From: Candidatus Bathyarchaeota archaeon | GTDB taxonomy: Archaea; Thermoproteota; Bathyarchaeia; 40CM-2-53-6 | Length of the DNA: 64,000 nucleotides | Direction: 5' to 3' | Assembly: GCA_005888755.1 (NCBI GenBank) | Contig: VBBQ01000026.1 | Coordinates: 20,434 to 84,433 of the forward strand | In this document: one piece after another, positions 1 to 64,000 of the stretch | How positions within the stretch are numbered: position 1 is the stretch's first letter | Layout: each line of letters begins with the position of its first letter | Translations under genes and position numbers: made by a program | Notes under the pieces: model-generated | Database searches by the model: none | What the model was told of the DNA's origin: nothing | What the model saw: only the letters and a program-made list of their open reading frames with translations

Positions 1-504
1 ATTGTGCGTTAGCGATGCGGCGATCTCGTAGGTCAGGGTCCCGCTTCTTGACGCGAGTCCGACCTTCCCGGGCTTGAACACATCGCCAGGCATTATCCCC
101 AGCTTAGCTTCACCTGCACTGATTATTCCCGGAGTGTTGGGACCAATGATAGTCGCTCCACGGGTTCTTGCATATTCGATGAGGATCATCGAGTCTCTCG
201 CCGGGATCATCTCTGTGATTATCACGACTGGGCTTAGTCCGGCGTCGATCGCTTCCATCCCAGCCTCTTTGGCGTACGGTGCTGGAACGAAGATTATGGA
301 GGCGTTAGCATCCGTCTTTTCGAGAGCTGAGGCTACGGTATCGAACACCGGGACACCGACCGAGGTTGTTCCTCCTTTTCCGGGTGTTACGCCGGCGATG
401 ATTCTTGTTCCATAGTCGAGCATCAGTCTGGTGTGGAAGCTGCCTTGGTTGCCGGTTATTCCCTGGACTATTGCCCGGGTCTGTTTCCCCATCAAAACTG
501 CCAT
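1..504 (-). CDS. sucD: Succinyl-CoA synthetase alpha subunit (5' part; runs off left edge)
   Basis: Not in ORF track; manual translation from ATG at 504: [45 protein letters not shown]...[10 protein letters not shown]...[12 protein letters not shown]; directly follows sucC. Confidence 0.95.
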
Positions 505-1644
505 TTACGCAGCCACCTTGCTTACGGCGAGTCTTGCTGCCTCATCCATTTTGTCCATCGCTGTCAATCCAGCAGACTGGAGTATCCTCCTTCCCTCGTC
601 CTGATTAGTTCCCACCATTCGTATGACGAGAGGTTTCTTGAGGCCCATGACTTTCTTTACGTCAACGATTCCTTTCGCCACCTCGTCGCATCTAGTAATC
701 CCCGCTAGTATGTTGACGAATACGGCACGGACCTTCTCAGCGCCCTGAATGATCTGGAGCGCTGTTGCAACGTGCTCGGCGTTGGCCCCTCCACCAACAT
801 CACAGAAGTTCGCGGGTTTTCCGCCGTACTGTTTGACCAGGTCGAGTGTCGCCATAACGAGTCCTGCGCCATTTCCTATGATACCGATGTCGCCGTCTAG
901 CTCGACGAATGCGAGACCGTTGTCGCGAGCTTTCGACTCCAAAGCAGTGACCTCACCGCTGATCTCCTTTGATCTCTCTTGGAATTAGGGATGTCGGAAG
1001 AGACTGTTATCATCAACTATCACTCTGAGGTCTGCGGCGACGAAACGGCCATCTTGCGTCTCGATGACTGGGTTGCTTTCCACCAGCTCCGCATCATAGA
1101 TCAGTGATAATCGATAGAGATTAGACAGAAAGTCTGAGAACGTGCTTTGTTGCATGCCATGGTATCCGAGCTTCAAAGCGATCAGTCGCGCGTCGTAGCT
1201 CCTCATCCCGAACACGGGGTCGAGACGATGTCTGAGCACTTTCTCGGGAGTTTGTCTGGCGACATCTTCAATATCGATTCCACCCTGGTCTGAAGCGAGA
1301 ACTGTCTGGCACCGGTTTGCTCGATCTAGAACGATACTAGCGAAGAGCTCTTTCTTTGCTGTTGCCTTTTGTTCGATAAGGACCTTCTTGACTTTCTCGC
1401 CTTTGATGGTCATTCCTAGAATCTCGTTTGCTCTAGCCCATGTCTCGTCGGGCTTGCTCGCGAACTTTATTCCTCCAGCCTTTCCGCGGCCAGCAACCAT
1501 GACCTGGGCTTTGATAACGGCCTCGCCACCAATACGCTTGTGAATATCCCGAGCTTCATCTGATGTCGAAGCTACTGCGCCCCGAGGCGTGTTTATGCCG
1601 AGATTTTGCGCGATAGACTTTGCCTCATATTCAAAGAGCTTCAA
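505..1644 (-). pseudogene. sucC: Succinyl-CoA synthetase beta subunit interrupted by one in-frame TAA (985-987)
   Basis: MKLFEYEAK, KAQVMVAGRGKAGGIK and GIIGNGAGLVMATLD motifs; ORFs 985-1644 and 505-942 are in the same frame: FRHP*FQERSKEISGEVTALESKARDNG. Confidence 0.92.
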
Positions 1645-1732
1645 TAAATCTCATCCGAAGTTGCCGGGTCAGAACTCCCATTAGTATTTGGCTGTTATCA
1701 CAAGCGTGTCAGTGGGAAACTCGGTAGATTCA

Positions 1733-2295
1733 TCAGTGGAACTTCTCTCCTCTCTCGAACATCTCGATCATCTGCCTGATCTTCGTCCGCCTCTGCTCTT
1801 CGTTCTTTGCATTCTCTAGCCTGAACACAACGGTGTAGATGTTGGCGCGGTTAAGCGTGCTGAAGAACCCTTCCGCTTCTTTGCTCCTCTGGAGTGCTTT
1901 GATGAAATCCTCGGGCAGTTTTGCGGTGCTTGGTGGGCTGTAGGCTCGGTCCCACCTACCCTCTCTCTTCGCCTCTCTTACCTGTTTGAGGCCGGCTGGT
2001 TTCATTCTTCCTTGTTTAATCAGCGTCTCGACGCGTTTGGTGTTGATCTTTGACCAGATGCTCTTTGGTCTTCGAGGGACGAGTCTGCCCAGCCATGATT
2101 TTTCATAGTAGGGCTTGGCTGGCCGGTGATCCAGCCGTAGCACAAGGCCACATCTAGCGCGTCAGAAGTAGCCATTGAGGAAACGACGGACGCCTTCTTG
2201 AAGAACCGAATCCATACTCCTTCTGATCTTGAGTAGTTTTTGGCCAGCCACCTGTCCCACTGACTCATCGACTGGAATTCGACTATCTCGTCCAT
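1733..2295 (-). pseudogene. YdeI/OmpD-associated family protein, frameshifted near 2120
   Basis: N half ...ALDVALCYGWITGQ (2020-2295) continues in another frame as AKPYYEKSWLGRLVPRRPKSIWSKIN...LPEDFIKAL (1733-2143); one base missing at GGCCAG(G)CCAAG. Confidence 0.85.
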
Positions 2296-2545
2296 GCAAC
2301 CGAAAGGGTTGAGAGGGTCTTGTTAAGTTGCCGGGTGGTTCCGGGCAAATCCTATGCCTAGCACTCGGAGGCTTTGATAGGACCGCCTAAGGTAATGCAT
2401 TTATGAAGCAGGACCTTCCTTAGGTGAGAAGTCGGCTGAAGCCGCTTAAGATAGGTCAACGCTTGTTCGGGCGAGAGAATCCCAAGATTCGAGAAACTCA
2501 GGCAGACTGGACGCTATCACTTCATCCACGCGGGTCGAGGAATCA

Positions 2546-3058
2546 ATGGTAAAGACAATCCTCGATAACTTCTGTGTTAAGAGCGGAATCTTCTGTTCTC
2601 GTTGTGAGGAGAAGCTGAAGAAGGGTCAAATTACCGATCTTGATATCCGGGTTATTCGTAGTATTACTGAATTGGAGAAAGAGAACCCGACACTACAGGA
2701 CGTTACCTTCCACAAGGCGGTTGAGGCGGGTGATATCATGGCGCTCATGGTTGACAGGAGGGGGATGGACGCCTTCCTTGCCAGCGGTGCCAAGCTGGCC
2801 AAGAATCTCGGTGACCGAGTCGGTAGACGAGTGAAGGTCCTCAGCCAGGGTGGAGACGATAGAGACTTTCTCGAGGGGCTTTTCACACCCTTCTCGATTT
2901 TGACGATTAATACTATCTGGCTGCCAGATGGTAGTCGGGAGACCAAGGTTATCCTTAACGGACGAAGACCTTATCGAAACCCTGTGGATTTTGAAGTCGT
3001 CAAGAAACTCGCGCGTGAATTGAAGAGTCTAACGCTCAGGATAGAGTTCGAAGGCTGA
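2546..3058 (+). CDS. Archaeal NusA-like KH-domain transcription factor with N-terminal Cys motif
   Basis: FCVKSGIFCSRCEEK N-terminus and KH-like region, typical of archaeal NusA paralogs. Confidence 0.7.
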   Translation: MVKTILDNFCVKSGIFCSRCEEKLKKGQITDLDIRVIRSITELEKENPTLQDVTFHKAVEAGDIMALMVDRRGMDAFLASGAKLAKNLGDRVGRRVKVLSQGGDDRDFLEGLFTPFSILTINTIWLPDGSRETKVILNGRRPYRNPVDFEVVKKLARELKSLTLRIEFEG

Positions 3059-3066
3059 TCTTCCCC

Positions 3067-4263
3067 TTGGGAAGCCCCTCCGATCGTTACGATGTAGTTA
3101 CGGTTGGAGCAGGAGTTGCTGGCTGCGAAGCGGCCCTAGAAGCATCTAAGAAAAACGCCCGGGTTCTACTGCTGGAAGAACATCCCCAGGTGGGCTTGCC
3201 GAGTCATTGTTCTGGTGTTGTGAGCCTCAAAGGACTCGAACTCTTGGGACTGGAAGCTCATTCTAGTTTTAGCCAGAAGCTGATTCATGGTGCGAGGTTC
3301 TATCCTCCTCACGGTGAACCGATAGAGGTTCGGAAGAAAGGTCCTGTTGCGCTTATTCTGAACAGGATGAAATTGGACCAGTTTCTGGCGAAGCAGGCTG
3401 TGGCGGCGGGGGCGGAGCTTCGTGCTAAGACTCGGACGTCAAAGTTCGAACGGACCTCCGATGGGGACCTTCTAACCCTCGGAGATGGGTCGAAGGTTCA
3501 GGGTAGAGTGGTTATCGATGCGAGTGGTGCTGGAAGTAGGCTGCCGGAGCAGGCCGGTCTTCAGACGCCTGATTGGGCGCAGATCCTGCCGGGCTTGCAG
3601 TACGAGCTGGTCGAGATGAAGGAGCAGAGTGATCTGGTTGAGCTTTTCTTCGGGTCCAAGAGAGCACCAGGATTCTTCGCATGGAGCATTCCTACTGGGA
3701 AAAATAGTGCAAGAGTTGGTCTCGCTTCGAAGAAGGGTAATGTGAAGAAATTTCTCGATGACCTTGTGAAAGAGCAGTGGCCGAAAGCCATAGTCGATGC
3801 GACGAAGTCAGGATCAGTTCTTGTCGCCGGGCCATTATCGAGATGCTGGTCGCCTGGTTTTATCGTGGTCGGAGATGCGGCTGGACAGGTCAAACAGACG
3901 ACTGGAGGAGGTATTGTTATCGGGGGCTACTGCGGAAAACTAGCCGGAATCGCGGCAGCGTCTTCCGCTGCCCATGTTGGAGTAGACTCTGAGCAGTTTC
4001 TCCGGGACTACGATGCAAAGTGGAGAGAAAAATTCGGGTCTGACCTGCGAAAGATGGGTCTAGCACGGAAATTGTTCGCCAGCCTCTCTGATGAAACACT
4101 TGATCGATTGTTCACGGTTTTGCGGGACAATGTTTCCGAGATCGAGGAGGAAGGAGACATGGATTTCCAGGGGAAAATCATCACTCGCATGCTGAAAAAG
4201 AGAAAAGTCGCGACACTACTCCCGCGCGTTGCAGCAGACGCCGTCAAGGCGATATTCTCCTAA
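3067..4263 (+). CDS. Geranylgeranyl reductase family FAD-dependent oxidoreductase
   Basis: GAGVAG FAD motif, HCSG, APGFFAWSIP, VGDAAGQVKQTTGGGI. Confidence 0.88.
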   Translation: MGSPSDRYDVVTVGAGVAGCEAALEASKKNARVLLLEEHPQVGLPSHCSGVVSLKGLELLGLEAHSSFSQKLIHGARFYPPHGEPIEVRKKGPVALILNRMKLDQFLAKQAVAAGAELRAKTRTSKFERTSDGDLLTLGDGSKVQGRVVIDASGAGSRLPEQAGLQTPDWAQILPGLQYELVEMKEQSDLVELFFGSKRAPGFFAWSIPTGKNSARVGLASKKGNVKKFLDDLVKEQWPKAIVDATKSGSVLVAGPLSRCWSPGFIVVGDAAGQVKQTTGGGIVIGGYCGKLAGIAAASSAAHVGVDSEQFLRDYDAKWREKFGSDLRKMGLARKLFASLSDETLDRLFTVLRDNVSEIEEEGDMDFQGKIITRMLKKRKVATLLPRVAADAVKAIFS

Positions 4264-4580
4264 TCGTGTTTGGCGTTGTCAGGGCCAAATAGTGCCATTT
4301 TGTAAGGGAACAATTCGGCCCGGAAAACCTTGTTCTTCACCGCGGGATCATTAAGCATGATCTCGCGCGCCGCTTCAATAGTTTCTGCATTGAAAAGCAC
4401 AATTCCAAAGCTACTGTAGTCGGTATTCTGCGTACGTCCGGCGAGAATTACCACGCCATCGTTCGTAAGCTACTTCAGGTAATTAAAATGCTCAGAGACG
4501 ATGTGCGACTCGAACTCAGTAGAACCATTCGCTAACATATCGTGACGTACCGGCTGGATCCGATAAAGAAATTGACCCAA
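4260..4580 (-). pseudogene. YCII-related protein with in-frame TAG at 4470-4472
   Basis: Manual translation from TTG 4580: MGQFLYRIQPVRHDMLANGSTEFESHIVSEHFNYLK*LTNDGVVILAGRT...IMLNDPAVKNKVFRAELFPY (YCII His and DP motifs). Confidence 0.8.
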
Positions 4581-4657
4581 CCCCTCTTAACAGACTCCTA
4601 TCATTCGCGACGGATCTTCGTCCAGTTTAAGAAGCCTTAGCGCTGTCCTCGGAGAAG

Positions 4658-5806
4658 TTGTCTATGAAAATCCTCGTTGTGGGATGCGGCAAAGTAGGGT
4701 CAGAGATCGCTCGGGATCTTGCTGGGTCAAACGAGGTTGATTCTGTGGTTGCGATGGATGCTAGCTCTCAGAACTTGAGGCTCCTGAGGAAACGGGTTCT
4801 GGGGAAGCTCCAGACTGTTAAGCTGAGCATATCGCAAGAGCCTCGTTTTCATGCTCTCCTACGAAAAGTCGATCTTGTCTGTGGTGCTTTGCCGGGAAGG
4901 CTTGGCTTTGATCTGATGACTGAAACGGTCAAGGCTGGAAAGGATACTGTGGACATTTCCTATACTCCGAGGGACGCTTTCCTGCTTCAAGGTCAGGCGA
5001 GGGAGGTTGGTTGTCGGGTTGTGCCTCAGTGTGGTGTGGCGCCGGGTTTCACGAACATGTGTGTTGGTGACGCTTCGAGGAGACTGGATCAGATGAAATC
5101 GGTGGGGATCTTTGTGGGTGGTCTTCCGGAGAAGCCTGAACTTCCTTTGAACTACCGCGTCGTGTTTTCCCTTGAAGATGTAGTGAACGAGTATACTCGA
5201 CCCGCACTAGTCGTCGAGAAGGGCAAGCGCAAGAAAGTTGACCCACTGTCCGGCCTTGGCTACACAAGCTTCCCCGGGGTTGGCCAGTTGGAATATTTTC
5301 TCACTGATGGTCTCGGCTCACTCCCCAGAAGTTATCCGAAAACCAGAGAGATGCACGAGTTTACGCTTAGGTATCCGGGACATGCGGATATGATGCGCAC
5401 GCTTCAGGTCCTCGGCTTCTTTGAACGTAAATCGGTCAAGATTGGCGATGTCGAATTAGAGCCTCGGCAGCTGACGATAGAGCGGCTTCGCGGAGCAATG
5501 TCACACGGATCTCCCGAAGACTTTCTGGCCTTGAGAGTTGAAGTGAAGGGCTTGTCCCGCGGAAAGAAAATTCATATCAGATACCAGCTTCTCGACCATT
5601 ACAACCGACGATCAGGGGTTTCAGCCATGGCTAGGACGACAGCCTACCCGTGCACCTCTGTCGCGCTGCTCATGGGACGCGCAGAGATCAAAGAGACAGG
5701 TATCGTTACTCCGGAAAGCATCGCTCAAGACCCGAAGCTCTTCCGGTTTGTGACAGACCGGCTTTCCGAGCATGGCGTCAAAATGAAAATGAGCACACTG
5801 AGCTAG
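4658..5806 (+). CDS. Saccharopine dehydrogenase / lysine 6-dehydrogenase family
   Basis: GCGKVG Rossmann motif, CGVAPG, FVGGLP, FSLEDVVNEYTRP, TLRYPGH, SAMARTTAYP. Confidence 0.88.
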   Translation: MSMKILVVGCGKVGSEIARDLAGSNEVDSVVAMDASSQNLRLLRKRVLGKLQTVKLSISQEPRFHALLRKVDLVCGALPGRLGFDLMTETVKAGKDTVDISYTPRDAFLLQGQAREVGCRVVPQCGVAPGFTNMCVGDASRRLDQMKSVGIFVGGLPEKPELPLNYRVVFSLEDVVNEYTRPALVVEKGKRKKVDPLSGLGYTSFPGVGQLEYFLTDGLGSLPRSYPKTREMHEFTLRYPGHADMMRTLQVLGFFERKSVKIGDVELEPRQLTIERLRGAMSHGSPEDFLALRVEVKGLSRGKKIHIRYQLLDHYNRRSGVSAMARTTAYPCTSVALLMGRAEIKETGIVTPESIAQDPKLFRFVTDRLSEHGVKMKMSTLS

Positions 5807-6070
5807 GCGTCGACATCGGAAACGTTTCTATGATAAATGCCTGAGTTCATTGAACCTGTGGATCTCAGGGGTCCCAGATTAGTTTCCGGCTGGGCAATTC
5901 GGTCTCGTCTCATTTTCATCACTCAACACCCGATAATTATGGCCCTGTGCAGTCTTCGTGACTTGCGGCTGATGGACCTCCGCGAACTAGCTCAACGACA
6001 AACCGAGGAAACTCAGGAACCAGGCAAACGGAGAAGGAGGGCCAGACCGTCAAAGAGGGATGGCTGAAGT

Positions 6071-6105
6071 AGAAAAAGGGGAGGGCCCCAAGTTTGACGG
6101 GCCCT
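6071..6105 (-). terminator. Hairpin plus T-run terminator downstream of 6104-6982
   Basis: AGGGCCC (6082-6088) / GGGCCCT (6099-6105) stem followed on the minus strand by CCCTTTTTCT. Confidence 0.6.
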
Positions 6106-6982
6106 ATGGGAATCTGGTTACACCGTTGACCTGTATGTTCCGGAATAGAACAGTCTGGGTTCCGCCTGGAGCACCAGCGTTGGACGACCATGAACCGTCA
6201 GTTACGAGGTAGATCGAAGAAATCGTCAGACCGAGTCCATCAGCACAGGTTACAGCCGCGGAATAGGTGGCGTAGGGATATGTCGGGGTGCAGTAGTGGG
6301 ATATGTCCCAGCGGTTTCCTGCTGAGTCGGTTGCATAGTTCCCACTTGGATCAGCTACTGAAGTATCCTGTGTCCAAGAGCCAGTAGGGCAGCTTTGAAA
6401 GATTGTGGCAAGATCCCCGATATAGACGTGGATGGTGTTATGCACGCCGGCAGGATTTACCATGTCCAGGGTAAACCTTGGAGAACCTACACCGCAGTTA
6501 CCGTCTTGGACATTGTATTGAGTCGCGAGCGTTGTGAGCTGGTCGAGCGTCAAGCCTCTTGCATTGCGTGTTACGAACCCTCCGAACGTAAATGTTCCAG
6601 CTGACAAGCAAGTATTGGGCCATGGTGAACAGAAGGACTGTGTATAGACCACAGTGTCGCACCCGCTTGAGTCACAGAAATGTTCAGGTTTGGCAGTTCC
6701 GAAGAAGGTCGCGCCATTGGTCGGATCTGGCGGAGTAGGGTCGTTGATGACTGTTAGAAAGATATTGTTAGTTGCCAAGGCAGTGGCGGTTGCGGTTCCA
6801 GGGATCAATGCAGCTGTGACAAAGTCGTAGCTGTACGATACTGTTGTGGTAATGGGAGTGAAGTTAGCGCTGACATAGTTCACCGGGGTTGACGAATCGC
6901 CAAACACGGCTGATACGCCGCTGATTCCTGTTACCAGAAGCGCTGTGATGGCGAGAACTGAAAGTCTTCTGAGACCAGTCAT
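6104..6982 (-). CDS. Secreted Cys-containing hypothetical protein
   Basis: 292-aa ORF, signal peptide MTGLRRLSVLAITALLVTG, Thr/Ser-rich, several Cys. Confidence 0.8.
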   Translation of the reverse strand: MTGLRRLSVLAITALLVTGISGVSAVFGDSSTPVNYVSANFTPITTTVSYSYDFVTAALIPGTATATALATNNIFLTVINDPTPPDPTNGATFFGTAKPEHFCDSSGCDTVVYTQSFCSPWPNTCLSAGTFTFGGFVTRNARGLTLDQLTTLATQYNVQDGNCGVGSPRFTLDMVNPAGVHNTIHVYIGDLATIFQSCPTGSWTQDTSVADPSGNYATDSAGNRWDISHYCTPTYPYATYSAAVTCADGLGLTISSIYLVTDGSWSSNAGAPGGTQTVLFRNIQVNGVTRFP

Positions 6983-7040
6983 TTGTTTTCAACTACTTCG
7001 CCTTCTGTGTGGAAATATATGGAATGTTCCAGCCTGCAAT

Positions 7041-7085
7041 ATTTTCGAAACTCGACATTATCGAGATTGGAGATTTTCGAAAAAA
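7041..7085. promoter_or_regulatory. Cluster of palindromes (candidate operator) between divergent genes
   Basis: ATTTTCGAAA-CTCGAcattaTCGAG-attggag-ATTTTCGAAAAAAT in an AT-rich intergenic region. Confidence 0.4.
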
Positions 7086-7237
7086 TGAAATTGTCAGATC
7101 TTGATATGTCGCAGGGTGATACTTTCGGATTGTTCACCGACACCTTTCGAGAGGCGTTTCCTTAGTTAAGCCTGCGGCCATAGACCTTTCTTGATTCTCA
7201 GGCCGAGCTTAACTAGATCGCTGACTTTGGCAATTCC

Positions 7238-7990
7238 GTGCCTGTAAGGTCGTATCTCCTGGTGAGAAACTCGCGAATCTATTATGAGACATCAGGCGCC
7301 GGCGAGCCCCTGCTACTATTGCACGGAGGACTGGGGACTGTCGAAGACTTCTCTTCACAGACTCCGGAGCTGGCGAAGCATTTCAAGGTGGTTGCTTTCG
7401 AACGGCCCGGACACGGGCATACCGCCGATACTGCTGAACCCTTCAGTTTCGCCACCGTGGCGTCCACTGTTGACTTTATTGAAGCGATGAAACTTGGCCC
7501 GATGAACCTTATCGGGTGGAGCGACGGAGCCATCATCGCTCTTCAAGTCGCCATCTCTCGGCCGGATCTGGTCAAACGCCTTGTCTCCGTAAGCGGGCTC
7601 TTCAATGCCAAATCTCAGTCACCAGAAGATCTGAAATGGATTAGATCGCTCACACCGGAGTCCTTCAGGAAACTCATGCCGGGCCTAGTAAGACGTTACG
7701 ACGAAGTCTCCCCTGACGGTCCTGCTCACTTCCCGGTTGTGCTCGAGAAAACGAAGAGGCTGTGGCTCAACGAGCCCGACATTACAAGGGAAGAGCTGGC
7801 AAAGATTAGTGCCGGTACGATGGTAGTGGCTGGAGACAGGGACTCGATTCCCCTAGAACATACGCTGGAGCTGTTCAGGTCGATCAATGGTGCGCAACTT
7901 TGTATCATCCCGGGGTCCACGCATTTCCTGATGTCCGAGAAGCCTGACGCGGTTAACAGAGCAATCTTGGAGTTCCTGGCAGTGAAATAG
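7238..7990 (+). CDS. Alpha/beta hydrolase
   Basis: LLLLHGG, GHGHT, GWSDG nucleophile elbow, GDRD acid, THFL His. Confidence 0.9.
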   Translation: MPVRSYLLVRNSRIYYETSGAGEPLLLLHGGLGTVEDFSSQTPELAKHFKVVAFERPGHGHTADTAEPFSFATVASTVDFIEAMKLGPMNLIGWSDGAIIALQVAISRPDLVKRLVSVSGLFNAKSQSPEDLKWIRSLTPESFRKLMPGLVRRYDEVSPDGPAHFPVVLEKTKRLWLNEPDITREELAKISAGTMVVAGDRDSIPLEHTLELFRSINGAQLCIIPGSTHFLMSEKPDAVNRAILEFLAVK

Positions 7991-8054
7991 AGACTGAATG
8001 AGTCCCTTCGCTAGATGATTCCAAGCGACACCGCGAAAGAAGTTATAGAGGACA

Positions 8055-8747
8055 ATGAAAAAAGAGGACTGGAAAACAGGGGAAATCGAGATGACAAAGA
8101 GCAAGGTGTTTTTCGATGTGGTTGCATCTATCGACGGTTTTGTTGCTCCTGAGGGAATGGATCTGGCCCACGCGAACGACCCGGAGTACAAGCATTGGCT
8201 CAGCCAGTGGATGAGGCTCCAGAACTGGGTGTTCCAGCAGAAGTTCTTCCGCGAGAACCTCAAACAGGGCGAAGGCGGCGAGACTGGCCATGACAACCGG
8301 TTGTTAGAGGAGACGTTCAAACGGACAGGCGTGAGCATCATGGGGAACCAGATGTTCAGCGGAGGAGAACGCTTCTGGCCCGAAGAAGCCCCCTTTCACA
8401 CACCAGTCTATGTCCTGACCCACAAGGTTCGGAAACCCTGGGAACGGCCCGGCGGGACCACTTTCTACTTCGTGAATGATGGAATAGAGAGTGCGCTTGG
8501 ACAGGCGGGGAAAGCCGCGGGGAACAGGGATATTCGAATCGCGGGAGGAGCTAACGTTATTCAGCAGTATCTGAACGCTGGGTTGGTTGATGAGTTTACG
8601 ATCCACTACTCGCCAGTGTTTTTCGGCCAAGGCGTGCAACTGTTTTCTCGAATAACCAAGAACATTAGCGTGAAGATCAAGGGAGCAGTCGCGTCCAAAG
8701 AAGTTACGCATGTTACATTCGAGGTAGAGAAGAGTGCTATGCCCTAG
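8055..8747 (+). CDS. Dihydrofolate reductase / RibD C-terminal family protein
   Basis: ASIDGFVA, IMGNQMF, IAGGANVIQQYLNAGLVDEF, PVFFGQG. Confidence 0.88.
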   Translation: MKKEDWKTGEIEMTKSKVFFDVVASIDGFVAPEGMDLAHANDPEYKHWLSQWMRLQNWVFQQKFFRENLKQGEGGETGHDNRLLEETFKRTGVSIMGNQMFSGGERFWPEEAPFHTPVYVLTHKVRKPWERPGGTTFYFVNDGIESALGQAGKAAGNRDIRIAGGANVIQQYLNAGLVDEFTIHYSPVFFGQGVQLFSRITKNISVKIKGAVASKEVTHVTFEVEKSAMP

Positions 8748-8827
8748 ATGACCTGGTCTTTTTGGAATCCCGGTGTTTGCAGACACGATTTTTATATACC
8801 CGTATACCGTTATACCTCTCGATCCGA

Positions 8828-9037
8828 TTGGTCGAATCGACTACGGTGAAGGTCTCCAAGCAGACGGTCAGAAGGCTAGCGGCCCTGCAGAGGAGCTTCC
8901 ACACCAAGAGCATGGATGAAACGATAGAGATTCTCGTCAAGAGGCGGAGGAAGGAGACGCTCGACGCAGTCTTCGGGAGCGACTTGAAGAAGACGAGAAA
9001 GTTCACGGAGGAGGATCGCCTCGAGGATCGTAGTTGA
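8828..9037 (+). CDS. Putative VapB-type antitoxin (ribbon-helix-helix-like)
   Basis: TTG start; STTVKVSKQTVRRLAAL...SMDETIEIL; overlaps a PIN toxin. Confidence 0.7.
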   Translation: MVESTTVKVSKQTVRRLAALQRSFHTKSMDETIEILVKRRRKETLDAVFGSDLKKTRKFTEEDRLEDRS

Positions 9038-9431
9038 CTCCTGGGCCTGGGTCGAGCTGTTCAAGGCTAGCAAGACTGGTGGAATAGCGAAGGAACGGAT
9101 CGAGAATGCCGATGATGTTTTCACGCCGAGCCTTGTTCTTGCGGAATTAGCAATGAAATACCTCAAAGAGGGTGAGGATCAACGCCTCATCCACACGTGG
9201 CTCCAGAGCATATCCGAAGCCACACAACTGGTCGAGGTTGATATAGAATCGGCGGAGGAATCAGCGAGGGCAGCGCTCGAACTGGCGAGGAAGGCACGAG
9301 ACGGAGGTCTCGGGACGCCAGGCCTTGGCGATGCAATAGTACTAGCCACTGCAAGAATCTGCCGCGCGCAAGTACTTACTGGGGACCCACACTTCAAAGG
9401 CCTACCTGAAACTCAGTGGCTCGGCGAGTGA
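9021..9431 (+). CDS. vapC: VapC PIN-domain toxin; canonical start codon absent (TCG at 9021)
   Basis: The frame of ORF 9153-9431 extends upstream: RIVVDSWAWVELF...VLAELA...GDAIVLATA...LTGDPHF; no ATG/GTG/TTG between the in-frame TGA (8985) and the PIN Asp. Confidence 0.85.
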   Translation, partial: SRIVVDSWAWVELFKASKTGGIAKERIENADDVFTPSLVLAELAMKYLKEGEDQRLIHTWLQSISEATQLVEVDIESAEESARAALELARKARDGGLGTPGLGDAIVLATARICRAQVLTGDPHFKGLPETQWLGE

Positions 9432-9527
9432 ATGACGCGAAGACTCAAGACCTGAAATCCTACCGGAAGACGTTCCGAACAGGTTTACTCATATTTCCAG
9501 TTCGTCGAATACCAGCCGCTCATACAA

Positions 9528-10541
9528 TTGAAGCCTTTGAATGTGAAACGCATGAAAGCAATTGTCTGCACGAGATACGGGCCTCCTGACGTTCTTCAGC
9601 TAGAAGAGATAGAGAAACCCTCTCCCGAGGACAATGAGGTGCTGATTAGAGTCCATGCGACAACGGTAACAGCGGGGGATTGTGGCTTGCGGAGTCTCAA
9701 GTTCCCCTTGTTGTCTCAGCCCCTTGTCCGAATAGGATTTGGTTTCAGGGGACCGAGAAAGAAGATACTAGGGCAGGAGGTGGCCGGGGAAATTGAATCG
9801 GTAGGAAATGCTGTAAGACTGTTGAAGAAAGGTGACCAGGTTTTTGCCTGGACCGGCTTCCATCTAGGTGGTTATGCCGAGTACACGTGCCTGCGTGAAG
9901 GAGGAGTGTTGGCGATCAAACCGGTCAATATGAGCTATGATGAAGCCGCGACCCTTGGCGTCGGGGGACTTGAGGCCTGGCGTTTGCTGAGAAAAGGAAA
10001 CGTCCAGAGTGGAGAAAGGGTCTTGATCAATGGTGCAGGTGGAGGCATCGGCACGTTCGCCGTACAGATTGCCAAGTACTATGGAGGGGAAGTGACTGGG
10101 GTGGACAGCGCCGGGAAACTGGACATGCTACGGTCGATTGGCGCAGACCACGTTATAGATTACACGCAAGCGGACTTTACGAGGAATGGGGAGACCTATG
10201 ATGTGATTTTTGACGTGATCGGCAAGAGTTCGTTTTCACGTAGCATAAGATCGCTGAGAGAAAATGGACGTTACCTCTTGGGAAACCCCAGATTGTCGCA
10301 CATGGTTCGGGGGGGATGGGTTTCGCGGAGAACAAGCAAGAAGGTGATCTTTGGAGGGACAGGCCACCGGGAAGATCTTGTGATGCTCAAAGAGCTTGTT
10401 GAGGCGGGCAAGATAAAGTCCGTTATCGATAGACGCTACCCGTTGGAACAAACGGCCGAGGCTCACAGGTATGTCGACACGGGACAGAAAATTGGAAATG
10501 TAGTCATCACTATGGAACATGATGCGGGAGTGGGTGATTGA
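9528..10541 (+). CDS. MDR-superfamily NAD(P)-dependent oxidoreductase (quinone oxidoreductase-like)
   Basis: YGPPDVL, GQEVAG, NGAGGGIGTFAVQIAK, IDRRYPLEQTAEAHRY. Confidence 0.92.
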   Translation: MKPLNVKRMKAIVCTRYGPPDVLQLEEIEKPSPEDNEVLIRVHATTVTAGDCGLRSLKFPLLSQPLVRIGFGFRGPRKKILGQEVAGEIESVGNAVRLLKKGDQVFAWTGFHLGGYAEYTCLREGGVLAIKPVNMSYDEAATLGVGGLEAWRLLRKGNVQSGERVLINGAGGGIGTFAVQIAKYYGGEVTGVDSAGKLDMLRSIGADHVIDYTQADFTRNGETYDVIFDVIGKSSFSRSIRSLRENGRYLLGNPRLSHMVRGGWVSRRTSKKVIFGGTGHREDLVMLKELVEAGKIKSVIDRRYPLEQTAEAHRYVDTGQKIGNVVITMEHDAGVGD

Positions 10542-10544
10542 ATT

Positions 10545-10913
10545 ATGGAAGATGTAAGAATAATCCTTTCAGCATCATGGGTGGCTCTAATGCTAGCCTA
10601 TCTTTTGGGGGACGTTCTGCGAATTTACAGCGGCGACTCTGCAGCAGGAAAAATCGGGGGGATTGAAATAACAGGGAATCAGTGGTTGGGAGTTGCAATA
10701 CTAATGGTGACTCCGATTATTATGATGTTCCTTTCCCTGACGCTGAACTATCCTGTGACTCGCTGGGCAAACATCATCGTAGCCATTGTCTTTTTTGGTT
10801 TCAATCTCATTGGATTGCCGGGATACCCTTCCGCTTATGACCGATTCTTGATAATTGTAGGGCTCGGGTTTAATGTGCTGACTGTCTGGTATGCATGGCA
10901 GTGGACAGGTTAG
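10545..10913 (+). CDS. Small 4-TM membrane protein (DUF6326-like)
   Basis: ILSASWVALMLAYLLGDVL pattern; 3 bp after the MDR gene. Confidence 0.7.
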   Translation: MEDVRIILSASWVALMLAYLLGDVLRIYSGDSAAGKIGGIEITGNQWLGVAILMVTPIIMMFLSLTLNYPVTRWANIIVAIVFFGFNLIGLPGYPSAYDRFLIIVGLGFNVLTVWYAWQWTG

Positions 10914-11001
10914 CACTCGCCATGTCGATATCAGCACGTATTCGCGATACGTATTGACGACCCGCTAGCCCTTTTAGCGAAAACCTGATCATATCGTATC
11001 T

Positions 11002-11607
11002 ATGACAGCTTCAACGGAAGAATCTGGACAACGCGCTGACCAGAAGCTGGATGATATCGTACGAGACGCAGATGACTACTACAACAATCTGCGTCGGAAA
11101 CATGTCAGCGACACCCGGTTAGATGTCGCGGTGGTAAGCCTCGTCGTCTGGTTTGCCTCCTTCGCTGTGCTTGGACTCACTTCGATTCTCATATTCGGAT
11201 ATGTGATCAGCTCCATAGTTCTCCCCTTTCTCGTAGCGATCGTGGTTGGTGCAGGGGCCGGGCTTGCCACGTACGTGATCAGACAGAGAAGGGGATTCAA
11301 GTTCGCAGAGCTCGGTGCCCTCTTGAATAAGATGAAACAGGGAGGAGTCTCGTCCGAAGACGGGCTCCACCTCATGGACGCGATGCACCAAGCCCGGCTT
11401 GTTGCCAGGAAGAGGAAGATGGATTCAGCGTTCGAGTACGGGGTGTTAGCCTTCGCCCTTGTCGCCCTGACTGGCCAAAGCGCCGCGATTGGAGCGTTGG
11501 CCGGGGTTATCGTGTATCTCTACTTCCGGTTCGAGGCGCTCAGAGAGTACGAGAGGGAAGAGGGGAGATACGAGGATTCGAAGAAAGATCTTCTCCACAG
11601 CCTGTGA
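11002..11607 (+). CDS. Hypothetical membrane protein
   Basis: 201 aa with about 4 hydrophobic segments. Confidence 0.75.
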   Translation: MTASTEESGQRADQKLDDIVRDADDYYNNLRRKHVSDTRLDVAVVSLVVWFASFAVLGLTSILIFGYVISSIVLPFLVAIVVGAGAGLATYVIRQRRGFKFAELGALLNKMKQGGVSSEDGLHLMDAMHQARLVARKRKMDSAFEYGVLAFALVALTGQSAAIGALAGVIVYLYFRFEALREYEREEGRYEDSKKDLLHSL

Positions 11608-11613
11608 CCGGGT

Positions 11614-11883
11614 TTGGAGCGCCCTGACCTCTACGTTCTCGCCCGTTTCCTTGACACGTTGTATCAGAATGGTAGAAGGATGAAAAAGACGAATTTGCAG
11701 ATGAGGGTAGGCCTCAACTATCCAAGGTTCATAGAGTACCTTGAATGGATGATCTCTCACGCGTTCATAGAGCGGGAAACAGACGAGGGCGCGGAACTGT
11801 ACTCGCTCTCCCCGCAGGGCATTGACGCGCAACGGCGCCTCGTTGCATGGATAAGGGAGACCATGAAGGGGATGCGAATCTGA
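11614..11883 (+). CDS. Winged-helix HTH transcriptional regulator
   Basis: MKKTNLQMRVGLNYPRFIEYLEWM...YSLSPQG, archaeal wHTH pattern. Confidence 0.8.
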   Translation: MERPDLYVLARFLDTLYQNGRRMKKTNLQMRVGLNYPRFIEYLEWMISHAFIERETDEGAELYSLSPQGIDAQRRLVAWIRETMKGMRI

Positions 11884-12054
11884 CCGGACGATAACAAGCA
11901 CCATATCGGAGAGAAAATCTCTGAACGATTAATCGCCTGGGCACAGCGACGGAGTCTTGCTTCCTTCCTTTCTTCAGAAAGGGATAGGGTGAGTCTGAGA
12001 TTTCGTTCGGGCAAATCAAAGGTTATTTGCAGCCAGGCGAGTGATAGAACCGCA

Positions 12055-12542
12055 TTGGTAGACATTTCCGACCCAATCGTCTGGAGCACTGTTGTTCAGA
12101 CAATCGTTCTCACACTGACCCTTGTTATCTTCATCTTTACCTTTCGCAGCCAGAACCAGGCGATCAAGGAACAGGCCTACGGGAAGGTAATGGACGATTA
12201 CGGTAGTGCTATGAGGATGCTAGTGGAGACGCCTGAACTCTATGCATTCCAGCAAGATCTCTTTAATGCGAGCTAGGGAGACTTGGGAGGGAACAAAAGC
12301 CCTACACGCGCGAAGAAATGGTCATCCGCAACTATGTCATCATGCTGTACGGATTCTTTGAAAGAGTCTACTTCCTCTACAGGCGGAAATGGATTGATGA
12401 GGAGACTTGGAAGCAGTGGGCGGCGTTTCTCGAGCTCTTTTCCCTACACCCGGTTTTCAAGGAGGTTCATCAGTCCTCTGGAGAAATGTGGGACAAGCCC
12501 TTCGTGGACTACGTCGCCAGCCTTCTGAATCGCAAGACCTGA
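12055..12542 (+). pseudogene. Single-TM hypothetical protein, frameshifted near 12265
   Basis: N part ...YAFQQDLFN continues in another frame as ELGRLGREQKPYTREEMVIRNYVIMLYGFFERVYFLYRRKWIDEETW. Confidence 0.6.
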
Positions 12543-12571
12543 TCCGGATTCAGGCGCCAAGTGAGGAATGT

Positions 12572-13393
12572 TTGCAAGAAATAATTGATGCCCACACTCA
12601 CCTGTCAGAACGCGGGGACGACGGCCTCAATCGCCTCGCGCGACAGAACGGGCTGAGATACACACTAGACGAGCTACTGGACACGATGCGAAGGCACGAG
12701 ATCGTGCGCGCGTTGCTCCTCAGCCCGCCCCTCCAAGGAGGCGGACCACTTCCAAATGACGAAGTAATCAGGTTGTGCAGGAAGAGCGAGGGAATGCTCG
12801 CACCAGTTATTACGGTAGAGCCCACCGCCAAAGAAGTGAAGGCTGCCATCAAACTAGCCGAGGAAGACAGGAAAGAGGTGAAGGCCTTCAAGGTGAGGCT
12901 GGGTTACGTGAAGACAGGGGCCGAAAGCCCGGTCTTCGACAGGCTCTACGACTATGCCGAGTCAGAGGCTCTCCCGGTGATGTTCCACACCGGGGACACA
13001 GCATTCAGCACCGGGGAACTCGCCCGCTCGCACCCGCTGACTCTGGATGGATTGGCTAACAAGAGGGAGGAGCTGATCATAATCCTCTGCCACTTCGGTA
13101 ATCCATGGTTTGAGGATGTCGCCGAGCTCATCTACAAGCACCCGAATGTCTACGCGGACATATCCGGACTCATCATAGGTGGTGCATACGCCGAGAAGTA
13201 TGCCGAGTGGCTTGCCAAGAAGATCAGCGAAGCCATCTACTTTGCAGCCGGGGCGCAAAAGGTCATCTTTGGAACCGACTATCCGGTCACGAAACATTCC
13301 GAAACACTAAATCTGGTGAGGAGGCTGGATGTGGATGAGAGTGACAAGGAGAAAATACTCCGGCATAACGCGGAGCGGGTCTTCAGACTATGA
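12572..13393 (+). CDS. Amidohydrolase (Amidohydro_2) family metallohydrolase
   Basis: IIDAHTH, VMFHTG, ILCHFG, VYADISG, FGTDYP; likely TTG start at 12572. Confidence 0.9.
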   Translation: MQEIIDAHTHLSERGDDGLNRLARQNGLRYTLDELLDTMRRHEIVRALLLSPPLQGGGPLPNDEVIRLCRKSEGMLAPVITVEPTAKEVKAAIKLAEEDRKEVKAFKVRLGYVKTGAESPVFDRLYDYAESEALPVMFHTGDTAFSTGELARSHPLTLDGLANKREELIIILCHFGNPWFEDVAELIYKHPNVYADISGLIIGGAYAEKYAEWLAKKISEAIYFAAGAQKVIFGTDYPVTKHSETLNLVRRLDVDESDKEKILRHNAERVFRL

Positions 13394-13884
13394 CCGCCCA
13401 GGAGGATGTCACGATCGTCGACGTCCCCGTCAGGAAGAGGGAGGGTCTGAAGTGGATACTTGAGGAGAGCTTCGAAGGATGGTACTTGATGTACTCGAAG
13501 AGAACTCTTCGAGACATAGAGCTGGTCAGAGCGGCCATGGAATCCGGCAAACCGGTTGGGTTGGTGATGACCAAAACGCTAGAGAACGGAAGCGTCGGCT
13601 ACGTGTACTACATAGCCGTGGCAAGGGCCAACAGAAAGAGAGGGATCGGAAAACTGCTCTTGGAAGACGCTCTTCGACACTTCAAGGCCTTGAGTGTGGA
13701 AGAAGTGTTCGCTAGCGTGGAAGAAGACAACAAACCTTCGGAAGCACTCTTCGCGTCAGAAGGATTCACACGAACGAGCTTCGGCAAAGTCTCCAAGAGA
13801 CACGGGAATCTCCACACACTCAACATGTACAGGGAAATGCTCGTCGTTCCAGGCGAGGTCCTGCTACGCAAAGCGATCGCCTGA
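13390..13884 (+). CDS. GNAT acetyltransferase
   Basis: YIAVARANRKRGIGKLL acetyl-CoA motif; N...ALFASEGF. Confidence 0.88.
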   Translation: MTAQEDVTIVDVPVRKREGLKWILEESFEGWYLMYSKRTLRDIELVRAAMESGKPVGLVMTKTLENGSVGYVYYIAVARANRKRGIGKLLLEDALRHFKALSVEEVFASVEEDNKPSEALFASEGFTRTSFGKVSKRHGNLHTLNMYREMLVVPGEVLLRKAIA

Positions 13885-13959
13885 GAGCTGCCATGGCTCA
13901 AGATTGAGATCAGCTCTAAGCATGAGAGGGAAGGACCTACACGCCGGAACATCAACTGC

Positions 13960-14721
13960 CTAGTGCGTTGGCCAGCCTTTCGTCAGGTTGACTTCGAGTA
14001 GCAGCAGCTCGGCGTCTCCCTCAGCCATGGTCGTTATGTTCCCTTGTCCTCGCACTTCTGCCGCGTTGAATTCTGGTAGTAGCTGGTCGCCGACACGGAC
14101 GGGTCCACCTTCTAGAACGTAGAAGTATAATCCATGACCGTCTCTCAACTCATAATCGATCTCGTGTCCGGGCTGGAGGAATGAGGCGAGGACTGCGCCG
14201 TCGGCCCGGAGCGGGAGAGTATCCCGATAATTCTTGGAGACTAGCGGGAGCCAGACGTTGGTCCGGTCGGCGCGATCTACCTCCATTTGCTCCACCGACG
14301 GTGTCATGTTGAGCCGCTCGGGCATGTACCATATCTGGATGAACCGCATCGGAACGTCCTTCCGGTTGTTTATCTCCGAATGATACATTCCACGGCCCAC
14401 TGTCGTGTGCTGTACTCCCCCCTTGTGGAGAACGCCACCCTTACCACGCTCGTCTTCATGACGAAACTCGCCCTCAGCGACATACGTCACAACCTCATTC
14501 TGAGTATGAGGGTGAAGAGGCCACACAGCCCCGGGACTTAGTGTATCATCGTTCAGTACGCGTAGGTTTCCGAAATTATTGTACCGAGGGCTACTGTACA
14601 TGTCGAAGGAAAAATGCCACCGCCCACGAAAAGTCCCATCCTGAATCCTACCTGACGCCTGATAAAGAGTGTTAGCAGGACGGAGTGTTATTTTGACGTC
14701 TTCTGTTTTCTGTGACGACAA
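13960..14721 (-). CDS. Pirin family protein
   Basis: HFSF, LRVLNDD, HPHTQNEVVTYV, GRGMYHSEIN, FIQIW. Confidence 0.92.
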   Translation of the reverse strand: MSSQKTEDVKITLRPANTLYQASGRIQDGTFRGRWHFSFDMYSSPRYNNFGNLRVLNDDTLSPGAVWPLHPHTQNEVVTYVAEGEFRHEDERGKGGVLHKGGVQHTTVGRGMYHSEINNRKDVPMRFIQIWYMPERLNMTPSVEQMEVDRADRTNVWLPLVSKNYRDTLPLRADGAVLASFLQPGHEIDYELRDGHGLYFYVLEGGPVRVGDQLLPEFNAAEVRGQGNITTMAEGDAELLLLEVNLTKGWPTH

Positions 14722-14746
14722 GAGGGTGCGGAGTGCCGCGGCCCAA

Positions 14747-14770
14747 GCCGATATTTAGGATTTCTACAGA
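14747..14770 (+). repeat. 24-bp direct repeat, copy 1
   Basis: GCCGATATTTAGGATTTCTACAGA versus 15927-15950 GCCGATATTTAGTATTTCTACCGA (22/24). Confidence 0.8.
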
Positions 14771-14943
14771 CTACGCTAGAAACTGGAAGGAGCAGATCGC
14801 TCCATTCGCCAGAAAACTGGCGCGGCCGAGAAAAGATACATTACTTGATTATTCGCGCCATTCAAATAGACTATTGGAAACTCTGAATCTCATTCCCTTC
14901 TTATATATTCGCGAGATGGCGTGTCATATCAAGATGAAATGGC

Positions 14944-15831
14944 ATGACATCGCAGCCGGAGCAGGGAATCAAACGCGAGCTGAGCCTCGGCGAGGTTCTC
15001 TCGAAGACCTTTGAACTGTACCGACGGGACTTCACGAAGTATTTCGTTCTCTTCGCGGTCGTGGGCGTAATCATCGGGGTCTTCACGACTCTAGCGCGGC
15101 AGGCAATCGTCATCCCGACTCTCCCCGCCAACCCGACGCCTCAGCAAGTCTCTAACTGGTTCCCCAGTTTCTTTGGAGCCCTAGTCCTGTTCGTCGCCGT
15201 GATCTTTATCGTATCAGTAGTGTTCTCGCCTATTGCCCAGGCGACCGCAATCAAGCTCGCCTCTGAACAGATCGAGAAGGGACACGCTGAGATCGGGACA
15301 TCAGTCAGACTAGCTGTCTCAAGACTCCCCTGGATCTGGGCGCTAAGCATCGTGGTCGGCGTCATCGTCATCTTGGGGCTTATCGCTCTAATTGTCCCGG
15401 GAATGATACTGGCGATAATGTTCTCTCTCGCGTTTCCCGTTCTCCTAATCGAGAACAAGGGAGTGCTCGAGAGCATGGGAAGGAGCCGTGAGCTTGTCAG
15501 TCACAGGTGGCTCAAGACGTTCGCAACATTCCTTGTCCTAGGAATTGTCATCATAGTAGCTTCCGCCATTGTAAGTGCGATTAGCGGGCCGCTAGGCGTC
15601 GCAGGCCTTGTGGTCAGCGGTCTTCTTTCCGCATTCTACCAACCATTAACCCCGATACTACTGACCGTCTACTACTACTCTAACCTCGCCAGAATAACCC
15701 CGCCCCCCACAAGCCAAGTGCCGACGTCAGCGCTCACGACGGCTCAAGCCGGAATGAAATTCTGCCCCACCTGCGGCACACAGGTCTCCTCGGCCACCAT
15801 CTGCTTCCAATGTGGAGCAAGGCTCAACTAA
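14944..15831 (+). CDS. Membrane protein with C-terminal zinc ribbon
   Basis: Multiple TM segments; C-terminal FCPTCG...CFQCG. Confidence 0.85.
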   Translation: MTSQPEQGIKRELSLGEVLSKTFELYRRDFTKYFVLFAVVGVIIGVFTTLARQAIVIPTLPANPTPQQVSNWFPSFFGALVLFVAVIFIVSVVFSPIAQATAIKLASEQIEKGHAEIGTSVRLAVSRLPWIWALSIVVGVIVILGLIALIVPGMILAIMFSLAFPVLLIENKGVLESMGRSRELVSHRWLKTFATFLVLGIVIIVASAIVSAISGPLGVAGLVVSGLLSAFYQPLTPILLTVYYYSNLARITPPPTSQVPTSALTTAQAGMKFCPTCGTQVSSATICFQCGARLN

Positions 15832-15846
15832 CGACAGTGATGTCTA

Positions 15847-15871
15847 CTGGGCCCTGGGTTTTGGGGCCCAG
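15847..15871. terminator. Perfect 8-bp hairpin after 14944-15831
   Basis: CTGGGCCC-N9-GGGCCCAG. Confidence 0.5.
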
Positions 15872-15926
15872 CCATAGTCATACAGTAGAATCGGCGTCGC
15901 AAGGTCTATGTTGAAGGCGAACCTAG

Positions 15927-15950
15927 GCCGATATTTAGTATTTCTACCGA
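15927..15950 (+). repeat. 24-bp direct repeat, copy 2
   Basis: Matches 14747-14770 at 22/24. Confidence 0.8.
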
Positions 15951-15984
15951 GTTAACCTAAAAACGGGAGTGTCATGGTTTTGGT

Positions 15985-16263
15985 GTGAAACCGAGGAACT
16001 TCTCCATCCTCTATATGCTGATTCCAGTACTCTCAGTATTGATCACGTGGGCCGGAGGTTTCTGGGCTCTCGCCGGAAATGGCCCTGCGGAATACGGCTT
16101 TCCACTTCCCTGGAAGACCGTAGAACTTGTCCCTACATGTTTTAGTTGTCCGCAACCTACGAGCTACAACTGGAGCTTCTTCATCCTCGACGCAGCTTTC
16201 TACGCAGCCATCGGATACGGAATCGTCCTGTTCTACGCGTGGCTTTGTTCTCGTCCAGCTTAG
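15985..16263 (+). CDS. Small 2-TM protein with CxxC loop
   Basis: TM-YGFPLPW...CFSC-TM. Confidence 0.65.
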   Translation: MKPRNFSILYMLIPVLSVLITWAGGFWALAGNGPAEYGFPLPWKTVELVPTCFSCPQPTSYNWSFFILDAAFYAAIGYGIVLFYAWLCSRPA

Positions 16264-17649
16264 GAAGCCTCGCTGTCCACTTGATGCGAGGTTTTGGGAC
16301 TTTCTGTCTTGGCTCCTGGATTCTTCTTTGCCCAGTTTTTGCTCCTAACAACCGTAATGACGATGAGAGTTGCTGAGATGGCGGCTGGCAGTATGATGGC
16401 TGGAGGAATGAGCCCCGTATTCTGGCCGAAGTACAACAGGGAATAGACTGGACCAGTGTCCCTTGCCAGGGATCGCGGTCCTGGGAGAAGATAGATGGAA
16501 CAGGCTGCCAGAAGAATATTGGCCGCCAGAGGGTCCTGCCGTGACGGCCGCAAGATTCCCGTCAGGTGATAACACGGCTTGGCGAACCACGCCGACAGGT
16601 TTGCCCCATACGGCGTTTCCTTGATTGTTGAGGACGAAGGTTGTTTGCTCCCAGTCCCCCCCGATACCGACCAGAACATAGGACCCATCACTGGTAGCTG
16701 CGAGGCTTGAGACGCCGTACCCGCCACCGGGTGTTGTCCAGTTCCAAAGAGTTTTGCCATTCGAATCGAAGGCGATTACGCTGTATTGAGTCCCAGAGAA
16801 CATCGTAGCATCGTTTGCGGAGAATGTCATGCTAAACGGTGGGCTCTTGAACGGTTGGGTGCGCATCAGGCTCCCGGTCTTGTTGTAGAGGTACAGAGTG
16901 GCGTTGCTGGGACTGACCTCCTCGTCCACCGCCAAATATCGCCCGTCGGGAGACATGGCTATGTTCTGGACGGTCGGGGGGATGATTGACGAGTTCCAGA
17001 GAGATCTGCCCCGGTCGTCGAAAGCGCGGGCGCGGTCATCCACTGTCGCCACATAGGTTCCATCGAGAGACATCACGGTGTGTGATAAGACTCCACCCGG
17101 TGAGAGGTGGGTCCACGTTACCTGTCCAAGATCATTGAGAAACAATATGCCGGAAAGGGTGTCGGCCGCGATCCGCGTGCCGTCGGAGGAGAGGCGGATT
17201 TGGAAGACTGGAATGTTAGCTCCTCCAGAGTTGGGGGATGGTCGAGTAGTGTAGTTCCAGAGCATCGTGCCATCCCTCGCCAGATAGTATATGATCCCGT
17301 TCCCGTAGTACACCAGGGCCGGAGCCTGACCAATTAGCCGGTATCCAGCGGCTGCGATGTATGATCCGTCGGCCGAGATCGCCACAGAACTTATCACTCT
17401 GTAAGTGTCATGGGTCCACAAAAGAGAGCCGGCCCTGTCAAAGAATAGGATTCTACCACTCTGCGGGCCAGTTCCAACACCCGCAACTAGATACGAGCCG
17501 TCCGAGGATATGGCAACGGAATTCGGCGTGCCGTTAGTTGAGTACCGCCAGAGGCCCCATTGCTGCCACAGAGTAAGCACCGGGACCACGAGTAGTATCG
17601 CAACGCACAGTACAACCACGAGCACCCTTCTATCCAGCCGGACCCTCAT
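16260..17649 (-). pseudogene. Membrane-anchored WD40/PQQ-like beta-propeller protein, frameshifted near 16500
   Basis: Repeated SVAISxDGSYxxA blades; C-terminal IYLLPG...PAIILPAAISATLIVITVVRSK TM anchor lies in the other frame (ORF 16260-16760). Confidence 0.75.
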
Positions 17650-17803
17650 GGCACACAGCCGAATACTTCCTCCGACGTGCTCTTTATCATGATGTCGGAT
17701 CTCGGACCTCGTTGGCTGTCTTATCGCTAAGAGAAATAGGGAGTCGATTTCTCAGTGGAAGCGGAATTTTTCACTATATGGACCCAGGCAAGCCGGGATC
17801 TTC

Positions 17804-18253
17804 TTAGGCGGTTATTGTGAACGTGAATATGTTGTTTCGTGTGGTTGTCAGAGCTATGGTGTAGGTGTTCTTAGATTGAAAGGTGAACGTGCTCCCATCG
17901 ATGACTATGGTAATCGCCGCGACCTGGTTTATGCCAATTGATGGTTCCGTCGGATTCATGTTTGTGAACTGATTGGCATTGTATTGGACTTTGTACGAGA
18001 CGAACCCTACGCTCGCCGCTCCACTGTTCCTTATGTTCAAGGTCATATTCGTGGCAGACTTGATCTGTGAGGTCTCAACATTCAATGCCTCCAGCCCTGG
18101 GCAAGGAGTAACAACGCACCCCGGAGCATTGTAGTGATAGCATCCCCCGCACAATGGTGACGGACTACCAGTCGTCTCCCAGTAGAGCACTCCTCCGAGA
18201 ACGAGCCCGCATACTATGACAACGACAAATACAGTCCCAGCGCCAGGGCGCAT
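17804..18253 (-). CDS. Membrane-anchored pilin/archaellin-like beta-sandwich protein (paralog 1)
   Basis: N-terminal TM; LEALN...TNMTLNIRNSG...FTFQSKNTYTIALTTTRNNIFTFT. Confidence 0.7.
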   Translation of the reverse strand: MRPGAGTVFVVVIVCGLVLGGVLYWETTGSPSPLCGGCYHYNAPGCVVTPCPGLEALNVETSQIKSATNMTLNIRNSGAASVGFVSYKVQYNANQFTNMNPTEPSIGINQVAAITIVIDGSTFTFQSKNTYTIALTTTRNNIFTFTITA

Positions 18254-18412
18254 TGAGTATTCTTGGAATGATTAGGCGGGCTGGGAGAAGAACCGACCTG
18301 AACCGATGCGCTCGGAACCAAGGTAACGTGCCAGACACGGGACGTTGTGAACTTTGCTGTTTTCCGTCAGGGAACAATCTGCCCAACTATTGGACGTCAC
18401 TAGGAAAGATGC

Positions 18413-18877
18413 ATGGGAGAAGTCGCAAAGGGCTGGGGACGCTGGTCTACTAATGAAAGGGTTGTTGCAATAATCCTTCTCTCAGTCCCTGCAATATTCC
18501 TGGTTGTGTGGGGCCTCGTACTCTATGAACCGCCTATGGGCCCGGGCTCTGCGGAGCTTTTGGACCCGAGCCTTGCCCCGGAAGGGAAGCCCTCAACTTC
18601 ATCTCGGAAACTGTGAACTCCCCGACGAACATGACAGTCCAGATCGTGAACACGGGGAACCGTCGCGATCTCTCTCATGTCGTACAATGTCAGGAATACG
18701 TACAGTCAGCCCTACGGGAGCTCAAGTCGGTCAGGCCCTAATGTTGCGCCGAATACTTATACAAACATCACTCCAGTAATCGACGGGAACGCGTTCACAT
18801 TCCACTCCGGCTCTTACTACATCATAACTCTGATCTCAACACGAAACAACCAGTTTACCTCCACAATGAAAGCTTAG
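18413..18877 (+). pseudogene. Pilin-like paralog 2 with two frameshifts
   Basis: Reconstructed: TM...PGLCGAFGPEPCPGREALNFISETVNSPTNMTVQIVNTG/VAISLMSYNV...FTFHSGSYYIITLISTRNNQFTST; shifts near 18540 and 18660. Confidence 0.75.
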
Positions 18878-18886
18878 GCGCGCTAC

Positions 18887-19255
18887 ATGCGTCTTGGAAA
18901 CAAGCTGGCACTCGTCCTCGCCTTAGCGGGGACTGTAACCATCATTATTAGTGAGATACTGGCAACATGCGTTTCTGTTGGATTATTAGCGGCGGGGAAT
19001 GCCGGCTCGAACTGCTATACCTGGCAAGGTCCTGTAAACATCGGGATTTGGTTCATGTTAGGCATCTTTCTCTTGGGGTTCAGTGCCATTCTCGGTTTGG
19101 CCTACTGGAATCCTAGGCCTAACTTACCCAAGCCAGGGAGCGCCGTCTCTGACCAGGGGTCCGCAGCAGGGTTTGATGTATTGCCCGAATTCCGAGTTCC
19201 CCTTTGGTTTTTCCTAGAATGGGCGGTGGGAGGTCATCTCCTGGGAACCAGTTGA
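18887..19255 (+). CDS. Small 2-TM protein with Cys pair
   Basis: Two hydrophobic helices flanking a C...C loop. Confidence 0.6.
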   Translation: MRLGNKLALVLALAGTVTIIISEILATCVSVGLLAAGNAGSNCYTWQGPVNIGIWFMLGIFLLGFSAILGLAYWNPRPNLPKPGSAVSDQGSAAGFDVLPEFRVPLWFFLEWAVGGHLLGTS

Positions 19256-19313
19256 CCGGATTCTCAATGCTAGTCATTAAATCCCCTTGCGATTCACCCT
19301 GCTGGCGAGCACT

Positions 19314-19727
19314 ATGAGCGATTGGAACACTGGCGTTATTGCAGAGTTCCGCAAGAACCATGGGAAGGTAGGCGGCCAGTTCGAGGGCGCGCCTTTGTTA
19401 CTTATCAATCACAAGGGAGCCCGCACCGGCAAATCCCGGACAAACCCGGTGATGTATCTAAAGGACGGCCACCGTTACCTGGTCTTCGCTTCGAAGGGAG
19501 GGGCTCCCACCAATCCTGACTGGTATCACAACCTCAAGGCACATCCGGAGGTCAAGATTGAGGTTGGGAACGAGACGATCGACGTACGCGCCGAGGAGAT
19601 TACCGGTCAAGAACGAGACAAGATCTACGCGCGGCAAGCCTCGCTCTACCCCCAGTTCGCACAATACCAAAACAAGACCAAGAGAACCATCCCAATAATA
19701 GCATTCACACCCAAGACCAAACGATAG
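19314..19727 (+). CDS. Deazaflavin (F420)-dependent nitroreductase / Ddn family
   Basis: IAEFRKNHGKVGG, GARTGKSRTNP, ASKGGAPTNPDWYHNL, RTIPII. Confidence 0.92.
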   Translation: MSDWNTGVIAEFRKNHGKVGGQFEGAPLLLINHKGARTGKSRTNPVMYLKDGHRYLVFASKGGAPTNPDWYHNLKAHPEVKIEVGNETIDVRAEEITGQERDKIYARQASLYPQFAQYQNKTKRTIPIIAFTPKTKR

Positions 19728-19889
19728 CGACCTGGGCCCGATAATCCCACGAGCACCCTCAGTTCTCTTTCTTTGTCGCCGTGATTGTGAGTTACTGGGA
19801 ACTAAGCGAAGCGACGTCCACATCTTCTCTATCTCACAACTCAAGCTTTTCTATAAACCGCCATAAACCAGCTCTGCTATAGAGAGTCA

Positions 19890-20663
19890 TTGTCCGTGCA
19901 GAACGAAGAACGACAACATCGACATGCTCGGCCTCGACTAGAGACGTTGTCCGATCTGATCTATGGACTCTCCCTTTCGATTGGAGCGATCAGCCTGGTG
20001 ATAACCAATAGCACTCAATCAAATGCGATCGATATCGACAGGAACATCCTCGAGTTTCTTTTCGTCTTTCTGATCCTGATTACGAGCTGGATAATCTACA
20101 CCAGCGACATGTCGGTCTTGCCCATAGAGACCCGTCTTGTGACCTTGCTGAATGTTATTCTCTTGATACTGGTCGCGATTATTCCCTACCTATTCGATCA
20201 AGCAGTGTCCCTGATCAATACACCAGATGTGCAAAACTATGCATCGATCCTGTTCACGTTCGACTATTCAGGCTCTCTATTCATAATGGCCGGATTTGCG
20301 CATTTGATCGCGCAGGAAGAGGAACAACTCGTCCACAACGATCAAATGATACGATTTCGAAGAATCCGAAACAGACTAACAATCCTGACTTTCATAGTGC
20401 TACTCTCTACCGCAGTACCTTGGGACTGGCTCATCCTCGGCGTACACGTCAGACTCTTGATCGGGCTTGTGCCAATCGCCTCATTCTGGTTCAACCGTAT
20501 GAGGCATGCACCACTGGAATTCCCCGCACACCGAAATCTGCCTAGAACCATGTTCCGGGCGAAACAGGGAATAGAACCCGTTTGGATTCGGCCTCCGGCT
20601 TCAAGAAGAAATAATGACGCTCACATCAAACTTAGGAAGAATTCCAAGGTCCCCCTAGCTTAG
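19890..20663 (+). CDS. TMEM175-family potassium channel (DUF1211)
   Basis: RLETLSDLIYGLSLSI resembles the RxxxxSD TM1 motif; about 6 TM. Confidence 0.75.
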   Translation: MSVQNEERQHRHARPRLETLSDLIYGLSLSIGAISLVITNSTQSNAIDIDRNILEFLFVFLILITSWIIYTSDMSVLPIETRLVTLLNVILLILVAIIPYLFDQAVSLINTPDVQNYASILFTFDYSGSLFIMAGFAHLIAQEEEQLVHNDQMIRFRRIRNRLTILTFIVLLSTAVPWDWLILGVHVRLLIGLVPIASFWFNRMRHAPLEFPAHRNLPRTMFRAKQGIEPVWIRPPASRRNNDAHIKLRKNSKVPLA

Positions 20664-21394
20664 CTGCATCTAGCTTTTGTTGGATCGGGGGGTGTCGCTA
20701 TTTTCGAACTCGATGGCTCGGACACCTTAACGTGAAGCGCTTTCCAAGAAACATAAACTAAGGGGATAGCTAGCGGAAGCACCGATAGCATGAGAACAGT
20801 TGTTCTCAAGGTTGGAGCTGAGGGAGGCAATAATCCTAGGACGTCGGGCACGGTGGTCCCAATGCTTAGAACCATCATGATTATCGCAGGAATATAACCG
20901 CCTATTCTTCGGTAGTAGATGAGGATGAATCCACTTAGTCCTGTGGCGAGGACGTAGAAGTACCAGAGGGACCCGAGGAGACCGTAAAACTGGTTTAGAG
21001 GATATAGTCTGTCCTCTCCGATTCCCGGAATCAAGAGAATCGCCTGAATGAAAACTACTAGCAGAATCACCATGGCGTAAACCCGACCCTTGGCTGAGCT
21101 GACTGGACTCGGATCGCCGTTCTCGATTTTCGGGTTCAACCGTCCGAGCCAATGGACCCATTTCTGCGCCTCCAGGCTCTCCTTTGACGCGAACACTCCA
21201 ATACTCGTGAAGAAGAGCGGAAAACCCAGGATAAAGAAGAGCACACCCACGCCTGTTTCTGCTACAGTAATCATGTCAGCTGCATTGGATCCTACGAGTA
21301 TGCCCGCTTGGAAGATCAGCCATAAGCCGAAACCTGAGGATAGAGGTGCTAGTAGGAGCAGAACGGTCGCTATCTCAAACCTCTTCGGTATCAT
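20660..21394 (-). CDS. Hypothetical multi-TM membrane protein
   Basis: 244 aa with about 6 hydrophobic segments. Confidence 0.75.
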   Translation of the reverse strand: MIPKRFEIATVLLLLAPLSSGFGLWLIFQAGILVGSNAADMITVAETGVGVLFFILGFPLFFTSIGVFASKESLEAQKWVHWLGRLNPKIENGDPSPVSSAKGRVYAMVILLVVFIQAILLIPGIGEDRLYPLNQFYGLLGSLWYFYVLATGLSGFILIYYRRIGGYIPAIIMMVLSIGTTVPDVLGLLPPSAPTLRTTVLMLSVLPLAIPLVYVSWKALHVKVSEPSSSKIATPPDPTKARCS

Positions 21395-21535
21395 CTTTTC
21401 ATCTTTTCACCTGGCTATGAGTGCACGGGCAAAAATGAAGGGGTAGTCGCGACTATAGCAGGGCTGAGGCGGGACGAGCACATTGTTCAAAGGCGAATTC
21501 GCTTCTGCGTCCTTCTAGCACTCTTTGGAAGCCAT

Positions 21536-22747
21536 CTATGTTATGAAACGTATCTTTTCTCGTAGGCTAAAATGATCTGTGAGGCCGCAGGAGGCTTGCA
21601 GGGCGGTACGCATCAGCGTCTTGCTTCTGCCAGTTCTCTGAAGGACTCGCTTCCCCAGCCAATAATAGAACCTGCTCTCTGTCGTAGTGAACAGGGCAGT
21701 TCTTTCGGCTTGATTTTGCACGAACTCGGTTTGCTTCCGTCTCTCTTTCTCGTAATCTTTGAGTTTCGCCGCGGTGAAATCATTCAATTCAAAGCATCTC
21801 TCAATCGTATTTGTCAGAGCAAGGGCATCTTGCAAAGACAAGTTCGCTCCTTGGGCCCACGAAGGGTCGAGAGCGTGGACGGCGTCTCCTAGCAGGGCAG
21901 CCCGCTCCGAAACCCAGCTCTTCACATCAACCCTTCTAGCGGAGACACCAGCTACATCTCCCCAAGACCCAAGGTTGCTGAGGGAGTCGGAAACGTCAGG
22001 TTCAATCTCGGCGAGTTGTTTCTTGAACGACTCTATTCCTCTCAACTTGAACTCCGCCACTGTTCTGTTGGGGAGGTAGTAGAAGATGTATGTCGAGTCT
22101 CGCGTTGGAAAGAAACCCGCCATATTCCCTCGAGCGACATACTGCCTTGCTTCGAGCTGAAGTGAGGCGACGGGTCCTGCAAGCATGAGGAGAAAATGGT
22201 CAGGGTATTTTTTGACGCGAGCAGGTATTCCAAGCGCCTGCCTTACTCTTGAATTCTCACCATCAGCCCCGACAATAATTCTTCCGGAGAACATAACGGG
22301 AGAGCCGTTTCTCTCTGCCTCTACCAGAACTCGTTCAGACCGGTTCGATAGGATGTCCCGAAAGGACGTTGATTCGCAGATTATCCCGCCCCGGCTGGAA
22401 AACGCCTCCCGAAGGACAAGCTCGAGATCGCTAGGGACTACTGTCAGCAAGTGGTTGTGAGGGTGATCGAGAATGGAGTAGTCAAGTGTCGCGAGTGGCT
22501 TCTTACCTATCTCGTGCCAGGCTATCATGGCGGTCTTTGACCCTATTCTGGCAACTCGATCCAGAAGGCCCAGCTTTCTTACTGCCGCCAAGCCATTGGG
22601 CTGAAGGGTTAATCCTCTCTTGGACCGTGTTACCCCGGGCCTGGCCTCCAAAAGGCAAACCTTTCGCCCATTGGACACGAGGGCGCAACCTAACGCGAGA
22701 CCTCCTAGTCCCGCACCCACAATCAGAACATCGTAGTCCTCTACCAA
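21536..22747 (-). CDS. FAD-dependent monooxygenase (UbiH/MhpA-like)
   Basis: GAGLGG, VGADGENSRVR, LLGDAVH...QGANLSLQDA. Confidence 0.9.
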   Translation of the reverse strand: MVEDYDVLIVGAGLGGLALGCALVSNGRKVCLLEARPGVTRSKRGLTLQPNGLAAVRKLGLLDRVARIGSKTAMIAWHEIGKKPLATLDYSILDHPHNHLLTVVPSDLELVLREAFSSRGGIICESTSFRDILSNRSERVLVEAERNGSPVMFSGRIIVGADGENSRVRQALGIPARVKKYPDHFLLMLAGPVASLQLEARQYVARGNMAGFFPTRDSTYIFYYLPNRTVAEFKLRGIESFKKQLAEIEPDVSDSLSNLGSWGDVAGVSARRVDVKSWVSERAALLGDAVHALDPSWAQGANLSLQDALALTNTIERCFELNDFTAAKLKDYEKERRKQTEFVQNQAERTALFTTTESRFYYWLGKRVLQRTGRSKTLMRTALQASCGLTDHFSLREKIRFIT

Positions 22748-22915
22748 TTCCCGAACCCCCCCTGCTAGTTTTACTCGGACTATGGGTAAATAGCTAGTCG
22801 AGTTCTCTCCTTTACCTCGTCGAAAGCTAGACGGTCAGCCTACCACGACCGCTAACTAGCTAGGCTGGGTTCAGGCTTCTACGAATGAGCGGTTAGGTCA
22901 ACGACGTCTCGAAAC

Positions 22916-23704
22916 TCAGGGGGGAAGTTGTACTTGCGGGGGCGCCGACGGAGCGGGCATTTCCCCGTGAACAATTCGTTCTCTTGCGAGATAGTAAGCG
23001 TAGCCGTATAATAGTGCCGGAATGATTGAAATTACGCTCACGTTTGGTACATTGTTCAACACGAAGAATGTAAGGCTACTTGTCGAGATAGTCGAAGCAT
23101 ATCCGCACCCTAGAAGTATTCGTCCGCTACTCGTCTGCAGCGCGTACGTGAAGAGGACCTCCGCAATACCAAAGATGGCTATTCCGATCAGTACGGCAAC
23201 AAGAAACCCGCCGAAGAAGGATGCTGGTACCAGAGGGCCGCCAGGCGCGAAAAGCAGGAGTTCTGAAATGAGAGTGAAAATCGCTGCCACGACAACGACT
23301 GCTGTGGCTATTACGAAAATAATGATTGACAATAGGACGTTTCGAGCGTGGTCTGGTCCAAAGGTATGGCGTCCCAAGATTACTAATATTGCCCCAACTA
23401 ATTCGAGGATGACCCCGACTGCTCCAACAATTGGGATCCAACTGATGACGAATCCGATTATGAGTAGCAGTAGGCCGGTTTTGCTCCGGTCTATTGCATT
23501 GGCACGCGCGGTTTCATAGTACGTGGATAGGTATCCGTAGTAGGCGCTGGGAGCAGGCGTCACGGGCACCGAGGGCATCGGCGAAGGTGTGACAGTTTGT
23601 CCTGTGGGAACGGGCGCAAGGAGATTGCCGCATAGGGAGCAGTATCGGGCTGTTGCAGGATTATTGGCTCCGCATTTCAGACACGCTATCCCTGACAGGG
23701 ACAT
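22916..23704 (-). CDS. Zinc-ribbon membrane protein
   Basis: N-terminal CLKCG...YCSLCG, Pro-rich linker, multiple TM. Confidence 0.8.
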   Translation of the reverse strand: MSLSGIACLKCGANNPATARYCSLCGNLLAPVPTGQTVTPSPMPSVPVTPAPSAYYGYLSTYYETARANAIDRSKTGLLLLIIGFVISWIPIVGAVGVILELVGAILVILGRHTFGPDHARNVLLSIIIFVIATAVVVVAAIFTLISELLLFAPGGPLVPASFFGGFLVAVLIGIAIFGIAEVLFTYALQTSSGRILLGCGYASTISTSSLTFFVLNNVPNVSVISIIPALLYGYAYYLARERIVHGEMPAPSAPPQVQLPP

Positions 23705-23956
23705 GCCACCGGTATGTTATACGGTGGTGACGAGAAAAAAGGATTACTGGATTATTGATAAATAACCTATCTGGCGTTTTCTGGAATCCTGGAGGGGTAT
23801 TGTTTTGAATTCCCCCGATCCTTGATGGATCTCTTGGAATTGCCTACAGAGATACCGCTCTCCAGAAAAAATGGGGGCGCTCACATCTACCACATAGTCG
23901 GCGGTCGGAAGATGTGGGACCCTCGGGGATTTCTTCAACCGAGCCTAGTGTCTTGC

Positions 23957-24817
23957 CTAGAGACTGGTCGGTGCGAGTGCTAGCTGCGAGCTCGTGTCGG
24001 AGTTGCGTGTGACGGTTGTTGCTGCCTGTTGGATCAAGTCGCTGACCGCTGGGGCGTGGGATATCATTGAGAGGTGGGATGCTCTGACCTGTACTATGGT
24101 GGAGCCGGCGCGTTGTGCCATGAAAAGCTGGGCCCACGATGGGATTGCCAGGTCAATTGTTCCGACAAGATACCATGACGGGATTGTCTTCCATGCAGGA
24201 ACTCCTGACTTTTCTGGGAGAGCGCTGAGGGCAAATGCGCGTTGGGTGGATGCGAGGACTGCTCCTTGGCTGGGCGGGAGATCGTTGGCGAAGCACGAGG
24301 GGAAGAGGCTTTGTTTGACGTAGGTGTCAATGCCGCCGCTTGACAGTGGGACGAAGTTGAAGACCTGTGTCGGGTCTCCTGCAAGGCAGGAGGGTGATAG
24401 GCCGGGCGGGGGCGGGATGCTGGATAATTGTCCTAGCGATTCTCCCTGGTCAGGCGCGAACGCGTCCACGAAGACTAGCGCTTCGACGTTCGGGTTTCCG
24501 GTTGCCGCGTTTGTGATGACCGCGCCTCCATACGAGTGTCCGACGAGTACGATGGGTCCTGTGATGATGTGGAGGAAGTCAGCGATATAGGCCGAGTCGG
24601 AGGCTAGACCGCGCAAGGGGTTGGCTGGAGCGTAGACCGTGTATCCCTTGTCTTGGAGGAGGGCGATGACTCGGCTCCAGCTCGAGCCGTCAGCCCATGC
24701 ACCATGGACTAGAACGATGGAGGGTTTCGTGGCGGATACGGTATCGGATTTCGCGGCTACAACATACGCTGGAATAAGTATGAGGGCGAGGATTGCCAAT
24801 GGGACGACCTTTTTCAT
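23957..24817 (-). CDS. Secreted alpha/beta hydrolase
   Basis: Signal peptide; VLVHGAWADGSSW, GHSYGG, ASHLSMIS. Confidence 0.9.
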   Translation of the reverse strand: MKKVVPLAILALILIPAYVVAAKSDTVSATKPSIVLVHGAWADGSSWSRVIALLQDKGYTVYAPANPLRGLASDSAYIADFLHIITGPIVLVGHSYGGAVITNAATGNPNVEALVFVDAFAPDQGESLGQLSSIPPPPGLSPSCLAGDPTQVFNFVPLSSGGIDTYVKQSLFPSCFANDLPPSQGAVLASTQRAFALSALPEKSGVPAWKTIPSWYLVGTIDLAIPSWAQLFMAQRAGSTIVQVRASHLSMISHAPAVSDLIQQAATTVTRNSDTSSQLALAPTSL

Positions 24818-25013
24818 AATCTATCAATTCACCTCTCTTGCTGATGGCTCGTCTCTCGAACGTGGATAATTGATAAACTAGCAAGTGAGCGAGAAGATAT
24901 TCGGAGAAAGATAATGCAAGAAAATGAACGCTCCAGATTCCAGAGGAATCCTCTCATAGGCTGAATCCGAAAGCCTGTTAGACTCTTGACCACGGTCCAA
25001 GAAGCGGCAAGGC

Positions 25014-26132
25014 ATGACGACTGCAGGCAAGAATGGAGACAAGAGGATTCGTGTTGGCATCATCGGCGCCAATCCAGATCGCGGATGGGCGGCTGAAGCG
25101 CACATCCCTGCTTTGAAGTCGCTCTCTGATGACTTCGAGATCACGGCGCTGTCCACCAGCCGACGCGAATCTGCCGACGCCGCCAGGAAACACTTTGGTG
25201 TGCCTGTCGCGTTCGACAATCACCAAGACCTCGTGAACAGGGCTGACGTGGACGTCGTCGCCATCACCGTGAAAGTGCCGTATCACCTCGAACTTGCGAC
25301 GGCAGCGCTCGACGCGGGCAAGTCCGTCTATTGCGAATGGCCGCTCGGCAACGGTTTGAAAGAGGCGGAGACCTTGGCCGCGCTGGCAAAGAAAAAAAGC
25401 GTCCTCGCTGTGGTGGGGCTGCAGGCACGCTCTGCACCGTCAGTGGCTTACGCACATGACCTCATCAAGCAAGGCTACATCGGCGCGGTGCTCTCCACCT
25501 CGTTGATCGGTTCAGGAATGGGCTGGGGACCGACAGTGGAGCCGTTCAACGCCTACATGAACGACAAGAAAAATGGCGCGACGATGCTCTCGATCGCGCT
25601 AGGCCACGCGGCGGATGCACTGTGCCACTGCCTCGGCGAGATCCGAGAACTCTCGGCCACCATGACCATGCGCCGAAAGTCCTTCACGATCGCAGGGACG
25701 GACGAAAGGAAGCCGATGAACGTGAATGATCAGGTGTTGGTCAGCGGACTCCTCGAGGGCGGGGCCGCGTTCTCGATCCACTATCGCGGCGGCGTTTCGC
25801 GCGGGACAAACATGCTCTGGGAGATCAACGGCACCGAGGGCGATCTGCAGCTCACCGCCGCAGGCGGCCAAGCCCAGATCTTCGAGATGACCGTACAGGG
25901 CGGCAAAGGCGCGCAGTCCTCGCTCGAGGAGCTGCCCGCGCCAGAGAAGTATCGGTGGTCGCCACTGCAAGGCCCTTCCACCAACGTCGCCCAAGCGTAC
26001 GCGCTTTTCGCCCGCGATTATCGAGAAGGAACCCATTTGTGCCCTACATTCGACGACGCGGTCACGCGCCATCGCATGCTGGACGCGATCGAGACGGCCG
26101 CGACAACCGGTCAGCGCCAAACGCTCGGTTGA
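25014..26132 (+). CDS. Gfo/Idh/MocA oxidoreductase
   Basis: IRVGIIGA, VYCEWPLG motif; GC-rich codon usage. Confidence 0.92.
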   Translation: MTTAGKNGDKRIRVGIIGANPDRGWAAEAHIPALKSLSDDFEITALSTSRRESADAARKHFGVPVAFDNHQDLVNRADVDVVAITVKVPYHLELATAALDAGKSVYCEWPLGNGLKEAETLAALAKKKSVLAVVGLQARSAPSVAYAHDLIKQGYIGAVLSTSLIGSGMGWGPTVEPFNAYMNDKKNGATMLSIALGHAADALCHCLGEIRELSATMTMRRKSFTIAGTDERKPMNVNDQVLVSGLLEGGAAFSIHYRGGVSRGTNMLWEINGTEGDLQLTAAGGQAQIFEMTVQGGKGAQSSLEELPAPEKYRWSPLQGPSTNVAQAYALFARDYREGTHLCPTFDDAVTRHRMLDAIETAATTGQRQTLG

Positions 26133-26266
26133 TCCGGTGAGTTCGTTTTGAAAGTTAACCTAATGACTTCAGTGCTCTCCGACACGGTAACTCAACTCCC
26201 TATGTGGTCATAAATAGGCGGACCTTTTTTTACGAGATTTACGCCGAAACTCTAGGAGGTGAATTG

Positions 26267-26413
26267 ATGCAGAAAGACCCGGTATGCGGAATGATGGTGG
26301 ATGAGAAAAAGACGAAGCTAACTTCGAAACACGATGACAAGACCTTCTACTTCTGTTCGGCATCGTGCAAGACTACTTTCGACAAGGACTCCCATCGATA
26401 CGGACACGCATAG
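26267..26413 (+). CDS. YHS-domain protein
   Basis: MQKDPVCGMMVD...TFYFCSASCKTTF; strong RBS GGAGGTGA. Confidence 0.9.
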   Translation: MQKDPVCGMMVDEKKTKLTSKHDDKTFYFCSASCKTTFDKDSHRYGHA

Positions 26414-26477
26414 CTTCCCGCAAAAAGCGCGCCTAGTGCGAGGATGGAATCCTGATCGGGGTTGTCGCCAACGTCCC

Positions 26478-27059
26478 CTACCGGACCGTCTCGTAGTGCA
26501 ACATCACTTCGCCATTCTTGAGGGTCTTGACCGAGAGGAGCTTCAGGGTCTGCTGTTTGAACATCGGACCCCAGTAATGGTTCCCGTGTCCGAGGATGAC
26601 CGGCCATACTGCGATTCTGTAGTCATCAGCAAGGCCGCGCTGGATGAACTCGTGGACTAGCGAGGGGCCTGCGTCCACGATGATGTCCTTTCCCGGTTCT
26701 CTTTTCAGGCGTCCGACGATTCGCGTGAGGCTTCCTTTCATGATCCTAGTGTTCTGCCATTCTGTCTTCTTGAGGTAATGAGAGAGGACGATCTTCTGAG
26801 TACGGTCCAGGAAACGCGAGAACTCGAACATGTACTCTGGATCGGACTTCTTCCTCGCCGCTTCGGAGTGGACGGCCACGTGGCCTTCGTAAGACCGTCG
26901 ACCGAACAATATCGTGTCCACCGAATCATACCGGTTGATCCACATGTCGATGAATCCCTCGCTGGGTTCCCTCCGCGGAACGTCGGACCCAGGATACGTC
27001 GGGAACTCGCCGTACCCGTCAAGCGTCATGTACATGTTCACTGTGATCTTCCGAGCCAA
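26478..27059 (-). CDS. Dihydrofolate reductase / RibD C-terminal family protein
   Basis: MTLDGY, ILFGRRSY, PVILGHG, LHY. Confidence 0.88.
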   Translation of the reverse strand: MARKITVNMYMTLDGYGEFPTYPGSDVPRREPSEGFIDMWINRYDSVDTILFGRRSYEGHVAVHSEAARKKSDPEYMFEFSRFLDRTQKIVLSHYLKKTEWQNTRIMKGSLTRIVGRLKREPGKDIIVDAGPSLVHEFIQRGLADDYRIAVWPVILGHGNHYWGPMFKQQTLKLLSVKTLKNGEVMLHYETVR

Positions 27060-27228
27060 GCATGATCACTATCGGCGCGTTCAATCTCTAGCTAGATAAA
27101 GCCGACCAACCCCGTTCTTTCGAAAAGATAAGAGAAAGATCTCGTCACCGTCGATTCTGGACAGAGGAGTCCAGGTCGAGGGTGACAGAGAGCCTTTGTC
27201 ACCTATCTCCATTATCAGGTAGTATGGA

Positions 27229-27387
27229 ATGAAGATGATAGGCGAGCGAAACTGTGTGTGGTGTGGAGAGCCAGGCACTCGAATAATTCAGAGCGAAGAA
27301 TCGACCTTCGCGACGTTCTGGCTCTGCGAGGAAGATTATCCGAAGAGAGACGAACTCAAGAAACTGCGAAGGATCAGCTCGCATTGA
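27229..27387 (+). CDS. Putative small zinc-finger-like protein (not in ORF track)
   Basis: MKMIGERNCVWCGEPGTRIIQSEESTFATFWLCEEDYPKRDELKKLRRISSH*. Confidence 0.35.
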   Translation: MKMIGERNCVWCGEPGTRIIQSEESTFATFWLCEEDYPKRDELKKLRRISSH

Positions 27388-27557
27388 AGAAGCATTCTTT
27401 TCGCGATAGACCGACTCTAGATATGCTCCATCAGAAGACTCTGGGCGAGGGTTCTTTGTGTAACGTGAGCCTTGAGCGCGCTTGATGGACCGCGTAGGAG
27501 TGGCCAGTTACAAGACGATTGAATATGTCATGCTCATGAGCCAGAGAAGCCTGGAAA

Positions 27558-28058
27558 ATGAATACGAAGGTAATTGCAATACTCGTTGGCGCAATCGCGG
27601 TAGGGGCAATCGTCTTGGCAACTGGAGCGCTCAGCATTCCGCCAACCTCCCCGTCCACCCCTGCGAGGGCAGCGATTTACACAGAAAATATCAACTCGAC
27701 TTCCACCGTATTCCAAAACTCTACGCAGGTAAATGTCGATCTGTTTAACGATGGCAACGGAACTGCAATCCTAAGAGCTTACTACGTCGCAGACTCAGGC
27801 GGTAACGAATACTCGCTCACAAACTGGAACGGTCCGTCCGTAGCCCCGAATAGCCTGATGACAACGACATTCAGTATCGGTTCGAGTTGTGCACAGTGCA
27901 CTCTCCATGGTTCAGCATTCACCTTCACGAGCGGATACCAATACACGATAAAAGTCGTCACGGGACGCGGCAACATCTTCACGTTTACGGTAACTCAGCC
28001 TTCTGGTCACCACTACTCGATCCTCCTTCAAGTTGGATTTGGCAGCGTTGCTGAGTAG
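27558..28058 (+). CDS. Pilin-like paralog 3
   Basis: N-terminal hydrophobic helix; NDGNGTAILRAYYV...FTFTSGYQYTIKVVTGRGNIFTFTV. Confidence 0.75.
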   Translation: MNTKVIAILVGAIAVGAIVLATGALSIPPTSPSTPARAAIYTENINSTSTVFQNSTQVNVDLFNDGNGTAILRAYYVADSGGNEYSLTNWNGPSVAPNSLMTTTFSIGSSCAQCTLHGSAFTFTSGYQYTIKVVTGRGNIFTFTVTQPSGHHYSILLQVGFGSVAE

Positions 28059-28095
28059 GCCAGACCGGCATGGTATGCTCGACCTCGCGGTATAA

Positions 28096-28139
28096 TAGCC
28101 CGGGGGAGATTCGAGCGGCCGCTAGAAGAGAACGGTATA
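28096..28139 (-). mobile_element. att-site remnant: tRNA-Gln-like 3' end plus 24-bp arm (copy 1)
   Basis: Minus strand reads TATACCGTTCTCTTCTAGCGGCCG-CTCGAATCTCCCCCGGGCTA (T-loop, T-stem, acceptor stem, discriminator). Confidence 0.65.
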
Positions 28140-28221
28140 GAGAAACAACTGAGAAGTCAGCCTAGCGCTAACTCCCTTTTGCGGCAAAAGTGAATCAGAA
28201 GTACGGGTGCTTACTGAAGGT

Positions 28222-28512
28222 CTAAGGGTCTCGGGGTGAGTAGTCGGTCTCTTTGTCAGAAACAATGTGTTTTTTGGCGACTATGCGCTCCGTTTTCTCG
28301 ATTACCCTCTTAACTATGGCGAGATAGGTTAGAGCTTCATGAATTCCAGTTACTGCGAATCCCACACCTTGACCGATCTCCTTATTCGAGAATTTCTTTG
28401 ACATCCGGCTGAGTTCCTTCTCCACATCTTCCAAGTAACTCTTGCACTCCTTGATGGCTAAGAGAGTTTTTTCCGCTCTCTCATTCTGGGCCAGTTCGGA
28501 TGCCTTTCTCAA
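28222..28512 (-). pseudogene. Helical hypothetical protein, probably a 5'-truncated remnant
   Basis: Open frame extends about 110 bp upstream with no start codon (DSLDFFFVTRRTSDFGRSLKELGRVIG). Confidence 0.4.
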
Positions 28513-28800
28513 TCCGATTACCCTTCCAAGCTCCTTGAGAGAACGACCGAAATCGCTAGTCCGCCTCGTGACAAAGAAGAAGTCTAGACTATCGCCGCCG
28601 ACTTGCCAGCCCAGAGAACAATTCCACAGTTAGCTAGTCGCACCAGTCCGCTCCAAGGGCCGCCTACGTAAAGGACCTGTTCCCTGACGAATCCCCGGAA
28701 GAATTTCGAGTATGTTGCGATAATTAGCATAATTGTGTGGGGACTGTGCGAGACTGGTTTGATCGAATCTGGACGACATGCGGAGCTAGATCATTCAGCA

Positions 28801-30552
28801 TTACAAGCTGCAATAGTCTTGAGTATTTCCTGCAAAGGTGTTGTTGGCGACATGGTTCTGGTCGACACTTGATGACGAGTCCGTTTGGATTCCGCACTGA
28901 TTATCGCTGATTGCGTTGTTGGTGATCACGTTTCCTCTAGCAGAGTTCGTTAAGCGGATTCCACCCCCTATGTTGTAGGATACTGTGTTCGATGTGATGT
29001 TTATGCCGTCAGATCCATCTACCCCAATACCCACCACGCCGCCATTTGAGCCGGTTCCGCCAAGATTTGGATTATTGTTCGATACGAGAACATTATTGCA
29101 GTTCGAGACCGCTATTCCCGTGTCTGGCGAACTCACAGTGTTACTGTCAATCGTCAAATCGCCGCAACTGTAGACAGAGATCGGGGTGTGCGCCTGAATA
29201 CTGTTCTGGTTGATCGAGACAGCAGAAAGATGGTCCAGGTTGATCCCCTCTTCCGCTCCACCCTTGTTTCCAACTATGCTGGCGCCGCTCAAATAAGAAC
29301 CGGTGATAGCAAAGGGGCCACCCCCCAGAGTGTTATAGCTGACGTCGAAGCTAGACGATTGGTAGAGAAAGATCCCGTGCCCATTCCCAGAATAGATATA
29401 GTTACTTGCAACTTGGAAGTCCTCGGAATTACTGATGCGAATACTATCGCGAGATACTGAAACAAGCGAGTTCTGGACAACGCCGTTTTGCGTGGACGAG
29501 AGTACGATGCCATCGCCACTGCCTGATATGGTAACATTGATGATGGTGAAATATGCCGTTGTGTTAGCTATCTCAATCCCGTAGTCCTGGGCCTGAATTG
29601 TCCAGTCGCTTATCACGTATGGATCGTCACTGGTCCCAGTTCCGCCTGTGACGCCGTTGTCAGTGGTGAACCCGTCGTTCCCATCTATGAAAATTGGCGT
29701 GTGAGGCCGGGAGTCCGATGAAACTAGGCCGTCCATTACAATTGCTGTTGGATCGGTCCCACTGCAGGTGAAATAGGTCTTGCTTCCCAATGTGTCGACT
29801 ATTTGATAATCGACGTCCAGAGCGCCTCCCATTTGAGTTACCTCGGTGAAACCAGTTGATGCGGTGCAGCCCTCTGCATCGTTTATCGCCGTACTCGCTA
29901 TGACAAAGTCCAGCGTTGATGTTTCCGTTGAGACGGTACAGTCATTAGGGCCAGGACCTGCGCAACCCACTGTCGCGGGCAATGAAGGGCTGGCGTCGAA
30001 TACGGTTGCGATGTTCACGCCTTTAACTGCAAAAGCCATAAACTCGAAGAATCGCTGACCTGAAACTCGAACGGTGATATTGTCCGATGAAAGGGTACTG
30101 GGAGCGATAGCGTAGTATTCCCACAGTCTATCATTAGGGGCAAAGGATGCGCGGAGAGCATAGTCTAGGCCGCTGTTATCGGTAACGGAAGACACGTTAT
30201 CACTGCACGATATGTACCCGCACTCAATAATCACGACTATGACATCATTGGGGTTGTTTGTTGTGAGTGATGTCCCACAGCACATTACTCCGTCTAATCC
30301 TAATGAAGGTGCAGCGCGAACAGCTTGCGGCACGGAGACCACCAGCGAGAATAGGATAACCGTCAGCATGATCAAAATTGAGCGACGAAACTTCCATATC
30401 CTCGGAATCATTTGAATGATGCGTGATAACTGAGAAATATCAACAGCGGGTACACATACGAACACTAATGGAGAGGGCTTCAAGACAGCTTCCTTCTCAA
30501 GGAATCGAGGGATTTCTTTTGGCCTCGACAATTCCTCAGCTTTTGGCGACAC
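28801..30552 (-). CDS. Secreted protein with C-terminal right-handed beta-helix (NosD/pectin-lyase-like)
   Basis: Signal peptide near MIPRIWKF...AVRA; HTPIFIDGNDGFTTDNGVTGGTGTSDDPYVIS followed by repeated I.l..s.n..I..N turns. Confidence 0.85.
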   Translation of the reverse strand: MSPKAEELSRPKEIPRFLEKEAVLKPSPLVFVCVPAVDISQLSRIIQMIPRIWKFRRSILIMLTVILFSLVVSVPQAVRAAPSLGLDGVMCCGTSLTTNNPNDVIVVIIECGYISCSDNVSSVTDNSGLDYALRASFAPNDRLWEYYAIAPSTLSSDNITVRVSGQRFFEFMAFAVKGVNIATVFDASPSLPATVGCAGPGPNDCTVSTETSTLDFVIASTAINDAEGCTASTGFTEVTQMGGALDVDYQIVDTLGSKTYFTCSGTDPTAIVMDGLVSSDSRPHTPIFIDGNDGFTTDNGVTGGTGTSDDPYVISDWTIQAQDYGIEIANTTAYFTIINVTISGSGDGIVLSSTQNGVVQNSLVSVSRDSIRISNSEDFQVASNYIYSGNGHGIFLYQSSSFDVSYNTLGGGPFAITGSYLSGASIVGNKGGAEEGINLDHLSAVSINQNSIQAHTPISVYSCGDLTIDSNTVSSPDTGIAVSNCNNVLVSNNNPNLGGTGSNGGVVGIGVDGSDGINITSNTVSYNIGGGIRLTNSARGNVITNNAISDNQCGIQTDSSSSVDQNHVANNTFAGNTQDYCSL

Positions 30553-30659
30553 TCCTTACCGCTTTGACCCGAGTGACCAGTTGGCTAAACGTTCCGGTGG
30601 GTAACCGAACAAAATGCCGGTTAGAAGGACTCCATTGAATATCAGAATAGCTCGTCAAC

Positions 30660-30960
30660 CCGCTCTAAAAACGACGTTAGAAGCAAAGGGTGGAGTTCTC
30701 CCGAAAGTTATATCGCAAAGCAGATCTAAACGTTGCTCCAAAACCGAAATTAGCAGACCGGCAACTCATTGAGGCGTTCATCCGAGGGCGCGGACTCGAC
30801 CCACGAGCGTTCTCCGAGAAGAAGACCAGAACGAGGGTTTTGGGGAACCAACATCGCATAGATACAGGCGAAATGGAACAATGGGAACTGAGAACCCTGA
30901 CGGAAGCCTTCGCTCAAAGTGTCCTCAACACATCTAATGGCATACCGCCTATTGCTAGTG
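30660..30960 (+). pseudogene. Possible C-terminal remnant of an archaeal tyrosine integrase
   Basis: NDVRSKG/VEFSRKLYRKADLNVAPKPKL...IRGRGLDP resembles from memory the post-catalytic tail of TACK integrases; abuts a tRNA 3' fragment; no R-H-R-H-Y residues left. Confidence 0.45.
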
Positions 30961-30967
30961 CTCGCCT

Positions 30968-31015
30968 TGGTAGCCCGGGGGGAGATTCGAGGTGGAGCTC
31001 GAAGGGACCGGTATA
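30968..31015 (-). mobile_element. att-site remnant: tRNA-Gln-like 3' end with CCA plus arm (copy 2)
   Basis: Minus strand reads TATACCGGTCCCTTCGAGCTCCAC-CTCGAATCTCCCCCCGGGCTACCA. Confidence 0.7.
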
Positions 31016-31351
31016 ATGTTCGCCTGGAAGAAAGTGTCGGCAAAAGTCGTCGTCAGCGTCTTGAGTTCCCACATGGTTCTCCTGGACTCGGAGGGTGGGA
31101 GAGCATGATAATCTATCCCCTCATCATCTGGCTGATAGGATACGGAAACTATCTGATGACCGCTTCTGACTAGCCTCTAAGAAGCATTAGCCAAAGAGCA
31201 ACACAAGGCCGCCGGTCCATTTCAGTTCGTGATATCATCCAGAAAAAATGGGATTCTCAAATCTCCCATTAGGTCGAGGGATGCAAGACCCCCACAAGCA
31301 CGGACACATGTGGCCGATTAGACCGACTGTCGGCCCCACCGCCGGGCATCC

Positions 31352-33112
31352 TCATGTCTGCACAGCTGTCGCTTGCATGCCAGAGATTATCGACTCGACT
31401 TCAGTGGTCATTCGGGTCACTCTGCCATTTTCGATCATCAGAATCATGCTACAGTTCCTCAGAGTACTCGGACGATGGGCGATCATCAGGGTGGTCCTAT
31501 CCTTCATCAGCTCTTGAATTGTGTCGAGGATGGCAGATTCGGTATGAACATCCAGTGAACTGGTAGGCTCATCGAGTATGAGAATGGGCGCGTTCTTGAG
31601 AAATGCGCGGGCTAGTGATATGCGCTGACGCTCTCCGCCAGACAGCTTCATTCCTCGCTCACCGACTAACGTGTCGTATCCATTCGGTAGACTTGTGATG
31701 AAGTCGTGAGCTTTCGCGGTGGTTGCTGCTGCAATAACCTCGTCGATGGTCACGTTGGGTCGGGCGAAGCGAATGTTCTCAGCTACGGTCGTTGAGAAGA
31801 GTACAGTCTCCTGGTGTACTACTGCATACTGGTTTCGGAGATCGGCCAGCTTGTAATCTCTCAGATCGATATCGTCCAGAATGATCGATCCCTCAGTGGG
31901 GTCGAAGAGGCGTAGCATGAGGGTTGAGAGTGTGGTCTTGCCTGAACCGGTTGGTCCGACCACGCCGAGACAGCTGCCCGAGGGCAACGAGAAAGATACT
32001 TCTTGGAGTACTGGATGATCTTTTGTGTACTCGAACGATACTTTCCGAAAAGTGATCTGGCCTTTAGCTCTCGCGAGGGAGAGCGCGTTCGGTGATTCGG
32101 GTACGTCAGGTTTCTCGTCGAGTACTGCACGATATCTTTCTACTCCGGTCAACGACATCTGAATATCGAGTATTGACGCTCCAACGTTCCTCAAAGGAGT
32201 GTAGAGCTGTGTCACGTAGTAGTTGACGACTAGAAGACTTCCAAGGGTTAGTATGCCTGCTTGAACATGGCCGATGCCTATGTAGAGCACAGCGGCCAGA
32301 CCGGCAGCTGTCACAACGCCTACGAGGAGGCTGTAAAACGCGCTGTCCACCTGGACCTTTAGCTGCGCAGACAAGCTCGCACTGTAGTGAGAGACTAGCT
32401 GCTGGTTCTTCCGTTCCTCCTGGCCATATGATTTTACAAGTCTGGAAGCGCTTAGGCTCTCTTGAGCCACCTCCATAGCCGCGCTCTCAGAAGCCCTATA
32501 CTTCCGCCATCCGGCGCGAATCCGCGGCCGGAATGCCAAGGTCAGAAGGAACATCAGAGGAGAGACGAGCAGCGCGATCAGAGCAAGCTGCCAGTCCAAG
32601 TAGACCATGACAAGAATCATTGCGGCAAGAGTAAGGATGGACGTGGCAAGGGGAATTATGTTGTCAATTCCGAACGATCGTAGCATCGGGGCGTCGTTCA
32701 GAGTACGATACGCTGAGTCTGAGGCCCCCATAGTATCATGGTACGCGATCGAAAGACGCTGCATCTGGCGAAATAGCCGGGCTCGCACGTCGAGCGTCAT
32801 CCGGTTTCCGACCTTGTTGCTGTACCAGACATTCACCAGGTTCTGGAGATAGGTCATGACTGCGGCTCCGAGAAGTATGCTTATCGCCAGGGAAATAGCA
32901 AGACTCTTGGAGACTTGTGATCCTACGAATATTGTGAGATATCCTGGCAGAGGCTGAGACCCGAGTACACTGTCAACCAAGAGCTTGATCGGCAGTGGAA
33001 AGATCAGCGCTATCGGCACTGCTAGCAGCGATATTACGAGTAGAGCCAGGATTGGCCAAAAATACGGTCGAAGATCCTCAAAGGCTCGTTTGAGCGGACG
33101 GGACCTCAACAT
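31352..33112 (-). CDS. ABC exporter, fused permease/ATPase (MsbA-like)
   Basis: GPTGSGKT, LSGGERQR, ILILDEPTSSLD, IAHR; N-terminal TMD. Confidence 0.95.
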   Translation of the reverse strand: MLRSRPLKRAFEDLRPYFWPILALLVISLLAVPIALIFPLPIKLLVDSVLGSQPLPGYLTIFVGSQVSKSLAISLAISILLGAAVMTYLQNLVNVWYSNKVGNRMTLDVRARLFRQMQRLSIAYHDTMGASDSAYRTLNDAPMLRSFGIDNIIPLATSILTLAAMILVMVYLDWQLALIALLVSPLMFLLTLAFRPRIRAGWRKYRASESAAMEVAQESLSASRLVKSYGQEERKNQQLVSHYSASLSAQLKVQVDSAFYSLLVGVVTAAGLAAVLYIGIGHVQAGILTLGSLLVVNYYVTQLYTPLRNVGASILDIQMSLTGVERYRAVLDEKPDVPESPNALSLARAKGQITFRKVSFEYTKDHPVLQEVSFSLPSGSCLGVVGPTGSGKTTLSTLMLRLFDPTEGSIILDDIDLRDYKLADLRNQYAVVHQETVLFSTTVAENIRFARPNVTIDEVIAAATTAKAHDFITSLPNGYDTLVGERGMKLSGGERQRISLARAFLKNAPILILDEPTSSLDVHTESAILDTIQELMKDRTTLMIAHRPSTLRNCSMILMIENGRVTRMTTEVESIISGMQATAVQT

Positions 33113-33175
33113 GCCACTAATCTAACGGATCGGCGGAATAAACCCTCGTGACTAAGTACGTTAAGAGTAGGTCCG

Positions 33176-33303
33176 CTATTCCTTCAATGCCTGCTCTGGT
33201 TTCATCCTTCGAGCGACGACAAACAAAAATGATTCCGATGATGACGAGAGCGATATCAGAAAGGATGAGGCAGTGCGCACCCACCAATACCATGGCAGTG
33301 GAC
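33176..33303 (-). pseudogene. Degenerate copy of the 3' half of small membrane gene 36757-37017
   Basis: PLPWYWW...VVARRMKPEQA versus PLPWYWW...VVAQRMKPKQA with compensating indels. Confidence 0.75.
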
Positions 33304-33485
33304 GGGGCTCGAGGCGTCCCTTGCTGGCGGCCAAAAAGCTCCACGGAGTTTCCGCGCAGCTTGGGATTTTCAGCGGTCAGCTTGGTGGCTAGCAATCTTC
33401 AGGGTCAAGGTACTCTCAGGCAAAACCGTCCGACTTATGAGGCAAACGAGAAAGTTACGAGGGCGACTTCTGGAGTTGACGTAGG

Positions 33486-35747
33486 ATGACTGGCGCCGAG
33501 AAACACGAAGATCACCCCGATCATCACCACATGAACGCTGACACTACGACCTACACCTGTCCTATGCATCCAGAGATCAGATCCACCTCTCCTGGAACTT
33601 GCCCAATATGTGGGATGAGACTAGTCCCGGTCGCCAAGTCAGAAGGAGGAATGGATGATCACGAGCACAATATGAAGTCTCCTTCCAAGATGTCTCGCTG
33701 GGAGAAATTCAAGATGAGCATGACCATGACGATGGGGATGGAGCATACTGGTGTTGCGGGCCGAGAAATGGCGAGGCTGATGGAGCTGGATATTCGCCAA
33801 AAATTCTTCTTCGCACTGATACTATCATTCCCGATAATCCTATACTCGCCTCTCGGAAAACTCGTCTTCGGTTTTCAACCCCCGGCCCCTATACCGGTTC
33901 CCTGGATTCTCTTCCTACTAACAACTCCTGTGTTCTTCTATTCTGGCTGGATTTTCCTCTATTCAAGCGTCAAGGCTCTTCAAAATCAAACATTGAACAT
34001 GTCAGTTCTCATCGCTGTGGGCATTACGGCTGCTTACAGCTTCAGCGTTCTTCTCACGATTCTGCAGAGCTCCGATTCCTATTACGAGGCAGCCGCGCTA
34101 CTCGTTACTTTCGTCCTTTTCGGTCACTGGATGGAGATGAGATCTCGGCGCGGCACAACCGACGCCTTGCAGGCCTTGCTCCAACTGGTTCCCGCTCAAG
34201 CTAGAGTCCTCCAGGACGGGAAAGAGACTCTCGTTTCAACTTCAGAGTTGCAAGTTGGCGACATCATAGTTCTGAAACCCGGGGACCGAGTGCCTGTCGA
34301 CGGGACGATAGTTGATGGTGAGACGGCGATCGACGAATCCCTGGTAACAGGTGAATCCCTTCCGGTTGAGAAAAAGAAGGGGGATGGTGTCATAGGCGGA
34401 TCCATCAACCAATCCGGGTCCGTCAGGTTCGCGGCATCCAAAGTTGGCGAGGAGACAGCCCTCGCGCAGATAGTAAAACTAGTCGAAGCCGCTCAAAACT
34501 CTAAAGCGCCTGGTCAGAGGCTGGCTGATAGGTTTGCTCAGTATCTTGTTGTGCTGGCGATCGGTGCGGGTCTGGTTACGTTTCTGGTCTGGTTTGCCGT
34601 TGCTCGCCAGCCAGTACTCTTCGCCCTGACCTTTGCGATCTCCGCTATAGTGATAGCTTGTCCTGACGCTCTGGGCCTCGCAACACCCACCGCAGTTGCC
34701 GTCGGAACCGGTCTCGGCGCGAAACACAACATTCTGATCAAAGACGCTCCGACACTAGAACAAGTCTCAAAGATCCAAGCAGTAGTTTTCGATAAGACGG
34801 GAACGCTGACAGAGGGGAAACCGAGAATCTCGGAAATCGCCACTGTTCAAGGCTGGAACGAGGACGAGGCTCTAACACTCGTTGGCGGGGCTGAAGCTGA
34901 CTCCAACCACCCGTTAAGCAACGCTGTGCTTGAGGAGGTGAAGAGGAAGGGGCTGAAGGTACCGGTAAGGATTGAGCGGTTCGAAAACTTGTCGGGTCTG
35001 GGAGTCAGAGCAAGCATCGAAGGGAGAGAAGTCTTGGTGGGAACTGTGAAGCTGATGAAACAGAGCGGTATTGATACGGGTCCCTTGCAGGAAAGGATAA
35101 GTCAGTCTGTCGAGAGGGGCGAGACGATTATGGTTCTGGCCGTTGATGGTGGAGCAGTAGCGGCTATTGGAGCGGCTGATACTGTGAAGCCGACAGCCAA
35201 AGTGGCGGTGTCACGGCTGAACCAGCTTGGGATTGAGACAGCCATGATTACAGGGGATAACCGAACAACCGCCGAGGCGGTCGCGAGAACCGTTGGGATC
35301 AAACGGGTATTCGCGGACGTCCTCCCACAAGACAAGGCAGCATTCGTCAAGAAGCTGCAAGATGAAGGAAAATTTGTCGCGATGGTAGGCGATGGCGTGA
35401 ATGATGCGCCGGCTCTGGCTCAAGCTGATGTCGGGATCGCAATCGGCGCTGGAACAGACGTGGCGATAGAGACGGCAAAAGTAGTCTTGATGAAATCAGA
35501 CCCTTCAGACGTCCTGCGTGCGATCAGGCTGAGCAAGGCAACTGTCACGAAGATGAAACAGAACCTCTTCTGGGCTTCTTTCTACAACATCCTCGCAATC
35601 CCCATCGCAGCCGGCATCCTCTACCCCAACTTGGGAATAATCCTCCGACCCGAGATTTCCGCCCTACTCATGAGCGCATCCTCGATAATCGTCGCGACCA
35701 ACGCTGTCCTGTTGAAAAGGACGGAAAAAAATCTAGTCGCCATCTAG
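33486..35747 (+). CDS. copA: Copper-translocating P1B-type ATPase with N-terminal heavy-metal-binding domain
   Basis: YTCPMHP...CPICGM, TGES, CPDALGLATP, DKTGT, HP, GDGVNDAP, YN, MSASS. Confidence 0.9.
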   Translation: MTGAEKHEDHPDHHHMNADTTTYTCPMHPEIRSTSPGTCPICGMRLVPVAKSEGGMDDHEHNMKSPSKMSRWEKFKMSMTMTMGMEHTGVAGREMARLMELDIRQKFFFALILSFPIILYSPLGKLVFGFQPPAPIPVPWILFLLTTPVFFYSGWIFLYSSVKALQNQTLNMSVLIAVGITAAYSFSVLLTILQSSDSYYEAAALLVTFVLFGHWMEMRSRRGTTDALQALLQLVPAQARVLQDGKETLVSTSELQVGDIIVLKPGDRVPVDGTIVDGETAIDESLVTGESLPVEKKKGDGVIGGSINQSGSVRFAASKVGEETALAQIVKLVEAAQNSKAPGQRLADRFAQYLVVLAIGAGLVTFLVWFAVARQPVLFALTFAISAIVIACPDALGLATPTAVAVGTGLGAKHNILIKDAPTLEQVSKIQAVVFDKTGTLTEGKPRISEIATVQGWNEDEALTLVGGAEADSNHPLSNAVLEEVKRKGLKVPVRIERFENLSGLGVRASIEGREVLVGTVKLMKQSGIDTGPLQERISQSVERGETIMVLAVDGGAVAAIGAADTVKPTAKVAVSRLNQLGIETAMITGDNRTTAEAVARTVGIKRVFADVLPQDKAAFVKKLQDEGKFVAMVGDGVNDAPALAQADVGIAIGAGTDVAIETAKVVLMKSDPSDVLRAIRLSKATVTKMKQNLFWASFYNILAIPIAAGILYPNLGIILRPEISALLMSASSIIVATNAVLLKRTEKNLVAI

Positions 35748-35896
35748 TCAGAGTTCTTCGAAGGCTCACGACTAGGGGGCTTGAGCATTGCTCTAGATCG
35801 CTGGCGTCTCGAAGGGGCTATGACCCGCAGACTTCTCCCTTTCCAAGTAAACGGATCTCCCTCTACTGAGACAAGGGGCTCCGAAAAAAAAGGGAG

Positions 35897-36562
35897 TTAG
35901 ACGAGTGGTGTCCGGGTGCTGGTTCCAACGTCTGCCCTTGCAATAGCTGAGGGGGCTGGTGGCAGTGAGACCGTCGGTCCTCCCACGACTGTCAGCGTTC
36001 CGGAGGCGATTGCGAGCCTCATCTGGCTGGAAACGTGGAGGAAGAGTGAGAAACCGTTGAACTGGACCCGACTCTCCATGGTCGTGCGAACTATAGGGTT
36101 GAGCATTCCAGTGAGTGGGTCTGTTGCCGTCCATGAGACAGTTATCGTGACCGTCTTCGGACTGAATGAAACGAGGTCAATTCCTTGTACGGTGGCGCTC
36201 AGAGAGGCCGTGGTCAGTCTAGGGTCCACCTGGAAGCTTGCCGCCGTAGAGTTGCCGACGAAGCTGAGAATGGGCATCTGGGTTACTGGGTCGCTCATGA
36301 GGACCAGCAACGTGACGAAGACTCCGTGTTGAACCGAGCCTTGGCCCGTCATGGTTTGTCCGTCTGTTGGTAGCAGAACCACTAGTAGAGGTGGTGGCGG
36401 GAACGGTCCGGGTCCCGGAGGGGGCGGGGAACCTGGCGGTTGAAAGGGAGCACCCCAAGCGGCGGGAGCAATCAGACCGCTGAAATGAATGACCTGCGAG
36501 GTGGATGCAGCGCTCAACGGAGACGTCACGATCATCATCCCGATCAGAATAGTAGCCAGCAA
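35897..36562 (-). CDS. Secreted hypothetical protein with Pro-rich linker
   Basis: Signal peptide MLATILIGMMIVTSPLSA; beta-rich body. Confidence 0.7.
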   Translation of the reverse strand: MLATILIGMMIVTSPLSAASTSQVIHFSGLIAPAAWGAPFQPPGSPPPPGPGPFPPPPLLVVLLPTDGQTMTGQGSVQHGVFVTLLVLMSDPVTQMPILSFVGNSTAASFQVDPRLTTASLSATVQGIDLVSFSPKTVTITVSWTATDPLTGMLNPIVRTTMESRVQFNGFSLFLHVSSQMRLAIASGTLTVVGGPTVSLPPAPSAIARADVGTSTRTPLV

Positions 36563-36756
36563 ATCCTAATTTTCCCAAAAACGAGCGATTATAACATAAA
36601 ATAAAAGAGTTCCGGTTTAGTGGTAGATGTATCTATCCAGAGCTATCATAGTCAAGAAAAATAGATCGCCCGATTTTTCAGGGATGATCCAATCTCATTC
36701 AAGTTAACAAGGCGAGTCGATTGCGAGACGAATGAGCGAACCTCTGTCCCGTTGAG

Positions 36757-37017
36757 CTAGGCCTGCTTTGGTTTCATCCTTTGAGCGACGACAAGCAAAA
36801 TGATTCCTATAATGATGAGAGTGATGCCAGAAAAGAACGAGGCCGCGGGCAGCCACCAATACCATGGCAATGGACCAGGTGGGCAGCCGTTGAGCGGACA
36901 AGACGGGCCTGTTCCGGTAGGGCCACCAATAAGACCGAGCATAAACAGAAAGATTCCTAAGACAACGAGCGCGAACCCCAGTGTCTGAAGGGTATACTTG
37001 TCAAGTCGAGCCAACAT
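36757..37017 (-). CDS. Small 2-TM protein with Cys/Pro loop
   Basis: TM-GPSCPLNGCPPGPLPWYWW-TM. Confidence 0.7.
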   Translation of the reverse strand: MLARLDKYTLQTLGFALVVLGIFLFMLGLIGGPTGTGPSCPLNGCPPGPLPWYWWLPAASFFSGITLIIIGIILLVVAQRMKPKQA

Positions 37018-37204
37018 GCTCTTTCCGCAAGGTGGGAATTAGGAATTTTCAGAAAAGCTATTCGGTGCAACCGGTTCACAATTAGCGGGTCTTTATCAGA
37101 GGGCTAGACCTCGTGCGAAGTTGCCCCTTTTTTTGTGAAAAGACAGTTTACATCATTCGTCATGAACTGAACTACTGCGTCTACTTCGAGAATAAGTAAG
37201 AGTC

Positions 37205-38533
37205 TTGGTTCAACTTCACTCCAACGCTCGTGCCCACAATTTGACCGATCAAATCCAAGAACCTCTCCCAGCGCAAACGGCACCTAGGTCTCAAGCCAGT
37301 AGGGCTGCACTGGTATTCATATTCGCCACAGTCCTCTTTGATACCATCGGATTCGGGATCATAATTCCCGTACTCCCTGGTCTGGTAGTCGGCTTCGTAG
37401 GAGGAAACACAGCTCAAGGCGCCGAAGTCTTCGGCCTCTTCGGTACAACCTGGGCTCTGATGCAATTCCTATTCGCTCCATTGCTAGGCGCATTATCCGA
37501 CCGGTACGGTCGACGACCCGTCCTCATCCTCTCGGCATTCGGCCTCGGCATAGACTACATCATAATGGCCCTCGCCCCCAACCTAACCTGGCTCTTCATC
37601 GGACGAGTTGTCAGCGGAATCACTAGTGCAAGCTTCACTGTCAGCTTCGCCTACGTGGCCGACACTACCCCCGGCGAGAAACGGGCCGGCGCCTACGGCA
37701 TGATAGGCTCGATCTTTGGAGTAGGATTCATCATCGGACCGCTCGTCGGAGGACTATTGGCGGGAATAGGCCCGCGATTCCCATTCTGGGGTGCAGCAGC
37801 ACTCTCGCTGGCAAGTGCTGCATACGGACTGATTGTGCTGCCGGAGTCTCTTCCTCTCGAGCATAGACGTCCGGTCTCGCTTCGAAGAGCCAACCCTATC
37901 GGCTCTCTATCCATGATCCGGGGCCGAAAGGGGCTCGCGGGCTTTGTTACAATCAACTTCCTTAACTTCCTCGCCTTCCAAGTCCTACCCAGCATCTACG
38001 TACTCTACGCTGCCTACAGATACGGCTGGGGGTATGCAACAGTCGGAGCAGCACTCGCCCTAGTAGGTGCATCCAACATCATAGTTCAAGGACTCCTCGT
38101 CCGGCGGGTCGTCACACGGTTCGGCGAACGAACCGCCCTGCTCATCGGAATAATCTCAGGAACGGTAGGATTCGTGACCTGGGGCCTCGCACCGAACAGC
38201 CTCCTATTCATGATCGCAATAATCTTCTACGCCCCAATCGGATTCGTCCAGCCCGCATTGCAAGGCCTGATGACTCGGCGGGTGGGCCCATCTGAACAAG
38301 GACAACTCCAAGGCATCAACGGCAGCCTCTTGGGCCTCACCGGTGTCATCGGACCCACGCTTTTCACTCTAGTATTCGCATTCTTCATTAGCAGCCAAGC
38401 CCCCGTCAATCTTCCAGGCGCACCATTCCTGCTCTCCGCACTCTTGATGATCAGCTCACTCATCTTAACCGCAAAAGTCACCCGTGCGAAAGATCAGAGT
38501 TCAGTTAGCAACGACCCTCCGAACACGTATTGA
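37205..38533 (+). CDS. MFS DHA1 drug/H+ antiporter, TetA-like
   Basis: GALSDRYGRRPV motif A, GRVVSGIT, GFIIGP motif C, QGQLQG. Confidence 0.9.
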   Translation: MVQLHSNARAHNLTDQIQEPLPAQTAPRSQASRAALVFIFATVLFDTIGFGIIIPVLPGLVVGFVGGNTAQGAEVFGLFGTTWALMQFLFAPLLGALSDRYGRRPVLILSAFGLGIDYIIMALAPNLTWLFIGRVVSGITSASFTVSFAYVADTTPGEKRAGAYGMIGSIFGVGFIIGPLVGGLLAGIGPRFPFWGAAALSLASAAYGLIVLPESLPLEHRRPVSLRRANPIGSLSMIRGRKGLAGFVTINFLNFLAFQVLPSIYVLYAAYRYGWGYATVGAALALVGASNIIVQGLLVRRVVTRFGERTALLIGIISGTVGFVTWGLAPNSLLFMIAIIFYAPIGFVQPALQGLMTRRVGPSEQGQLQGINGSLLGLTGVIGPTLFTLVFAFFISSQAPVNLPGAPFLLSALLMISSLILTAKVTRAKDQSSVSNDPPNTY

Positions 38534-38897
38534 ATCTCACATTTGACACTACCGAGAAAGAACTTCTTGGAGGTTCAAAGGCACAGCAAAAACTTGGTGA
38601 CCAGATTCAAGCCGCCACGTGACTTGTGGTTCCAGCGAGATTACTTTCGGCGAACTTACCCCTCTAAAGAGTCCTACCCGCATTCCTAGTTGCTACGGAA
38701 ATGTTCGACTACATCAGACTACTACCAGAGTTTGTACGAGAAGTCCTCTGCGCTTACGAAACCTGGAACGGAAAGGACGGTGTGCCCTTGAAACTCCAAG
38801 AACTCATGATGGTCTTAGAGATCGAAGTCTCCCACCGCTAGCAGGTCGTATTGAAGAAGCTGAAGAGAAGCCGAGTCAACGGACCCCTCTTGCGAGG

Positions 38898-39070
38898 TTC
38901 TCTTTCTGTACCTATTTTTCTTTTGTAGATTTTCTTTTCGCTAACGTTTGTCTAAGTATTGTTTTTCTAGTCACCCCCCCGTGGGTGGTCTATTTTTTCG
39001 CGTGCCGCGCCTTTCGTGGCCTGAGATTCGCGCGACAGGAAAACGACCATTATCAGCCCATATGTTCCAG
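38898..39070 (+). repeat. Dispersed intergenic repeat family, copy A
   Basis: TTTCGCTAAC...TTTTTCTAGTCACCCCCCCGTGGGTG...TTCGTGGCC...GAAAACGACCATTATCAGCCC; aligns with 45448-45575 and 50298-50445. Confidence 0.75.
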
Positions 39071-39337
39071 GAGAGAACGGATTAACCTACTATCAAGATA
39101 GCGTTAAATAACATTCAAGCGCAGACATAACCTACTATCGCTATGGCATGTGGGAGGTGAATGTTTCTGACCAGAACAAACAAGGGCAAAACCGGCGTCC
39201 TCGTGCTCCTATCCGCGAGCCTCGTCGTCTTCTCTCTCGGCTCCCTCTCAGCCTATCCCACGGCCGCCCAGGCTACGTGTAAAAGCGGGCGCGTCAAAAC
39301 TGTTCATCAAAGCTCGAGAGTCTCCAGACTAGCAAAG

Positions 39338-40119
39338 TTGAGAAATGGAAAGTCTTCTGTCGGAAGGCTAGAGATCATCGAATCCGTCATCAAGACATTG
39401 AAACCCTTGGACTATGTTCATGCATTCTGGGAAGGAGGAGCAGCGTCCTTCGGACGAGCTGATGAATGGTCCGACATTGACGCCTATTTGTTAGTTAACG
39501 ACTCGAAGGTCGCGGATGCTTTTCTCGCCGTCGAAAAGGCCCTCGAGTCGGTGTCTCCGATCAAGCAAAATACGTTGTAAGCCAGAACTCTTGGCCCGGC
39601 GTATCTCAAGCCTTCTACAGGCTCAGCGGAGCGAGCGAGTATCTCCTAGTCGACCTTGCAATACTGACGGAGTCTAGCCCGCAGAAGTTCCTAGAACCGG
39701 AAATACACGGAAGAGCAATCTTCCACCTCAATAAGACAGGTATGATCGAAGCGCCCAGACTGGACAAACACGGACTCGACGAAAGGGTGGAACAGAGATT
39801 GGGCGTGCTGAAGGAGAGGTTTGAAATCTTCAACAACTTCGTTCAGAAAGAAATGAACAGAGGAAACAGTCTCGAAGCACTAGAATACTACCGAACGATG
39901 GTGATCGCCTCTCTCGTTGAGGTTCTTCGAATCAAATACTATTCACCTCACTACGATTTTAGAATGCGATACATTAACCACGAACTGCCTCCGGAAATCG
40001 TCAAGAAGCTGGAAAATCTCTGTTTTGTCAGAGGAAAGGAAGAGCTCCAGAGAAAATACCTCGAAGCATTGCAATGGTTCAACAGAGCTATGGTTGAATC
40101 CAGCGCTTCGAAAGAGTAG
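39338..40119 (+). pseudogene. Nucleotidyltransferase-domain protein, frameshifted at A-run near 39567
   Basis: WEGGAASFGRADEWSDID (GS..D.D-like); continues in another frame YVVSQNSWPGVSQAFYRL...RYINHELP. Confidence 0.8.
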
Positions 40120-40256
40120 ACATCTATTTCTCGGCCTACCGAGGACGCTTGAATGTGCAGTCATTCGGGAATAAAGCTCCCGACGAGTATTATGAAGAAA
40201 CCGACCGATGAGTTTCTATTAGTACGCTGATCGGCAATTGTCCTGAGGAAAGAACC

Positions 40257-41165
40257 GTGAAGATTGGGCTGTTGGTCTTCATTGCGAACGACCGTGAAAC
40301 GTACCAGAGCCGTTCCTATGATACGATCCGCGCCGTCGCGCAACAGGCCGAGAAGGACGGTTTCGACAGTATCTGGCTACCTGACCATTTCCTCTACCGG
40401 AATCCAGGGGAGCCGACCCGCGGGATCTGGGAGTGCTGGACCATGCTGGCGGCGCTCGCCGAGGCAACACACCGCGTCGAGATCGGCACTCTCGTCACGT
40501 GCAATTCCTTCCGCAATCCCGCGATCCTAGCGAAAATGGCCACCACCGTTGACGAGGTAAGCCATGGCCGCTTGATACTAGGTATCGGGGCCGGATGGAA
40601 CGAACCGGAGTATCAGGCACTCGGATTGCCCTTCGACCATCGGGTAGGCCGCTTAGAGGAAGCCTTGCAGATAATCAAACCGTTACTCCGCGACGGCCAC
40701 GTCGATTTCTCGGGACAGTATTATCAAGCGCGAAACTGCGAGATCGCACCCCGCGGCCCGCGGCCCGAAGGACCGCCGCTGATGGTGGGATGCGAACAAA
40801 AAAGTCCACGCATGCTCAAGCTCACCGCAAAATACGCGGATCTCTGGAACACGGGGTACATGGGCAAGCCGGAAACAATAGCCGAGCCCTTCGCCAAAAT
40901 CGAAGACGCGTGCCGCAAAACCGGGCGCGATCCGAAAACGCTTGGAGTCACAGCGTTCATCGGCCTCTGGTTCCCTGACCTCCAAACAAAGAAACCCAAA
41001 TTCTTCGACAATCCACTGACAGGCTCGACGGAGGAGATCGCAGCAGCAATGCGCGGGTACGCAGAACTCAACGTGCAACACATCATGTTTCAGTGCGAGC
41101 CTTACGTGCCTCAAGCGATTCGGCGGCTGACCGAGGCACTCCGACTCTATCGGAGAACGGCTTGA
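40257..41165 (+). CDS. LLM-class flavin/F420-dependent oxidoreductase
   Basis: GFDSIWLPDH, RNPAILAKMATTVD, GIGAGWNEPEY. Confidence 0.93.
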   Translation: MKIGLLVFIANDRETYQSRSYDTIRAVAQQAEKDGFDSIWLPDHFLYRNPGEPTRGIWECWTMLAALAEATHRVEIGTLVTCNSFRNPAILAKMATTVDEVSHGRLILGIGAGWNEPEYQALGLPFDHRVGRLEEALQIIKPLLRDGHVDFSGQYYQARNCEIAPRGPRPEGPPLMVGCEQKSPRMLKLTAKYADLWNTGYMGKPETIAEPFAKIEDACRKTGRDPKTLGVTAFIGLWFPDLQTKKPKFFDNPLTGSTEEIAAAMRGYAELNVQHIMFQCEPYVPQAIRRLTEALRLYRRTA

Positions 41166-41382
41166 CCCTACGCCATTTCAACGTCTGTGGCGCCATCCCT
41201 CATCTTCCTAATCTCCATGGTGCTTTCGAAACCTACGCCCTCGGTCTTCCTCCTCGACGCGTCCATTCCAGCAGCTGAGGTCTCAGCGACCTGTCCTCGT
41301 GTCGCATGAGTCAGGATACCCAAGACTTTCGCAACTTTGTAAACCCGTAAGTTGAAATACTCTTAAGACCAAACATCACGCA

Positions 41383-42054
41383 ATGAGCATTCCACTCCTA
41401 GATCCACCGGCAGGCAACCCAACCTTCGGATCTACCAAGCGCGAAATCCTATTAATTCTCAAACGCGAAGGCCAGTCAGATCTCCAAACTCTCGCCGAAC
41501 ACTTACGAATCTCAAAAATGGCGGTTCACAAACACGCTCAGGAACTAGAAAAGAGGGGACTGATCGAACGCATACCGGTCCGAGGTACAACAGGCAGGCC
41601 CCGCCTCGCCCTGCGACTCGCCCCCAGCGCAACCTCACTCTTCCCAAGGGCCTACGCGGGAATAACATGCGCCGCCCTCGAATACATCGAGGAGAAGCTT
41701 GGACGAAAAGCTGTTGAAGAAGCTCTCCGTCGCCGACAAGCCGAAACACTCACCACCTACCGCGATCAGGTCAACGCAGAAACCCTCGCCCAACGTGTCC
41801 ACCAGCTCGCCGGACTCCGCGATCGCGAAGGATACATGGCCGAAGACCACCAATCAGGCCCCGCAAAGTTCGAGATCCTAGAGCACAATTGTCCGATACT
41901 CGCAGTTGCCGAGAACTACTGGGAGGCATGCACAGTCGAGAACGAACTGTTCCGAAAAGTATTGGATGCGAAAGTTGAGACAACACACCGTGTCGTTGCA
42001 GGCGGCAATGTCTGCCGTTTCCTAGTCACACCGAAACAGAGGACCCCTGGATGA
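41383..42054 (+). CDS. SufR-like HTH regulator with Cys motif
   Basis: N-terminal HTH (ISKMAVHKH, GRP); EHNCPI...EAC..E..LF...GGNVCRF. Confidence 0.82.
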   Translation: MSIPLLDPPAGNPTFGSTKREILLILKREGQSDLQTLAEHLRISKMAVHKHAQELEKRGLIERIPVRGTTGRPRLALRLAPSATSLFPRAYAGITCAALEYIEEKLGRKAVEEALRRRQAETLTTYRDQVNAETLAQRVHQLAGLRDREGYMAEDHQSGPAKFEILEHNCPILAVAENYWEACTVENELFRKVLDAKVETTHRVVAGGNVCRFLVTPKQRTPG

Positions 42055-42770
42055 AACGGGTCTCGCTAATCACTGGTGCTGGACGCGGCCTCGGCCGAAT
42101 ACTCGCCACATTCCTCGCAGGTCAAGGATGCGACATCGTCATAACAGCTCGAACCATCACAGAGCTTCACAACGTTTCTCAATCTCTCGAAAGCCTCGGC
42201 ACACGAGTCGCCGCAATTCCTGGTGACATCACAAACCCCGTACACAGGACTCGCTTGCTGCAACAAACGAGAGCCATGGGTGGCCTCAGCCTCCTCGTGA
42301 ACAACGCCTCTGATCTCGGGGAAACCCCACGTCCCGAACTCGCTCGAGCCTCTCTCACGCGATTCCGGACAACACTCGAAACAAACCTAGTCGCCCCACT
42401 CGCGCTCATACAAGAAGCACTCCCTCAACTCGAACAGATGAGGGGACTCGTAGTCAACATCTCCAGCGACGCAAGCCTGGGAGGTTACGAGCGATGGGGA
42501 ATCTACGGTTCAACCAAGGCTGCCCTCGACCTCGCCTCGAAGACTCTTTCAGCAGAACTCAAACCACGCCACATTTCCGTCGTGAGCGTCGACCCCGGTG
42601 ACATGCGGACCCGGATGCATCAGGACGCGTTTCCCGGCGAGAACATATCCGACCGCCCCCTCCCAGAAGTAACGCTTCCATTCTGGGCATGGCTCGTCAG
42701 CCAAGACCCCGAACGCATCACCGGGATGCGCTACCAGGCACAAGGAACACTCTGGGAGATCCCAGCTTGA
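42051..42770 (+). CDS. Short-chain dehydrogenase/reductase
   Basis: TGAGRGLG, NNAS, NISS, YGSTK, PGDMRT. Confidence 0.93.
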   Translation: MKRVSLITGAGRGLGRILATFLAGQGCDIVITARTITELHNVSQSLESLGTRVAAIPGDITNPVHRTRLLQQTRAMGGLSLLVNNASDLGETPRPELARASLTRFRTTLETNLVAPLALIQEALPQLEQMRGLVVNISSDASLGGYERWGIYGSTKAALDLASKTLSAELKPRHISVVSVDPGDMRTRMHQDAFPGENISDRPLPEVTLPFWAWLVSQDPERITGMRYQAQGTLWEIPA

Positions 42771-43807
42771 ACCGATCCGAACTCATGTTCGACCGTCCCA
42801 CCGATCTCTTCGCCAGCGCACCCCCGGAGATGCGTGGACATGACCGAGATGACATCCGCCTAATGGTCTCGACACCCGACGGCGATATACACTACACGTT
42901 CACTGATCTGCCTGGGCTCCTAGAACCTGGAGACATGCTAGTTGTCAACGAGAGCGCGACCTTGCCCGCAAGCCTCCCAGCCGCAAGCCGTCTAGGCAAC
43001 ATCAGACTCAACCTCTCAACACGATTTGCAGACGACCTCTGGCTCGCGGAACCAAGATGGAGTCCATCAAGGCCCGGCCCGCTACCCCTCAAGGAACACG
43101 AGATGATTCAGATCGGCGAGGCGAAAGCCCTCCTGCTCCAACAGTATCCTGGAATCCCGAGACTCTGGTTCGTCCGCCTAGACACTCCAGCTAGCTGTCT
43201 CATGGCCAAGTACGGCGAGCCCATTCACTACAATTACGCTCCCGCCTATCCCATGTCAAACTATCAAACCATCTTCTCCCGCTTCCCGGGAAGTGTCGAG
43301 ATGCCAAGTGCCGCACGGCCCATCACAGCACATGTCCGCGACATGCTTCGCTCACGTGGCATCGGCATTGTTGGAGTAATCCTTCACACCGGTGTCTCGA
43401 GCCTAGAGATTGAAGATGAAACAGTGGAGCACCAAGCTCTCTACCCAGAGGTCTTCCGGGTCCCCGAAGCAAGCGCAACCGCTGTCAACGCAACGCACGC
43501 CCGAGGCGGCCGCGTCATCGCCGTCGGAACCACAGTCGTCCGTGCTCTCGAAACCGCCTGGACACCAAACGGCCTTCGCGCCATCTCTGGAGCAACCGGC
43601 CTCTACATTCACCCCGGAAACAGCATCCATGCTATCGATGGACTCCTCACAGGATTGCATGATCCTGTAACGAGCCATCTTGCGATGCTCAGCGCGATCG
43701 CGGGCCTCGACCGGGTCAAGAAAGCATACGGTGAGGCCATCCGGAACCGGTACCTCTGGCATGAATTCGGCGACAGCCATCTACTGTGGCGACAGGACGC
43801 AAACTAA
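42767..43807 (+). CDS. QueA-like protein (divergent subfamily)
   Basis: GDMLVVNES, YQTIFS..PGSVEMPSAAR, IAVGTTVVRALET, YLWHEFGDSHL; TTG overlaps SDR stop. Confidence 0.85.
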   Translation: MNRSELMFDRPTDLFASAPPEMRGHDRDDIRLMVSTPDGDIHYTFTDLPGLLEPGDMLVVNESATLPASLPAASRLGNIRLNLSTRFADDLWLAEPRWSPSRPGPLPLKEHEMIQIGEAKALLLQQYPGIPRLWFVRLDTPASCLMAKYGEPIHYNYAPAYPMSNYQTIFSRFPGSVEMPSAARPITAHVRDMLRSRGIGIVGVILHTGVSSLEIEDETVEHQALYPEVFRVPEASATAVNATHARGGRVIAVGTTVVRALETAWTPNGLRAISGATGLYIHPGNSIHAIDGLLTGLHDPVTSHLAMLSAIAGLDRVKKAYGEAIRNRYLWHEFGDSHLLWRQDAN

Positions 43808-43904
43808 GAATTCTCTTTCTGTAACAATTTTCTCGTTTTTCATCTTTCCAGTGTTCCCTCGCGCCAATCTGAAAAGGAGCGGAAAACGTTCACAAGCCAT
43901 CTTT

Positions 43905-44540
43905 CTAGCGGAGCCGTTTGTCTTGTTCCTCCTCTAGAGAGGAGACTCGGACGTCATAGAGGAACTCGCGCAGCTCGTCTTCATGTTTCGGATCATCGGG
44001 TAGAGGCGACTCCTTCAGCGCTAAGTCTAGTTCATCGATGAATTTCGGGATATCCTTCGGCGAGGTCCCAGTTATGGGCCGATATTCGATGACGCCTTCG
44101 CGCAGTAGTTTGCAGCCCATTATGATTGTTCGTGCAATCGTGTTGCATCGTTTTGCGCTGTCGTCGCGTTCGCTGACGATATACTTTTCATAATTGTGCT
44201 CAGCAAGACCCTTTATGCTATGATAGGCTCTCTTACTGTAGTTCATCGCTGCAAGGCGGTGCAGCTCCGATAGACGGGACCAGTCTTTGACGACTATCGG
44301 ACTCATGACTCCACTCAGATAGTTCCAGTTGTTCCTCAAAACTTGATTTACTATGCGACCAAGCTCGTGATACTGTCTATCAGTTGGGCCGGAGTATTCA
44401 ACCCTAGATTGATCGTCAAACTCGCCGCGAAGGATCGACTTGGTTGGAGCGAGGACTGCAACGAAAAGGTCCAGGTCTGATCCTGGATGATTCATCTGCC
44501 ACATGTGCGATCCTACGTTCGTTACGAATAGTTCCTTCAT
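43905..44540 (-). CDS. Pol-beta superfamily nucleotidyltransferase (RlaP/YcgL-like)
   Basis: VGSHMWQMNHPGSDLDL (GS..SD.D), C-terminal LPDDP. Confidence 0.75.
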   Translation of the reverse strand: MKELFVTNVGSHMWQMNHPGSDLDLFVAVLAPTKSILRGEFDDQSRVEYSGPTDRQYHELGRIVNQVLRNNWNYLSGVMSPIVVKDWSRLSELHRLAAMNYSKRAYHSIKGLAEHNYEKYIVSERDDSAKRCNTIARTIIMGCKLLREGVIEYRPITGTSPKDIPKFIDELDLALKESPLPDDPKHEDELREFLYDVRVSSLEEEQDKRLR

Positions 44541-44572
44541 CTGGCTGGCACCAAAACAGGTAGGTAAATTAG

Positions 44573-45427
44573 GTATTTGAGAAGTTTTTCGACGGTGGGG
44601 AACAACTCATAAGCCAACCGAAACTCCCGCCGACCTTCGCGCCAGAAAATCGTCTCGAAGAACTGCTCGTTTCATTTGGTAAGAAGGGTCCAGCGGATTC
44701 ACAGTTCTACAGAGAGTTCCTGAATTCAGACGTGGTCACCCTCGGGAGGCTCGATTCTGGGTCGATGCTCAAGGAGGGTTTTCAACGGCTCGAAGCCACA
44801 ACGAAGTTTACCATGAGATTACTCGCGTTCAAGGGTGAGCCTGTTGTGGCTATCTATTCCTCAATCAAACGAATGACCGATGTGATTCCCGAAGAGTACT
44901 ATCGAGAGACGGGATACATCCAACTCAACTGCAAGATGTTGCTACAGACTGTAGTGTCCTGGGAAAGAAACACGAAACTCGCCTGAATCCTGGACATATG
45001 CTCGTCAAGACGTTCTCGCCTGAGGAGGTGAAAGCTCTCTTGGACGGAAGCATCTTGAAACAAATCGAAGAAGATTGGATTTCAGCCAGTCCAACAAATA
45101 TTCCCCTTCCGAAAGGCTCACAGGTGCTGGTGGGTCGGCCAAAGGTAACTCCAACAGGACTAATGGATAAGCTGGCGAACTGCTTTCAATCCAAAGGAGA
45201 TGTGGAACAAGCATGGGTTGGACAGATTTTCGTCCAGTCGTCGGGACAGCCTAGTGATATGTCTCAAGCTTTCGAAAAACTCTCGAAGAACATTTCAGCA
45301 GGTCTTGTTCAACCTCGGACCGACAATCCACTCAGTTCTCGGTGAGAAGGAACTCCTTGACATTCTTGACGCCACGGGGAAGGCTGAGGCGTGGATAAAC
45401 CGCCTCATTCCGTTCTTCCCGCGGTGA
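44573..45427 (+). pseudogene. SseB-family protein with two frameshifts (near 44983 and 45255)
   Basis: FAPENRLEELL...FYREFLNSDV...KLA/LNPGHMLVKTFSPEEV...GQP/LVICLKLS...LIPFFPR. Confidence 0.7.
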
Positions 45428-45447
45428 TTGCTACCGGCAGGAATCCC

Positions 45448-45575
45448 TATTGCTGACTATTTTCTAAGCATTCTTTTTTCTAGTGACCTCCCCGGGGACT
45501 TCGATTTTCCCCATCCACACTGTTCGCGGCCAGAGATAACGGACATGAAATCGCCGATTTTCGGCCCTGATTCAG
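45448..45575 (+). repeat. Dispersed intergenic repeat family, copy C
   Basis: GCTGACTATTTTCTAAGCATT..TTTTTCTAGTGACCTCCCCGGGGA..GATTTTCC..TTCGCGGCC..CATGAAATCGCCGATTTTCGGCCCTGAT. Confidence 0.75.
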
Positions 45576-45810
45576 GATCTGAACAGGCCTACTTCTAAAG
45601 TGGGATAATCCGCGCTGTAAACGCGAATAATTCCCGGCCGACCCAAGCCCAGACCATGCCCGGATTAGCCTGTCTCGCCCATTATCACCGCTAGACACGA
45701 AATGTTCCAGGAAAAATAGGGGGTATTAGCGACCGAGCTTCCCGTCGCGTGAGTGGACAGTCCGTACTTGCCACCGAGACTAAGCTGACGTGGATGTGCG
45801 ATGGATTCTT

Positions 45811-48800
45811 CTATGGTTTCCAGCCAATTGCTCTGAACTGCGACGTGCCAGTGGGAAAAGTCGTGAGTTTCGTTAGTGTTCCGTTGTTGTAGGTCAGTAT
45901 GGTGCCGCTTCCGCCCGCGATGTAAGCTGTGCCTGATGGGGACCAGCTGATACCGTAGAGCCAGCTCGAAGTTATAGTCGGAAGCATGGTCAATGTTGAC
46001 CCGTTGTAAGTGAGCACCATTCCGTTGTCACCGGCCAAAAGTGCGAGGGTGCCTGTTGGGTTGAAGGAGATCGCCCGGATAGCGGCGTTGGGTGAGATGA
46101 TGCTCGTGTTGATCGTGGCAACCTGTGTCCCATCGAACTGTAACAGCGTCCGGTTGAGCCCGCCTATCAAAGCGTACGCGCTATTCGGATTCCACGCCGC
46201 CGCGTCCAAGTCGAACGTTGTGCCGGTCGCGAACGAGCGGACTGTTGTCCCATCATATGTCAACGCCAACCCGACCTTGCCTATCAAGAGCGCATAACTA
46301 CCGCTCGGATTCCAGCTGATCGAAAGAATGGTTGATGACGTGTTAGGAATTGTCGTGACCGTGACGCCATCGTACTTGAACAGGATACCCGACGTGCCAC
46401 CTACCAGCGCAAAGGACCCGTCAGGCTTCCAGGAAACAGTCCAGAAATTGAACCCGGTCGAGATACCGGTTGACACAGTCGTAAGCGATGTTCCATCGTA
46501 CTTCAGAAGAACCGCAAAGTCTCCCGATATCAGCGCGTAGGACCCGTCAGGCTTCCAAGCAACCGACCGCAAGGCAGTCGTTACCGGCTGGCCAATCAGC
46601 GTCAGCGTGCCATTCGGGTAAAGCCTGGAAACCTTTCCGTCGTTGGTGACGACAAGAGCATAGGCCGATTGCGGAGACGCACCGACAACCGTTACAGTTT
46701 CGCTACCGCTACTGCCAAGGTGCGACGAATCTCCTGCATAGCTAGAGGTTATCGTGTGGAACCCGGTTATACTAGGCGTGTAGCTGACCGAGCAACTCGC
46801 AACACCAACGGTCCCTGAAGCTGTCAGTGAGCAGCTGGGCTGGGAGAATACGCCTGTCGAGTTCGAAGCGAAACTGACAGAACCGCTAGGAGTAACACTG
46901 CCTCCACTTGAGGAGTCGGTGATCGTAGCCGAACAATTGGAGGTCTGGTTTACAACAACCGGGCTAGTGCATACGACCACGCTTGAAGTAGTACGCTGAT
47001 TGATCATCACGTTCGCTCCGGCGCTGGTGCTCGCACTGTGAGCAGTGTCGCCGCCGTATCCGCCTGCGATTGTAGCAGTGCCTGATGCTGTTGCGGTGAA
47101 GGTAACAGAACAACTGCCCGAAACTAGAGCGCAGGTCGCGGAGCTGAAAGATCCCGGAGCTCCGGTCTCTGTGAAATTGATGCTACCCGACGGAGTGATC
47201 GTTGTTCCCGGTGACGTGTCAGAGACTGTCACAGTACAAGATGAAGCCTGGTTTACAAAAACTGGACTCGAACAGACCAAAGCTGTAGAAGTCGTCCGTG
47301 GGTCTACCGTGATACTTGCGGCCGCGCTAGTGCTCCCGCCATGCGACGAGTCGCCACCATACGTGCCAGTAACTAACGCATTGCCACTTGCAGCCGGAGT
47401 AAACGTGACCGAGCAGCTACCTGATGATAGAGAGCAAGAGGTCGAGCTGAACGAACCAGCAGGACCTGTCTCAGTGAACCTGACTATTCCCGTTGGAGTA
47501 GTTGAGCTGGCGTTAGTGTCTGTCACCGTCGCCGTGCACAATGATCCCTGGTTGACCAGAACTGGGCTGGCGCAGGTAACTGCCGTTGTTGTGTTATGAA
47601 GTGGCACAGTGGTCACAGTTACGCTGAACGCTGGACTCGTGCTAGCAGCATGAGCAGAGTCACCGCCGTACGCACCGGTGATCAGGGCGGAACCTGCTGC
47701 AGTAGGAGTGAAAATAACCGAGCAACTACCAGACACTAGAGTGCATGTAGTCGAGCTGAAAGAGCCGGCAGGACCAGTCTCGGCAAATGTGACAGTACCC
47801 GTCGGGGTGGTTGGGGAGATCGTCGATGTGTCACTCACCGTCGCGGTGCAAGTGGAAGCCTGGTTCACGATCACAGAGGAAGGAGAGCAATTAACAACGG
47901 TTGCAGTCGTGTGCTGGCCCACGTGAACCTGGACAACGACCAAGTGCAGTAGCGAGCCACTGGTCGCCTTGATCGTCACGTTGTAAACGCCTGAGGCCTG
48001 GTTAGACGGTACCTGAACGGAGAGAACTGAACTCTTCGTCCCGTTTACGGTGAGACTTGGATTGTTCGGGTTCAGAGTCGCTTTAGGTCCAGCAGGGCTC
48101 ACGGATACCGTGGTGGATATTCCTCCTTGGAATGTGTAGAGGCTCTGGAACAGGATCTGGGAGGTCCCCGAGGATCCTGGGGAGATATTCAAGGTAACAG
48201 GGTTGGCCGTCATGTTAAAGTCCGGCACTCGCACTGTCACATTCAACGCGTGGACCAGAGACCCGCTGGTCCCTGTCACGGTCGCAATGTAGATCCCGGT
48301 TGGCACCGTCTTGCTCGCAACGATTTTTAGATTGTCGTTGACCGTTTGGCCGACGTTCAACGTCACGGACGGGTTTTGCATCGAGACAGCCAATCCTTGG
48401 GGAGAGACAAAGGCCGTTAGAGCGACTGTTCCCTTGAATCCTCCAAGGCCTGTGACAGCAATCGCGGACTGGCTGTTCTGGCCCCGCTGAACCGTCAGAA
48501 GGTACGGCTTAGCAACGAGTTTGAAGTCGAACGTCGACACCGTGATACTGTTCGAGACAGAAGCGGTGTGACCCGCAGAATCACTTGTCGTCAGGGTAAC
48601 GGCATAGGATCCGCCTGCCGAATAGACATGAGTCACCGGGTTTCCTGTTGCCGAGCTTCCGTCTCCGAAAGTCCAGTTGAACATGTAGGGAGAAGAGCCT
48701 CCCGACGCCGTGCCAGTGAAAGTTACACTCTGGCCGGGAACGGGGGAAGACGGACTGAATGCAAAGCTGGTGGAGAGTGGATTGGTGGTGAAGAATTCGG

Positions 48801-49773
48801 CCATAGGAGTAGCTGAGGCGTCGTTAGTTGCCAAGCTAGCGAGGTTCCAGTTGACTTCTACAGTCTTTGTGAACGAGTAGTGGTTGTAGAGGTTACTCGT
48901 GACAAAACTAGTCTTTGTCCCTGGTCCTGCCCAAACTGCATAGACGCAGTCCTCAGAACTACCATTGAGGGGGCAGTACCCATTGCCCTCGTCGAAGACG
49001 AGGAACAGTGCAGAGCGTTGTGTTGTGAAGGTCCGGCTGTTGAGAATATTCGGCACGAGACCGCTGAGATAGTTGTCTCCTAACGGGATCGAGGTGGCAC
49101 AGATGCCGGTGACGCCGTGCATGTTGTTGCAATTATTCGGGGTGAGCCACATGAAATTCGGCGCCGCCGCCGAATTCAAGTCGTTAATCAATACACAATC
49201 TGTGACAGAGCAAGTTGTCGGGTTTGCCATGACGAGATTAGAACATCGGGCCGGATTACTTGTGATGTCGGTGAAGAAGACGAAGGGGTTGTGTTCTGGA
49301 GTATATGGCTCATTGTAGCCAGTGTCGCAACCGCTTGAAGGTGCCTGGTTCTCCATGTAGCCTTTCCAGGTTAATCCTGCGGCTTCAAACCGGTCCACCA
49401 AGTTCGCGTTTGCTGATGCTTGGCAGGGGTAGGCGACACAGCCGTTGATGTCTCCTCCGAGAGTGGCTATGTAGTCAGCCTGGCTGAAGTGGGAAACTCC
49501 GAGATACTGGGAACCTATCCCGTAGCTGTTGGCGAGGCCGGCAGCGTAGGGGTCTCCGTTTGTGCTCAAGCATGGCGGTGGACTCCGAGCGCAGATGTTG
49601 TTGATGCCATGGTCCTCCATCATAATGATCACGACATGATCGAAGTAGGTTCCGCTGGAAGGTGAAGCAGACACGGGTCTTATGCCCCCACCAACCATTG
49701 CTGTGCCTAGAACCGAGAGGAATAAACCAGCCAGAAGGATCGCAGCCTTTCCTATGTGAATGCGATTGTTCAT
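45811..49773 (-). CDS. Large secreted phosphoesterase (acid phosphatase-like) with PKD, Ig-like repeats and C-terminal beta-propeller
   Basis: FDHVVIIMMEDH, HNPF, TPNNCNNMH, YNHYS; WTFGDG PKD; four TxTxVxC...YGGDSAH Ig-like repeats; about 6 SVAWKPDGSYALI blades. Confidence 0.9.
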   Translation of the reverse strand: MNNRIHIGKAAILLAGLFLSVLGTAMVGGGIRPVSASPSSGTYFDHVVIIMMEDHGINNICARSPPPCLSTNGDPYAAGLANSYGIGSQYLGVSHFSQADYIATLGGDINGCVAYPCQASANANLVDRFEAAGLTWKGYMENQAPSSGCDTGYNEPYTPEHNPFVFFTDITSNPARCSNLVMANPTTCSVTDCVLINDLNSAAAPNFMWLTPNNCNNMHGVTGICATSIPLGDNYLSGLVPNILNSRTFTTQRSALFLVFDEGNGYCPLNGSSEDCVYAVWAGPGTKTSFVTSNLYNHYSFTKTVEVNWNLASLATNDASATPMAEFFTTNPLSTSFAFSPSSPVPGQSVTFTGTASGGSSPYMFNWTFGDGSSATGNPVTHVYSAGGSYAVTLTTSDSAGHTASVSNSITVSTFDFKLVAKPYLLTVQRGQNSQSAIAVTGLGGFKGTVALTAFVSPQGLAVSMQNPSVTLNVGQTVNDNLKIVASKTVPTGIYIATVTGTSGSLVHALNVTVRVPDFNMTANPVTLNISPGSSGTSQILFQSLYTFQGGISTTVSVSPAGPKATLNPNNPSLTVNGTKSSVLSVQVPSNQASGVYNVTIKATSGSLLHLVVVQVHVGQHTTATVVNCSPSSVIVNQASTCTATVSDTSTISPTTPTGTVTFAETGPAGSFSSTTCTLVSGSCSVIFTPTAAGSALITGAYGGDSAHAASTSPAFSVTVTTVPLHNTTTAVTCASPVLVNQGSLCTATVTDTNASSTTPTGIVRFTETGPAGSFSSTSCSLSSGSCSVTFTPAASGNALVTGTYGGDSSHGGSTSAAASITVDPRTTSTALVCSSPVFVNQASSCTVTVSDTSPGTTITPSGSINFTETGAPGSFSSATCALVSGSCSVTFTATASGTATIAGGYGGDTAHSASTSAGANVMINQRTTSSVVVCTSPVVVNQTSNCSATITDSSSGGSVTPSGSVSFASNSTGVFSQPSCSLTASGTVGVASCSVSYTPSITGFHTITSSYAGDSSHLGSSGSETVTVVGASPQSAYALVVTNDGKVSRLYPNGTLTLIGQPVTTALRSVAWKPDGSYALISGDFAVLLKYDGTSLTTVSTGISTGFNFWTVSWKPDGSFALVGGTSGILFKYDGVTVTTIPNTSSTILSISWNPSGSYALLIGKVGLALTYDGTTVRSFATGTTFDLDAAAWNPNSAYALIGGLNRTLLQFDGTQVATINTSIISPNAAIRAISFNPTGTLALLAGDNGMVLTYNGSTLTMLPTITSSWLYGISWSPSGTAYIAGGSGTILTYNNGTLTKLTTFPTGTSQFRAIGWKP

Positions 49774-50025
49774 GATGTGCCATCCGCGATAAAGGAGAGA
49801 ATTAGTAATTCTACCCGCGTTGAGTTAACGCATGTGTCGTTCAAGACAGTTTGTCAGGCGATCTGCCGAGTATTTAATCTTGAGAATATTCAGATATATT
49901 TTGATGTACTAAGGTACACTTGGGAAAGAAAGCAAGCATTCGAAATTGGATGGATGTGCTCAAGAGCCCGCTCTTGAACGTGCATCGATCGGTTTCTGTC
50001 AAGAACCCAAGTTTGAATTAGCCAA

Positions 50026-50230
50026 TTGACTTGGCAGATTGCTACAACATCCAGGCTAAGAGGGGAAAGACGCCCCAGAGGACTTTTGGAAATTAGCCAT
50101 CAAAAAGGCTCGGCGAAGCAGGGAAAGACCTTGGCAAAACATGCCGATCTTTTGGCATGGCTTAAGTCAGAAATTGGATTAGCGTATGTGCGTGCGAGCT
50201 TTATCAATTGTATCTACGCTTGCGCACTAA
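50026..50230 (+). pseudogene. Decayed DUF4287-like gene
   Basis: Frame-joined: NIQAKRGKTP.DFWKLAIKK/KQGKTLAKHADLLAWLKSEIGL. Confidence 0.55.
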
Positions 50231-50297
50231 TGACCCGAAAGTTACTGCTCAATCGGAAAAGTGGGCCTACAGCACAGGGTACCAAAAATTGAGATAG

Positions 50298-50445
50298 CAT
50301 TTCATTTCTGTAACTTTTCCTTTCGCTAACTATTCTTTTCTGCTAACTAATCTCTGCCCCCCCGGGGGCGGATTTTCCCGCCTCCCGCCCTTCGTGGCCG
50401 CCCAAATCGCCTTTGCATGAAATCACCCATTATCAGCCCTGATCA
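50298..50445 (+). repeat. Dispersed intergenic repeat family, copy B
   Basis: TTTCTGTAAC..TTTCGCTAAC..GCCCCCCCGGGGGCGGATTTTCC..TTCGTGGCC..CATGAAATCACCCATTATCAGCCCTGAT. Confidence 0.78.
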
Positions 50446-50704
50446 TGCATCTGGAAGATGGTCCCTATTTTGCCCTTGGATTCGTTCGTGATGGGTCCTA
50501 GCTTTCCCGTCTTTTCGCCTTTTCAGTTATGCCTGGATTGCGCCCTGAATCGGCAGAATCGCCGGCAATCGGTGCCTGACAACAAGTTAGCTCCGCGAAG
50601 AGGGAAGGGGGTATTGCACAGCGCACCTCGCGAGGCAAGAGTAGAGAGTTCGGACTGGTCACCGAAAGTAAGCTGACTCTCGTGGCACCAGTGCCCTGTT
50701 TGTT

Positions 50705-52372
50705 TTATTTTGTGGCGAAGGCGCGGAGTTTATCCTCAAAGATTGTCCGTGCTGGAAAGCCCATGCTGCACGCGTAAGTGTTGAAATCCAGCAGCTTCTT
50801 CCCGTTCCTCACAGCCTTATTCTGTATCTCTCGTATGCTCTCCCCTACTATGGCGTATGTGGACGCGTATCCTGGACCGTTTCCCTGGTGCGCTGGGAAG
50901 AGCTGGTGGTAGACCATGCTCTTTGACAAGCCTGTCTTCTTACTCGCCCATTCTATGAAATCCACAAGATCCTGTTTCCCAGAGTTAATCCTCGAATCAC
51001 CGATGATCCGGAGAAACCGTACAATACGCCACATCCACGTGTAGAACTCGTACTCCTCCGCAATAGCATCGAATCCACCGTGCTTCTCGTAGAAGTTCAC
51101 CAAGGCCTTCTCGTCAGAACTGAGACCCTTTCTCGTCTTCATCTTGTCCATCACATCCTGAAACTCAATCTCTCGCTGGAACGATATACCCTCAGAAATG
51201 GCCCCTCCGAGCGGCGACCACATCATGTCCACCAGCGACGGCTTCGCTCCATACGCAAATGATGAGTTGGACGCGTGAACACAGTGCCCATACTCCTCAT
51301 GAACCAGTAGATTGAGTAGCTCGCCTGGCGCCGTGCTCGGATCGCGACGCGGGTCCGTCGTACAGATGAACAACTGCTGCGGCTTGTTCGTCAGAGTATC
51401 AAAGAAGAACGCGCCGCCGCTCGGAAATATTGCCGTCAGATACGATGGTGTCTCGATCACCTTCGCATCATAGTGCGGATTCACTTTGACAATACTCTTG
51501 TTCGCAACCTTCACGACTATTTTTCGAAGTTGTGCGAGGTACGGTATGATCTCGTTTACCTTGACCGCTCTCTTGGCCTTGATCGCCTGGGACACTTTCT
51601 CCGCATTCGCAGAAACACCGTACTTCTTCGCCAGCCGAGCCGTCATCCGCTGGAACTTCGGGAGTTCTCGATCTAGATACTTGAGACCCTTCTCTTCAAG
51701 CTCGCCAGGCGTCTCTGAATAGTCCCAGAGACGTTGCAAGGCTTGAGCATAGATCTCTTTCCGGCCGAGATCCGCGCCCTCTCTTTTGATGATCTTGTAG
51801 ACCTCGTCAAAACCCTGGTTCTTGAAACCCTTCACCCGGAAAATCGAAGCATACTTCCTAGTCACCTGAGAAAGATCATCCAGCCCCTCCTTCAACTGCT
51901 TATCCGAAGTTTCTTTCTTGATAGTTCTAATTATCTCCTGGAGACCATCGCAACGTATCAACGTGAGCAAACGAAGTCCTGTAGGCCAGTTTCTACCCGC
52001 CGACTCAACCGTTGCTGTCTCTAGAGCCTTGATCCCGTTCCTGGTCAGCGCCTTCATGTGGCTGTCGATGATGCCTTCTTTGATCATGTAGCCAAAATAC
52101 GCGTTCAACACTGACTCGGGGACCATATGAGGCTCGACAAGACCCGCCCATGCGGCGGCCGACTCCAGGAACTTGAGCTGGGACTTGTTCTCAGCCTTCA
52201 GCCGAAGCTCGTCAACACGTCGCGAAAACTTCTCGAGATTCCTCTTCGAAGGAATGAATATTTTGCCGACATACTCGTTGAGCCCGTTGATGTAGGCTCC
52301 AGACGGATCGAACTCCTTGAACAGGTCAAAGATTTCCGATTCAACAGATGATGCAGGTTTCGGTATAGCCAA
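50705..52372 (-). CDS. DUF885-like zincin metallopeptidase
   Basis: VHEEYGH, downstream ISEG...E, PGYASTY. Confidence 0.7.
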   Translation of the reverse strand: MAIPKPASSVESEIFDLFKEFDPSGAYINGLNEYVGKIFIPSKRNLEKFSRRVDELRLKAENKSQLKFLESAAAWAGLVEPHMVPESVLNAYFGYMIKEGIIDSHMKALTRNGIKALETATVESAGRNWPTGLRLLTLIRCDGLQEIIRTIKKETSDKQLKEGLDDLSQVTRKYASIFRVKGFKNQGFDEVYKIIKREGADLGRKEIYAQALQRLWDYSETPGELEEKGLKYLDRELPKFQRMTARLAKKYGVSANAEKVSQAIKAKRAVKVNEIIPYLAQLRKIVVKVANKSIVKVNPHYDAKVIETPSYLTAIFPSGGAFFFDTLTNKPQQLFICTTDPRRDPSTAPGELLNLLVHEEYGHCVHASNSSFAYGAKPSLVDMMWSPLGGAISEGISFQREIEFQDVMDKMKTRKGLSSDEKALVNFYEKHGGFDAIAEEYEFYTWMWRIVRFLRIIGDSRINSGKQDLVDFIEWASKKTGLSKSMVYHQLFPAHQGNGPGYASTYAIVGESIREIQNKAVRNGKKLLDFNTYACSMGFPARTIFEDKLRAFATK

Positions 52373-52663
52373 TGCTTATCCATCAATCCCCGTGTTTATC
52401 TTTCTCGACTAAGCGCTCGACTATTTAGTTTTAATCCAAAATACGAGTCCAGCCGAGGCCACGCGAGACTCCACTCGGAACCGTAAAACACATACCACGT
52501 CAGCGCAGTCCCGCTCCATCCCAACCTTCCGCCCTCAGTAGCAGGTCCCCTTCTCTGCCTTCTGCCCGCTTCACACGATAAGACCCGTGTTAGCGGATAA
52601 TGGCGTTTCCGGACAAAGAATGAAGAGGATAAGGATCCAGACTATTTTGCCTGGAATCCCGTG

Positions 52664-53242
52664 TTATTCGTGGCTCTTCCTGGTCTTCGTTCCCGTTTGC
52701 TTCTCGATGCTGCGTAGATTGATCTCCCTGACAAGTGCTTCTGTGATGACGTCGAGGGAGTCAATCTTCTCCTGCATTAGAACATCGGATATCTTCAGTG
52801 GATGATCAGGGAGAAGCTCGTTATCTGTTGAAGCAACAAAGTGCTCCCAGTTAATTCCTACGTCGAGCACTGAGTCTGCAAGTTCCTCGTCTGTCACATT
52901 GACTGTTTTGGCTTGGTTGACGAAGCTTTGAAACTCCTCATCGGGAACTTGCAGATCCGTTACTGTCCGAATCGGCCTGGGAGTCGTTCCCCCAAGCTCG
53001 TGTCCGAGAACATGCGCGAGAAAAGTGAAGTTCTCGATCTCCGTGAAGTGCTTCATCCGGATTTCCAGAGGAGTATCCCCTGTAGGATTAGAATCTGGAA
53101 AGTCTGAGATTTGTGGAGCTCCTGTTTGCGGGTCGTCGAACCGGAAGACTCTTGACAGTTTTAGCTGGTTTGGCCGGGTAATGTTTCTTGCGGAATCTTC
53201 TTGTTCATCCCACGTCTGCCTATTTTTGGTATCTGAGGCCAT
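52664..53242 (-). CDS. Hypothetical acidic protein
   Basis: 192-aa ORF with protein-like composition. Confidence 0.7.
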   Translation of the reverse strand: MASDTKNRQTWDEQEDSARNITRPNQLKLSRVFRFDDPQTGAPQISDFPDSNPTGDTPLEIRMKHFTEIENFTFLAHVLGHELGGTTPRPIRTVTDLQVPDEEFQSFVNQAKTVNVTDEELADSVLDVGINWEHFVASTDNELLPDHPLKISDVLMQEKIDSLDVITEALVREINLRSIEKQTGTKTRKSHE

Positions 53243-53303
53243 TTTTTACACAGCCCGCAGTAGCCGTTCGGGGAATTCATTTCTGATCTGCAACCCACGA
53301 CTC

Positions 53304-53339
53304 GGATAGACGGTACTCGTCTTCTAACTCCGTCTATCC
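53304..53339. promoter_or_regulatory. Perfect 10-bp inverted repeat between divergent genes
   Basis: GGATAGACGG-N16-CCGTCTATCC. Confidence 0.55.
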
Positions 53340-53425
53340 ACAGTTATCGCGCCGAATCCGATCTCCATATAGAACGGGAACTCAGAGCTCTTAGGAATCG
53401 GAGAGGATACACGCGAGGAAGTGTC

Positions 53426-53581
53426 TTGACAGAGAAGAAATTCAAGTGCCGTCTGTGTGGCGAGACCTTCAACTCCGCTCAGGAGCGGGACGAACACAAC
53501 CGACAAGTCCATCCGAAGGCTTGCCGACTATCCCACTTGTTCTCGGGAAAGAAGAAGGAGGACAAGCCGAAACCAGAATAG
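53426..53581 (+). CDS. Small C2H2 zinc-finger protein (not in ORF track)
   Basis: MTEKKFKCRLCGETFNSAQERDEHNRQVHPKACRLSHLFSGKKKEDKPKPE*; F-x-C-x2-C-x3-F-x8-H-x4-H. Confidence 0.75.
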   Translation: MTEKKFKCRLCGETFNSAQERDEHNRQVHPKACRLSHLFSGKKKEDKPKPE

Positions 53582-53634
53582 TCTCCCCGGCATCTTAAAT
53601 AAGAATAGAAATCAAATAACCTTGCGACCATCTT

Positions 53635-53997
53635 TTGGCCCCGAGAAAGTCTCGCAAGGTCGCACCAAGAACACGTGTAAGATCAAATAGCGATTCTCAG
53701 GGCAACCATGAAATCTCGCCGTCCAAAGACTCCATCAAGGCAGCTGAAGACCTCGCTCTCGCCGCATTCGCCTCAGGACTAAAACTGGCAGCAGCATTCG
53801 GAACCGTCGCCGCCAAAACCACAAGTCTCGCCCTGGCTTCCATCGCAACGGGAGCGGACAGGTTCTCTGAGCTAGTCAAGCAGGAAGCTATGCGATCGCA
53901 GAGGGCCAACTCCCGAAAAACAGCTAGAGCATCTCCCACGGGAACTCATAGAAGAACAGGTAGACGGGAACCCAAGCGAGAAGTCTTGGCGTCCTAA
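53635..53997 (+). CDS. Hypothetical protein (Ala-rich helix, basic tails)
   Basis: 120-aa ORF filling the gap up to the convergent gene. Confidence 0.5.
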   Translation: MAPRKSRKVAPRTRVRSNSDSQGNHEISPSKDSIKAAEDLALAAFASGLKLAAAFGTVAAKTTSLALASIATGADRFSELVKQEAMRSQRANSRKTARASPTGTHRRTGRREPKREVLAS

Positions 53998-54001
53998 TTG
54001 G

Positions 54002-54802
54002 CTAATTGCGCGTGACTTGCGAAGCCTCCTGCGAGCGAAATCTCGCGATCAGATCTCGGCTCGCAAGCAACAACGGCGTGCAAACTACTACGGCTCCCAA
54101 CACGAGGACCGCTCGTTCGATTGGATAGACGAGGAAGATGAACGGCCAAGAACGCAAAGCGACGCTTCCAAAGAGACTGGCGAAGAGAAGCCCTCCGGTG
54201 ACGTGTTCGATCATCGTCCCGATGAACGCAACTACCAGCACCGCTTTGGCCAAGTCTCTACGCGATCCAAAACTGAACCGGTCCCCTAGGTTCCGCGTTA
54301 AAGGAGACACCAACAACGCGAGCGCGACGAGGTGGAGCCAGAGATATGGAATAGGCGGACTGGGGAGACTAAACCACTGGAAAGGAATCGGCAGACTCGG
54401 AAAGTTACTGCCAACGAAAATCTCGGTGTTTGGATTGATAACGAAGAGACCCAAAGAAGCTAGGTACATGAAGGTCGCTTCCGTCCGTCTACCGCGCACG
54501 AGAAAGCTGATGAGCGCCACGTTCAGCGCTCCACCGAGAAAATCGAGTCCACCGAATTTCAGGGTCCCGGCTGAACCTGGAATGAAGGCGGCAATCATTG
54601 TCCCCAGAAACACGGCGAATATGCCGTAGGATGGAGCGAGGAAGACGCCCAGAACCGGCGTTATGATCCCACTGAACGTAATAGCACCGTTTATCCCGAT
54701 AAGTCGATCAAGAATGATAGTTCGTGGAATCACATAGAGTGCAGTAAGAGACGCGGTAAGTGTAATCATTCTCGTGTCGAATCTGTTCTTGCGAATCTGC
54801 AT
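54002..54802 (-). CDS. ECF-type S-component-like membrane protein
   Basis: PVLGVFLAPSYGIFAVFLG pattern, about 6-7 TM; 19 bp downstream of larC. Confidence 0.6.
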   Translation of the reverse strand: MQIRKNRFDTRMITLTASLTALYVIPRTIILDRLIGINGAITFSGIITPVLGVFLAPSYGIFAVFLGTMIAAFIPGSAGTLKFGGLDFLGGALNVALISFLVRGRRTEATFMYLASLGLFVINPNTEIFVGSNFPSLPIPFQWFSLPSPPIPYLWLHLVALALLVSPLTRNLGDRFSFGSRRDLAKAVLVVAFIGTMIEHVTGGLLFASLFGSVALRSWPFIFLVYPIERAVLVLGAVVVCTPLLLASRDLIARFRSQEASQVTRN

Positions 54803-54821
54803 TTCTCTCTATCACATGTGT

Positions 54822-56099
54822 CTAGCTGTCGCGCGCAATAACTCGGGTCTTAACGATCTGTTGCAGCTCTCTCAAACTTAGTCCAGTTTCATTGGATATT
54901 CTTCGAAGGTCTTCGTACTCCACTTTGCCTCCTTGCGCATGACCCGTCGTTGTAAGCGCCCTCTTTACTTTGACCTGAAACTTCCTTCCTACGACTTCCA
55001 GCTCCAAGGTGCCACTGGACCTTCTGCTGATGTGTCTAGAAACCGGCATTTCTCGTACTCCAAGAGTCCCGGTTTCTTCCATCAGCAACTCAGCTAGTCG
55101 TTCGCTCTTTGCCTTGTCTGTTATGACAGAGATCAGTTGGCCGGGCCGGTTCTTCTTCATGAACAACGGAGTGATTGATACGTCTCGGGCTCCTGCTTCC
55201 ATCAGTCTCTCAACTGCCCGTCCAATAACTTCGCCGGAAACGTCGTCCAGGTTTGTCTCCAGGACGACTACTTCATCGTGTGAATGTTCAGTCTCAAAGA
55301 GCTCGCCCACGGTGAGACGGAGAACATTAGCCACCTGGTCAAGATCCTTCGATCCTGCGCCGTATCCGATCTTGTGAGGCGTAATTATCGGAACCTCCCC
55401 TGTTTCACTGCCTACCAGACTTACTGCGATTGCACCGCCTGTAGGTGTCGTCAGTTCGAATTGGATATTGCTTGTTTTCATTGGAAACTTGTGGGATCTT
55501 AGGATCTCGGCGACAGCGGGCGCTGGATTCGGATAGGCTCGCCCAGAGAACTCCGTTACTCCGGTTCCGACGCCAATCGGTCCGCACCACCATCTAGCTC
55601 CAGATAGTTCGAGTTCATCTGCGAGGTATGCGACGCCGAGAATGTCCACGAGAGTGTCTGCAGACCCGAGCTCATGAAGCTCTACCTCTTTCGCGGAGTG
55701 GCCGTGGACCCGGGACTCAGCTGAGGATAGAGTATCCAAGACGGATTTGACAAAAGACGTTCCCCAATCAGAGAGACCCAATGCTTTCCCGCACCTTAGA
55801 GCAGATGATTGAAGATCGCTGGCCTTTCTCTTCGAAACCTTCTCCTCAGATCTTACTTCGACCAGCTGTCCCCTGATTTCTCCTCGCTCGACCATGCTCG
55901 TCTTGACATGAACATGACTCGCGCCCGTAAGATTCTCTTCCACTGCCCTGGCGACTTTATCCAGACTCTTCGGGCTCCCACCAAGATCGATAAGAGCGCC
56001 TAGGAATTTGTCTCCAGAAGCTCCTGAAGAACTGGCGTCGATTATCACCACTCTTCCGGAAGCTCTCATGCTGACCTGTCCAATTGTTCGCGTGGGCAC
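54822..56099 (-). CDS. larC: Nickel-pincer cofactor nickel insertase LarC
   Basis: GASGDKFLGALIDLG, HELGSADTLVDI, TPTG, GYGAG..NVLR, ETNLDD, MKKNRPG, ETGTLGVR. Confidence 0.93.
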   Translation of the reverse strand: MPTRTIGQVSMRASGRVVIIDASSSGASGDKFLGALIDLGGSPKSLDKVARAVEENLTGASHVHVKTSMVERGEIRGQLVEVRSEEKVSKRKASDLQSSALRCGKALGLSDWGTSFVKSVLDTLSSAESRVHGHSAKEVELHELGSADTLVDILGVAYLADELELSGARWWCGPIGVGTGVTEFSGRAYPNPAPAVAEILRSHKFPMKTSNIQFELTTPTGGAIAVSLVGSETGEVPIITPHKIGYGAGSKDLDQVANVLRLTVGELFETEHSHDEVVVLETNLDDVSGEVIGRAVERLMEAGARDVSITPLFMKKNRPGQLISVITDKAKSERLAELLMEETGTLGVREMPVSRHISRRSSGTLELEVVGRKFQVKVKRALTTTGHAQGGKVEYEDLRRISNETGLSLRELQQIVKTRVIARDS

Positions 56100-56139
56100 A
56101 AGTATTAATCAAGCTATTTCGAGATTGCCATGATCAGCT

Positions 56140-56409
56140 TTGGAGAAGTCCGACAACTCTTGCGTCTATGGTCTCGGCGAATGCCCCGTTCTGACTGTTA
56201 TGGGTGAGAACATGAAGGACATGGAGCAGCGTTCGAAAGTCTATCCAACAGATCCCGGGGCCGCAGCTGTGAATCAAATGATTCAACCCTTTCTCCAACT
56301 GAACGCCAACATCTACGCAATGCTTCCCTCTTTCTGTCCCAGCTGTCCCAAAAGAATCGTCGCAGTCGAGAAAGAGCTAGCCCAGATCAGACATCAGACG
56401 ACCAAGTAA
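56140..56409 (+). CDS. Small Cys-containing hypothetical protein
   Basis: C-x5-C near the N-terminus and FCPSCP near the C-terminus. Confidence 0.55.
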   Translation: MEKSDNSCVYGLGECPVLTVMGENMKDMEQRSKVYPTDPGAAAVNQMIQPFLQLNANIYAMLPSFCPSCPKRIVAVEKELAQIRHQTTK

Positions 56410-56499
56410 GAAGACCCAGATCGCTCCAGTTTTAGCCACTCACCTAGAAATTCAGATAAGCTAAATTGCAGCCGAACGGAGTTCATTTCGGTTAGTCAC

Positions 56500-57108
56500 T
56501 TGGCCTCTCTGGGCCTTGGCGGGCCTGTTGGTTTCTGCTTCGCCACCACAGGTTTCTGTAGCGCGCTCCTAGTGGCTCGTGTCTGGGAGTATGTTTCCCT
56601 TGAATCTTATCTCAGATGTGGCCTTTCTTGTCCAATTCGCTCGTCTGACGTGTTTCAACTACACCACTTCTACTATGGTCTGGCAATGCTCTTGCTCGCC
56701 ACTAGTTTTCTGGCGGTTACCAAGAGGCAGAGGGTAAGATGGGACGCGGCCTTGATGTTTGGAATAGGAGCAGGGCTTTGTATTGATGAGGCAGGCCTCT
56801 TGCTGTTGAGAGTCCCTTACAACGATCTGCTCTCAATTTTCTTACTGGCATTGTTTGGTTCGGCCATTTTCGGGGGAACCATTAACGCAGCTTTCCGGGA
56901 CGGGACACGCGAGTTCAGGATATTGGACCGAGCGGATATTCTAACCCTGTTGTCGATCCTTCTCGGTATGGCTGGAGTTCTCTATCTAGATCGGCCTCTG
57001 ATCACAATAGTAGAAATTGCTGGAGGTGTCTCTTGGGCCTTTGCTCTCGCTCTTGCCACCCTCTTCGGAAAGAAGCACTTTCTCAGGGTCTGGGCGAGAC
57101 CAGGCTAA
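56500..57108 (+). CDS. Hypothetical membrane protein
   Basis: HHFYYG and GAGLCIDE motifs, about 6 TM. Confidence 0.7.
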   Translation: MASLGLGGPVGFCFATTGFCSALLVARVWEYVSLESYLRCGLSCPIRSSDVFQLHHFYYGLAMLLLATSFLAVTKRQRVRWDAALMFGIGAGLCIDEAGLLLLRVPYNDLLSIFLLALFGSAIFGGTINAAFRDGTREFRILDRADILTLLSILLGMAGVLYLDRPLITIVEIAGGVSWAFALALATLFGKKHFLRVWARPG

Positions 57109-57157
57109 TCTAGCCGAATTATCTTCAGCGCATTGCTGTGTCGTGGCCGAACTGATT

Positions 57158-57551
57158 TCATTTTGAGGATTTCTTGGCTGGGCTCGATATCGCTAGGCGG
57201 TAGCCATCGGGGTCTGTGAAACGCGCTTCCCGTTCTCCCCAGGAATCCTTCGGTTTTTCGCTGAACTTTACTCCTCGCTTTCTTAGGGTTCGGTACCAGA
57301 AGTCAACGTTATCGACTTCAAACTCTATCCCGGCAGTTCGTTCCCCAATCCCAGGTCGACGACTCCCCCTTGGAAACGGGTGTAAGCCTATCTGAAGCCT
57401 GTTCGGGGTGATAAACGGCAACGTATTCGGGAGAAAAGTCGTACAGTAGATGGAAGCCCACTTTCCTGGTGTAGAAGTCCCTAGATCGTTGTACATCCTT
57501 CACTTGCAACAGCACCTGGTGCAAGCGTAACCCAGCCTTGCTACGGCGCAT
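57158..57551 (-). pseudogene. VOC/glyoxalase protein, +1 frameshift near 57413
   Basis: HQVLLQVKDVQRSRDFY...EYVAV/ITPNRLQIGLH...FEVDNVD...WGEREARFTDPDGY. Confidence 0.85.
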
Positions 57552-57689
57552 GACTTGCCACCTGCCCAACAAGTATTATGGATTTACACATTTCAGGTGA
57601 GTACGCAATTGACCGCAATTCTTGTTGTCCCCGTTAGGTAGCGCACAACCATAATCCCATCATCACCTGGTTGTCTCCTGGATCAGGAA

Positions 57690-58037
57690 CTAGGTCTTTT
57701 CAGGGGTCGTGAGGGCCGCTTCGTATCTCTTCCTAACGAAGGGCATAACGGATCTTACATCTCTAGGACCCTTCAACGGCGTTACCCAGAGCCTGCCTGT
57801 TTGACCGGTCATTTCGAATGGCTTCCCGCCGAATTTCGCCTTGACTTCTTTCTGGTCTTTTTCCGAGAGCTTCATCAGAACGACGCCGTTTGTTACGAGG
57901 AAACCGATAAATTTTCGATTGTAGAAGTAGCAGAGACAACCCATCATTGGTTTGGAGGTCACTCCTTTCCATGTCAGAACCTCCGCATCGAACGTCTTCT
58001 GAATATCGACCATCTTCTCTTCGTCATAATACTTCAT
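57690..58037 (-). CDS. TfoX/Sxy N-terminal-like protein
   Basis: VTSKPMMGCLCYFYNRKFIGFL. Confidence 0.65.
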   Translation of the reverse strand: MKYYDEEKMVDIQKTFDAEVLTWKGVTSKPMMGCLCYFYNRKFIGFLVTNGVVLMKLSEKDQKEVKAKFGGKPFEMTGQTGRLWVTPLKGPRDVRSVMPFVRKRYEAALTTPEKT

Positions 58038-58100
58038 GATTTCTGCCGGTTTTCAGATCGACCTTTAAAGCTCGTCTAGTCAAAGGCAGGTGTCAGAGCC

Positions 58101-58775
58101 TTGAGCCGGTTTCGAAGACCCCTACCGTCAAGTCCGGATGATGCTAGACTCCTAGAGGTGGCTAGTAGTCTCGGCCAGCAGCTCGATCTTCCAGGGCTCA
58201 ACCTCAGGGATATTCGATGGATGGAATGGATACCAGCCGGCCGCAGCACTCGCTCCGTACCTTCCGATTGGTGCATGTTTCTTCGTCATTCAATGATACT
58301 GCCGGCACGTATGATGGGGAAACTGACCGTCGAAGAATGGCGGCCCATAATCGCTTCCTCGCTCGTGTTCGAGAAGAAGATAAGACGGTCAATGAGGGGC
58401 ACCACGTTCCTGCTAACCGGGCTACCGCTGATAGTCTCTCTAGGAGGGACGATAACCGCTGCCATCCTCTTGCAAATGTCATGGATTATCTTCCTCTACC
58501 CTGTACTCCTCTTCCCGCTGGCAATTCTCGGGGGTAGGCGCTATAATGCCGACCTGAAGAGAGCAAGACTAGAAGCCGATTCTCAGACATCTTCTGTAAT
58601 AGGAAAGGACGCGCTGCTACAGGTTATGAAGAAGATCGACATGATGGGTCTTGACGACATTGACAGATTGAAAAGCGGGAGAGGCGGTCGTCGCCTTGCG
58701 AGTCTTCCGAGCATCACCGAGCGTATTGACAATCTTCAGGGACTATCTTCGCTCGCCAGCTTTTCTTCAATATGA
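58101..58775 (+). CDS. Membrane protein with M48-peptidase-like C-terminus, no HExxH
   Basis: 2 TM; LEADSQ...ALLQVMKKI...PSITERIDNL. Confidence 0.55.
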   Translation: MSRFRRPLPSSPDDARLLEVASSLGQQLDLPGLNLRDIRWMEWIPAGRSTRSVPSDWCMFLRHSMILPARMMGKLTVEEWRPIIASSLVFEKKIRRSMRGTTFLLTGLPLIVSLGGTITAAILLQMSWIIFLYPVLLFPLAILGGRRYNADLKRARLEADSQTSSVIGKDALLQVMKKIDMMGLDDIDRLKSGRGGRRLASLPSITERIDNLQGLSSLASFSSI

Positions 58776-58859
58776 GTTGATGGATTGCGTGCCTTCGCGG
58801 CTTTCTTGAAAAGTTCCACGAATCGGAGGGCCGCTTCGGCCTCGGGAGGAGCGGTCCTT

Positions 58860-59204
58860 CTAAGGAGTTTTAGGTTGGTTTTGGAATCGTTTGACAAGAC
58901 CGAACATTCCAAGGAACAGTGCTACTCCCGCTACAAGGTTCACGGCTGAACTGAGGATTGTCGTCGTGACTCCGACCGATTCTATGAGGGTGGAAATCTG
59001 ATCAGTAGGGAGCATGAGCTCGAAAAGGAGAGACACTACGTTTCTGACGGTTAGTAGAGCGAACGCGGCTATGATGAGAGTCCAGGCCCGGAATGACCCT
59101 GTTAGTTTTGTCACTCGGTAGGCGTAGAAGAACACACCCGCCTGCAGTATGAGTTCGACGACGCTGATGAAATAAAGAGTCGGAATTACAATAGGATCAA
59201 GCAT
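58860..59204 (-). CDS. Small 3-4 TM protein (putative sensor of KaiC module)
   Basis: Hydrophobic; 5 bp downstream of the KaiC-like gene. Confidence 0.7.
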   Translation of the reverse strand: MLDPIVIPTLYFISVVELILQAGVFFYAYRVTKLTGSFRAWTLIIAAFALLTVRNVVSLLFELMLPTDQISTLIESVGVTTTILSSAVNLVAGVALFLGMFGLVKRFQNQPKTP

Positions 59205-59209
59205 TCAAT

Positions 59210-60055
59210 CTACGCCTTCTTCTGTTTCTCTGAGGCTCCGCGGAACAGTTCCATGAACTTCTCTGATGCGACCTTTCTCGGCGAACCGCTGATGATTCCT
59301 TCGTAGTTTGAGAAGGCTGACTCTATCTTGATGCCTGCCGGTGTTATTTCGTATTCTCTAAACCTCTTGTCATGATCGCTTCCCCGCATTTTCAGAATCA
59401 CAAGGGCTTTGCGTAGCGATGACTCGATCTCTACGGGTTTGAGTGCGAGAATACAATCGACTAGGAAGCTGAGCCCTACATCGGTTACGCTGAAGGCTCC
59501 TCCGCTTATCTGAGGTGACTCCCACAGCAAAATGGAACTGACTCCATGGGTCTTGAGATACCTGACGATCCGGTAGGCTTCCATTCTCATGTCATCTCTC
59601 TTCACAAACATCTCTAGATGACTGAGCGAGTCGATGACGAGCCGTCGAGGCTGAATATCCCGAAGGACATCGTCCAGCAAACTACCGTCTCCGGACTCTA
59701 ACACGAGACTTGGGGATGTGCAGATTACGCGGAACTTGTCCTCCTCTTCCATTTTACGGAGGTCCCACCCGAAGTTCTTCGCATCCCTATAGATCTGGTC
59801 AGGGAGCTCTTCGAAGGTTACATAGATCCCAGGCTCTCCACGCTTCACTCCGTTGACAAGGTATTGCAGAGCCAGGGTTGTCTTTCCCGTGCCTGCGCTT
59901 CCCGCGAGCATGACAGCGTCACCCGGCATGAACCCTCCTCTAAGCATCTCGTCAAGCTCGACAATTCCAGTCTTTACCCGACCACCTTCCGCTATTCTAC
60001 TGGAAAACAATTGGTCGAACTCCGAGGATCCGGTCTTGGGTCGTGGTGTGCTCAT
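59210..60055 (-). CDS. Single-domain KaiC/RAD55-like RecA-superfamily ATPase
   Basis: GSAGTGKT, FEE, VIDSLS, LSFLVD, KMRGSDHD. Confidence 0.92.
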   Translation of the reverse strand: MSTPRPKTGSSEFDQLFSSRIAEGGRVKTGIVELDEMLRGGFMPGDAVMLAGSAGTGKTTLALQYLVNGVKRGEPGIYVTFEELPDQIYRDAKNFGWDLRKMEEEDKFRVICTSPSLVLESGDGSLLDDVLRDIQPRRLVIDSLSHLEMFVKRDDMRMEAYRIVRYLKTHGVSSILLWESPQISGGAFSVTDVGLSFLVDCILALKPVEIESSLRKALVILKMRGSDHDKRFREYEITPAGIKIESAFSNYEGIISGSPRKVASEKFMELFRGASEKQKKA

Positions 60056-60348
60056 TTCGCTACACCTATCTGGACTGTCTTGAGGTGGTTCGCCACCGAC
60101 TCTAGGATTTCACGGTCCCTTGCGCGGTCCAGGAACACGACTTCAGAGGCTCCAATCCTCTTTTGCTTTAGAAGCCCCAATTGCAGGAGTTCTCTGAGGT
60201 CGGAGATGACCGTGATGGTTGTTCTCCCGATTCTACGTGCTATTCCGTCGACTGTGTCAATAAGTCCCGGGTTCTTGTGGAAGAGGATGAGGAGGTCTCC
60301 TCTGACCTCTGACGCGAGCAGTGTCGAAAGGATTTCCCCGCCGCTCAT
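60052..60348 (-). CDS. Winged-helix protein in KaiC operon
   Basis: LLILFHKNPGLIDTVDGIARRIGR...LRELLQLG; overlapping stop/start. Confidence 0.75.
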   Translation of the reverse strand: MSGGEILSTLLASEVRGDLLILFHKNPGLIDTVDGIARRIGRTTITVISDLRELLQLGLLKQKRIGASEVVFLDRARDREILESVANHLKTVQIGVAK

Positions 60349-60839
60349 TTCGGCCTGCTCTCCACGAAACAGACTTCTTTCGCTGTTTCCAGCGACTTCT
60401 CATAGTCGAATCGGGCGTCCGAGTTGTAGGATATGCTCAGTTTTCGGTAGAGATCTTTGACGACGATCCTTTCGAGAACAGATGCCCCGTTACCGAATAG
60501 TGACTGTAATCCCCTGTCAAATTCCTTCGGGTTGTCCGAGTCGTCAAGCAACCCCTTCGACGCCAGAATATCAAGGACATAGCGGCCCAATGCGTTAGCA
60601 AGAGCATCGCAGACGATACCCGTGAGCAAAGACGAGAACGCTTCCTCCACTGCAGAATTCGATTTTGCGCCCGACTTCTGACCGGTCCAGAGATTACCGT
60701 GAGCATTAGCTGAACTGGACTCGCGCGTTCCCATTGCCATGCTCATCATGTTTTCACATTGCTGGCGTGATAGCTGAGACATGAACTGGTTGTAACCCCG
60801 GTTTCGATCTTCGTGGACAGGATTCTTCCAATCTTGCAC
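60345..60839 (-). CDS. DUF3227-like output-domain protein
   Basis: NPKEFDRGLQSLFGNGASVLERIVVKDLY; true start probably downstream of 60839. Confidence 0.65.
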   Translation of the reverse strand: MQDWKNPVHEDRNRGYNQFMSQLSRQQCENMMSMAMGTRESSSANAHGNLWTGQKSGAKSNSAVEEAFSSLLTGIVCDALANALGRYVLDILASKGLLDDSDNPKEFDRGLQSLFGNGASVLERIVVKDLYRKLSISYNSDARFDYEKSLETAKEVCFVESRPK

Positions 60840-60989
60840 TGGAGAGCCAGATTTTCGAGAGAATCAATCAGTCGAGACGTTCGCGCCTAAGGATTTCAGA
60901 AGGAGGCCGGCTTCGTTACACATATTATCTGATCGCTTCGCTATGACGGGTTACAATATCCGTATTCGATTGCCTTCGACTAGGGGCCG

Positions 60990-61463
60990 TTGGACGAGGA
61001 GGATCTTTTGCGGTCTTCTCTAGTGGAGAGTTTCTATGAGACTCTCGGGTACTGTTTCGGAAAAGTCCTACTGGAAACGCTGGGACCCAGAGTACAGGCA
61101 TCCGTATACGATCTCCTAGGACGGAGTGGAATCAAGAAGGAAGAGATTTCCAACAGGTTCGATGGCGTTGTGCAGGCGTTAACCAGCACCCTAGGAACCT
61201 CCTCCAGGGTCATAGTACACAGGACAGTTGTTGAGATGTTCAAGGAATATTCTCAGAGGCTTGACTTCTCGTATACTGACTCTCTGCGAGATCGTCTTGC
61301 ATTGTTGAAAGAGGCGGTTGTTGCAAACCATGTCCTCCCTCGAAGGTTACGTGAGGAAGGGACGTTCGACAGCGTGGAGAAGCCGGACTGGTCCGAGGGA
61401 AATGCCCTGAAAGGCCAAGCGTACAGCAGCCTCTATCCCATGAAAAAGGGCGTCAAGACATAG
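60990..61463 (+). CDS. Second DUF3227-like protein, divergent
   Basis: LLETLGPRVQASVYDLL...ISNRFDGVVQALTSTLG. Confidence 0.6.
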   Translation: MDEEDLLRSSLVESFYETLGYCFGKVLLETLGPRVQASVYDLLGRSGIKKEEISNRFDGVVQALTSTLGTSSRVIVHRTVVEMFKEYSQRLDFSYTDSLRDRLALLKEAVVANHVLPRRLREEGTFDSVEKPDWSEGNALKGQAYSSLYPMKKGVKT

Positions 61464-61544
61464 AAATCAACCTGACACTCTGTCGGTTGGGAAAGCGCTA
61501 GGCTAGACTAGACCCTCTTCCACCGAGTCCGACTTCTTGTATAG

Positions 61545-61578
61545 GACGAAAAAATCGCCCATTGTCAGCCCTGATTCC
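61545..61578 (+). repeat. Partial (3' core) copy of dispersed repeat
   Basis: GAAAAAATCGCCCATTGTCAGCCCTGATTC. Confidence 0.65.
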
Positions 61579-61891
61579 GAATCCAAGCCCACGATTTCTG
61601 GATCATGATTTTCCACGCTTATCCCATAGGGGAATATACGGGGAAAGAAAGAGGCATGACAAGCTGTCAATGAACCCGTGTCAGAGAAACAATCCCGAAA
61701 TCACAGCCAGACAGAAACGGTAGTCAGAAAAAATTGGATCCCTGCGCATCTCGCGTGCCATGAGCGGTCCCCCCCGGCGGGATGCTCCTGAAAGTATTCC
61801 AAGCACGAGATTCACAAGACGAAGACCGACAGGCGAAAAACACGCTTTTTGGAATCAGTCTAGGATCGAAACGCGAGACCCTTCTTGAGAT

Positions 61892-61960
61892 CCGGTTTTT
61901 AGAACGGGTTTTTGAAACCAGTTCTTGAAGCGGTTTTGAAACCGGTTTTAGGATCGAAAA
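61892..61960. repeat. Degenerate ~12-bp tandem repeat with internal palindromes
   Basis: CCGGTTTTTAGAA/CGGGTTTTTGAAA/CCAGTTCTTGAAG/CGGTTTTGAAA/CCGGTTTTAGGA. Confidence 0.6.
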
Positions 61961-62032
61961 GCGATTTTCATGGGGGCCCGGCGGCCTACTCGAGTCTCGC
62001 GCTGCTCCCTTAGTGAAAGTACTGTTGAGGTG

Positions 62033-63091
62033 CTATGCTTTTTCCCAGGCGCAAAAGTCGCTGGGCGCTTCCAGGTGCCTGTTGATCGCGACCTCGGCAA
62101 TCGCTTCAGAATACTTGGCCATCTGTCCAACGTCCCAGACGATCGACCGTAATCCGACAGCAAGGTTGACCTCTTTGACGCTGCGCATGACGCTCTCCGT
62201 CAGCTGCCTCTCAACCTGCTCGCAGCTCGCGACCCGTTCGATACAATCGTTCGACTTTTTCAGATCGCCCTTCATCAGTGCGTTGAACGAGTCCTCGATC
62301 AGCAAGCGCACCTTATCGCTGTAGTCGAGAATACCCTTGGTAAGCTTCGGATCCACACTCTTAGCGTTCCCCTTCAGCCTCAACGCCTCCTGAGCGATGT
62401 GCGAGGCGAGATCGCCCATTTGCTCGAGACTCTTCGCGATAACCCTGTTTCCTACAACGTGCATCGGCCCGTCGATGCCGACCTCTTTCGCCACCCGTCG
62501 ATCCAGAACCGCCAGAAGCAACTGTCGGATAATCATCCAGTAGATACGATCAGCTTCCTCCTCCATGTGCAAAACCTCGTCCGCTAGATTCGGTCTTCCC
62601 TCCACGACCGCTTTCACAGCGGTCTCCAGCATCGAGCTGAGAATAATCTGCAACCGCCGCATCAAGCCGTAGATCGGGAACTTTGTCGGATCAACAAAAC
62701 TCTGCAATGTAACCGACTTCAAACTCTGCTCCACAATCCCTAACCCAGTCAACCGCCGGCTAACCGCTCGAACCTCTTCTAGGTGACGCTGGGAGAGCTC
62801 TTTCTTTGCAATAATCTGGACCGTATCATGCCCTGTTAGATAGTTCGCGGTGATGATCCTGGTGAGAAGGTTCGGAGCATCACAAATGTCCGCGTTAATG
62901 ACATACCGGAAGTTTTCCCGTTCACGGGTTAATCCTGGATAGACGGTTATTCCACCGTCAGACTCTCGTCTGAAAGTAACAATGTCCCCCTGCTTGAGAC
63001 TAACCTGTTCGACCCAGTCCTTAGGTAACGAGACAATCAGGGTGGAGTAACCGACTTTCTGGACCTTACGAGCTTCCATCATTTGAGACAA
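62033..63091 (-). CDS. phoU: Archaeal AbrB-PhoU phosphate uptake regulator
   Basis: RKVQKVGYSTLIVSLPKDW AbrB domain, two PhoU repeats (EEEADRIYW). Confidence 0.9.
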   Translation of the reverse strand: MSQMMEARKVQKVGYSTLIVSLPKDWVEQVSLKQGDIVTFRRESDGGITVYPGLTRERENFRYVINADICDAPNLLTRIITANYLTGHDTVQIIAKKELSQRHLEEVRAVSRRLTGLGIVEQSLKSVTLQSFVDPTKFPIYGLMRRLQIILSSMLETAVKAVVEGRPNLADEVLHMEEEADRIYWMIIRQLLLAVLDRRVAKEVGIDGPMHVVGNRVIAKSLEQMGDLASHIAQEALRLKGNAKSVDPKLTKGILDYSDKVRLLIEDSFNALMKGDLKKSNDCIERVASCEQVERQLTESVMRSVKEVNLAVGLRSIVWDVGQMAKYSEAIAEVAINRHLEAPSDFCAWEKA

Positions 63092-63205
63092 ATCTAGGTT
63101 CCTCTATACAGCATAGAATTAGCGGCTAGAATATAGACTTACGTTTGCAAGTAAGGGATGTCTATACCAAGCACGCCGAATCGGAGAGAATAGCAGAAAA
63201 CCCGT

Positions 63206-63553
63206 TTACATGTACTTTTTCAGAACGGCCTCAATCTTCGCCTTCGGAACAGCACCGACAATTTGATCAACGAGCTTACCCTGCTTGACAACAAGCATTG
63301 TAGGGATCGCCATTATGCCGAACCGGCCTGAGACGGCCGGATTCTCATCCGTGTTTAGCTTCCCGAACACTACCTTTCCGGAATACTCCTTCGCCAACGC
63401 ATCAACGATCGGACCGACAATACGACAGGGACCGCACCATGGCGCCCAGCAGTCGATGAGAGTCAGAGAGTATTTCTGGACAAACTGGTCGAACGTCGAG
63501 TCCTCTACTTTTACTGGTTCAGCTGGATAGTCTGCCATTTCTGTCAACTGCAA
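63206..63553 (-). CDS. trxA: Thioredoxin
   Basis: WAPWCGPC, IPT. Confidence 0.96.
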   Translation of the reverse strand: MQLTEMADYPAEPVKVEDSTFDQFVQKYSLTLIDCWAPWCGPCRIVGPIVDALAKEYSGKVVFGKLNTDENPAVSGRFGIMAIPTMLVVKQGKLVDQIVGAVPKAKIEAVLKKYM

Positions 63554-63586
63554 TCGTGCCGATTCAGGCTGGATATATAGTTCTCA

Positions 63587-63817
63587 CTAGAATTTTCCTG
63601 CTAACTCTACCTGGCGCTTGTTTTTCATCAGCCTCGAGACCCTCAGGACTCCGCCGAGTTCTAGTTTCATGAGATTCTTGTTCAGCTCGCGAAAGCTTAC
63701 CTCTCCGAAGCTAGCTTTCAGTTCCTTGTGCAGATCAAGGTCTGTGAGAGGCCCCTTCTTCTCAACGATCTCTACGATTGCGAGGGACATTGGCCTCGGA
63801 CTCCAGATATTGTTCAA
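63587..63817 (-). CDS. Small winged-helix hypothetical protein
   Basis: IVEIVEKKGPLTDLDL...LMKLELGGVLRV. Confidence 0.75.
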   Translation of the reverse strand: MNNIWSPRPMSLAIVEIVEKKGPLTDLDLHKELKASFGEVSFRELNKNLMKLELGGVLRVSRLMKNKRQVELAGKF

Positions 63818-63856
63818 GCGTGCATTTCGCCAGGCCGCCCCGGTTCTCTGCTTCTT

Positions 63857-64000
63857 CTAAGTAATCGGGACCGGAGCTCTTTCTTTCTTGAACCGCTTGC
63901 CGAATCCCTGGTACCAGTTCTCCATGTCCGGAGTGACTGAGGGTTTGATCCTTTCCAGCGCATCCCTGAAATCTTCCCGTGTGACATTCTTGGATTCAAT
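63857..64000 (-). CDS. cdc48: CDC48/VCP AAA ATPase, C-terminal end (partial)
   Basis: Manual frame: VTREDFRDALERIKPSVTPDMENWY...KERAPVPIT*. Confidence 0.8.
   Translation of the reverse strand: MESKNVTREDFRDALERIKPSVTPDMENWYQGFGKRFKKERAPVPIT

Follow-up and report, generated by a model that had tools for sequence, protein, structure and literature searches.

The PATEs of IS200/IS605 and the REP/REPIN-RAYT systems have neither inverted ends nor target duplications; their strand-specific insertion results in an orientation bias, and they can adjoin or enter existing copies. The repeat that we call element E in this study resembles both: it has no inverted ends and no visible target duplication, its orientation bias would fit strand-specific insertion, and its copies can likewise adjoin or enter existing ones. 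To our knowledge, strict co-orientation has not been reported for BOX and BIME elements, and we know of almost nothing on mobile DNA or genome organisation in the Bathyarchaeia, an abundant and uncultured group. Our study describes a lineage-specific, non-coding family of repeats with members in a window of 64,000 nucleotides (the whole stretch of DNA that was analysed) from a Candidatus Bathyarchaeota archaeon. We give an even chance to the explanation that these repeats are a modular, non-autonomous, strand-specific dispersed family of soil Bathyarchaeia, in which a second module, U, is terminator-like.

Anatomy of modules U and E

The original prediction described a ~150-bp intergenic repeat with three related + strand copies, and these were recovered (~38891-39075, 45425-45582 and 50285-50454) in the order proposed: T-tracts with TTTCTGTAAC/GCTAAC, a C-run/G-run dyad, GATTTTCC, TTCGYGGCC and the core GAAAWCRCCCATTRTCAGCCC. 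The unit boundaries had been misplaced, being the sequence upstream of the core unconserved in most members and conservation extending ~240-260 nt downstream instead. The ~150-bp repeat is the junction of two non-coding modules: each copy is a composite of module U followed by merely the first ~30 nt of the longer element E. Module U (~100-130 nt) comprises T-rich GCTAAC repeats, the GACCCCCC/GGGGGGTC dyad, a T-run and CCCGCGCCCCGCCCTTCRTG, and lies frequently directly upstream of E.

Element E, ~240-260 nt in length, starts sharply at RRA|ATCGCCCATTATCAGCCCTGAT and extends downstream as conserved blocks separated by fast-changing spacers of near-fixed length, with 39-40 nt between CCCTGAT and GTTCGGG. 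Its CGCCCATTATC motif is repeated ~130 nt into the element, and its 3' block, GGGGGTCTTAGCGAC..CGCGACGCAAGAGTGG, is followed by a short tail. Among 106 sites, the 5' flank has A at -1 in 104, a purine at -2 in 104 and a purine at -3 in 96, with no conserved position further upstream; the 3' end was set by an indel (L037/L118 versus L117). No frame is open across the copies, which fall into subtypes. No obvious terminal inverted repeats had been noted originally and, in agreement, a search in the three window copies gave just weak, inconsistent pairs, while the left part of U compared with the reverse-complemented tails of eight long-form copies revealed no common inverted ends. Nor were direct repeats found at the edges of closely matching copies whose flanks are unrelated, where the fuzzy 3' boundary of E leaves room for short target-site duplications.

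The window holds five sites, all on the + strand and within 23 kb, and none in the remaining 38 kb. At the first, module U (38891-39020, +; module-U HMM match 38891-39038) carries T-tracts with TTTCTGTA/GCTAAC, the dyad CACCC..GGGTG (38972-38987), a T-run and CGCGCCTTTCGTGG. It is followed by a 5' fragment of E of ~30-40 nt (GGAAAACGACCATTATCAGCCC..., 39036-39075, +, the D5 repeat); the remainder of E is absent, and the mid and 3' module HMMs have no match downstream of the fragment. The second site is an isolated fragment of the E 3' module (GAGGTCTCAGCGACCTGTCCTCGTGTCGCATGAGTC...TTTGTAAAC) on the + strand at 41277-41345, its end being approximate, located by the m3 HMM (41277-41311) and tail comparison.

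At the third site, module U (45425-45546, +; HMM match 45425-45547) contains the dyad TCCCC/GGGGA (45489-45498), GATTTTC (45503-45509), TGTTCGCGGCC and a variable spacer of ~20 nt. It adjoins a copy of E of subtype B (45547-45789, +; HMM matches m5 45547-45582, mid 45640-45707 and m3 45718-45756; D4 repeat 45718-45789), in which block B1 (GAA|ATCGCCGATTTTCGGCCCTGAT) is followed by the mid module with the second CGCCCATTATC (45678-45691), the 3' module GGGGGTATTAGCGACC..GTCGCGTGAGTGG and a tail ending in CTAAGCTGAC. This copy shares 80% identity with L045, the flanks of the two being unrelated. A separate partial copy had been placed at 45674-45712, which is actually the second motif of the same element. 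Another, at 43809-43840, is just a T-rich tract past a stop codon and has no module-U HMM match at E<=1.

The fourth site has module U at 50285-50418 (+; HMM match 50285-50415 and an exact match to CCCGCCCTTCGTG), with the dyad GCCCCC/GGGGGC (50356-50369), GATTTTCCC, CCCGCCCTTCGTGG (50384-50397) and a variable spacer, and then a copy of E of subtype A at 50419-50677 (+), which may reach ~50696 (HMM matches m5 50419-50454, mid 50524-50589 and m3 50605-50644; D4 repeat 50606-50677). It spans GAA|ATCACCCATTATCAGCCCTGAT to GGGGGTATTGCACAGCGCACCTCGCGAGGCAAGAGTAG and has a tail ending in CCGAAAGTAAGCTGAC that is also present in L044. The fifth site is a copy of E of subtype C (61551-61806, end approximate, +). 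It shows the same B1 start (AAA|ATCGCCCATTGTCAGCCCTGAT), a differing middle and a 3' end in GCCATGAGCGGTCCCCCCCGGCGGGATGCTCCTGAAAGTATTCC, and its orthologue in L027 is 90% identical, flanks included. The proposed partial copy at 61545-61578 is not a partial one but the start of this full element, and the possible copy at 61763-61788 lies in its tail. Between the window copies there are several genes, some on each strand. Decayed ORFs had been proposed to precede some of the copies; this stands for the one case examined, an SseB_C-like gene that, compared with the sister contig L002, has lost 1 nt near 44982. Over 55-63 kb, the window and MAG BA_21 share 90-97% identity.

Distribution, polarity and turnover of element E

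A repeat beyond chance, as originally predicted, is borne out by the 22-nt core of E, which has 39 exact matches in GTDB genomes against an estimated ~0.3 by chance, all 39 of them in a single lineage (~10 soil Bathyarchaeia MAGs, with a maximum of 13 per MAG). Soil metagenome contigs added more than 117 core loci with the same 5'-mid-3' order, and the viral contigs searched for the core gave 0 matches. In total, 158 exact-core sites form 107 distinct site clusters; in the window, the core 14-mer has 12 matches versus 4.4 expected. The proposed orientation bias proved to be strict: 22 contigs carry two or more arrays spaced by at least 500 nt, and none of their 27 additional arrays is on the opposite strand. 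Relative to neighbouring genes, both orientations are found. Copies can form head-to-tail dimers and trimers, and single copies are present in many unrelated contexts.

This polarity might reflect selection by the host, with E as a polar DNA element formed by a cluster of putative protein-binding sites (the direct CGCCCATTATC repeats and the palindromes ATCAGnnCTGAT, TTCTAGAA and TCGCGA) that would serve as an insulator or in a chromosomal process that depends on direction (e.g. replication, segregation or chromosome organisation), in the spirit of those bacterial BIMEs to which IHF or gyrase binds. Conservation that resides in primary-sequence blocks with fixed spacers rather than in base pairing speaks for it, as do the local co-orientation kept whatever the orientation of neighbouring genes and the retention of E at orthologous intergenic sites in species that share no more than 75-85% identity in coding DNA. 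Likewise, 25 of 34 loci have a negative GC skew when read on the strand of the element, a link confounded by gene orientation, and the cumulative GC skew peaks at ~37 kb, with every window copy to the same side of this maximum. We nevertheless consider this reading improbable: near-identical copies occupy non-orthologous places, units, subtypes and halves are gained or lost per site, which is unexpected for a position-dependent function, five sites cluster in 23 kb with none in the other 38 kb, and no candidate binding protein was identified.

Dispersal is documented by similar copies in unrelated flanks, both within genomes (L009/L036, 88% identity; L041/L013, 84%) and between genomes (L033/L034, 93%; L032/L010, 89%). 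Given that no two copies exceed 93% identity and that the median is ~70%, the family is old. Orthologous sites show turnover in the form of other subtypes, partial deletions and extra head-to-tail units; subtype or content differs between L039 and L045, L028 and L032, and L070 and L121, and also at the locus upstream of a PhoU-domain gene (window 62033-63091). Near-identical contigs gave no clean presence or absence of a whole single E; they differ by partial deletions only, and so we have no case of recent mobility, the rest being between-species turnover.

The original proposal of a non-autonomous mobile element is the best supported, because near-identical copies lie in unrelated flanks, the 5' boundary is sharp, head-to-tail dimers exist and gain and loss occur at the level of units; what had to be changed is that the element is bounded differently and is modular. 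We infer that an enzyme acting in trans, for which no candidate was found here, would copy E into new intergenic sites, always in a single orientation. Neither inverted ends nor target duplications were seen; together with local co-orientation and head-to-tail dimers, this favours a strand-specific route (single-strand/HUH-type or site-specific) over DDE cut-and-paste. Copies may afterwards be reshaped by mutual recombination or gene conversion, leading to module loss, subtype swaps and gain or loss of units. Against mobility, the apparent target (RRA) is very degenerate, end hairpins of the IS200/IS605 type have no covariation support, and the long blocks conserved at diverged orthologous sites could represent selection for a host function. 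The lack of a neighbouring recombinase and of an autonomous version with an ORF also counts against it. No transposase nearby had been noted originally, and we found no transposase, integrase or other recurrent gene adjoining E, either by Pfam (window 21-64 kb) or by protein clustering of ~1 Mb of flanking loci; these flanks contained no TnpA, Y1 transposase, TnpB or RAYT gene. At none of the 156 loci (L007-L162), nor in the window, is an ORF enclosed by the end modules, which lie ~200 nt from each other.

A cassette recombination site had been suggested as well. Under this reading the copies would be attC-like sites of an integron-like array, in line with co-oriented copies across a region rich in small ORFs without assigned function and with the translocation of gene blocks beside U and E between a BA_25 contig and the window. 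It is largely refuted, and we hold it to be extremely improbable. E has no imperfect-palindrome architecture or complementary arms and, at 240-260 nt, is longer than attC sites; RYYYAAC/GTTRRRY boxes (R''/R') are missing from the window copies and the aligned copies, and Pfam detected no tyrosine recombinase or IntI among the ORFs of window 21-64 kb. In addition, multiple genes on both strands separate the copies, and E also occurs singly in many unrelated contexts.

RNA structure and the dyad of module U

The structured RNA family of the original prediction has to be considered for each module. For E, it would imply a gene family of ~250-nt ncRNAs, or RNA elements in 3' UTRs, whose conserved blocks are recognised as RNA, e.g. 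by a protein partner, and whose variable segments serve copy-specific functions. The sharp 5' boundary at purines (RRA) resembles a transcription start, single-sequence minimum free energy (MFE) structures often pair the 3' half of block B1 with block B2, and only the + strand allows a U.G wobble (CCUGA/UCGGG). Moreover, the three full window copies lie 20-230 nt past the stop codons of convergent minus-strand genes and could thus be located within 3' UTRs, read on the minus strand. We judge this reading quite unlikely. Rfam gave no match for the whole window at the gathering score, nor for 50380-50720 at E<=10; RNAalifold found almost no structure on either strand, no base pair exceeding a mean pairing probability of 0.3, and the MFE z-score was ~0 in 11 of 12 copies tested. 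Short dyads do exist in E (ATCAGCCCTGAT in block B1 and CTGTCT..AGACAG around the second motif), with covariation that is not significant on either strand: cognate arms pair no better than non-cognate ones (+ strand P=0.13; - strand 0.74), and the top mutual-information pairs are non-Watson-Crick. No AT-rich TATA-like peak occurs at a fixed distance in either flank, and orientation relative to neighbouring genes is mixed. A structured ncRNA is thus unsupported for the long element.

The claim of co-varying arms survives for module U, whose short GC dyad is the sole part that behaves like a hairpin. Its arms differ complementarily among the window copies (CACCC/GGGTG, TCCCC/GGGGA and GCCCCC/GGGGGC), and all 26 distinct copies aligned from other contigs keep both dyad and T-run, the dyad being closed by A-T, T-A, G-C or CA-TG pairs. 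Past a co-oriented gene, a GC-rich dyad with a T-run immediately after it points to U as most likely a putative intrinsic-terminator-like module for the upstream + strand gene. A terminator-like scan flagged one window copy (38970-38989 and its T-run). Against this assignment, the hairpins have weak z-scores (-1.8 to +1.2), i.e. no extra stability over same-composition shuffles. In general, archaeal termination requires only T-runs. Pairing of the U G-run with a downstream block, CCCGCGCC, is an alternative prediction, and U could form a two-state switch around the T-run (C-run/G-run versus G-run/CCCGCGCC).

Element E and module U among known repeats

The E family is well bounded, with many copies per genome, a very strict local polarity and a clear turnover between species, and it offers a handle on the rearrangement of Bathyarchaeia genomes. 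It may serve as a marker for strain typing in soil metagenomes, and for assembly break points, because many soil metagenome contigs end in or near E. Archaeal strand-specific transposition or polar DNA motifs could also be studied with the family as a test case; should U prove to terminate transcription, it would constitute an archaeal case of a terminator spread as a repeat. With low probability in our estimate, E could be a new, strictly polar archaeal element: either a strand-specific non-autonomous transposon without terminal inverted repeats, served by an unrecognised Bathyarchaeia enzyme, or a replication- or segregation-oriented architecture element made of repeated putative protein-binding blocks.

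Compared with IS200/IS605 elements, E differs in that the subterminal hairpins that define them are without covariation support and the 5' flank has only RRA (-3 to -1) instead of a specific 4-5 nt target; the Y1 transposase, TnpB or RAYT gene of IS200/IS605/REP systems is missing from ~1 Mb of flanks. MITEs, including SM1-SM4 of Sulfolobus (PMC10969869), resemble E in being short, multicopy, intergenic and without ORF, with subfamilies, truncated derivatives and a presumed enzyme in trans. Unlike them, E has no terminal inverted repeats, no target-site duplication was seen and no related autonomous IS was found; E is also strictly co-oriented per contig, and its copies are old (median ~70% identity). 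In turn, E and U recall the pneumococcal BOX (boxA-boxB-boxC) and the E. coli BIMEs, which are intergenic, have no known dedicated transposase and are built from separable modules that keep a fixed order and can be lost or repeated, although the sequences are unrelated, our repeats are archaeal and E is not palindromic. Finally, U is similar to the pneumococcal SPRITE, a dispersed repeat, located past the 3' ends of genes, that is built on a GC hairpin with a T-run after it. It differs from SPRITE by the even better conserved CCCGCGCCCCGCCCTTCRTG after the T-run, by the T-rich GCTAAC repeats before the dyad and by the alternative pairing of its G-run with a downstream block, its terminator activity in archaea being putative.

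Boundaries and anatomy of element E

The three copies on which the original prediction was built, at about 38891-39075, 45425-45582 and 50285-50454 of the + strand, are indeed related, with a mean column identity of 67% in the alignment. An HMM made from them recovered, within the 64-kb window, only those three and a core at 61552-61582. The 14-mer core CCCATTATCAGCCC gave 12 window matches with up to 3 mismatches, 4.4 being expected; the best four correspond to the predicted copies, and the fifth (45678-45691) follows copy 2 at a distance of 130 nt. The boundaries of the proposed unit were wrong: when 39 GTDB loci were aligned on the core, the strong conservation was found downstream of it, and the T-tracts, the dyad, GATTTTCC and TTCGTGGCC upstream showed no conservation in most of these loci. 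We call the conserved downstream repeat, of about 240-260 nt, element E; the part that had been emphasized belongs to a second, separable module, U, of about 100-130 nt.

With these limits, the window contains three copies of E, all on the + strand: E2 (45547-45789, subtype B), E3 (50419-50677, subtype A) and E4 (61551 to about 61806, subtype C), together with a 5' fragment (39036-39075) and a 3' fragment (41277 to about 41345), also on the + strand. Most of the supposed partial copies are pieces of these: the one at 45674 is an internal second motif of E2, the one at 61545 is the start of E4 and the one at 61763 falls within the E4 tail. The remaining one, at 43809, is no significant family member. 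Upstream of E2, an SseB_C-like gene (44765-45345) shows a 1-nt deletion at about 44982 (CTCG-CCTG vs CTCGCCCTG in the sister-strain contig) that splits this 193-aa gene into two ORFs; the deletion is either genuine decay or an assembly error at a homopolymer. Downstream of it, a periodic direct repeat of about 300 nt at 46913-47868 corresponds to the repeated Big_3_5 Ig-like domains of a 1320-aa surface protein gene.

E starts at RRA|ATCGCCCATTATCAGCCCTGATCTCGAATCTGGGAG (block B1). Of 106 sites, 104 have A at position -1, 104 a purine at -2 and 96 a purine at -3; no conserved position was found in this 5' flank beyond -3. After B1 comes a variable stretch (V1), with a spacing from CCCTGAT to GTTCGGG of 39-40 nt in most subtype-A copies, followed by block B2 (..AATCGTTCGGG), a second variable stretch, CATCCAAGCCCGGATTGCGCCCTGAATC, a second motif copy (CTCGCCCATTATCA..GCCAGACAG), a T/A-rich stretch and a G-run. 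The 3' block, GGGGGTCTTAGCGACC..CGCGACGCAAGAGTGG, is continued by a short tail that frequently ends ..TCCGGAC..GAAAGTAA. B1 is common to subtypes A, B and C, which differ over the next 60-150 nt. HMMs of the 5', middle and 3' parts matched in that order and at constant spacing in essentially every locus, and no ORF was found between these modules in any locus examined with them. The 3' limit was fixed by an orthologous site where L037 and L118 hold a full E; in L117, B1-V1-B2 alone (about 75 nt) remains and adjoins the downstream flank shared by all three. Inside E, the junction TTCYAGRAAAATAGGGGGTC (window 45700-45730, and the same position in other copies) combines a short dyad with an A-run and a G-run, a layout that may loosely recall archaeal origin recognition boxes with a G-string.

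Searching the GTDB species genomes with the 22-nt core pattern ATCRCCCATTRTCAGCCCTGAT gave 39 exact matches, for a chance expectation that we estimate at about 0.3 (596 Gb, two strands). All of them are in soil MAGs named 'Candidatus Bathyarchaeota/Bathyarchaeia' or 'Crenarchaeota 13_1_40CM', with up to 13 matches in the BA_25 MAG. Among the metagenome matches listed, more than 117 contigs carry the pattern, and at least 158 exact-core sites of E reduce to 107 distinct sites among the matches listed. Many soil metagenome contigs encoding the RlaP-like flanking protein (43905-44540) are collinear with the window. A viral origin was rejected, as two patterns gave 0 matches in IMG/VR, and full-text literature searches brought up no earlier account of repeats of this kind in Bathyarchaeia.

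Module U

From 27 distinct copies, the consensus of U reads TTTTTTCTGCTAACTAAATCATG, then GACCCCCC/GGGGGGTC, then TGTTTTT, then CCCGCGCCCCGCCCTTCRTGA. On its downstream side it carries the CCCGCGCC block. U frequently abuts E on the upstream side (three cases in the window, L007, L041, L044 and many metagenome loci); in a second class of arrangement about 63 nt separate them, and U also occurs without E, for example in L009, L012 and L024. The claim that the arms of the dyad change together holds, since all U copies keep the dyad with several complementary arm variants.

Folded as RNA hairpins, the U dyads showed no gain in stability over shuffled sequences of equal, GC-rich composition (z from -1.8 to +1.2). 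Two partners are open to the G-run: the upstream C-run, which gives a hairpin followed by the T-run, and the CCCGC(G)CC block that is conserved further downstream. In some copies pairing with the downstream CCCGCC block is preferred, and this is the MFE structure of the window segment 50345-50385 (noted at 50364-50385). These would be two mutually exclusive hairpins around the T-run. The hairpin with its T-run is terminator-like, and a terminator-like scan flags it at 38970-38989. The block after the T-run is conserved at least as well as the hairpin, which a plain terminator does not explain.

Coding and RNA-structure tests

A protein-coding role of E was rejected by six-frame translation of 16 copies, where no frame stayed open throughout. 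No tRNA or tmRNA was detected in the 64-kb window, where no Rfam family reached its gathering score either, and an E-value scan of E3 against Rfam found nothing. The original prediction had also considered a structured ncRNA family, to be checked by covariation, and here no significant support was obtained, as the RNAalifold, cognate-arm and mutual-information tests were all negative for E. When the whole element and four sub-regions were aligned with MAFFT and folded on each strand with RNAalifold, the energies were marginal only, no column pair reached a mean base-pair probability of 0.3, and the single-sequence MFE equalled that of shuffles (z about 0) in 11 of the 12 copies tested. A B1-V1-B2 hairpin appears in many single-sequence folds and looks compensatory by eye (CGAATCT/AGATTCG vs CGATTCT/AGAATCG). 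It was discarded after cognate 5' and 3' arms proved no better paired than arms of different copies (P=0.13 and 0.74 for the + and - strands) and after failing the mutual-information test, in which the top APC-corrected pairs from 77 dereplicated copies were mostly non-Watson-Crick subfamily signals. A promoter was rejected as well, both before B1 and after the tail, as neither flank has an AT peak or an AT-rich box at a fixed distance. E is not coding and not demonstrably a structured RNA; an ncRNA family is possible, although nothing here supports it positively.

Polarity, possible mobility and origin of the family

E is intergenic. Its orientation relative to neighboring ORFs is mixed, the downstream gene being convergent in about 65% of cases by crude ORF calls. 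Between copies on one contig the orientation was never mixed: arrays separated by 500 nt or more occur on 22 contigs, and of the 27 additional arrays 0 lie on the other strand. Some copies form head-to-tail dimers and trimers, where the tail of one unit runs directly into the RRA|ATCG of the next. In the window, five sites of the family span 23 kb. The cumulative GC skew peaks near 37 kb (36000-38000 approximately), all repeat copies lie to the right of this maximum, and the first 38 kb contain none. Within that part, 33189-33303 and 36761-36875 are two copies of a segment of about 115 nt (repeat families D7, D8 and D10; 83-93% identity, 3.57 kb apart), and both overlap the starts of small ORFs.

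Terminal inverted repeats are absent from E, as had been noticed, and inverted repeats shared by U and the E tail were dismissed, as a weak 19-nt match in one copy had no generality. No target-site duplication was visible at E. Copies 84-93% identical stand in unrelated flanks, within one MAG and between MAGs, and gene blocks adjoining U and E moved between BA_25 and the window. Truly orthologous sites can disagree in subtype (L039/L045, L028/L032), in their V1 segments, with an internal deletion (L070/L121), or in the set of units that they contain. At the locus lying upstream of the PhoU-domain gene, for instance, type C is carried by the window and the BA_21 contig L027, type A plus a partial C by L009, and U plus type A by L029. 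Between E4 and the start of this minus-strand AbrB/MazE + PhoU-domain gene (62033-63091) there is also a 12-nt tandem array, CCGGTTTTGAAA (61892-61949, 4.7 copies); L027, L029 and L009 have similar GAAAC/GTTTT arrays in the orthologous position, and the array probably serves as an operator for this regulator.

Between near-identical contigs only partial deletions of the element were found, and no presence or absence of a whole one. The window is 90-97% identical to the BA_21 contig over 55-63 kb, and about 236 nt at 57709-57943, inside a small minus-strand ORF (57690-58037), have no counterpart there. Two other clean indels, of 171 nt (L018 4804-4975 vs L089) and 151 nt (L115 8979-9130 vs L063), distinguish near-identical soil contigs; neither shows any sequence relationship to U or E, and both may be additional small elements or deletions.

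Pfam searches of the ORFs at 21-64 kb of the window returned no transposase, integrase or recombinase, in agreement with the predicted lack of a nearby transposase; the integron-like cassette recombination site that had been proposed is essentially excluded. When ORFs of at least 120 aa were clustered over about 1 Mb of flanks in search of an E-associated gene, only orthologues and ordinary paralogous families recurred, among them surface proteins, a small membrane protein, ABC transporters and a protein with AAA-type and Lon-protease-like motifs, as judged by eye.

An old, lineage-specific, modular and non-autonomous repeat family fits these data best. The non-autonomous mobile element suggested originally is kept as a class, with a unit that is differently bounded and modular. 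Copies of E would have reached new intergenic sites by a strand-specific route and later been reshuffled through recombination among themselves, and U would be a terminator-like module often travelling with E. A host-selected, direction-dependent protein-binding element stays a serious rival because conservation lies in sequence blocks with fixed-length spacers and because diverged species have retained E copies at orthologous sites. As for the repeat family, the sharp 5' end, the lack of inverted ends and of any visible duplication, the tandem head-to-tail units and the strict co-orientation make E resemble single-strand/HUH-type or site-specific elements, and this same combination sets it apart from DDE-type MITEs. 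Membership in the IS200/IS605-derived elements is not established: hairpins in E have no support, the target amounts to RRA only and a partner gene was not found in the flanks examined. The closest known kinds to the U/E family are prokaryotic repeats of the MITE, REP, BOX and SPRITE types (PMC10969869).

Follow-up and report, generated by a model that had tools for sequence, protein, structure and literature searches.

Within the window, i.e., the whole 64-kb stretch of DNA analyzed here, we found three co-directional genes coding for a SufR-like transcription regulator, an SDR, and a QueA-like protein, and a check of the open reading frames placed all of them on the plus strand. The features of the locus are the following:

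41322..41364, plus strand: promoter and putative operator region of the operon, with an inverted repeat, a TTTGTnAA element, and a TATA-like box
41383..42054, plus strand: SufR-like transcription regulator, 223 aa; full-length match to TIGR02702, and Pfam matches to MarR and HTH_24
42051..42770, plus strand: classical SDR, 239 aa; adh_short, 134.9 bits
42767 (TTG) or 42785 (ATG)..43807, plus strand: QueA-like protein, 346 or 340 aa; PF02547, 234 bits
43827..43849, plus strand: T-rich tract AATTTTCTCGTTTTTCATCTTTC, as read from the sequence, 20 nt past the stop codon of the QueA-like gene

The ATG of the SDR gene overlaps the TGA of the SufR-like gene in an ATGA at 42051-42054, and an AGGA is found 7 nt 5' of this ATG 42051. 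The longest open reading frame for the QueA-like protein opens at ATG 42689, with homology beginning about 30 residues downstream (Pfam stretch 31-366), and public gene calls start at either TTG 42767 (346 aa) or ATG 42785 (340 aa). The former overlaps the SDR stop codon in a TTGA, and an SD-like GGGAG is located 8 nt 5' of it. With these junctions, the SDR gene is translationally coupled to both neighboring genes. Overlapping genes are ordinary by themselves. The operon is regarded as more than a chance arrangement because the SufR-like, SDR, and QueA-like order was repeated in nine further archaeal loci. In addition, 80 loci were fetched for the gene-neighborhood check of the QueA homologs, 78 of them had sequence 5' of the QueA-like gene, and an SDR gene immediately preceded it in 77. 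Thus, the ATGA/TTGA-coupled three-gene operon proposed in the preliminary description was upheld. Upstream, the operon is flanked by an LLM oxidoreductase gene, and a synteny comparison of the window with loci from Bathyarchaeota or Thermoplasmata showed no shared flanks outside the three genes. The T-rich tract AATTTTCTCGTTTTTCATCTTTC gave no match in a scan for bacterial-type terminators, and it is possibly an archaeal oligo-T terminator that closes the operon. Neither rRNA, tRNA, nor ribosomal markers were found in the 64-kb window, and Rfam searches of the window and of 11 of the loci detected no family, preQ1 and SAM riboswitches included. The window also encodes a KaiC-like ATPase, an AbrB-PhoU fusion, and a geranylgeranyl-reductase-like gene. 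With the TATA-type promoter and the Bathyarchaeota and Thermoplasmata relatives described below, these genes are indirect evidence that the window probably comes from an archaeon, likely one of soil.

The first protein of the operon matched the full TIGR02702 SufR model (positions 1-208 of 208) with 128.1 bits, under the cut-off of 178.8 bits, and a bacterial homolog linked to the same module (locus L078) gave 118.3 bits. In the predicted fold, the N-terminal part is a wHTH and the C-terminal domain is of the alpha/beta type. When the structure model was compared with the PDB, only wHTH domains were matched, indicating that the sensor domain has no solved relative. Three cysteine residues, C170, C183, and C211 (C-X12-C-X27-C), were invariant across 24 close homologs and kept in 10 of 11 module-linked ones, while C96 was conserved among close homologs only. 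This is in line with the three-Cys, SufR-type regulator of the preliminary description, with a score under the SufR equivalog cut-off. In cyanobacteria and actinobacteria, SufR represses sufBCDS as a [4Fe-4S] protein, and the cyanobacterial protein has a C-X12-C pair with the same spacing. The protein from the window shares with SufR the full-length model match, the wHTH-plus-C-terminal-domain layout, and the position as first gene of an operon that it presumably regulates, but it has three conserved cysteines instead of four, a lower score (128 versus 178.8 bits), and a gene that adjoins the SDR-QueA-like pair instead of suf genes. The Pfam scans found no suf gene among the scanned open reading frames of the window; relatives are named 'suf operon transcriptional repressor' by JGI.

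Another difference from SufR is the promoter 5' of the gene, which is of the archaeal TATA type and includes a TTTGTnAA element. This region contains an imperfect inverted repeat of 16 nt (41322-41337 and 41349-41364), the TTTGTnAA element at 41336-41343, and, about 24 nt before the ATG of the SufR-like gene, a TATA-like box, TTGAAATA, at 41352-41359. When nine archaeal loci were aligned, the TTTGTnAA element and two A's of the TATA-like box were invariant. The arrangement suggests that the archaeal operon may be transcribed leaderless, and that 41322..41364 may serve as an operator for the SufR-like protein. Neither a SoxR gene nor a soxbox was found in the window, the promoter of the operon being TATA-type.

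Analysis of the second protein gave 134.9 bits with adh_short, and every NCBIfam match was under its cut-off. The cofactor motif T8-G9-x3-G13-x-G15 (TGxxxGxG) and the residues N112, S139, Y152, and K156 were invariant in 51 module-linked orthologs, and with this motif and the N-S-Y-K tetrad, the protein is assigned to the classical SDRs (PF00106). R34, located after strand 2, was also invariant in these orthologs, indicating NADP(H) dependence; the enzyme, thus, probably uses NADP(H). The nearest solved structures were YciK-like SDRs.

The third protein belongs to the QueA superfamily, as it matched PF02547 (Queuosine_synth) with 234.1 bits over profile positions 3-322 of 322. The QueA structures 1VKY, 1WDI, and 1YY3 aligned with it in full length at about 30% identity, and phmmer against 1VKY gave E = 1.8e-40 over residues 3-334. 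To define a QueA equivalog, we used the curated NCBIfam cut-offs, 324 bits for NF001140 and 267.45 bits for TIGR00113. The protein from the window scored 184.6 and 146.9 bits, respectively, and nine relatives from nine lineages scored 156-187 and 121-150 bits, all below both cut-offs, while the control, E. coli QueA, passed both with 513.8 and 567.8 bits. The median identity was 32% between these paralogs and canonical QueA, 51% among the paralogs, and 47% among canonical QueAs, and in a phylogenetic tree the paralogs formed a single clade on a long branch.

The differences were then located in the alignment to the T. maritima and T. thermophilus QueA. The preliminary description had stated that the protein keeps GTT..RALE and replaces other canonical motifs, and this was indeed observed: PLPPYI is PIHYNY, SVAAPTAGLHF is SVEMPSAARPI, LHVGxGTF is LHTGVSSL, TNFHLP is TGLHDP, and RFFSFGD is LWHEFGD, so that the canonical set PLPPYI, AAPTAGLHF, HVGxGTFxPV, TNFHLPxS, and RFFSxGD is missing from this protein. 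When canonical-invariant columns were defined from four enzymes (E. coli, B. subtilis, T. maritima, and T. thermophilus QueA), 48 of the 103 were kept in the QueA-like family, 38 were variable, and 17 held a class-specific replacement, i.e., another residue conserved in at least 80% of 77 relatives. The kept positions include YQT, LHxG, E222, GTTxxRxLE, H292, Y315, Y323, and the final GD, and the class-specific ones include Y149, E172, M173, S175, R178, P179, G290, H298, W325, and E327. Among the changed residues are the TAGLHF His, the NFH Asn, and the RFF Arg. Hence, the divergence is family-wide and not the quirk of a single sequence, as every protein tested failed the cut-offs and the 17 replacements are shared. 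As judged from sequence comparison, the protein represents a paralog family distinct from the tRNA preQ1(34) ribosyltransferase-isomerase (EC 2.4.99.17), with which it shares the Pfam domain, the length, the two-domain layout, and 30-32% full-length identity. The structural prediction did not place the class-specific residues in a pocket: the AlphaFold model was poor (pLDDT 62), with the motif loops being the worst part (below 50), and Foldseek retrieved only QueA structures (E = 5e-14 to 2e-12) with TM-scores of 0.29-0.37, which were low because the model was poor. We know of no ligand-bound QueA structure. The pI, taken as a proxy for tRNA binding, was uninformative, with values of 5.1-8.7 for canonical QueAs and 5.1-10.6 for the paralogs.

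The SDR-QueA-like pair was found in two domains and more than eight phyla, with loci in Bathyarchaeota, Thermoplasmata, Chloroflexota, Deinococcota, Acidobacteriota, and Actinomycetota, and relatives of the QueA-like protein were counted in at least 589 species-representative genomes. The nearest relatives of the protein from the window are encoded on Bathyarchaeota and Thermoplasmata MAG contigs of 100-176 kb, and the archaeal copies are nested within the bacterial radiation of the tree. Therefore, the operon described earlier as one 'in an archaeon' does have archaeal copies, but it is not an archaeal peculiarity, since the module is mostly bacterial. The actinobacterial pair is syntenic and occupies a housekeeping-like position that is not within a biosynthetic cluster. 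In the Streptomyces loci examined, the gene order was that of S. coelicolor SCO1801-SCO1804 (NarL-type regulator, histidine kinase, SDR, and 'QueA'), where kinase and regulator are divergent from the SDR-QueA-like genes, a two-component system thus occupying the place of the SufR-like protein of the window. SCO1803-SCO1804 are probably orthologous to the SDR and QueA-like genes of the window, a relation traced via other Streptomyces genomes. In published tables, SCO1804 carries the name 'QueA', SCO1803 is entered as a mutated SDR, and the NarL-type regulator and kinase SCO1801/1802 appear without gene names. Our literature search found no functional study of SCO1801-SCO1804, nor of a QueA paralog, a QueA-SDR pair, or QueA in SoxR regulons or carbocycle biosynthesis.

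One explanation for these data would be an ordinary QueA working in a bacterial-type queuosine pathway, with tgt and que genes elsewhere in the genome. The strong PF02547 match and the public name of the protein, S-adenosylmethionine:tRNA ribosyltransferase-isomerase, agree with it, and our inspection of this genome was limited to 64 kb. As noted in the preliminary description, no tgt or que gene is present in the window, and both the Pfam scans (open reading frames of at least 150 aa) and tblastn with E. coli Tgt were empty; nonetheless, 64 kb is a small part of a genome, so this absence is weak evidence. None of the 80 loci had a Tgt within 6 kb of its QueA-like gene, while queA and tgt are adjacent in E. 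coli. Moreover, according to Supplementary Data S4 of PMC10570037, many actinobacteria have COG0809 (queA) = 1 and COG0343 (tgt) = 0, among them Streptomyces, Amycolatopsis, Streptosporangium, Nonomuraea, and Catenulispora, and S. griseus and Streptosporangium roseum lack every other que gene as well. In a published table, SCO1804 is likewise the sole COG0809 member of S. coelicolor, a genome without tgt. Two COG0809 copies are present in Rubrobacter, Meiothermus, Herpetosiphon, and Luteitalea; the homolog is the only member in tgt-less actinobacteria and a second copy in queuosine-proficient species, which argues against an ordinary QueA. So do the family scores of about half the equivalog cut-offs, the 17 invariant residues swapped for other conserved ones, and the strictly conserved SDR partner, which has no part in the known queuosine pathway. 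Because these actinobacteria have a QueA homolog and lack tgt, the family is probably not a queuosine enzyme, as judged from a published COG table covering related strains. The explanation by an ordinary QueA is, then, largely refuted and highly improbable, and the different substrate suggested in the preliminary description is in agreement with the absence of a nearby Tgt and with the tgt-less genomes. Unlike QueA, the family is always paired with an SDR, never found beside tgt, accompanied by redox-type regulators, and present in archaea and tgt-less actinobacteria.

Next, we analyzed the regulators of the bacterial copies. In 10 bacterial loci, a bona fide SoxR (185.9 bits versus the equivalog cut-off of 116.9, with an invariant CIGCGCLSLxxC motif) is encoded divergently, 54-168 bp upstream of the SDR-QueA-like pair, and the promoter TTGACTTGAAGTTAACTTCAA was found just upstream of the SDR gene in all 10. 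Soxbox-like promoters were present in six more loci without an adjacent soxR, giving 16 of the 80 loci, and a strict soxbox pattern matched 11 loci, once per locus and invariably directly 5' of the SDR. The enteric soxbox consensus CCTCAAG-N4-CTTGAGG was absent from the SoxR-linked loci, and the variant box was read in their intergenic regions; this box, TTGAAGTTAACTTCAA, differs from the enteric CCTCAAGTTAACTTGAGG. The organization resembles that of non-enteric SoxR regulons (S. coelicolor ecaA-D, SCO2478, and SCO0320ext) in the divergent upstream SoxR of the 10 relatives, in the dyad-symmetric box placed between the TTGAC -35 and the -10 elements, and in the SDR, since an NAD(P)H oxidoreductase is a typical member of such regulons; the window itself, in contrast, has no SoxR. 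No report of a QueA-like gene in any SoxR regulon was found in the literature. The commonest bacterial regulator was a histidine kinase plus a NarL-type regulator, beside the pair in 36 loci. The Cys-rich GAF domain of this kinase was considered as a general redox sensor and discarded, as its cysteines were conserved in only 14 of 37. SufR-like genes were found at about 11 of the 80 loci, and about 11 loci had no SufR-like, SoxR, or kinase genes, in high-GC DNA where the open reading frame calls were noisy. Collectively, a regulator usually lies beside the pair, and it is of the redox or iron-sulfur type in about a third of the cases. The Fe-S or redox control put forward in the preliminary description thus gained support from the conserved C170, C183, and C211 and from the bacterial copies behind SoxR with a soxbox-type promoter, with Fe-S binding by the archaeal protein being probable. 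The SufR-like and SoxR settings, and possibly the two-component one, suggest that the module is probably induced by redox-cycling, oxidative, or iron stress.

Since the pair occurs in organisms unable to make queuosine, and usually by a regulator, a SAM-dependent job outside queuosine is probable. With modest confidence, we favor a stress-regulated operon whose two-enzyme core, the SDR and the QueA-fold protein, carries out SAM-ribosyl transfer and isomerization to a non-preQ1 acceptor, which supports the ribosyl-transfer/isomerase plus reduction pathway suggested in the preliminary description. The kept QueA residues would be the scaffold for SAM binding, sulfonium-ylide opening of the ribose, and carbocyclization, and the 17 class-specific positions would reflect a remodeled site for the acceptor. 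SAM would donate its ribosyl moiety, with isomerization, to a nucleophile other than preQ1, a small molecule being the likeliest, with release of adenine and methionine, and the SDR would either oxidize or reduce the cyclopentane-diol or epoxide product, or ready the acceptor beforehand. In the archaea, the SufR-like repressor would leave the TTTGTnAA/TATA operator once its three-Cys, probably Fe-S, cluster is damaged; in many bacteria the module would be driven by SoxR through the soxbox promoter, and in many others it adjoins the kinase and NarL-type pair.

A nucleic acid could be the acceptor instead, with the SAM-derived cyclopentane placed on an amine nucleoside other than preQ1(34) in tRNA, rRNA, or DNA, and with the SDR tailoring the ring in place of QueG/QueH. 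The full-length QueA alignment, in which both domains are kept, including the small beta-barrel domain, is compatible with this, as are the 48 retained residues of the 103, the broad distribution, and the actinobacterial position outside biosynthetic clusters. However, S. griseus and Streptosporangium roseum have the QueA homolog and neither tgt nor queC/D/E/F, indicating that no 7-deazaguanine acceptor is available there, and MnmE/MnmG, which would supply an aminomethyl-uridine, are reported to be absent from Actinobacteria. Non-enteric SoxR regulons are reported to contain small-molecule oxidoreductases, monooxygenases, and transporters, and not RNA-modifying enzymes. There was no conserved RNA-binding or tRNA-modification neighbor around the QueA-like loci, and the pI gave no signal. 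We consider this acceptor class unlikely, though not negligible.

Slightly less probable still is that the QueA fold was recruited away from SAM as ribosyl donor, and isomerizes or cleaves another ribosyl or adenosyl compound, the SDR being the main redox-stress effector, e.g., by reducing quinones or carbonyls, like the effectors of other SoxR regulons. In favor of this, SAM use by the QueA-like protein was deduced from its sequence, some of the canonical-invariant residues are missing, the model is poor in the motif loops, and NAD(P)H oxidoreductases are the typical SoxR targets in Streptomyces and Pseudomonas. On the other hand, the strict one-to-one pairing and translational coupling across two domains point to one shared pathway, and the retained residues are the most conserved QueA blocks (YQT, LHxG, GTTxxRxLE, H292, Y-x7-Y, and GD), suggesting that the core chemistry is kept. 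That chemistry is enabled by the sulfonium group, which also counts against a SAM-free enzyme.

Returning to SAM-ribosyl transfer as the preferred function, a more specific version is conceivable, although we hold it with somewhat less than even confidence: the module would turn the SAM ribose into a carbocyclic small-molecule product or adduct outside tRNA, under SoxR, SufR-like, or two-component induction, and would have reached soil archaea by inter-domain transfer. Its role may then be to supply a metabolite that is redox-active or protective, or to neutralize a redox-cycling compound by conjugation. The current names, a queuosine enzyme and a suf repressor, can mislead reconstructions of the queuosine pathway and of Fe-S regulons, and this matters in actinobacteria, Chloroflexota, and archaea. 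The family includes proteins of model streptomycetes, and tractable hosts carry the module, such as S. coelicolor with SCO1801-SCO1804. To our knowledge, QueA is the only enzyme that uses SAM as a ribosyl donor, in one reaction and at one tRNA position. If our reading is true, a large, conserved paralog family whose acceptor site is rebuilt and whose reductase partner is obligatory would provide the first evidence of a second use for QueA chemistry, and it would tie SAM chemistry to redox and iron-sulfur stress responses.

The preliminary description held that a SufR-like regulator gene, an SDR gene and a QueA-like gene form an operon with ATGA and TTGA junctions, and reading of the open reading frames (ORFs) recovered all three as it had stated:

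41383-42054, + strand: SufR-like gene, an ORF
42051-42770, + strand: SDR gene, an ORF whose ATG overlaps the upstream TGA as ATGA
longest ORF from 42689, + strand: QueA-like gene; on identical metagenome contigs, public annotation places its start at TTG 42767 (346 aa) or ATG 42785 (340 aa)

The TTG at 42767 overlaps the SDR stop codon as TTGA and has an SD-like GGGAG 8 nt to its 5′ side, and an SD-like AGGA lies 7 nt 5′ of ATG 42051. In the longest QueA-like ORF, the homology to QueA detected with Pfam set in about 30 residues inside the frame. The operon promoter was of the TATA type, and a T-rich tract was found 3′ of the stop codon of the QueA-like gene, the last of the operon. Pfam assigned the QueA-like protein to Queuosine_synth (234 bits) and the SDR to adh_short (135 bits). 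The regulator matched MarR/HTH families in Pfam and, along its full length, the NCBIfam SufR model with 128 bits, below the cut-off of 178.8. Identical copies of the SDR protein were present on at least 21 public contigs; those displayed, from ENA or JGI metagenome assemblies, keep the gene order of the window. The nearest genome loci, 71-76% identical in all three genes, belonged to a Bathyarchaeota MAG, and next came Thermoplasmata MAGs, on contigs of 100-176 kb; a regulator homolog, 76% identical, carries the NCBI label Candidatus Bathyarchaeota. The VBBN01 Bathyarchaeota MAG contained the three-gene operon twice, on separate contigs (L001 and L011) and with 70-76% identity to the window, reflecting either duplication or strain mixing within the bin.

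Searching a single representative genome for each species yielded at least 589 proteins related to the QueA-like protein; the best 80 of these at least 589 loci were analyzed. They came from Bathyarchaeota, Thermoplasmata, Anaerolineae and other Chloroflexota, Trueperaceae, Thermoanaerobaculia and other Acidobacteriota, Eremiobacterota, Dormibacteria, Bacillota and many Actinomycetota, the actinomycetes including Streptomyces, Amycolatopsis, Streptosporangium, Nonomuraea and Rubrobacteraceae. Two loci (L056 and L068) held no sequence upstream of the QueA-like gene, and in 77 of the remaining 78 a homolog of the window SDR was placed directly upstream; in the exception, L038, it was found 1.1 kb upstream. 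The SDR orthologs retained TGxxxGxG and the N-S-Y-K tetrad as well as an NADP-type arginine. The SDR and QueA-like genes, conserved and translationally coupled, are the conserved unit, and the regulator differs between loci.

Databases name these proteins QueA. With the NCBIfam equivalog models, the window protein scored 184.6 bits with NF001140 (cut-off 324) and 146.9 bits with TIGR00113 (cut-off 267), below both, and together with nine relatives from nine lineages it spanned 156-187 and 121-150 bits, respectively; the control, E. coli QueA, reached 514 and 568 bits. The replacement of canonical QueA motifs that had been reported from the sequence was seen in full when the protein was aligned with T. 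maritima and T. thermophilus QueA. In a larger alignment of 77 relatives with the QueA proteins of E. coli, B. subtilis, T. maritima and T. thermophilus, the four canonical enzymes agreed fully at 103 columns. The relatives kept 48 of these and varied at 38; at the other 17, the class-specific columns, at least 80% of the relatives shared a different residue. Numbered from ATG 42785, the class-specific residues were T59, I147, R/H148, Y149, F164, E172, M173, S175, R178, P179, S206, G290, H298, L302, L324, W325 and E327. Median identity was 32% between the paralogs and canonical QueA, 51% among the paralogs and 47% among canonical QueA proteins, and in a neighbor-joining tree built with no bootstrap the relatives formed a single clade on a long branch. 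The QueA-like protein is separate from canonical QueA. In the same tree, the archaeal sequences appeared as two groups nested among Trueperaceae, Anaerolineae and Thermoanaerobaculia. The segment 42001-44000, which carries the SDR and QueA-like genes, had a GC content of 0.573 and a GC skew of -0.165, in a window with a GC content of about 0.52. The archaeal nesting and the locally raised GC fit acquisition of the two genes through inter-domain transfer.

Next, we considered whether these proteins could have the canonical role in queuosine synthesis. In E. coli, queA adjoins tgt. The earlier statement that the window holds no tgt or que gene withstood Pfam scans of the larger ORFs and tblastn with E. 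coli Tgt, and a Tgt homolog was likewise absent from all 80 loci. Supplementary Data S4 of PMC10570037 gives COG counts for 1134 bacteria, and there one queA (COG0809), no tgt (COG0343) and the label ‘No-Q’ are listed for S. coelicolor, S. griseus, Amycolatopsis mediterranei, Streptosporangium roseum, Nonomuraea, Catenulispora, Geodermatophilus, Kutzneria, Nocardiopsis, Modestobacter, Actinoplanes, Stackebrandtia and Sulfobacillus; S. griseus and Streptosporangium roseum are without any other que gene. The same table lists tgt with two queA copies in Rubrobacter, Meiothermus, Herpetosiphon and Luteitalea. Because the same genera occur in our locus set, these orphan or extra copies are very probably the QueA-like paralog, an assignment drawn from the genus match and not from the tabulated strains’ own sequences. 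For Chlorobi, the table has two COG0809 copies with one tgt in 5/5 genomes, and the second copy may belong either to this paralog family or to another QueA-like clade. In S. coelicolor, literature tables give SCO1804 as ‘QueA’, SCO1803 as an SDR and SCO1802/SCO1801 as an unnamed kinase and NarL-type pair, and this arrangement agrees with the Streptomyces loci of the set. By the genus match, the module is present in taxa without tgt; the canonical QueA role is essentially excluded, and the family is very probably not a queuosine enzyme.

Three regulator types flanked the module: SufR-like, SoxR, and a kinase with a NarL-type regulator. The SufR-like gene was found in about 11 loci: the window and nine archaeal loci have it as the opening gene of the operon, and in two bacterial loci it follows the QueA-like gene. 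Its cysteines C170, C183 and C211 were conserved, and C96 only among close homologs; no solved relative of the sensor domain was present among the structure matches, and JGI names its relatives ‘suf operon transcriptional repressor’ or ‘predicted ArsR family transcriptional regulator’. A TTTGTnAA element was invariant 10-14 nt 5′ of a TATA-like box in nine aligned archaeal loci, and in the window both fall inside a 16-nt imperfect inverted repeat. SoxR was encoded beside the module in 10 loci (185.9 bits, passing the equivalog cut-off of 116.9), with an invariant CIGCGCLSLxxC motif and the gene divergent, 54-168 bp upstream of the SDR gene. All 10 had a promoter of the TTGACTTGAAGTTAACTTCAACTAnnAGTATG type, also written TTGACTTGAAGTTAACTTCAA, in which the -35 and -10 elements flank the dyad. 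Soxbox-like dyads in the same position, directly upstream of the SDR gene (~5180-5300), were also observed in six loci with no adjacent soxR (L026, L029, L044, L069, L064 and L076), suggesting, at the sequence level, that a soxR gene located elsewhere provides control in trans; in three Amycolatopsis loci with no adjacent soxR, the dyad reads TTGACCTCAAGTAATGTAGAGG. A strict box pattern matched once each in 11 loci, every time directly upstream of the SDR gene. The module is associated with both SufR-like and SoxR regulators and with their cis-elements. In 36 loci, it adjoined a GAF-domain histidine kinase and a LuxR/NarL response regulator, the GAF cysteines being conserved in a subset only. 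According to the literature, non-enteric SoxR regulons comprise a few oxidoreductases, monooxygenases and transporters, which process redox-active metabolites; we found none reported to include a QueA-like protein.

The operon surroundings and other window features were as follows:

39161-39580, + strand: ORF of 139 aa, no Pfam match, hydrophobic N-terminus followed by a nucleotidyltransferase-like GGAASFGRADEWSDIDAY motif
39742-40119, + strand: ORF of 125 aa, no Pfam match, R-x6-H stretch (RIKYYSPH)
40257-41165, + strand: F420-dependent luciferase-like oxidoreductase, directly upstream of the operon (TIGR03560, 226 bits, just below the cut-off of 231.4)
43905-44540, - strand: RlaP-family nucleotidyltransferase (RNA-repair-associated, polymerase-beta-type), convergent with the QueA-like gene
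45811-49773, - strand: protein of 1320 aa, hydrophobic N-terminal segment (probable signal peptide), phosphoesterase domain, PKD and Big_3_5 repeats, and C-terminal beta-propeller-like repeats
54822-56099, - strand: LarC-type nickel-insertion protein
59210-60055, - strand: single-domain KaiC-like ATPase
62033-63091, - strand: AbrB/MazE-PhoU fusion
3067-4263, + strand: geranylgeranyl-reductase-like flavoprotein
8055-8747 and 26478-27059: two RibD_C-domain paralogs

No tRNA, rRNA or Rfam family was detected in the 64-kb window. The luciferase-like oxidoreductase is possibly linked in function to the module, a link that would not be general; in the Dormibacteria locus L078, a luciferase-like gene lies about 0.6 kb from the module. 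The RlaP-family gene was kept beside the operon in the metagenome copies and absent from other loci. From their sequences, the two short adjacent ORFs resemble either a split nucleotidyltransferase or a minimal pair of the nucleotidyltransferase/HEPN type, and the split recurs in independent metagenome copies. The 1320-aa protein is probably a surface or secreted phosphoesterase, and the LarC, KaiC-like, AbrB/MazE-PhoU and geranylgeranyl-reductase-like genes fit archaeal genome content. Along with the nearest relatives and the TATA-type promoter, these genes make an archaeal, Bathyarchaeia-like origin probable; the window itself carries no marker gene for it.

We found no functional study of the QueA-like family, and its predicted structure was of poor quality. 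The retained blocks YQT, LHxG, E222, GTTxxRxLE, H292, Y315, Y323 and GD would preserve SAM binding and QueA-type chemistry; the rival reading is that the SAM chemistry was lost and the SDR is the main effector. The class-specific residues may represent an acceptor site rebuilt for another nucleophile, most likely a small molecule, the rival being a nucleic-acid acceptor other than preQ1. The SDR would act with NADP(H) on either the carbocyclic product or the acceptor. The operon would be induced by redox-cycling or by oxidative and iron stress. The fold of this family is known; its obligatory partner and regulatory contexts are new, and its substrate is probably new as well.
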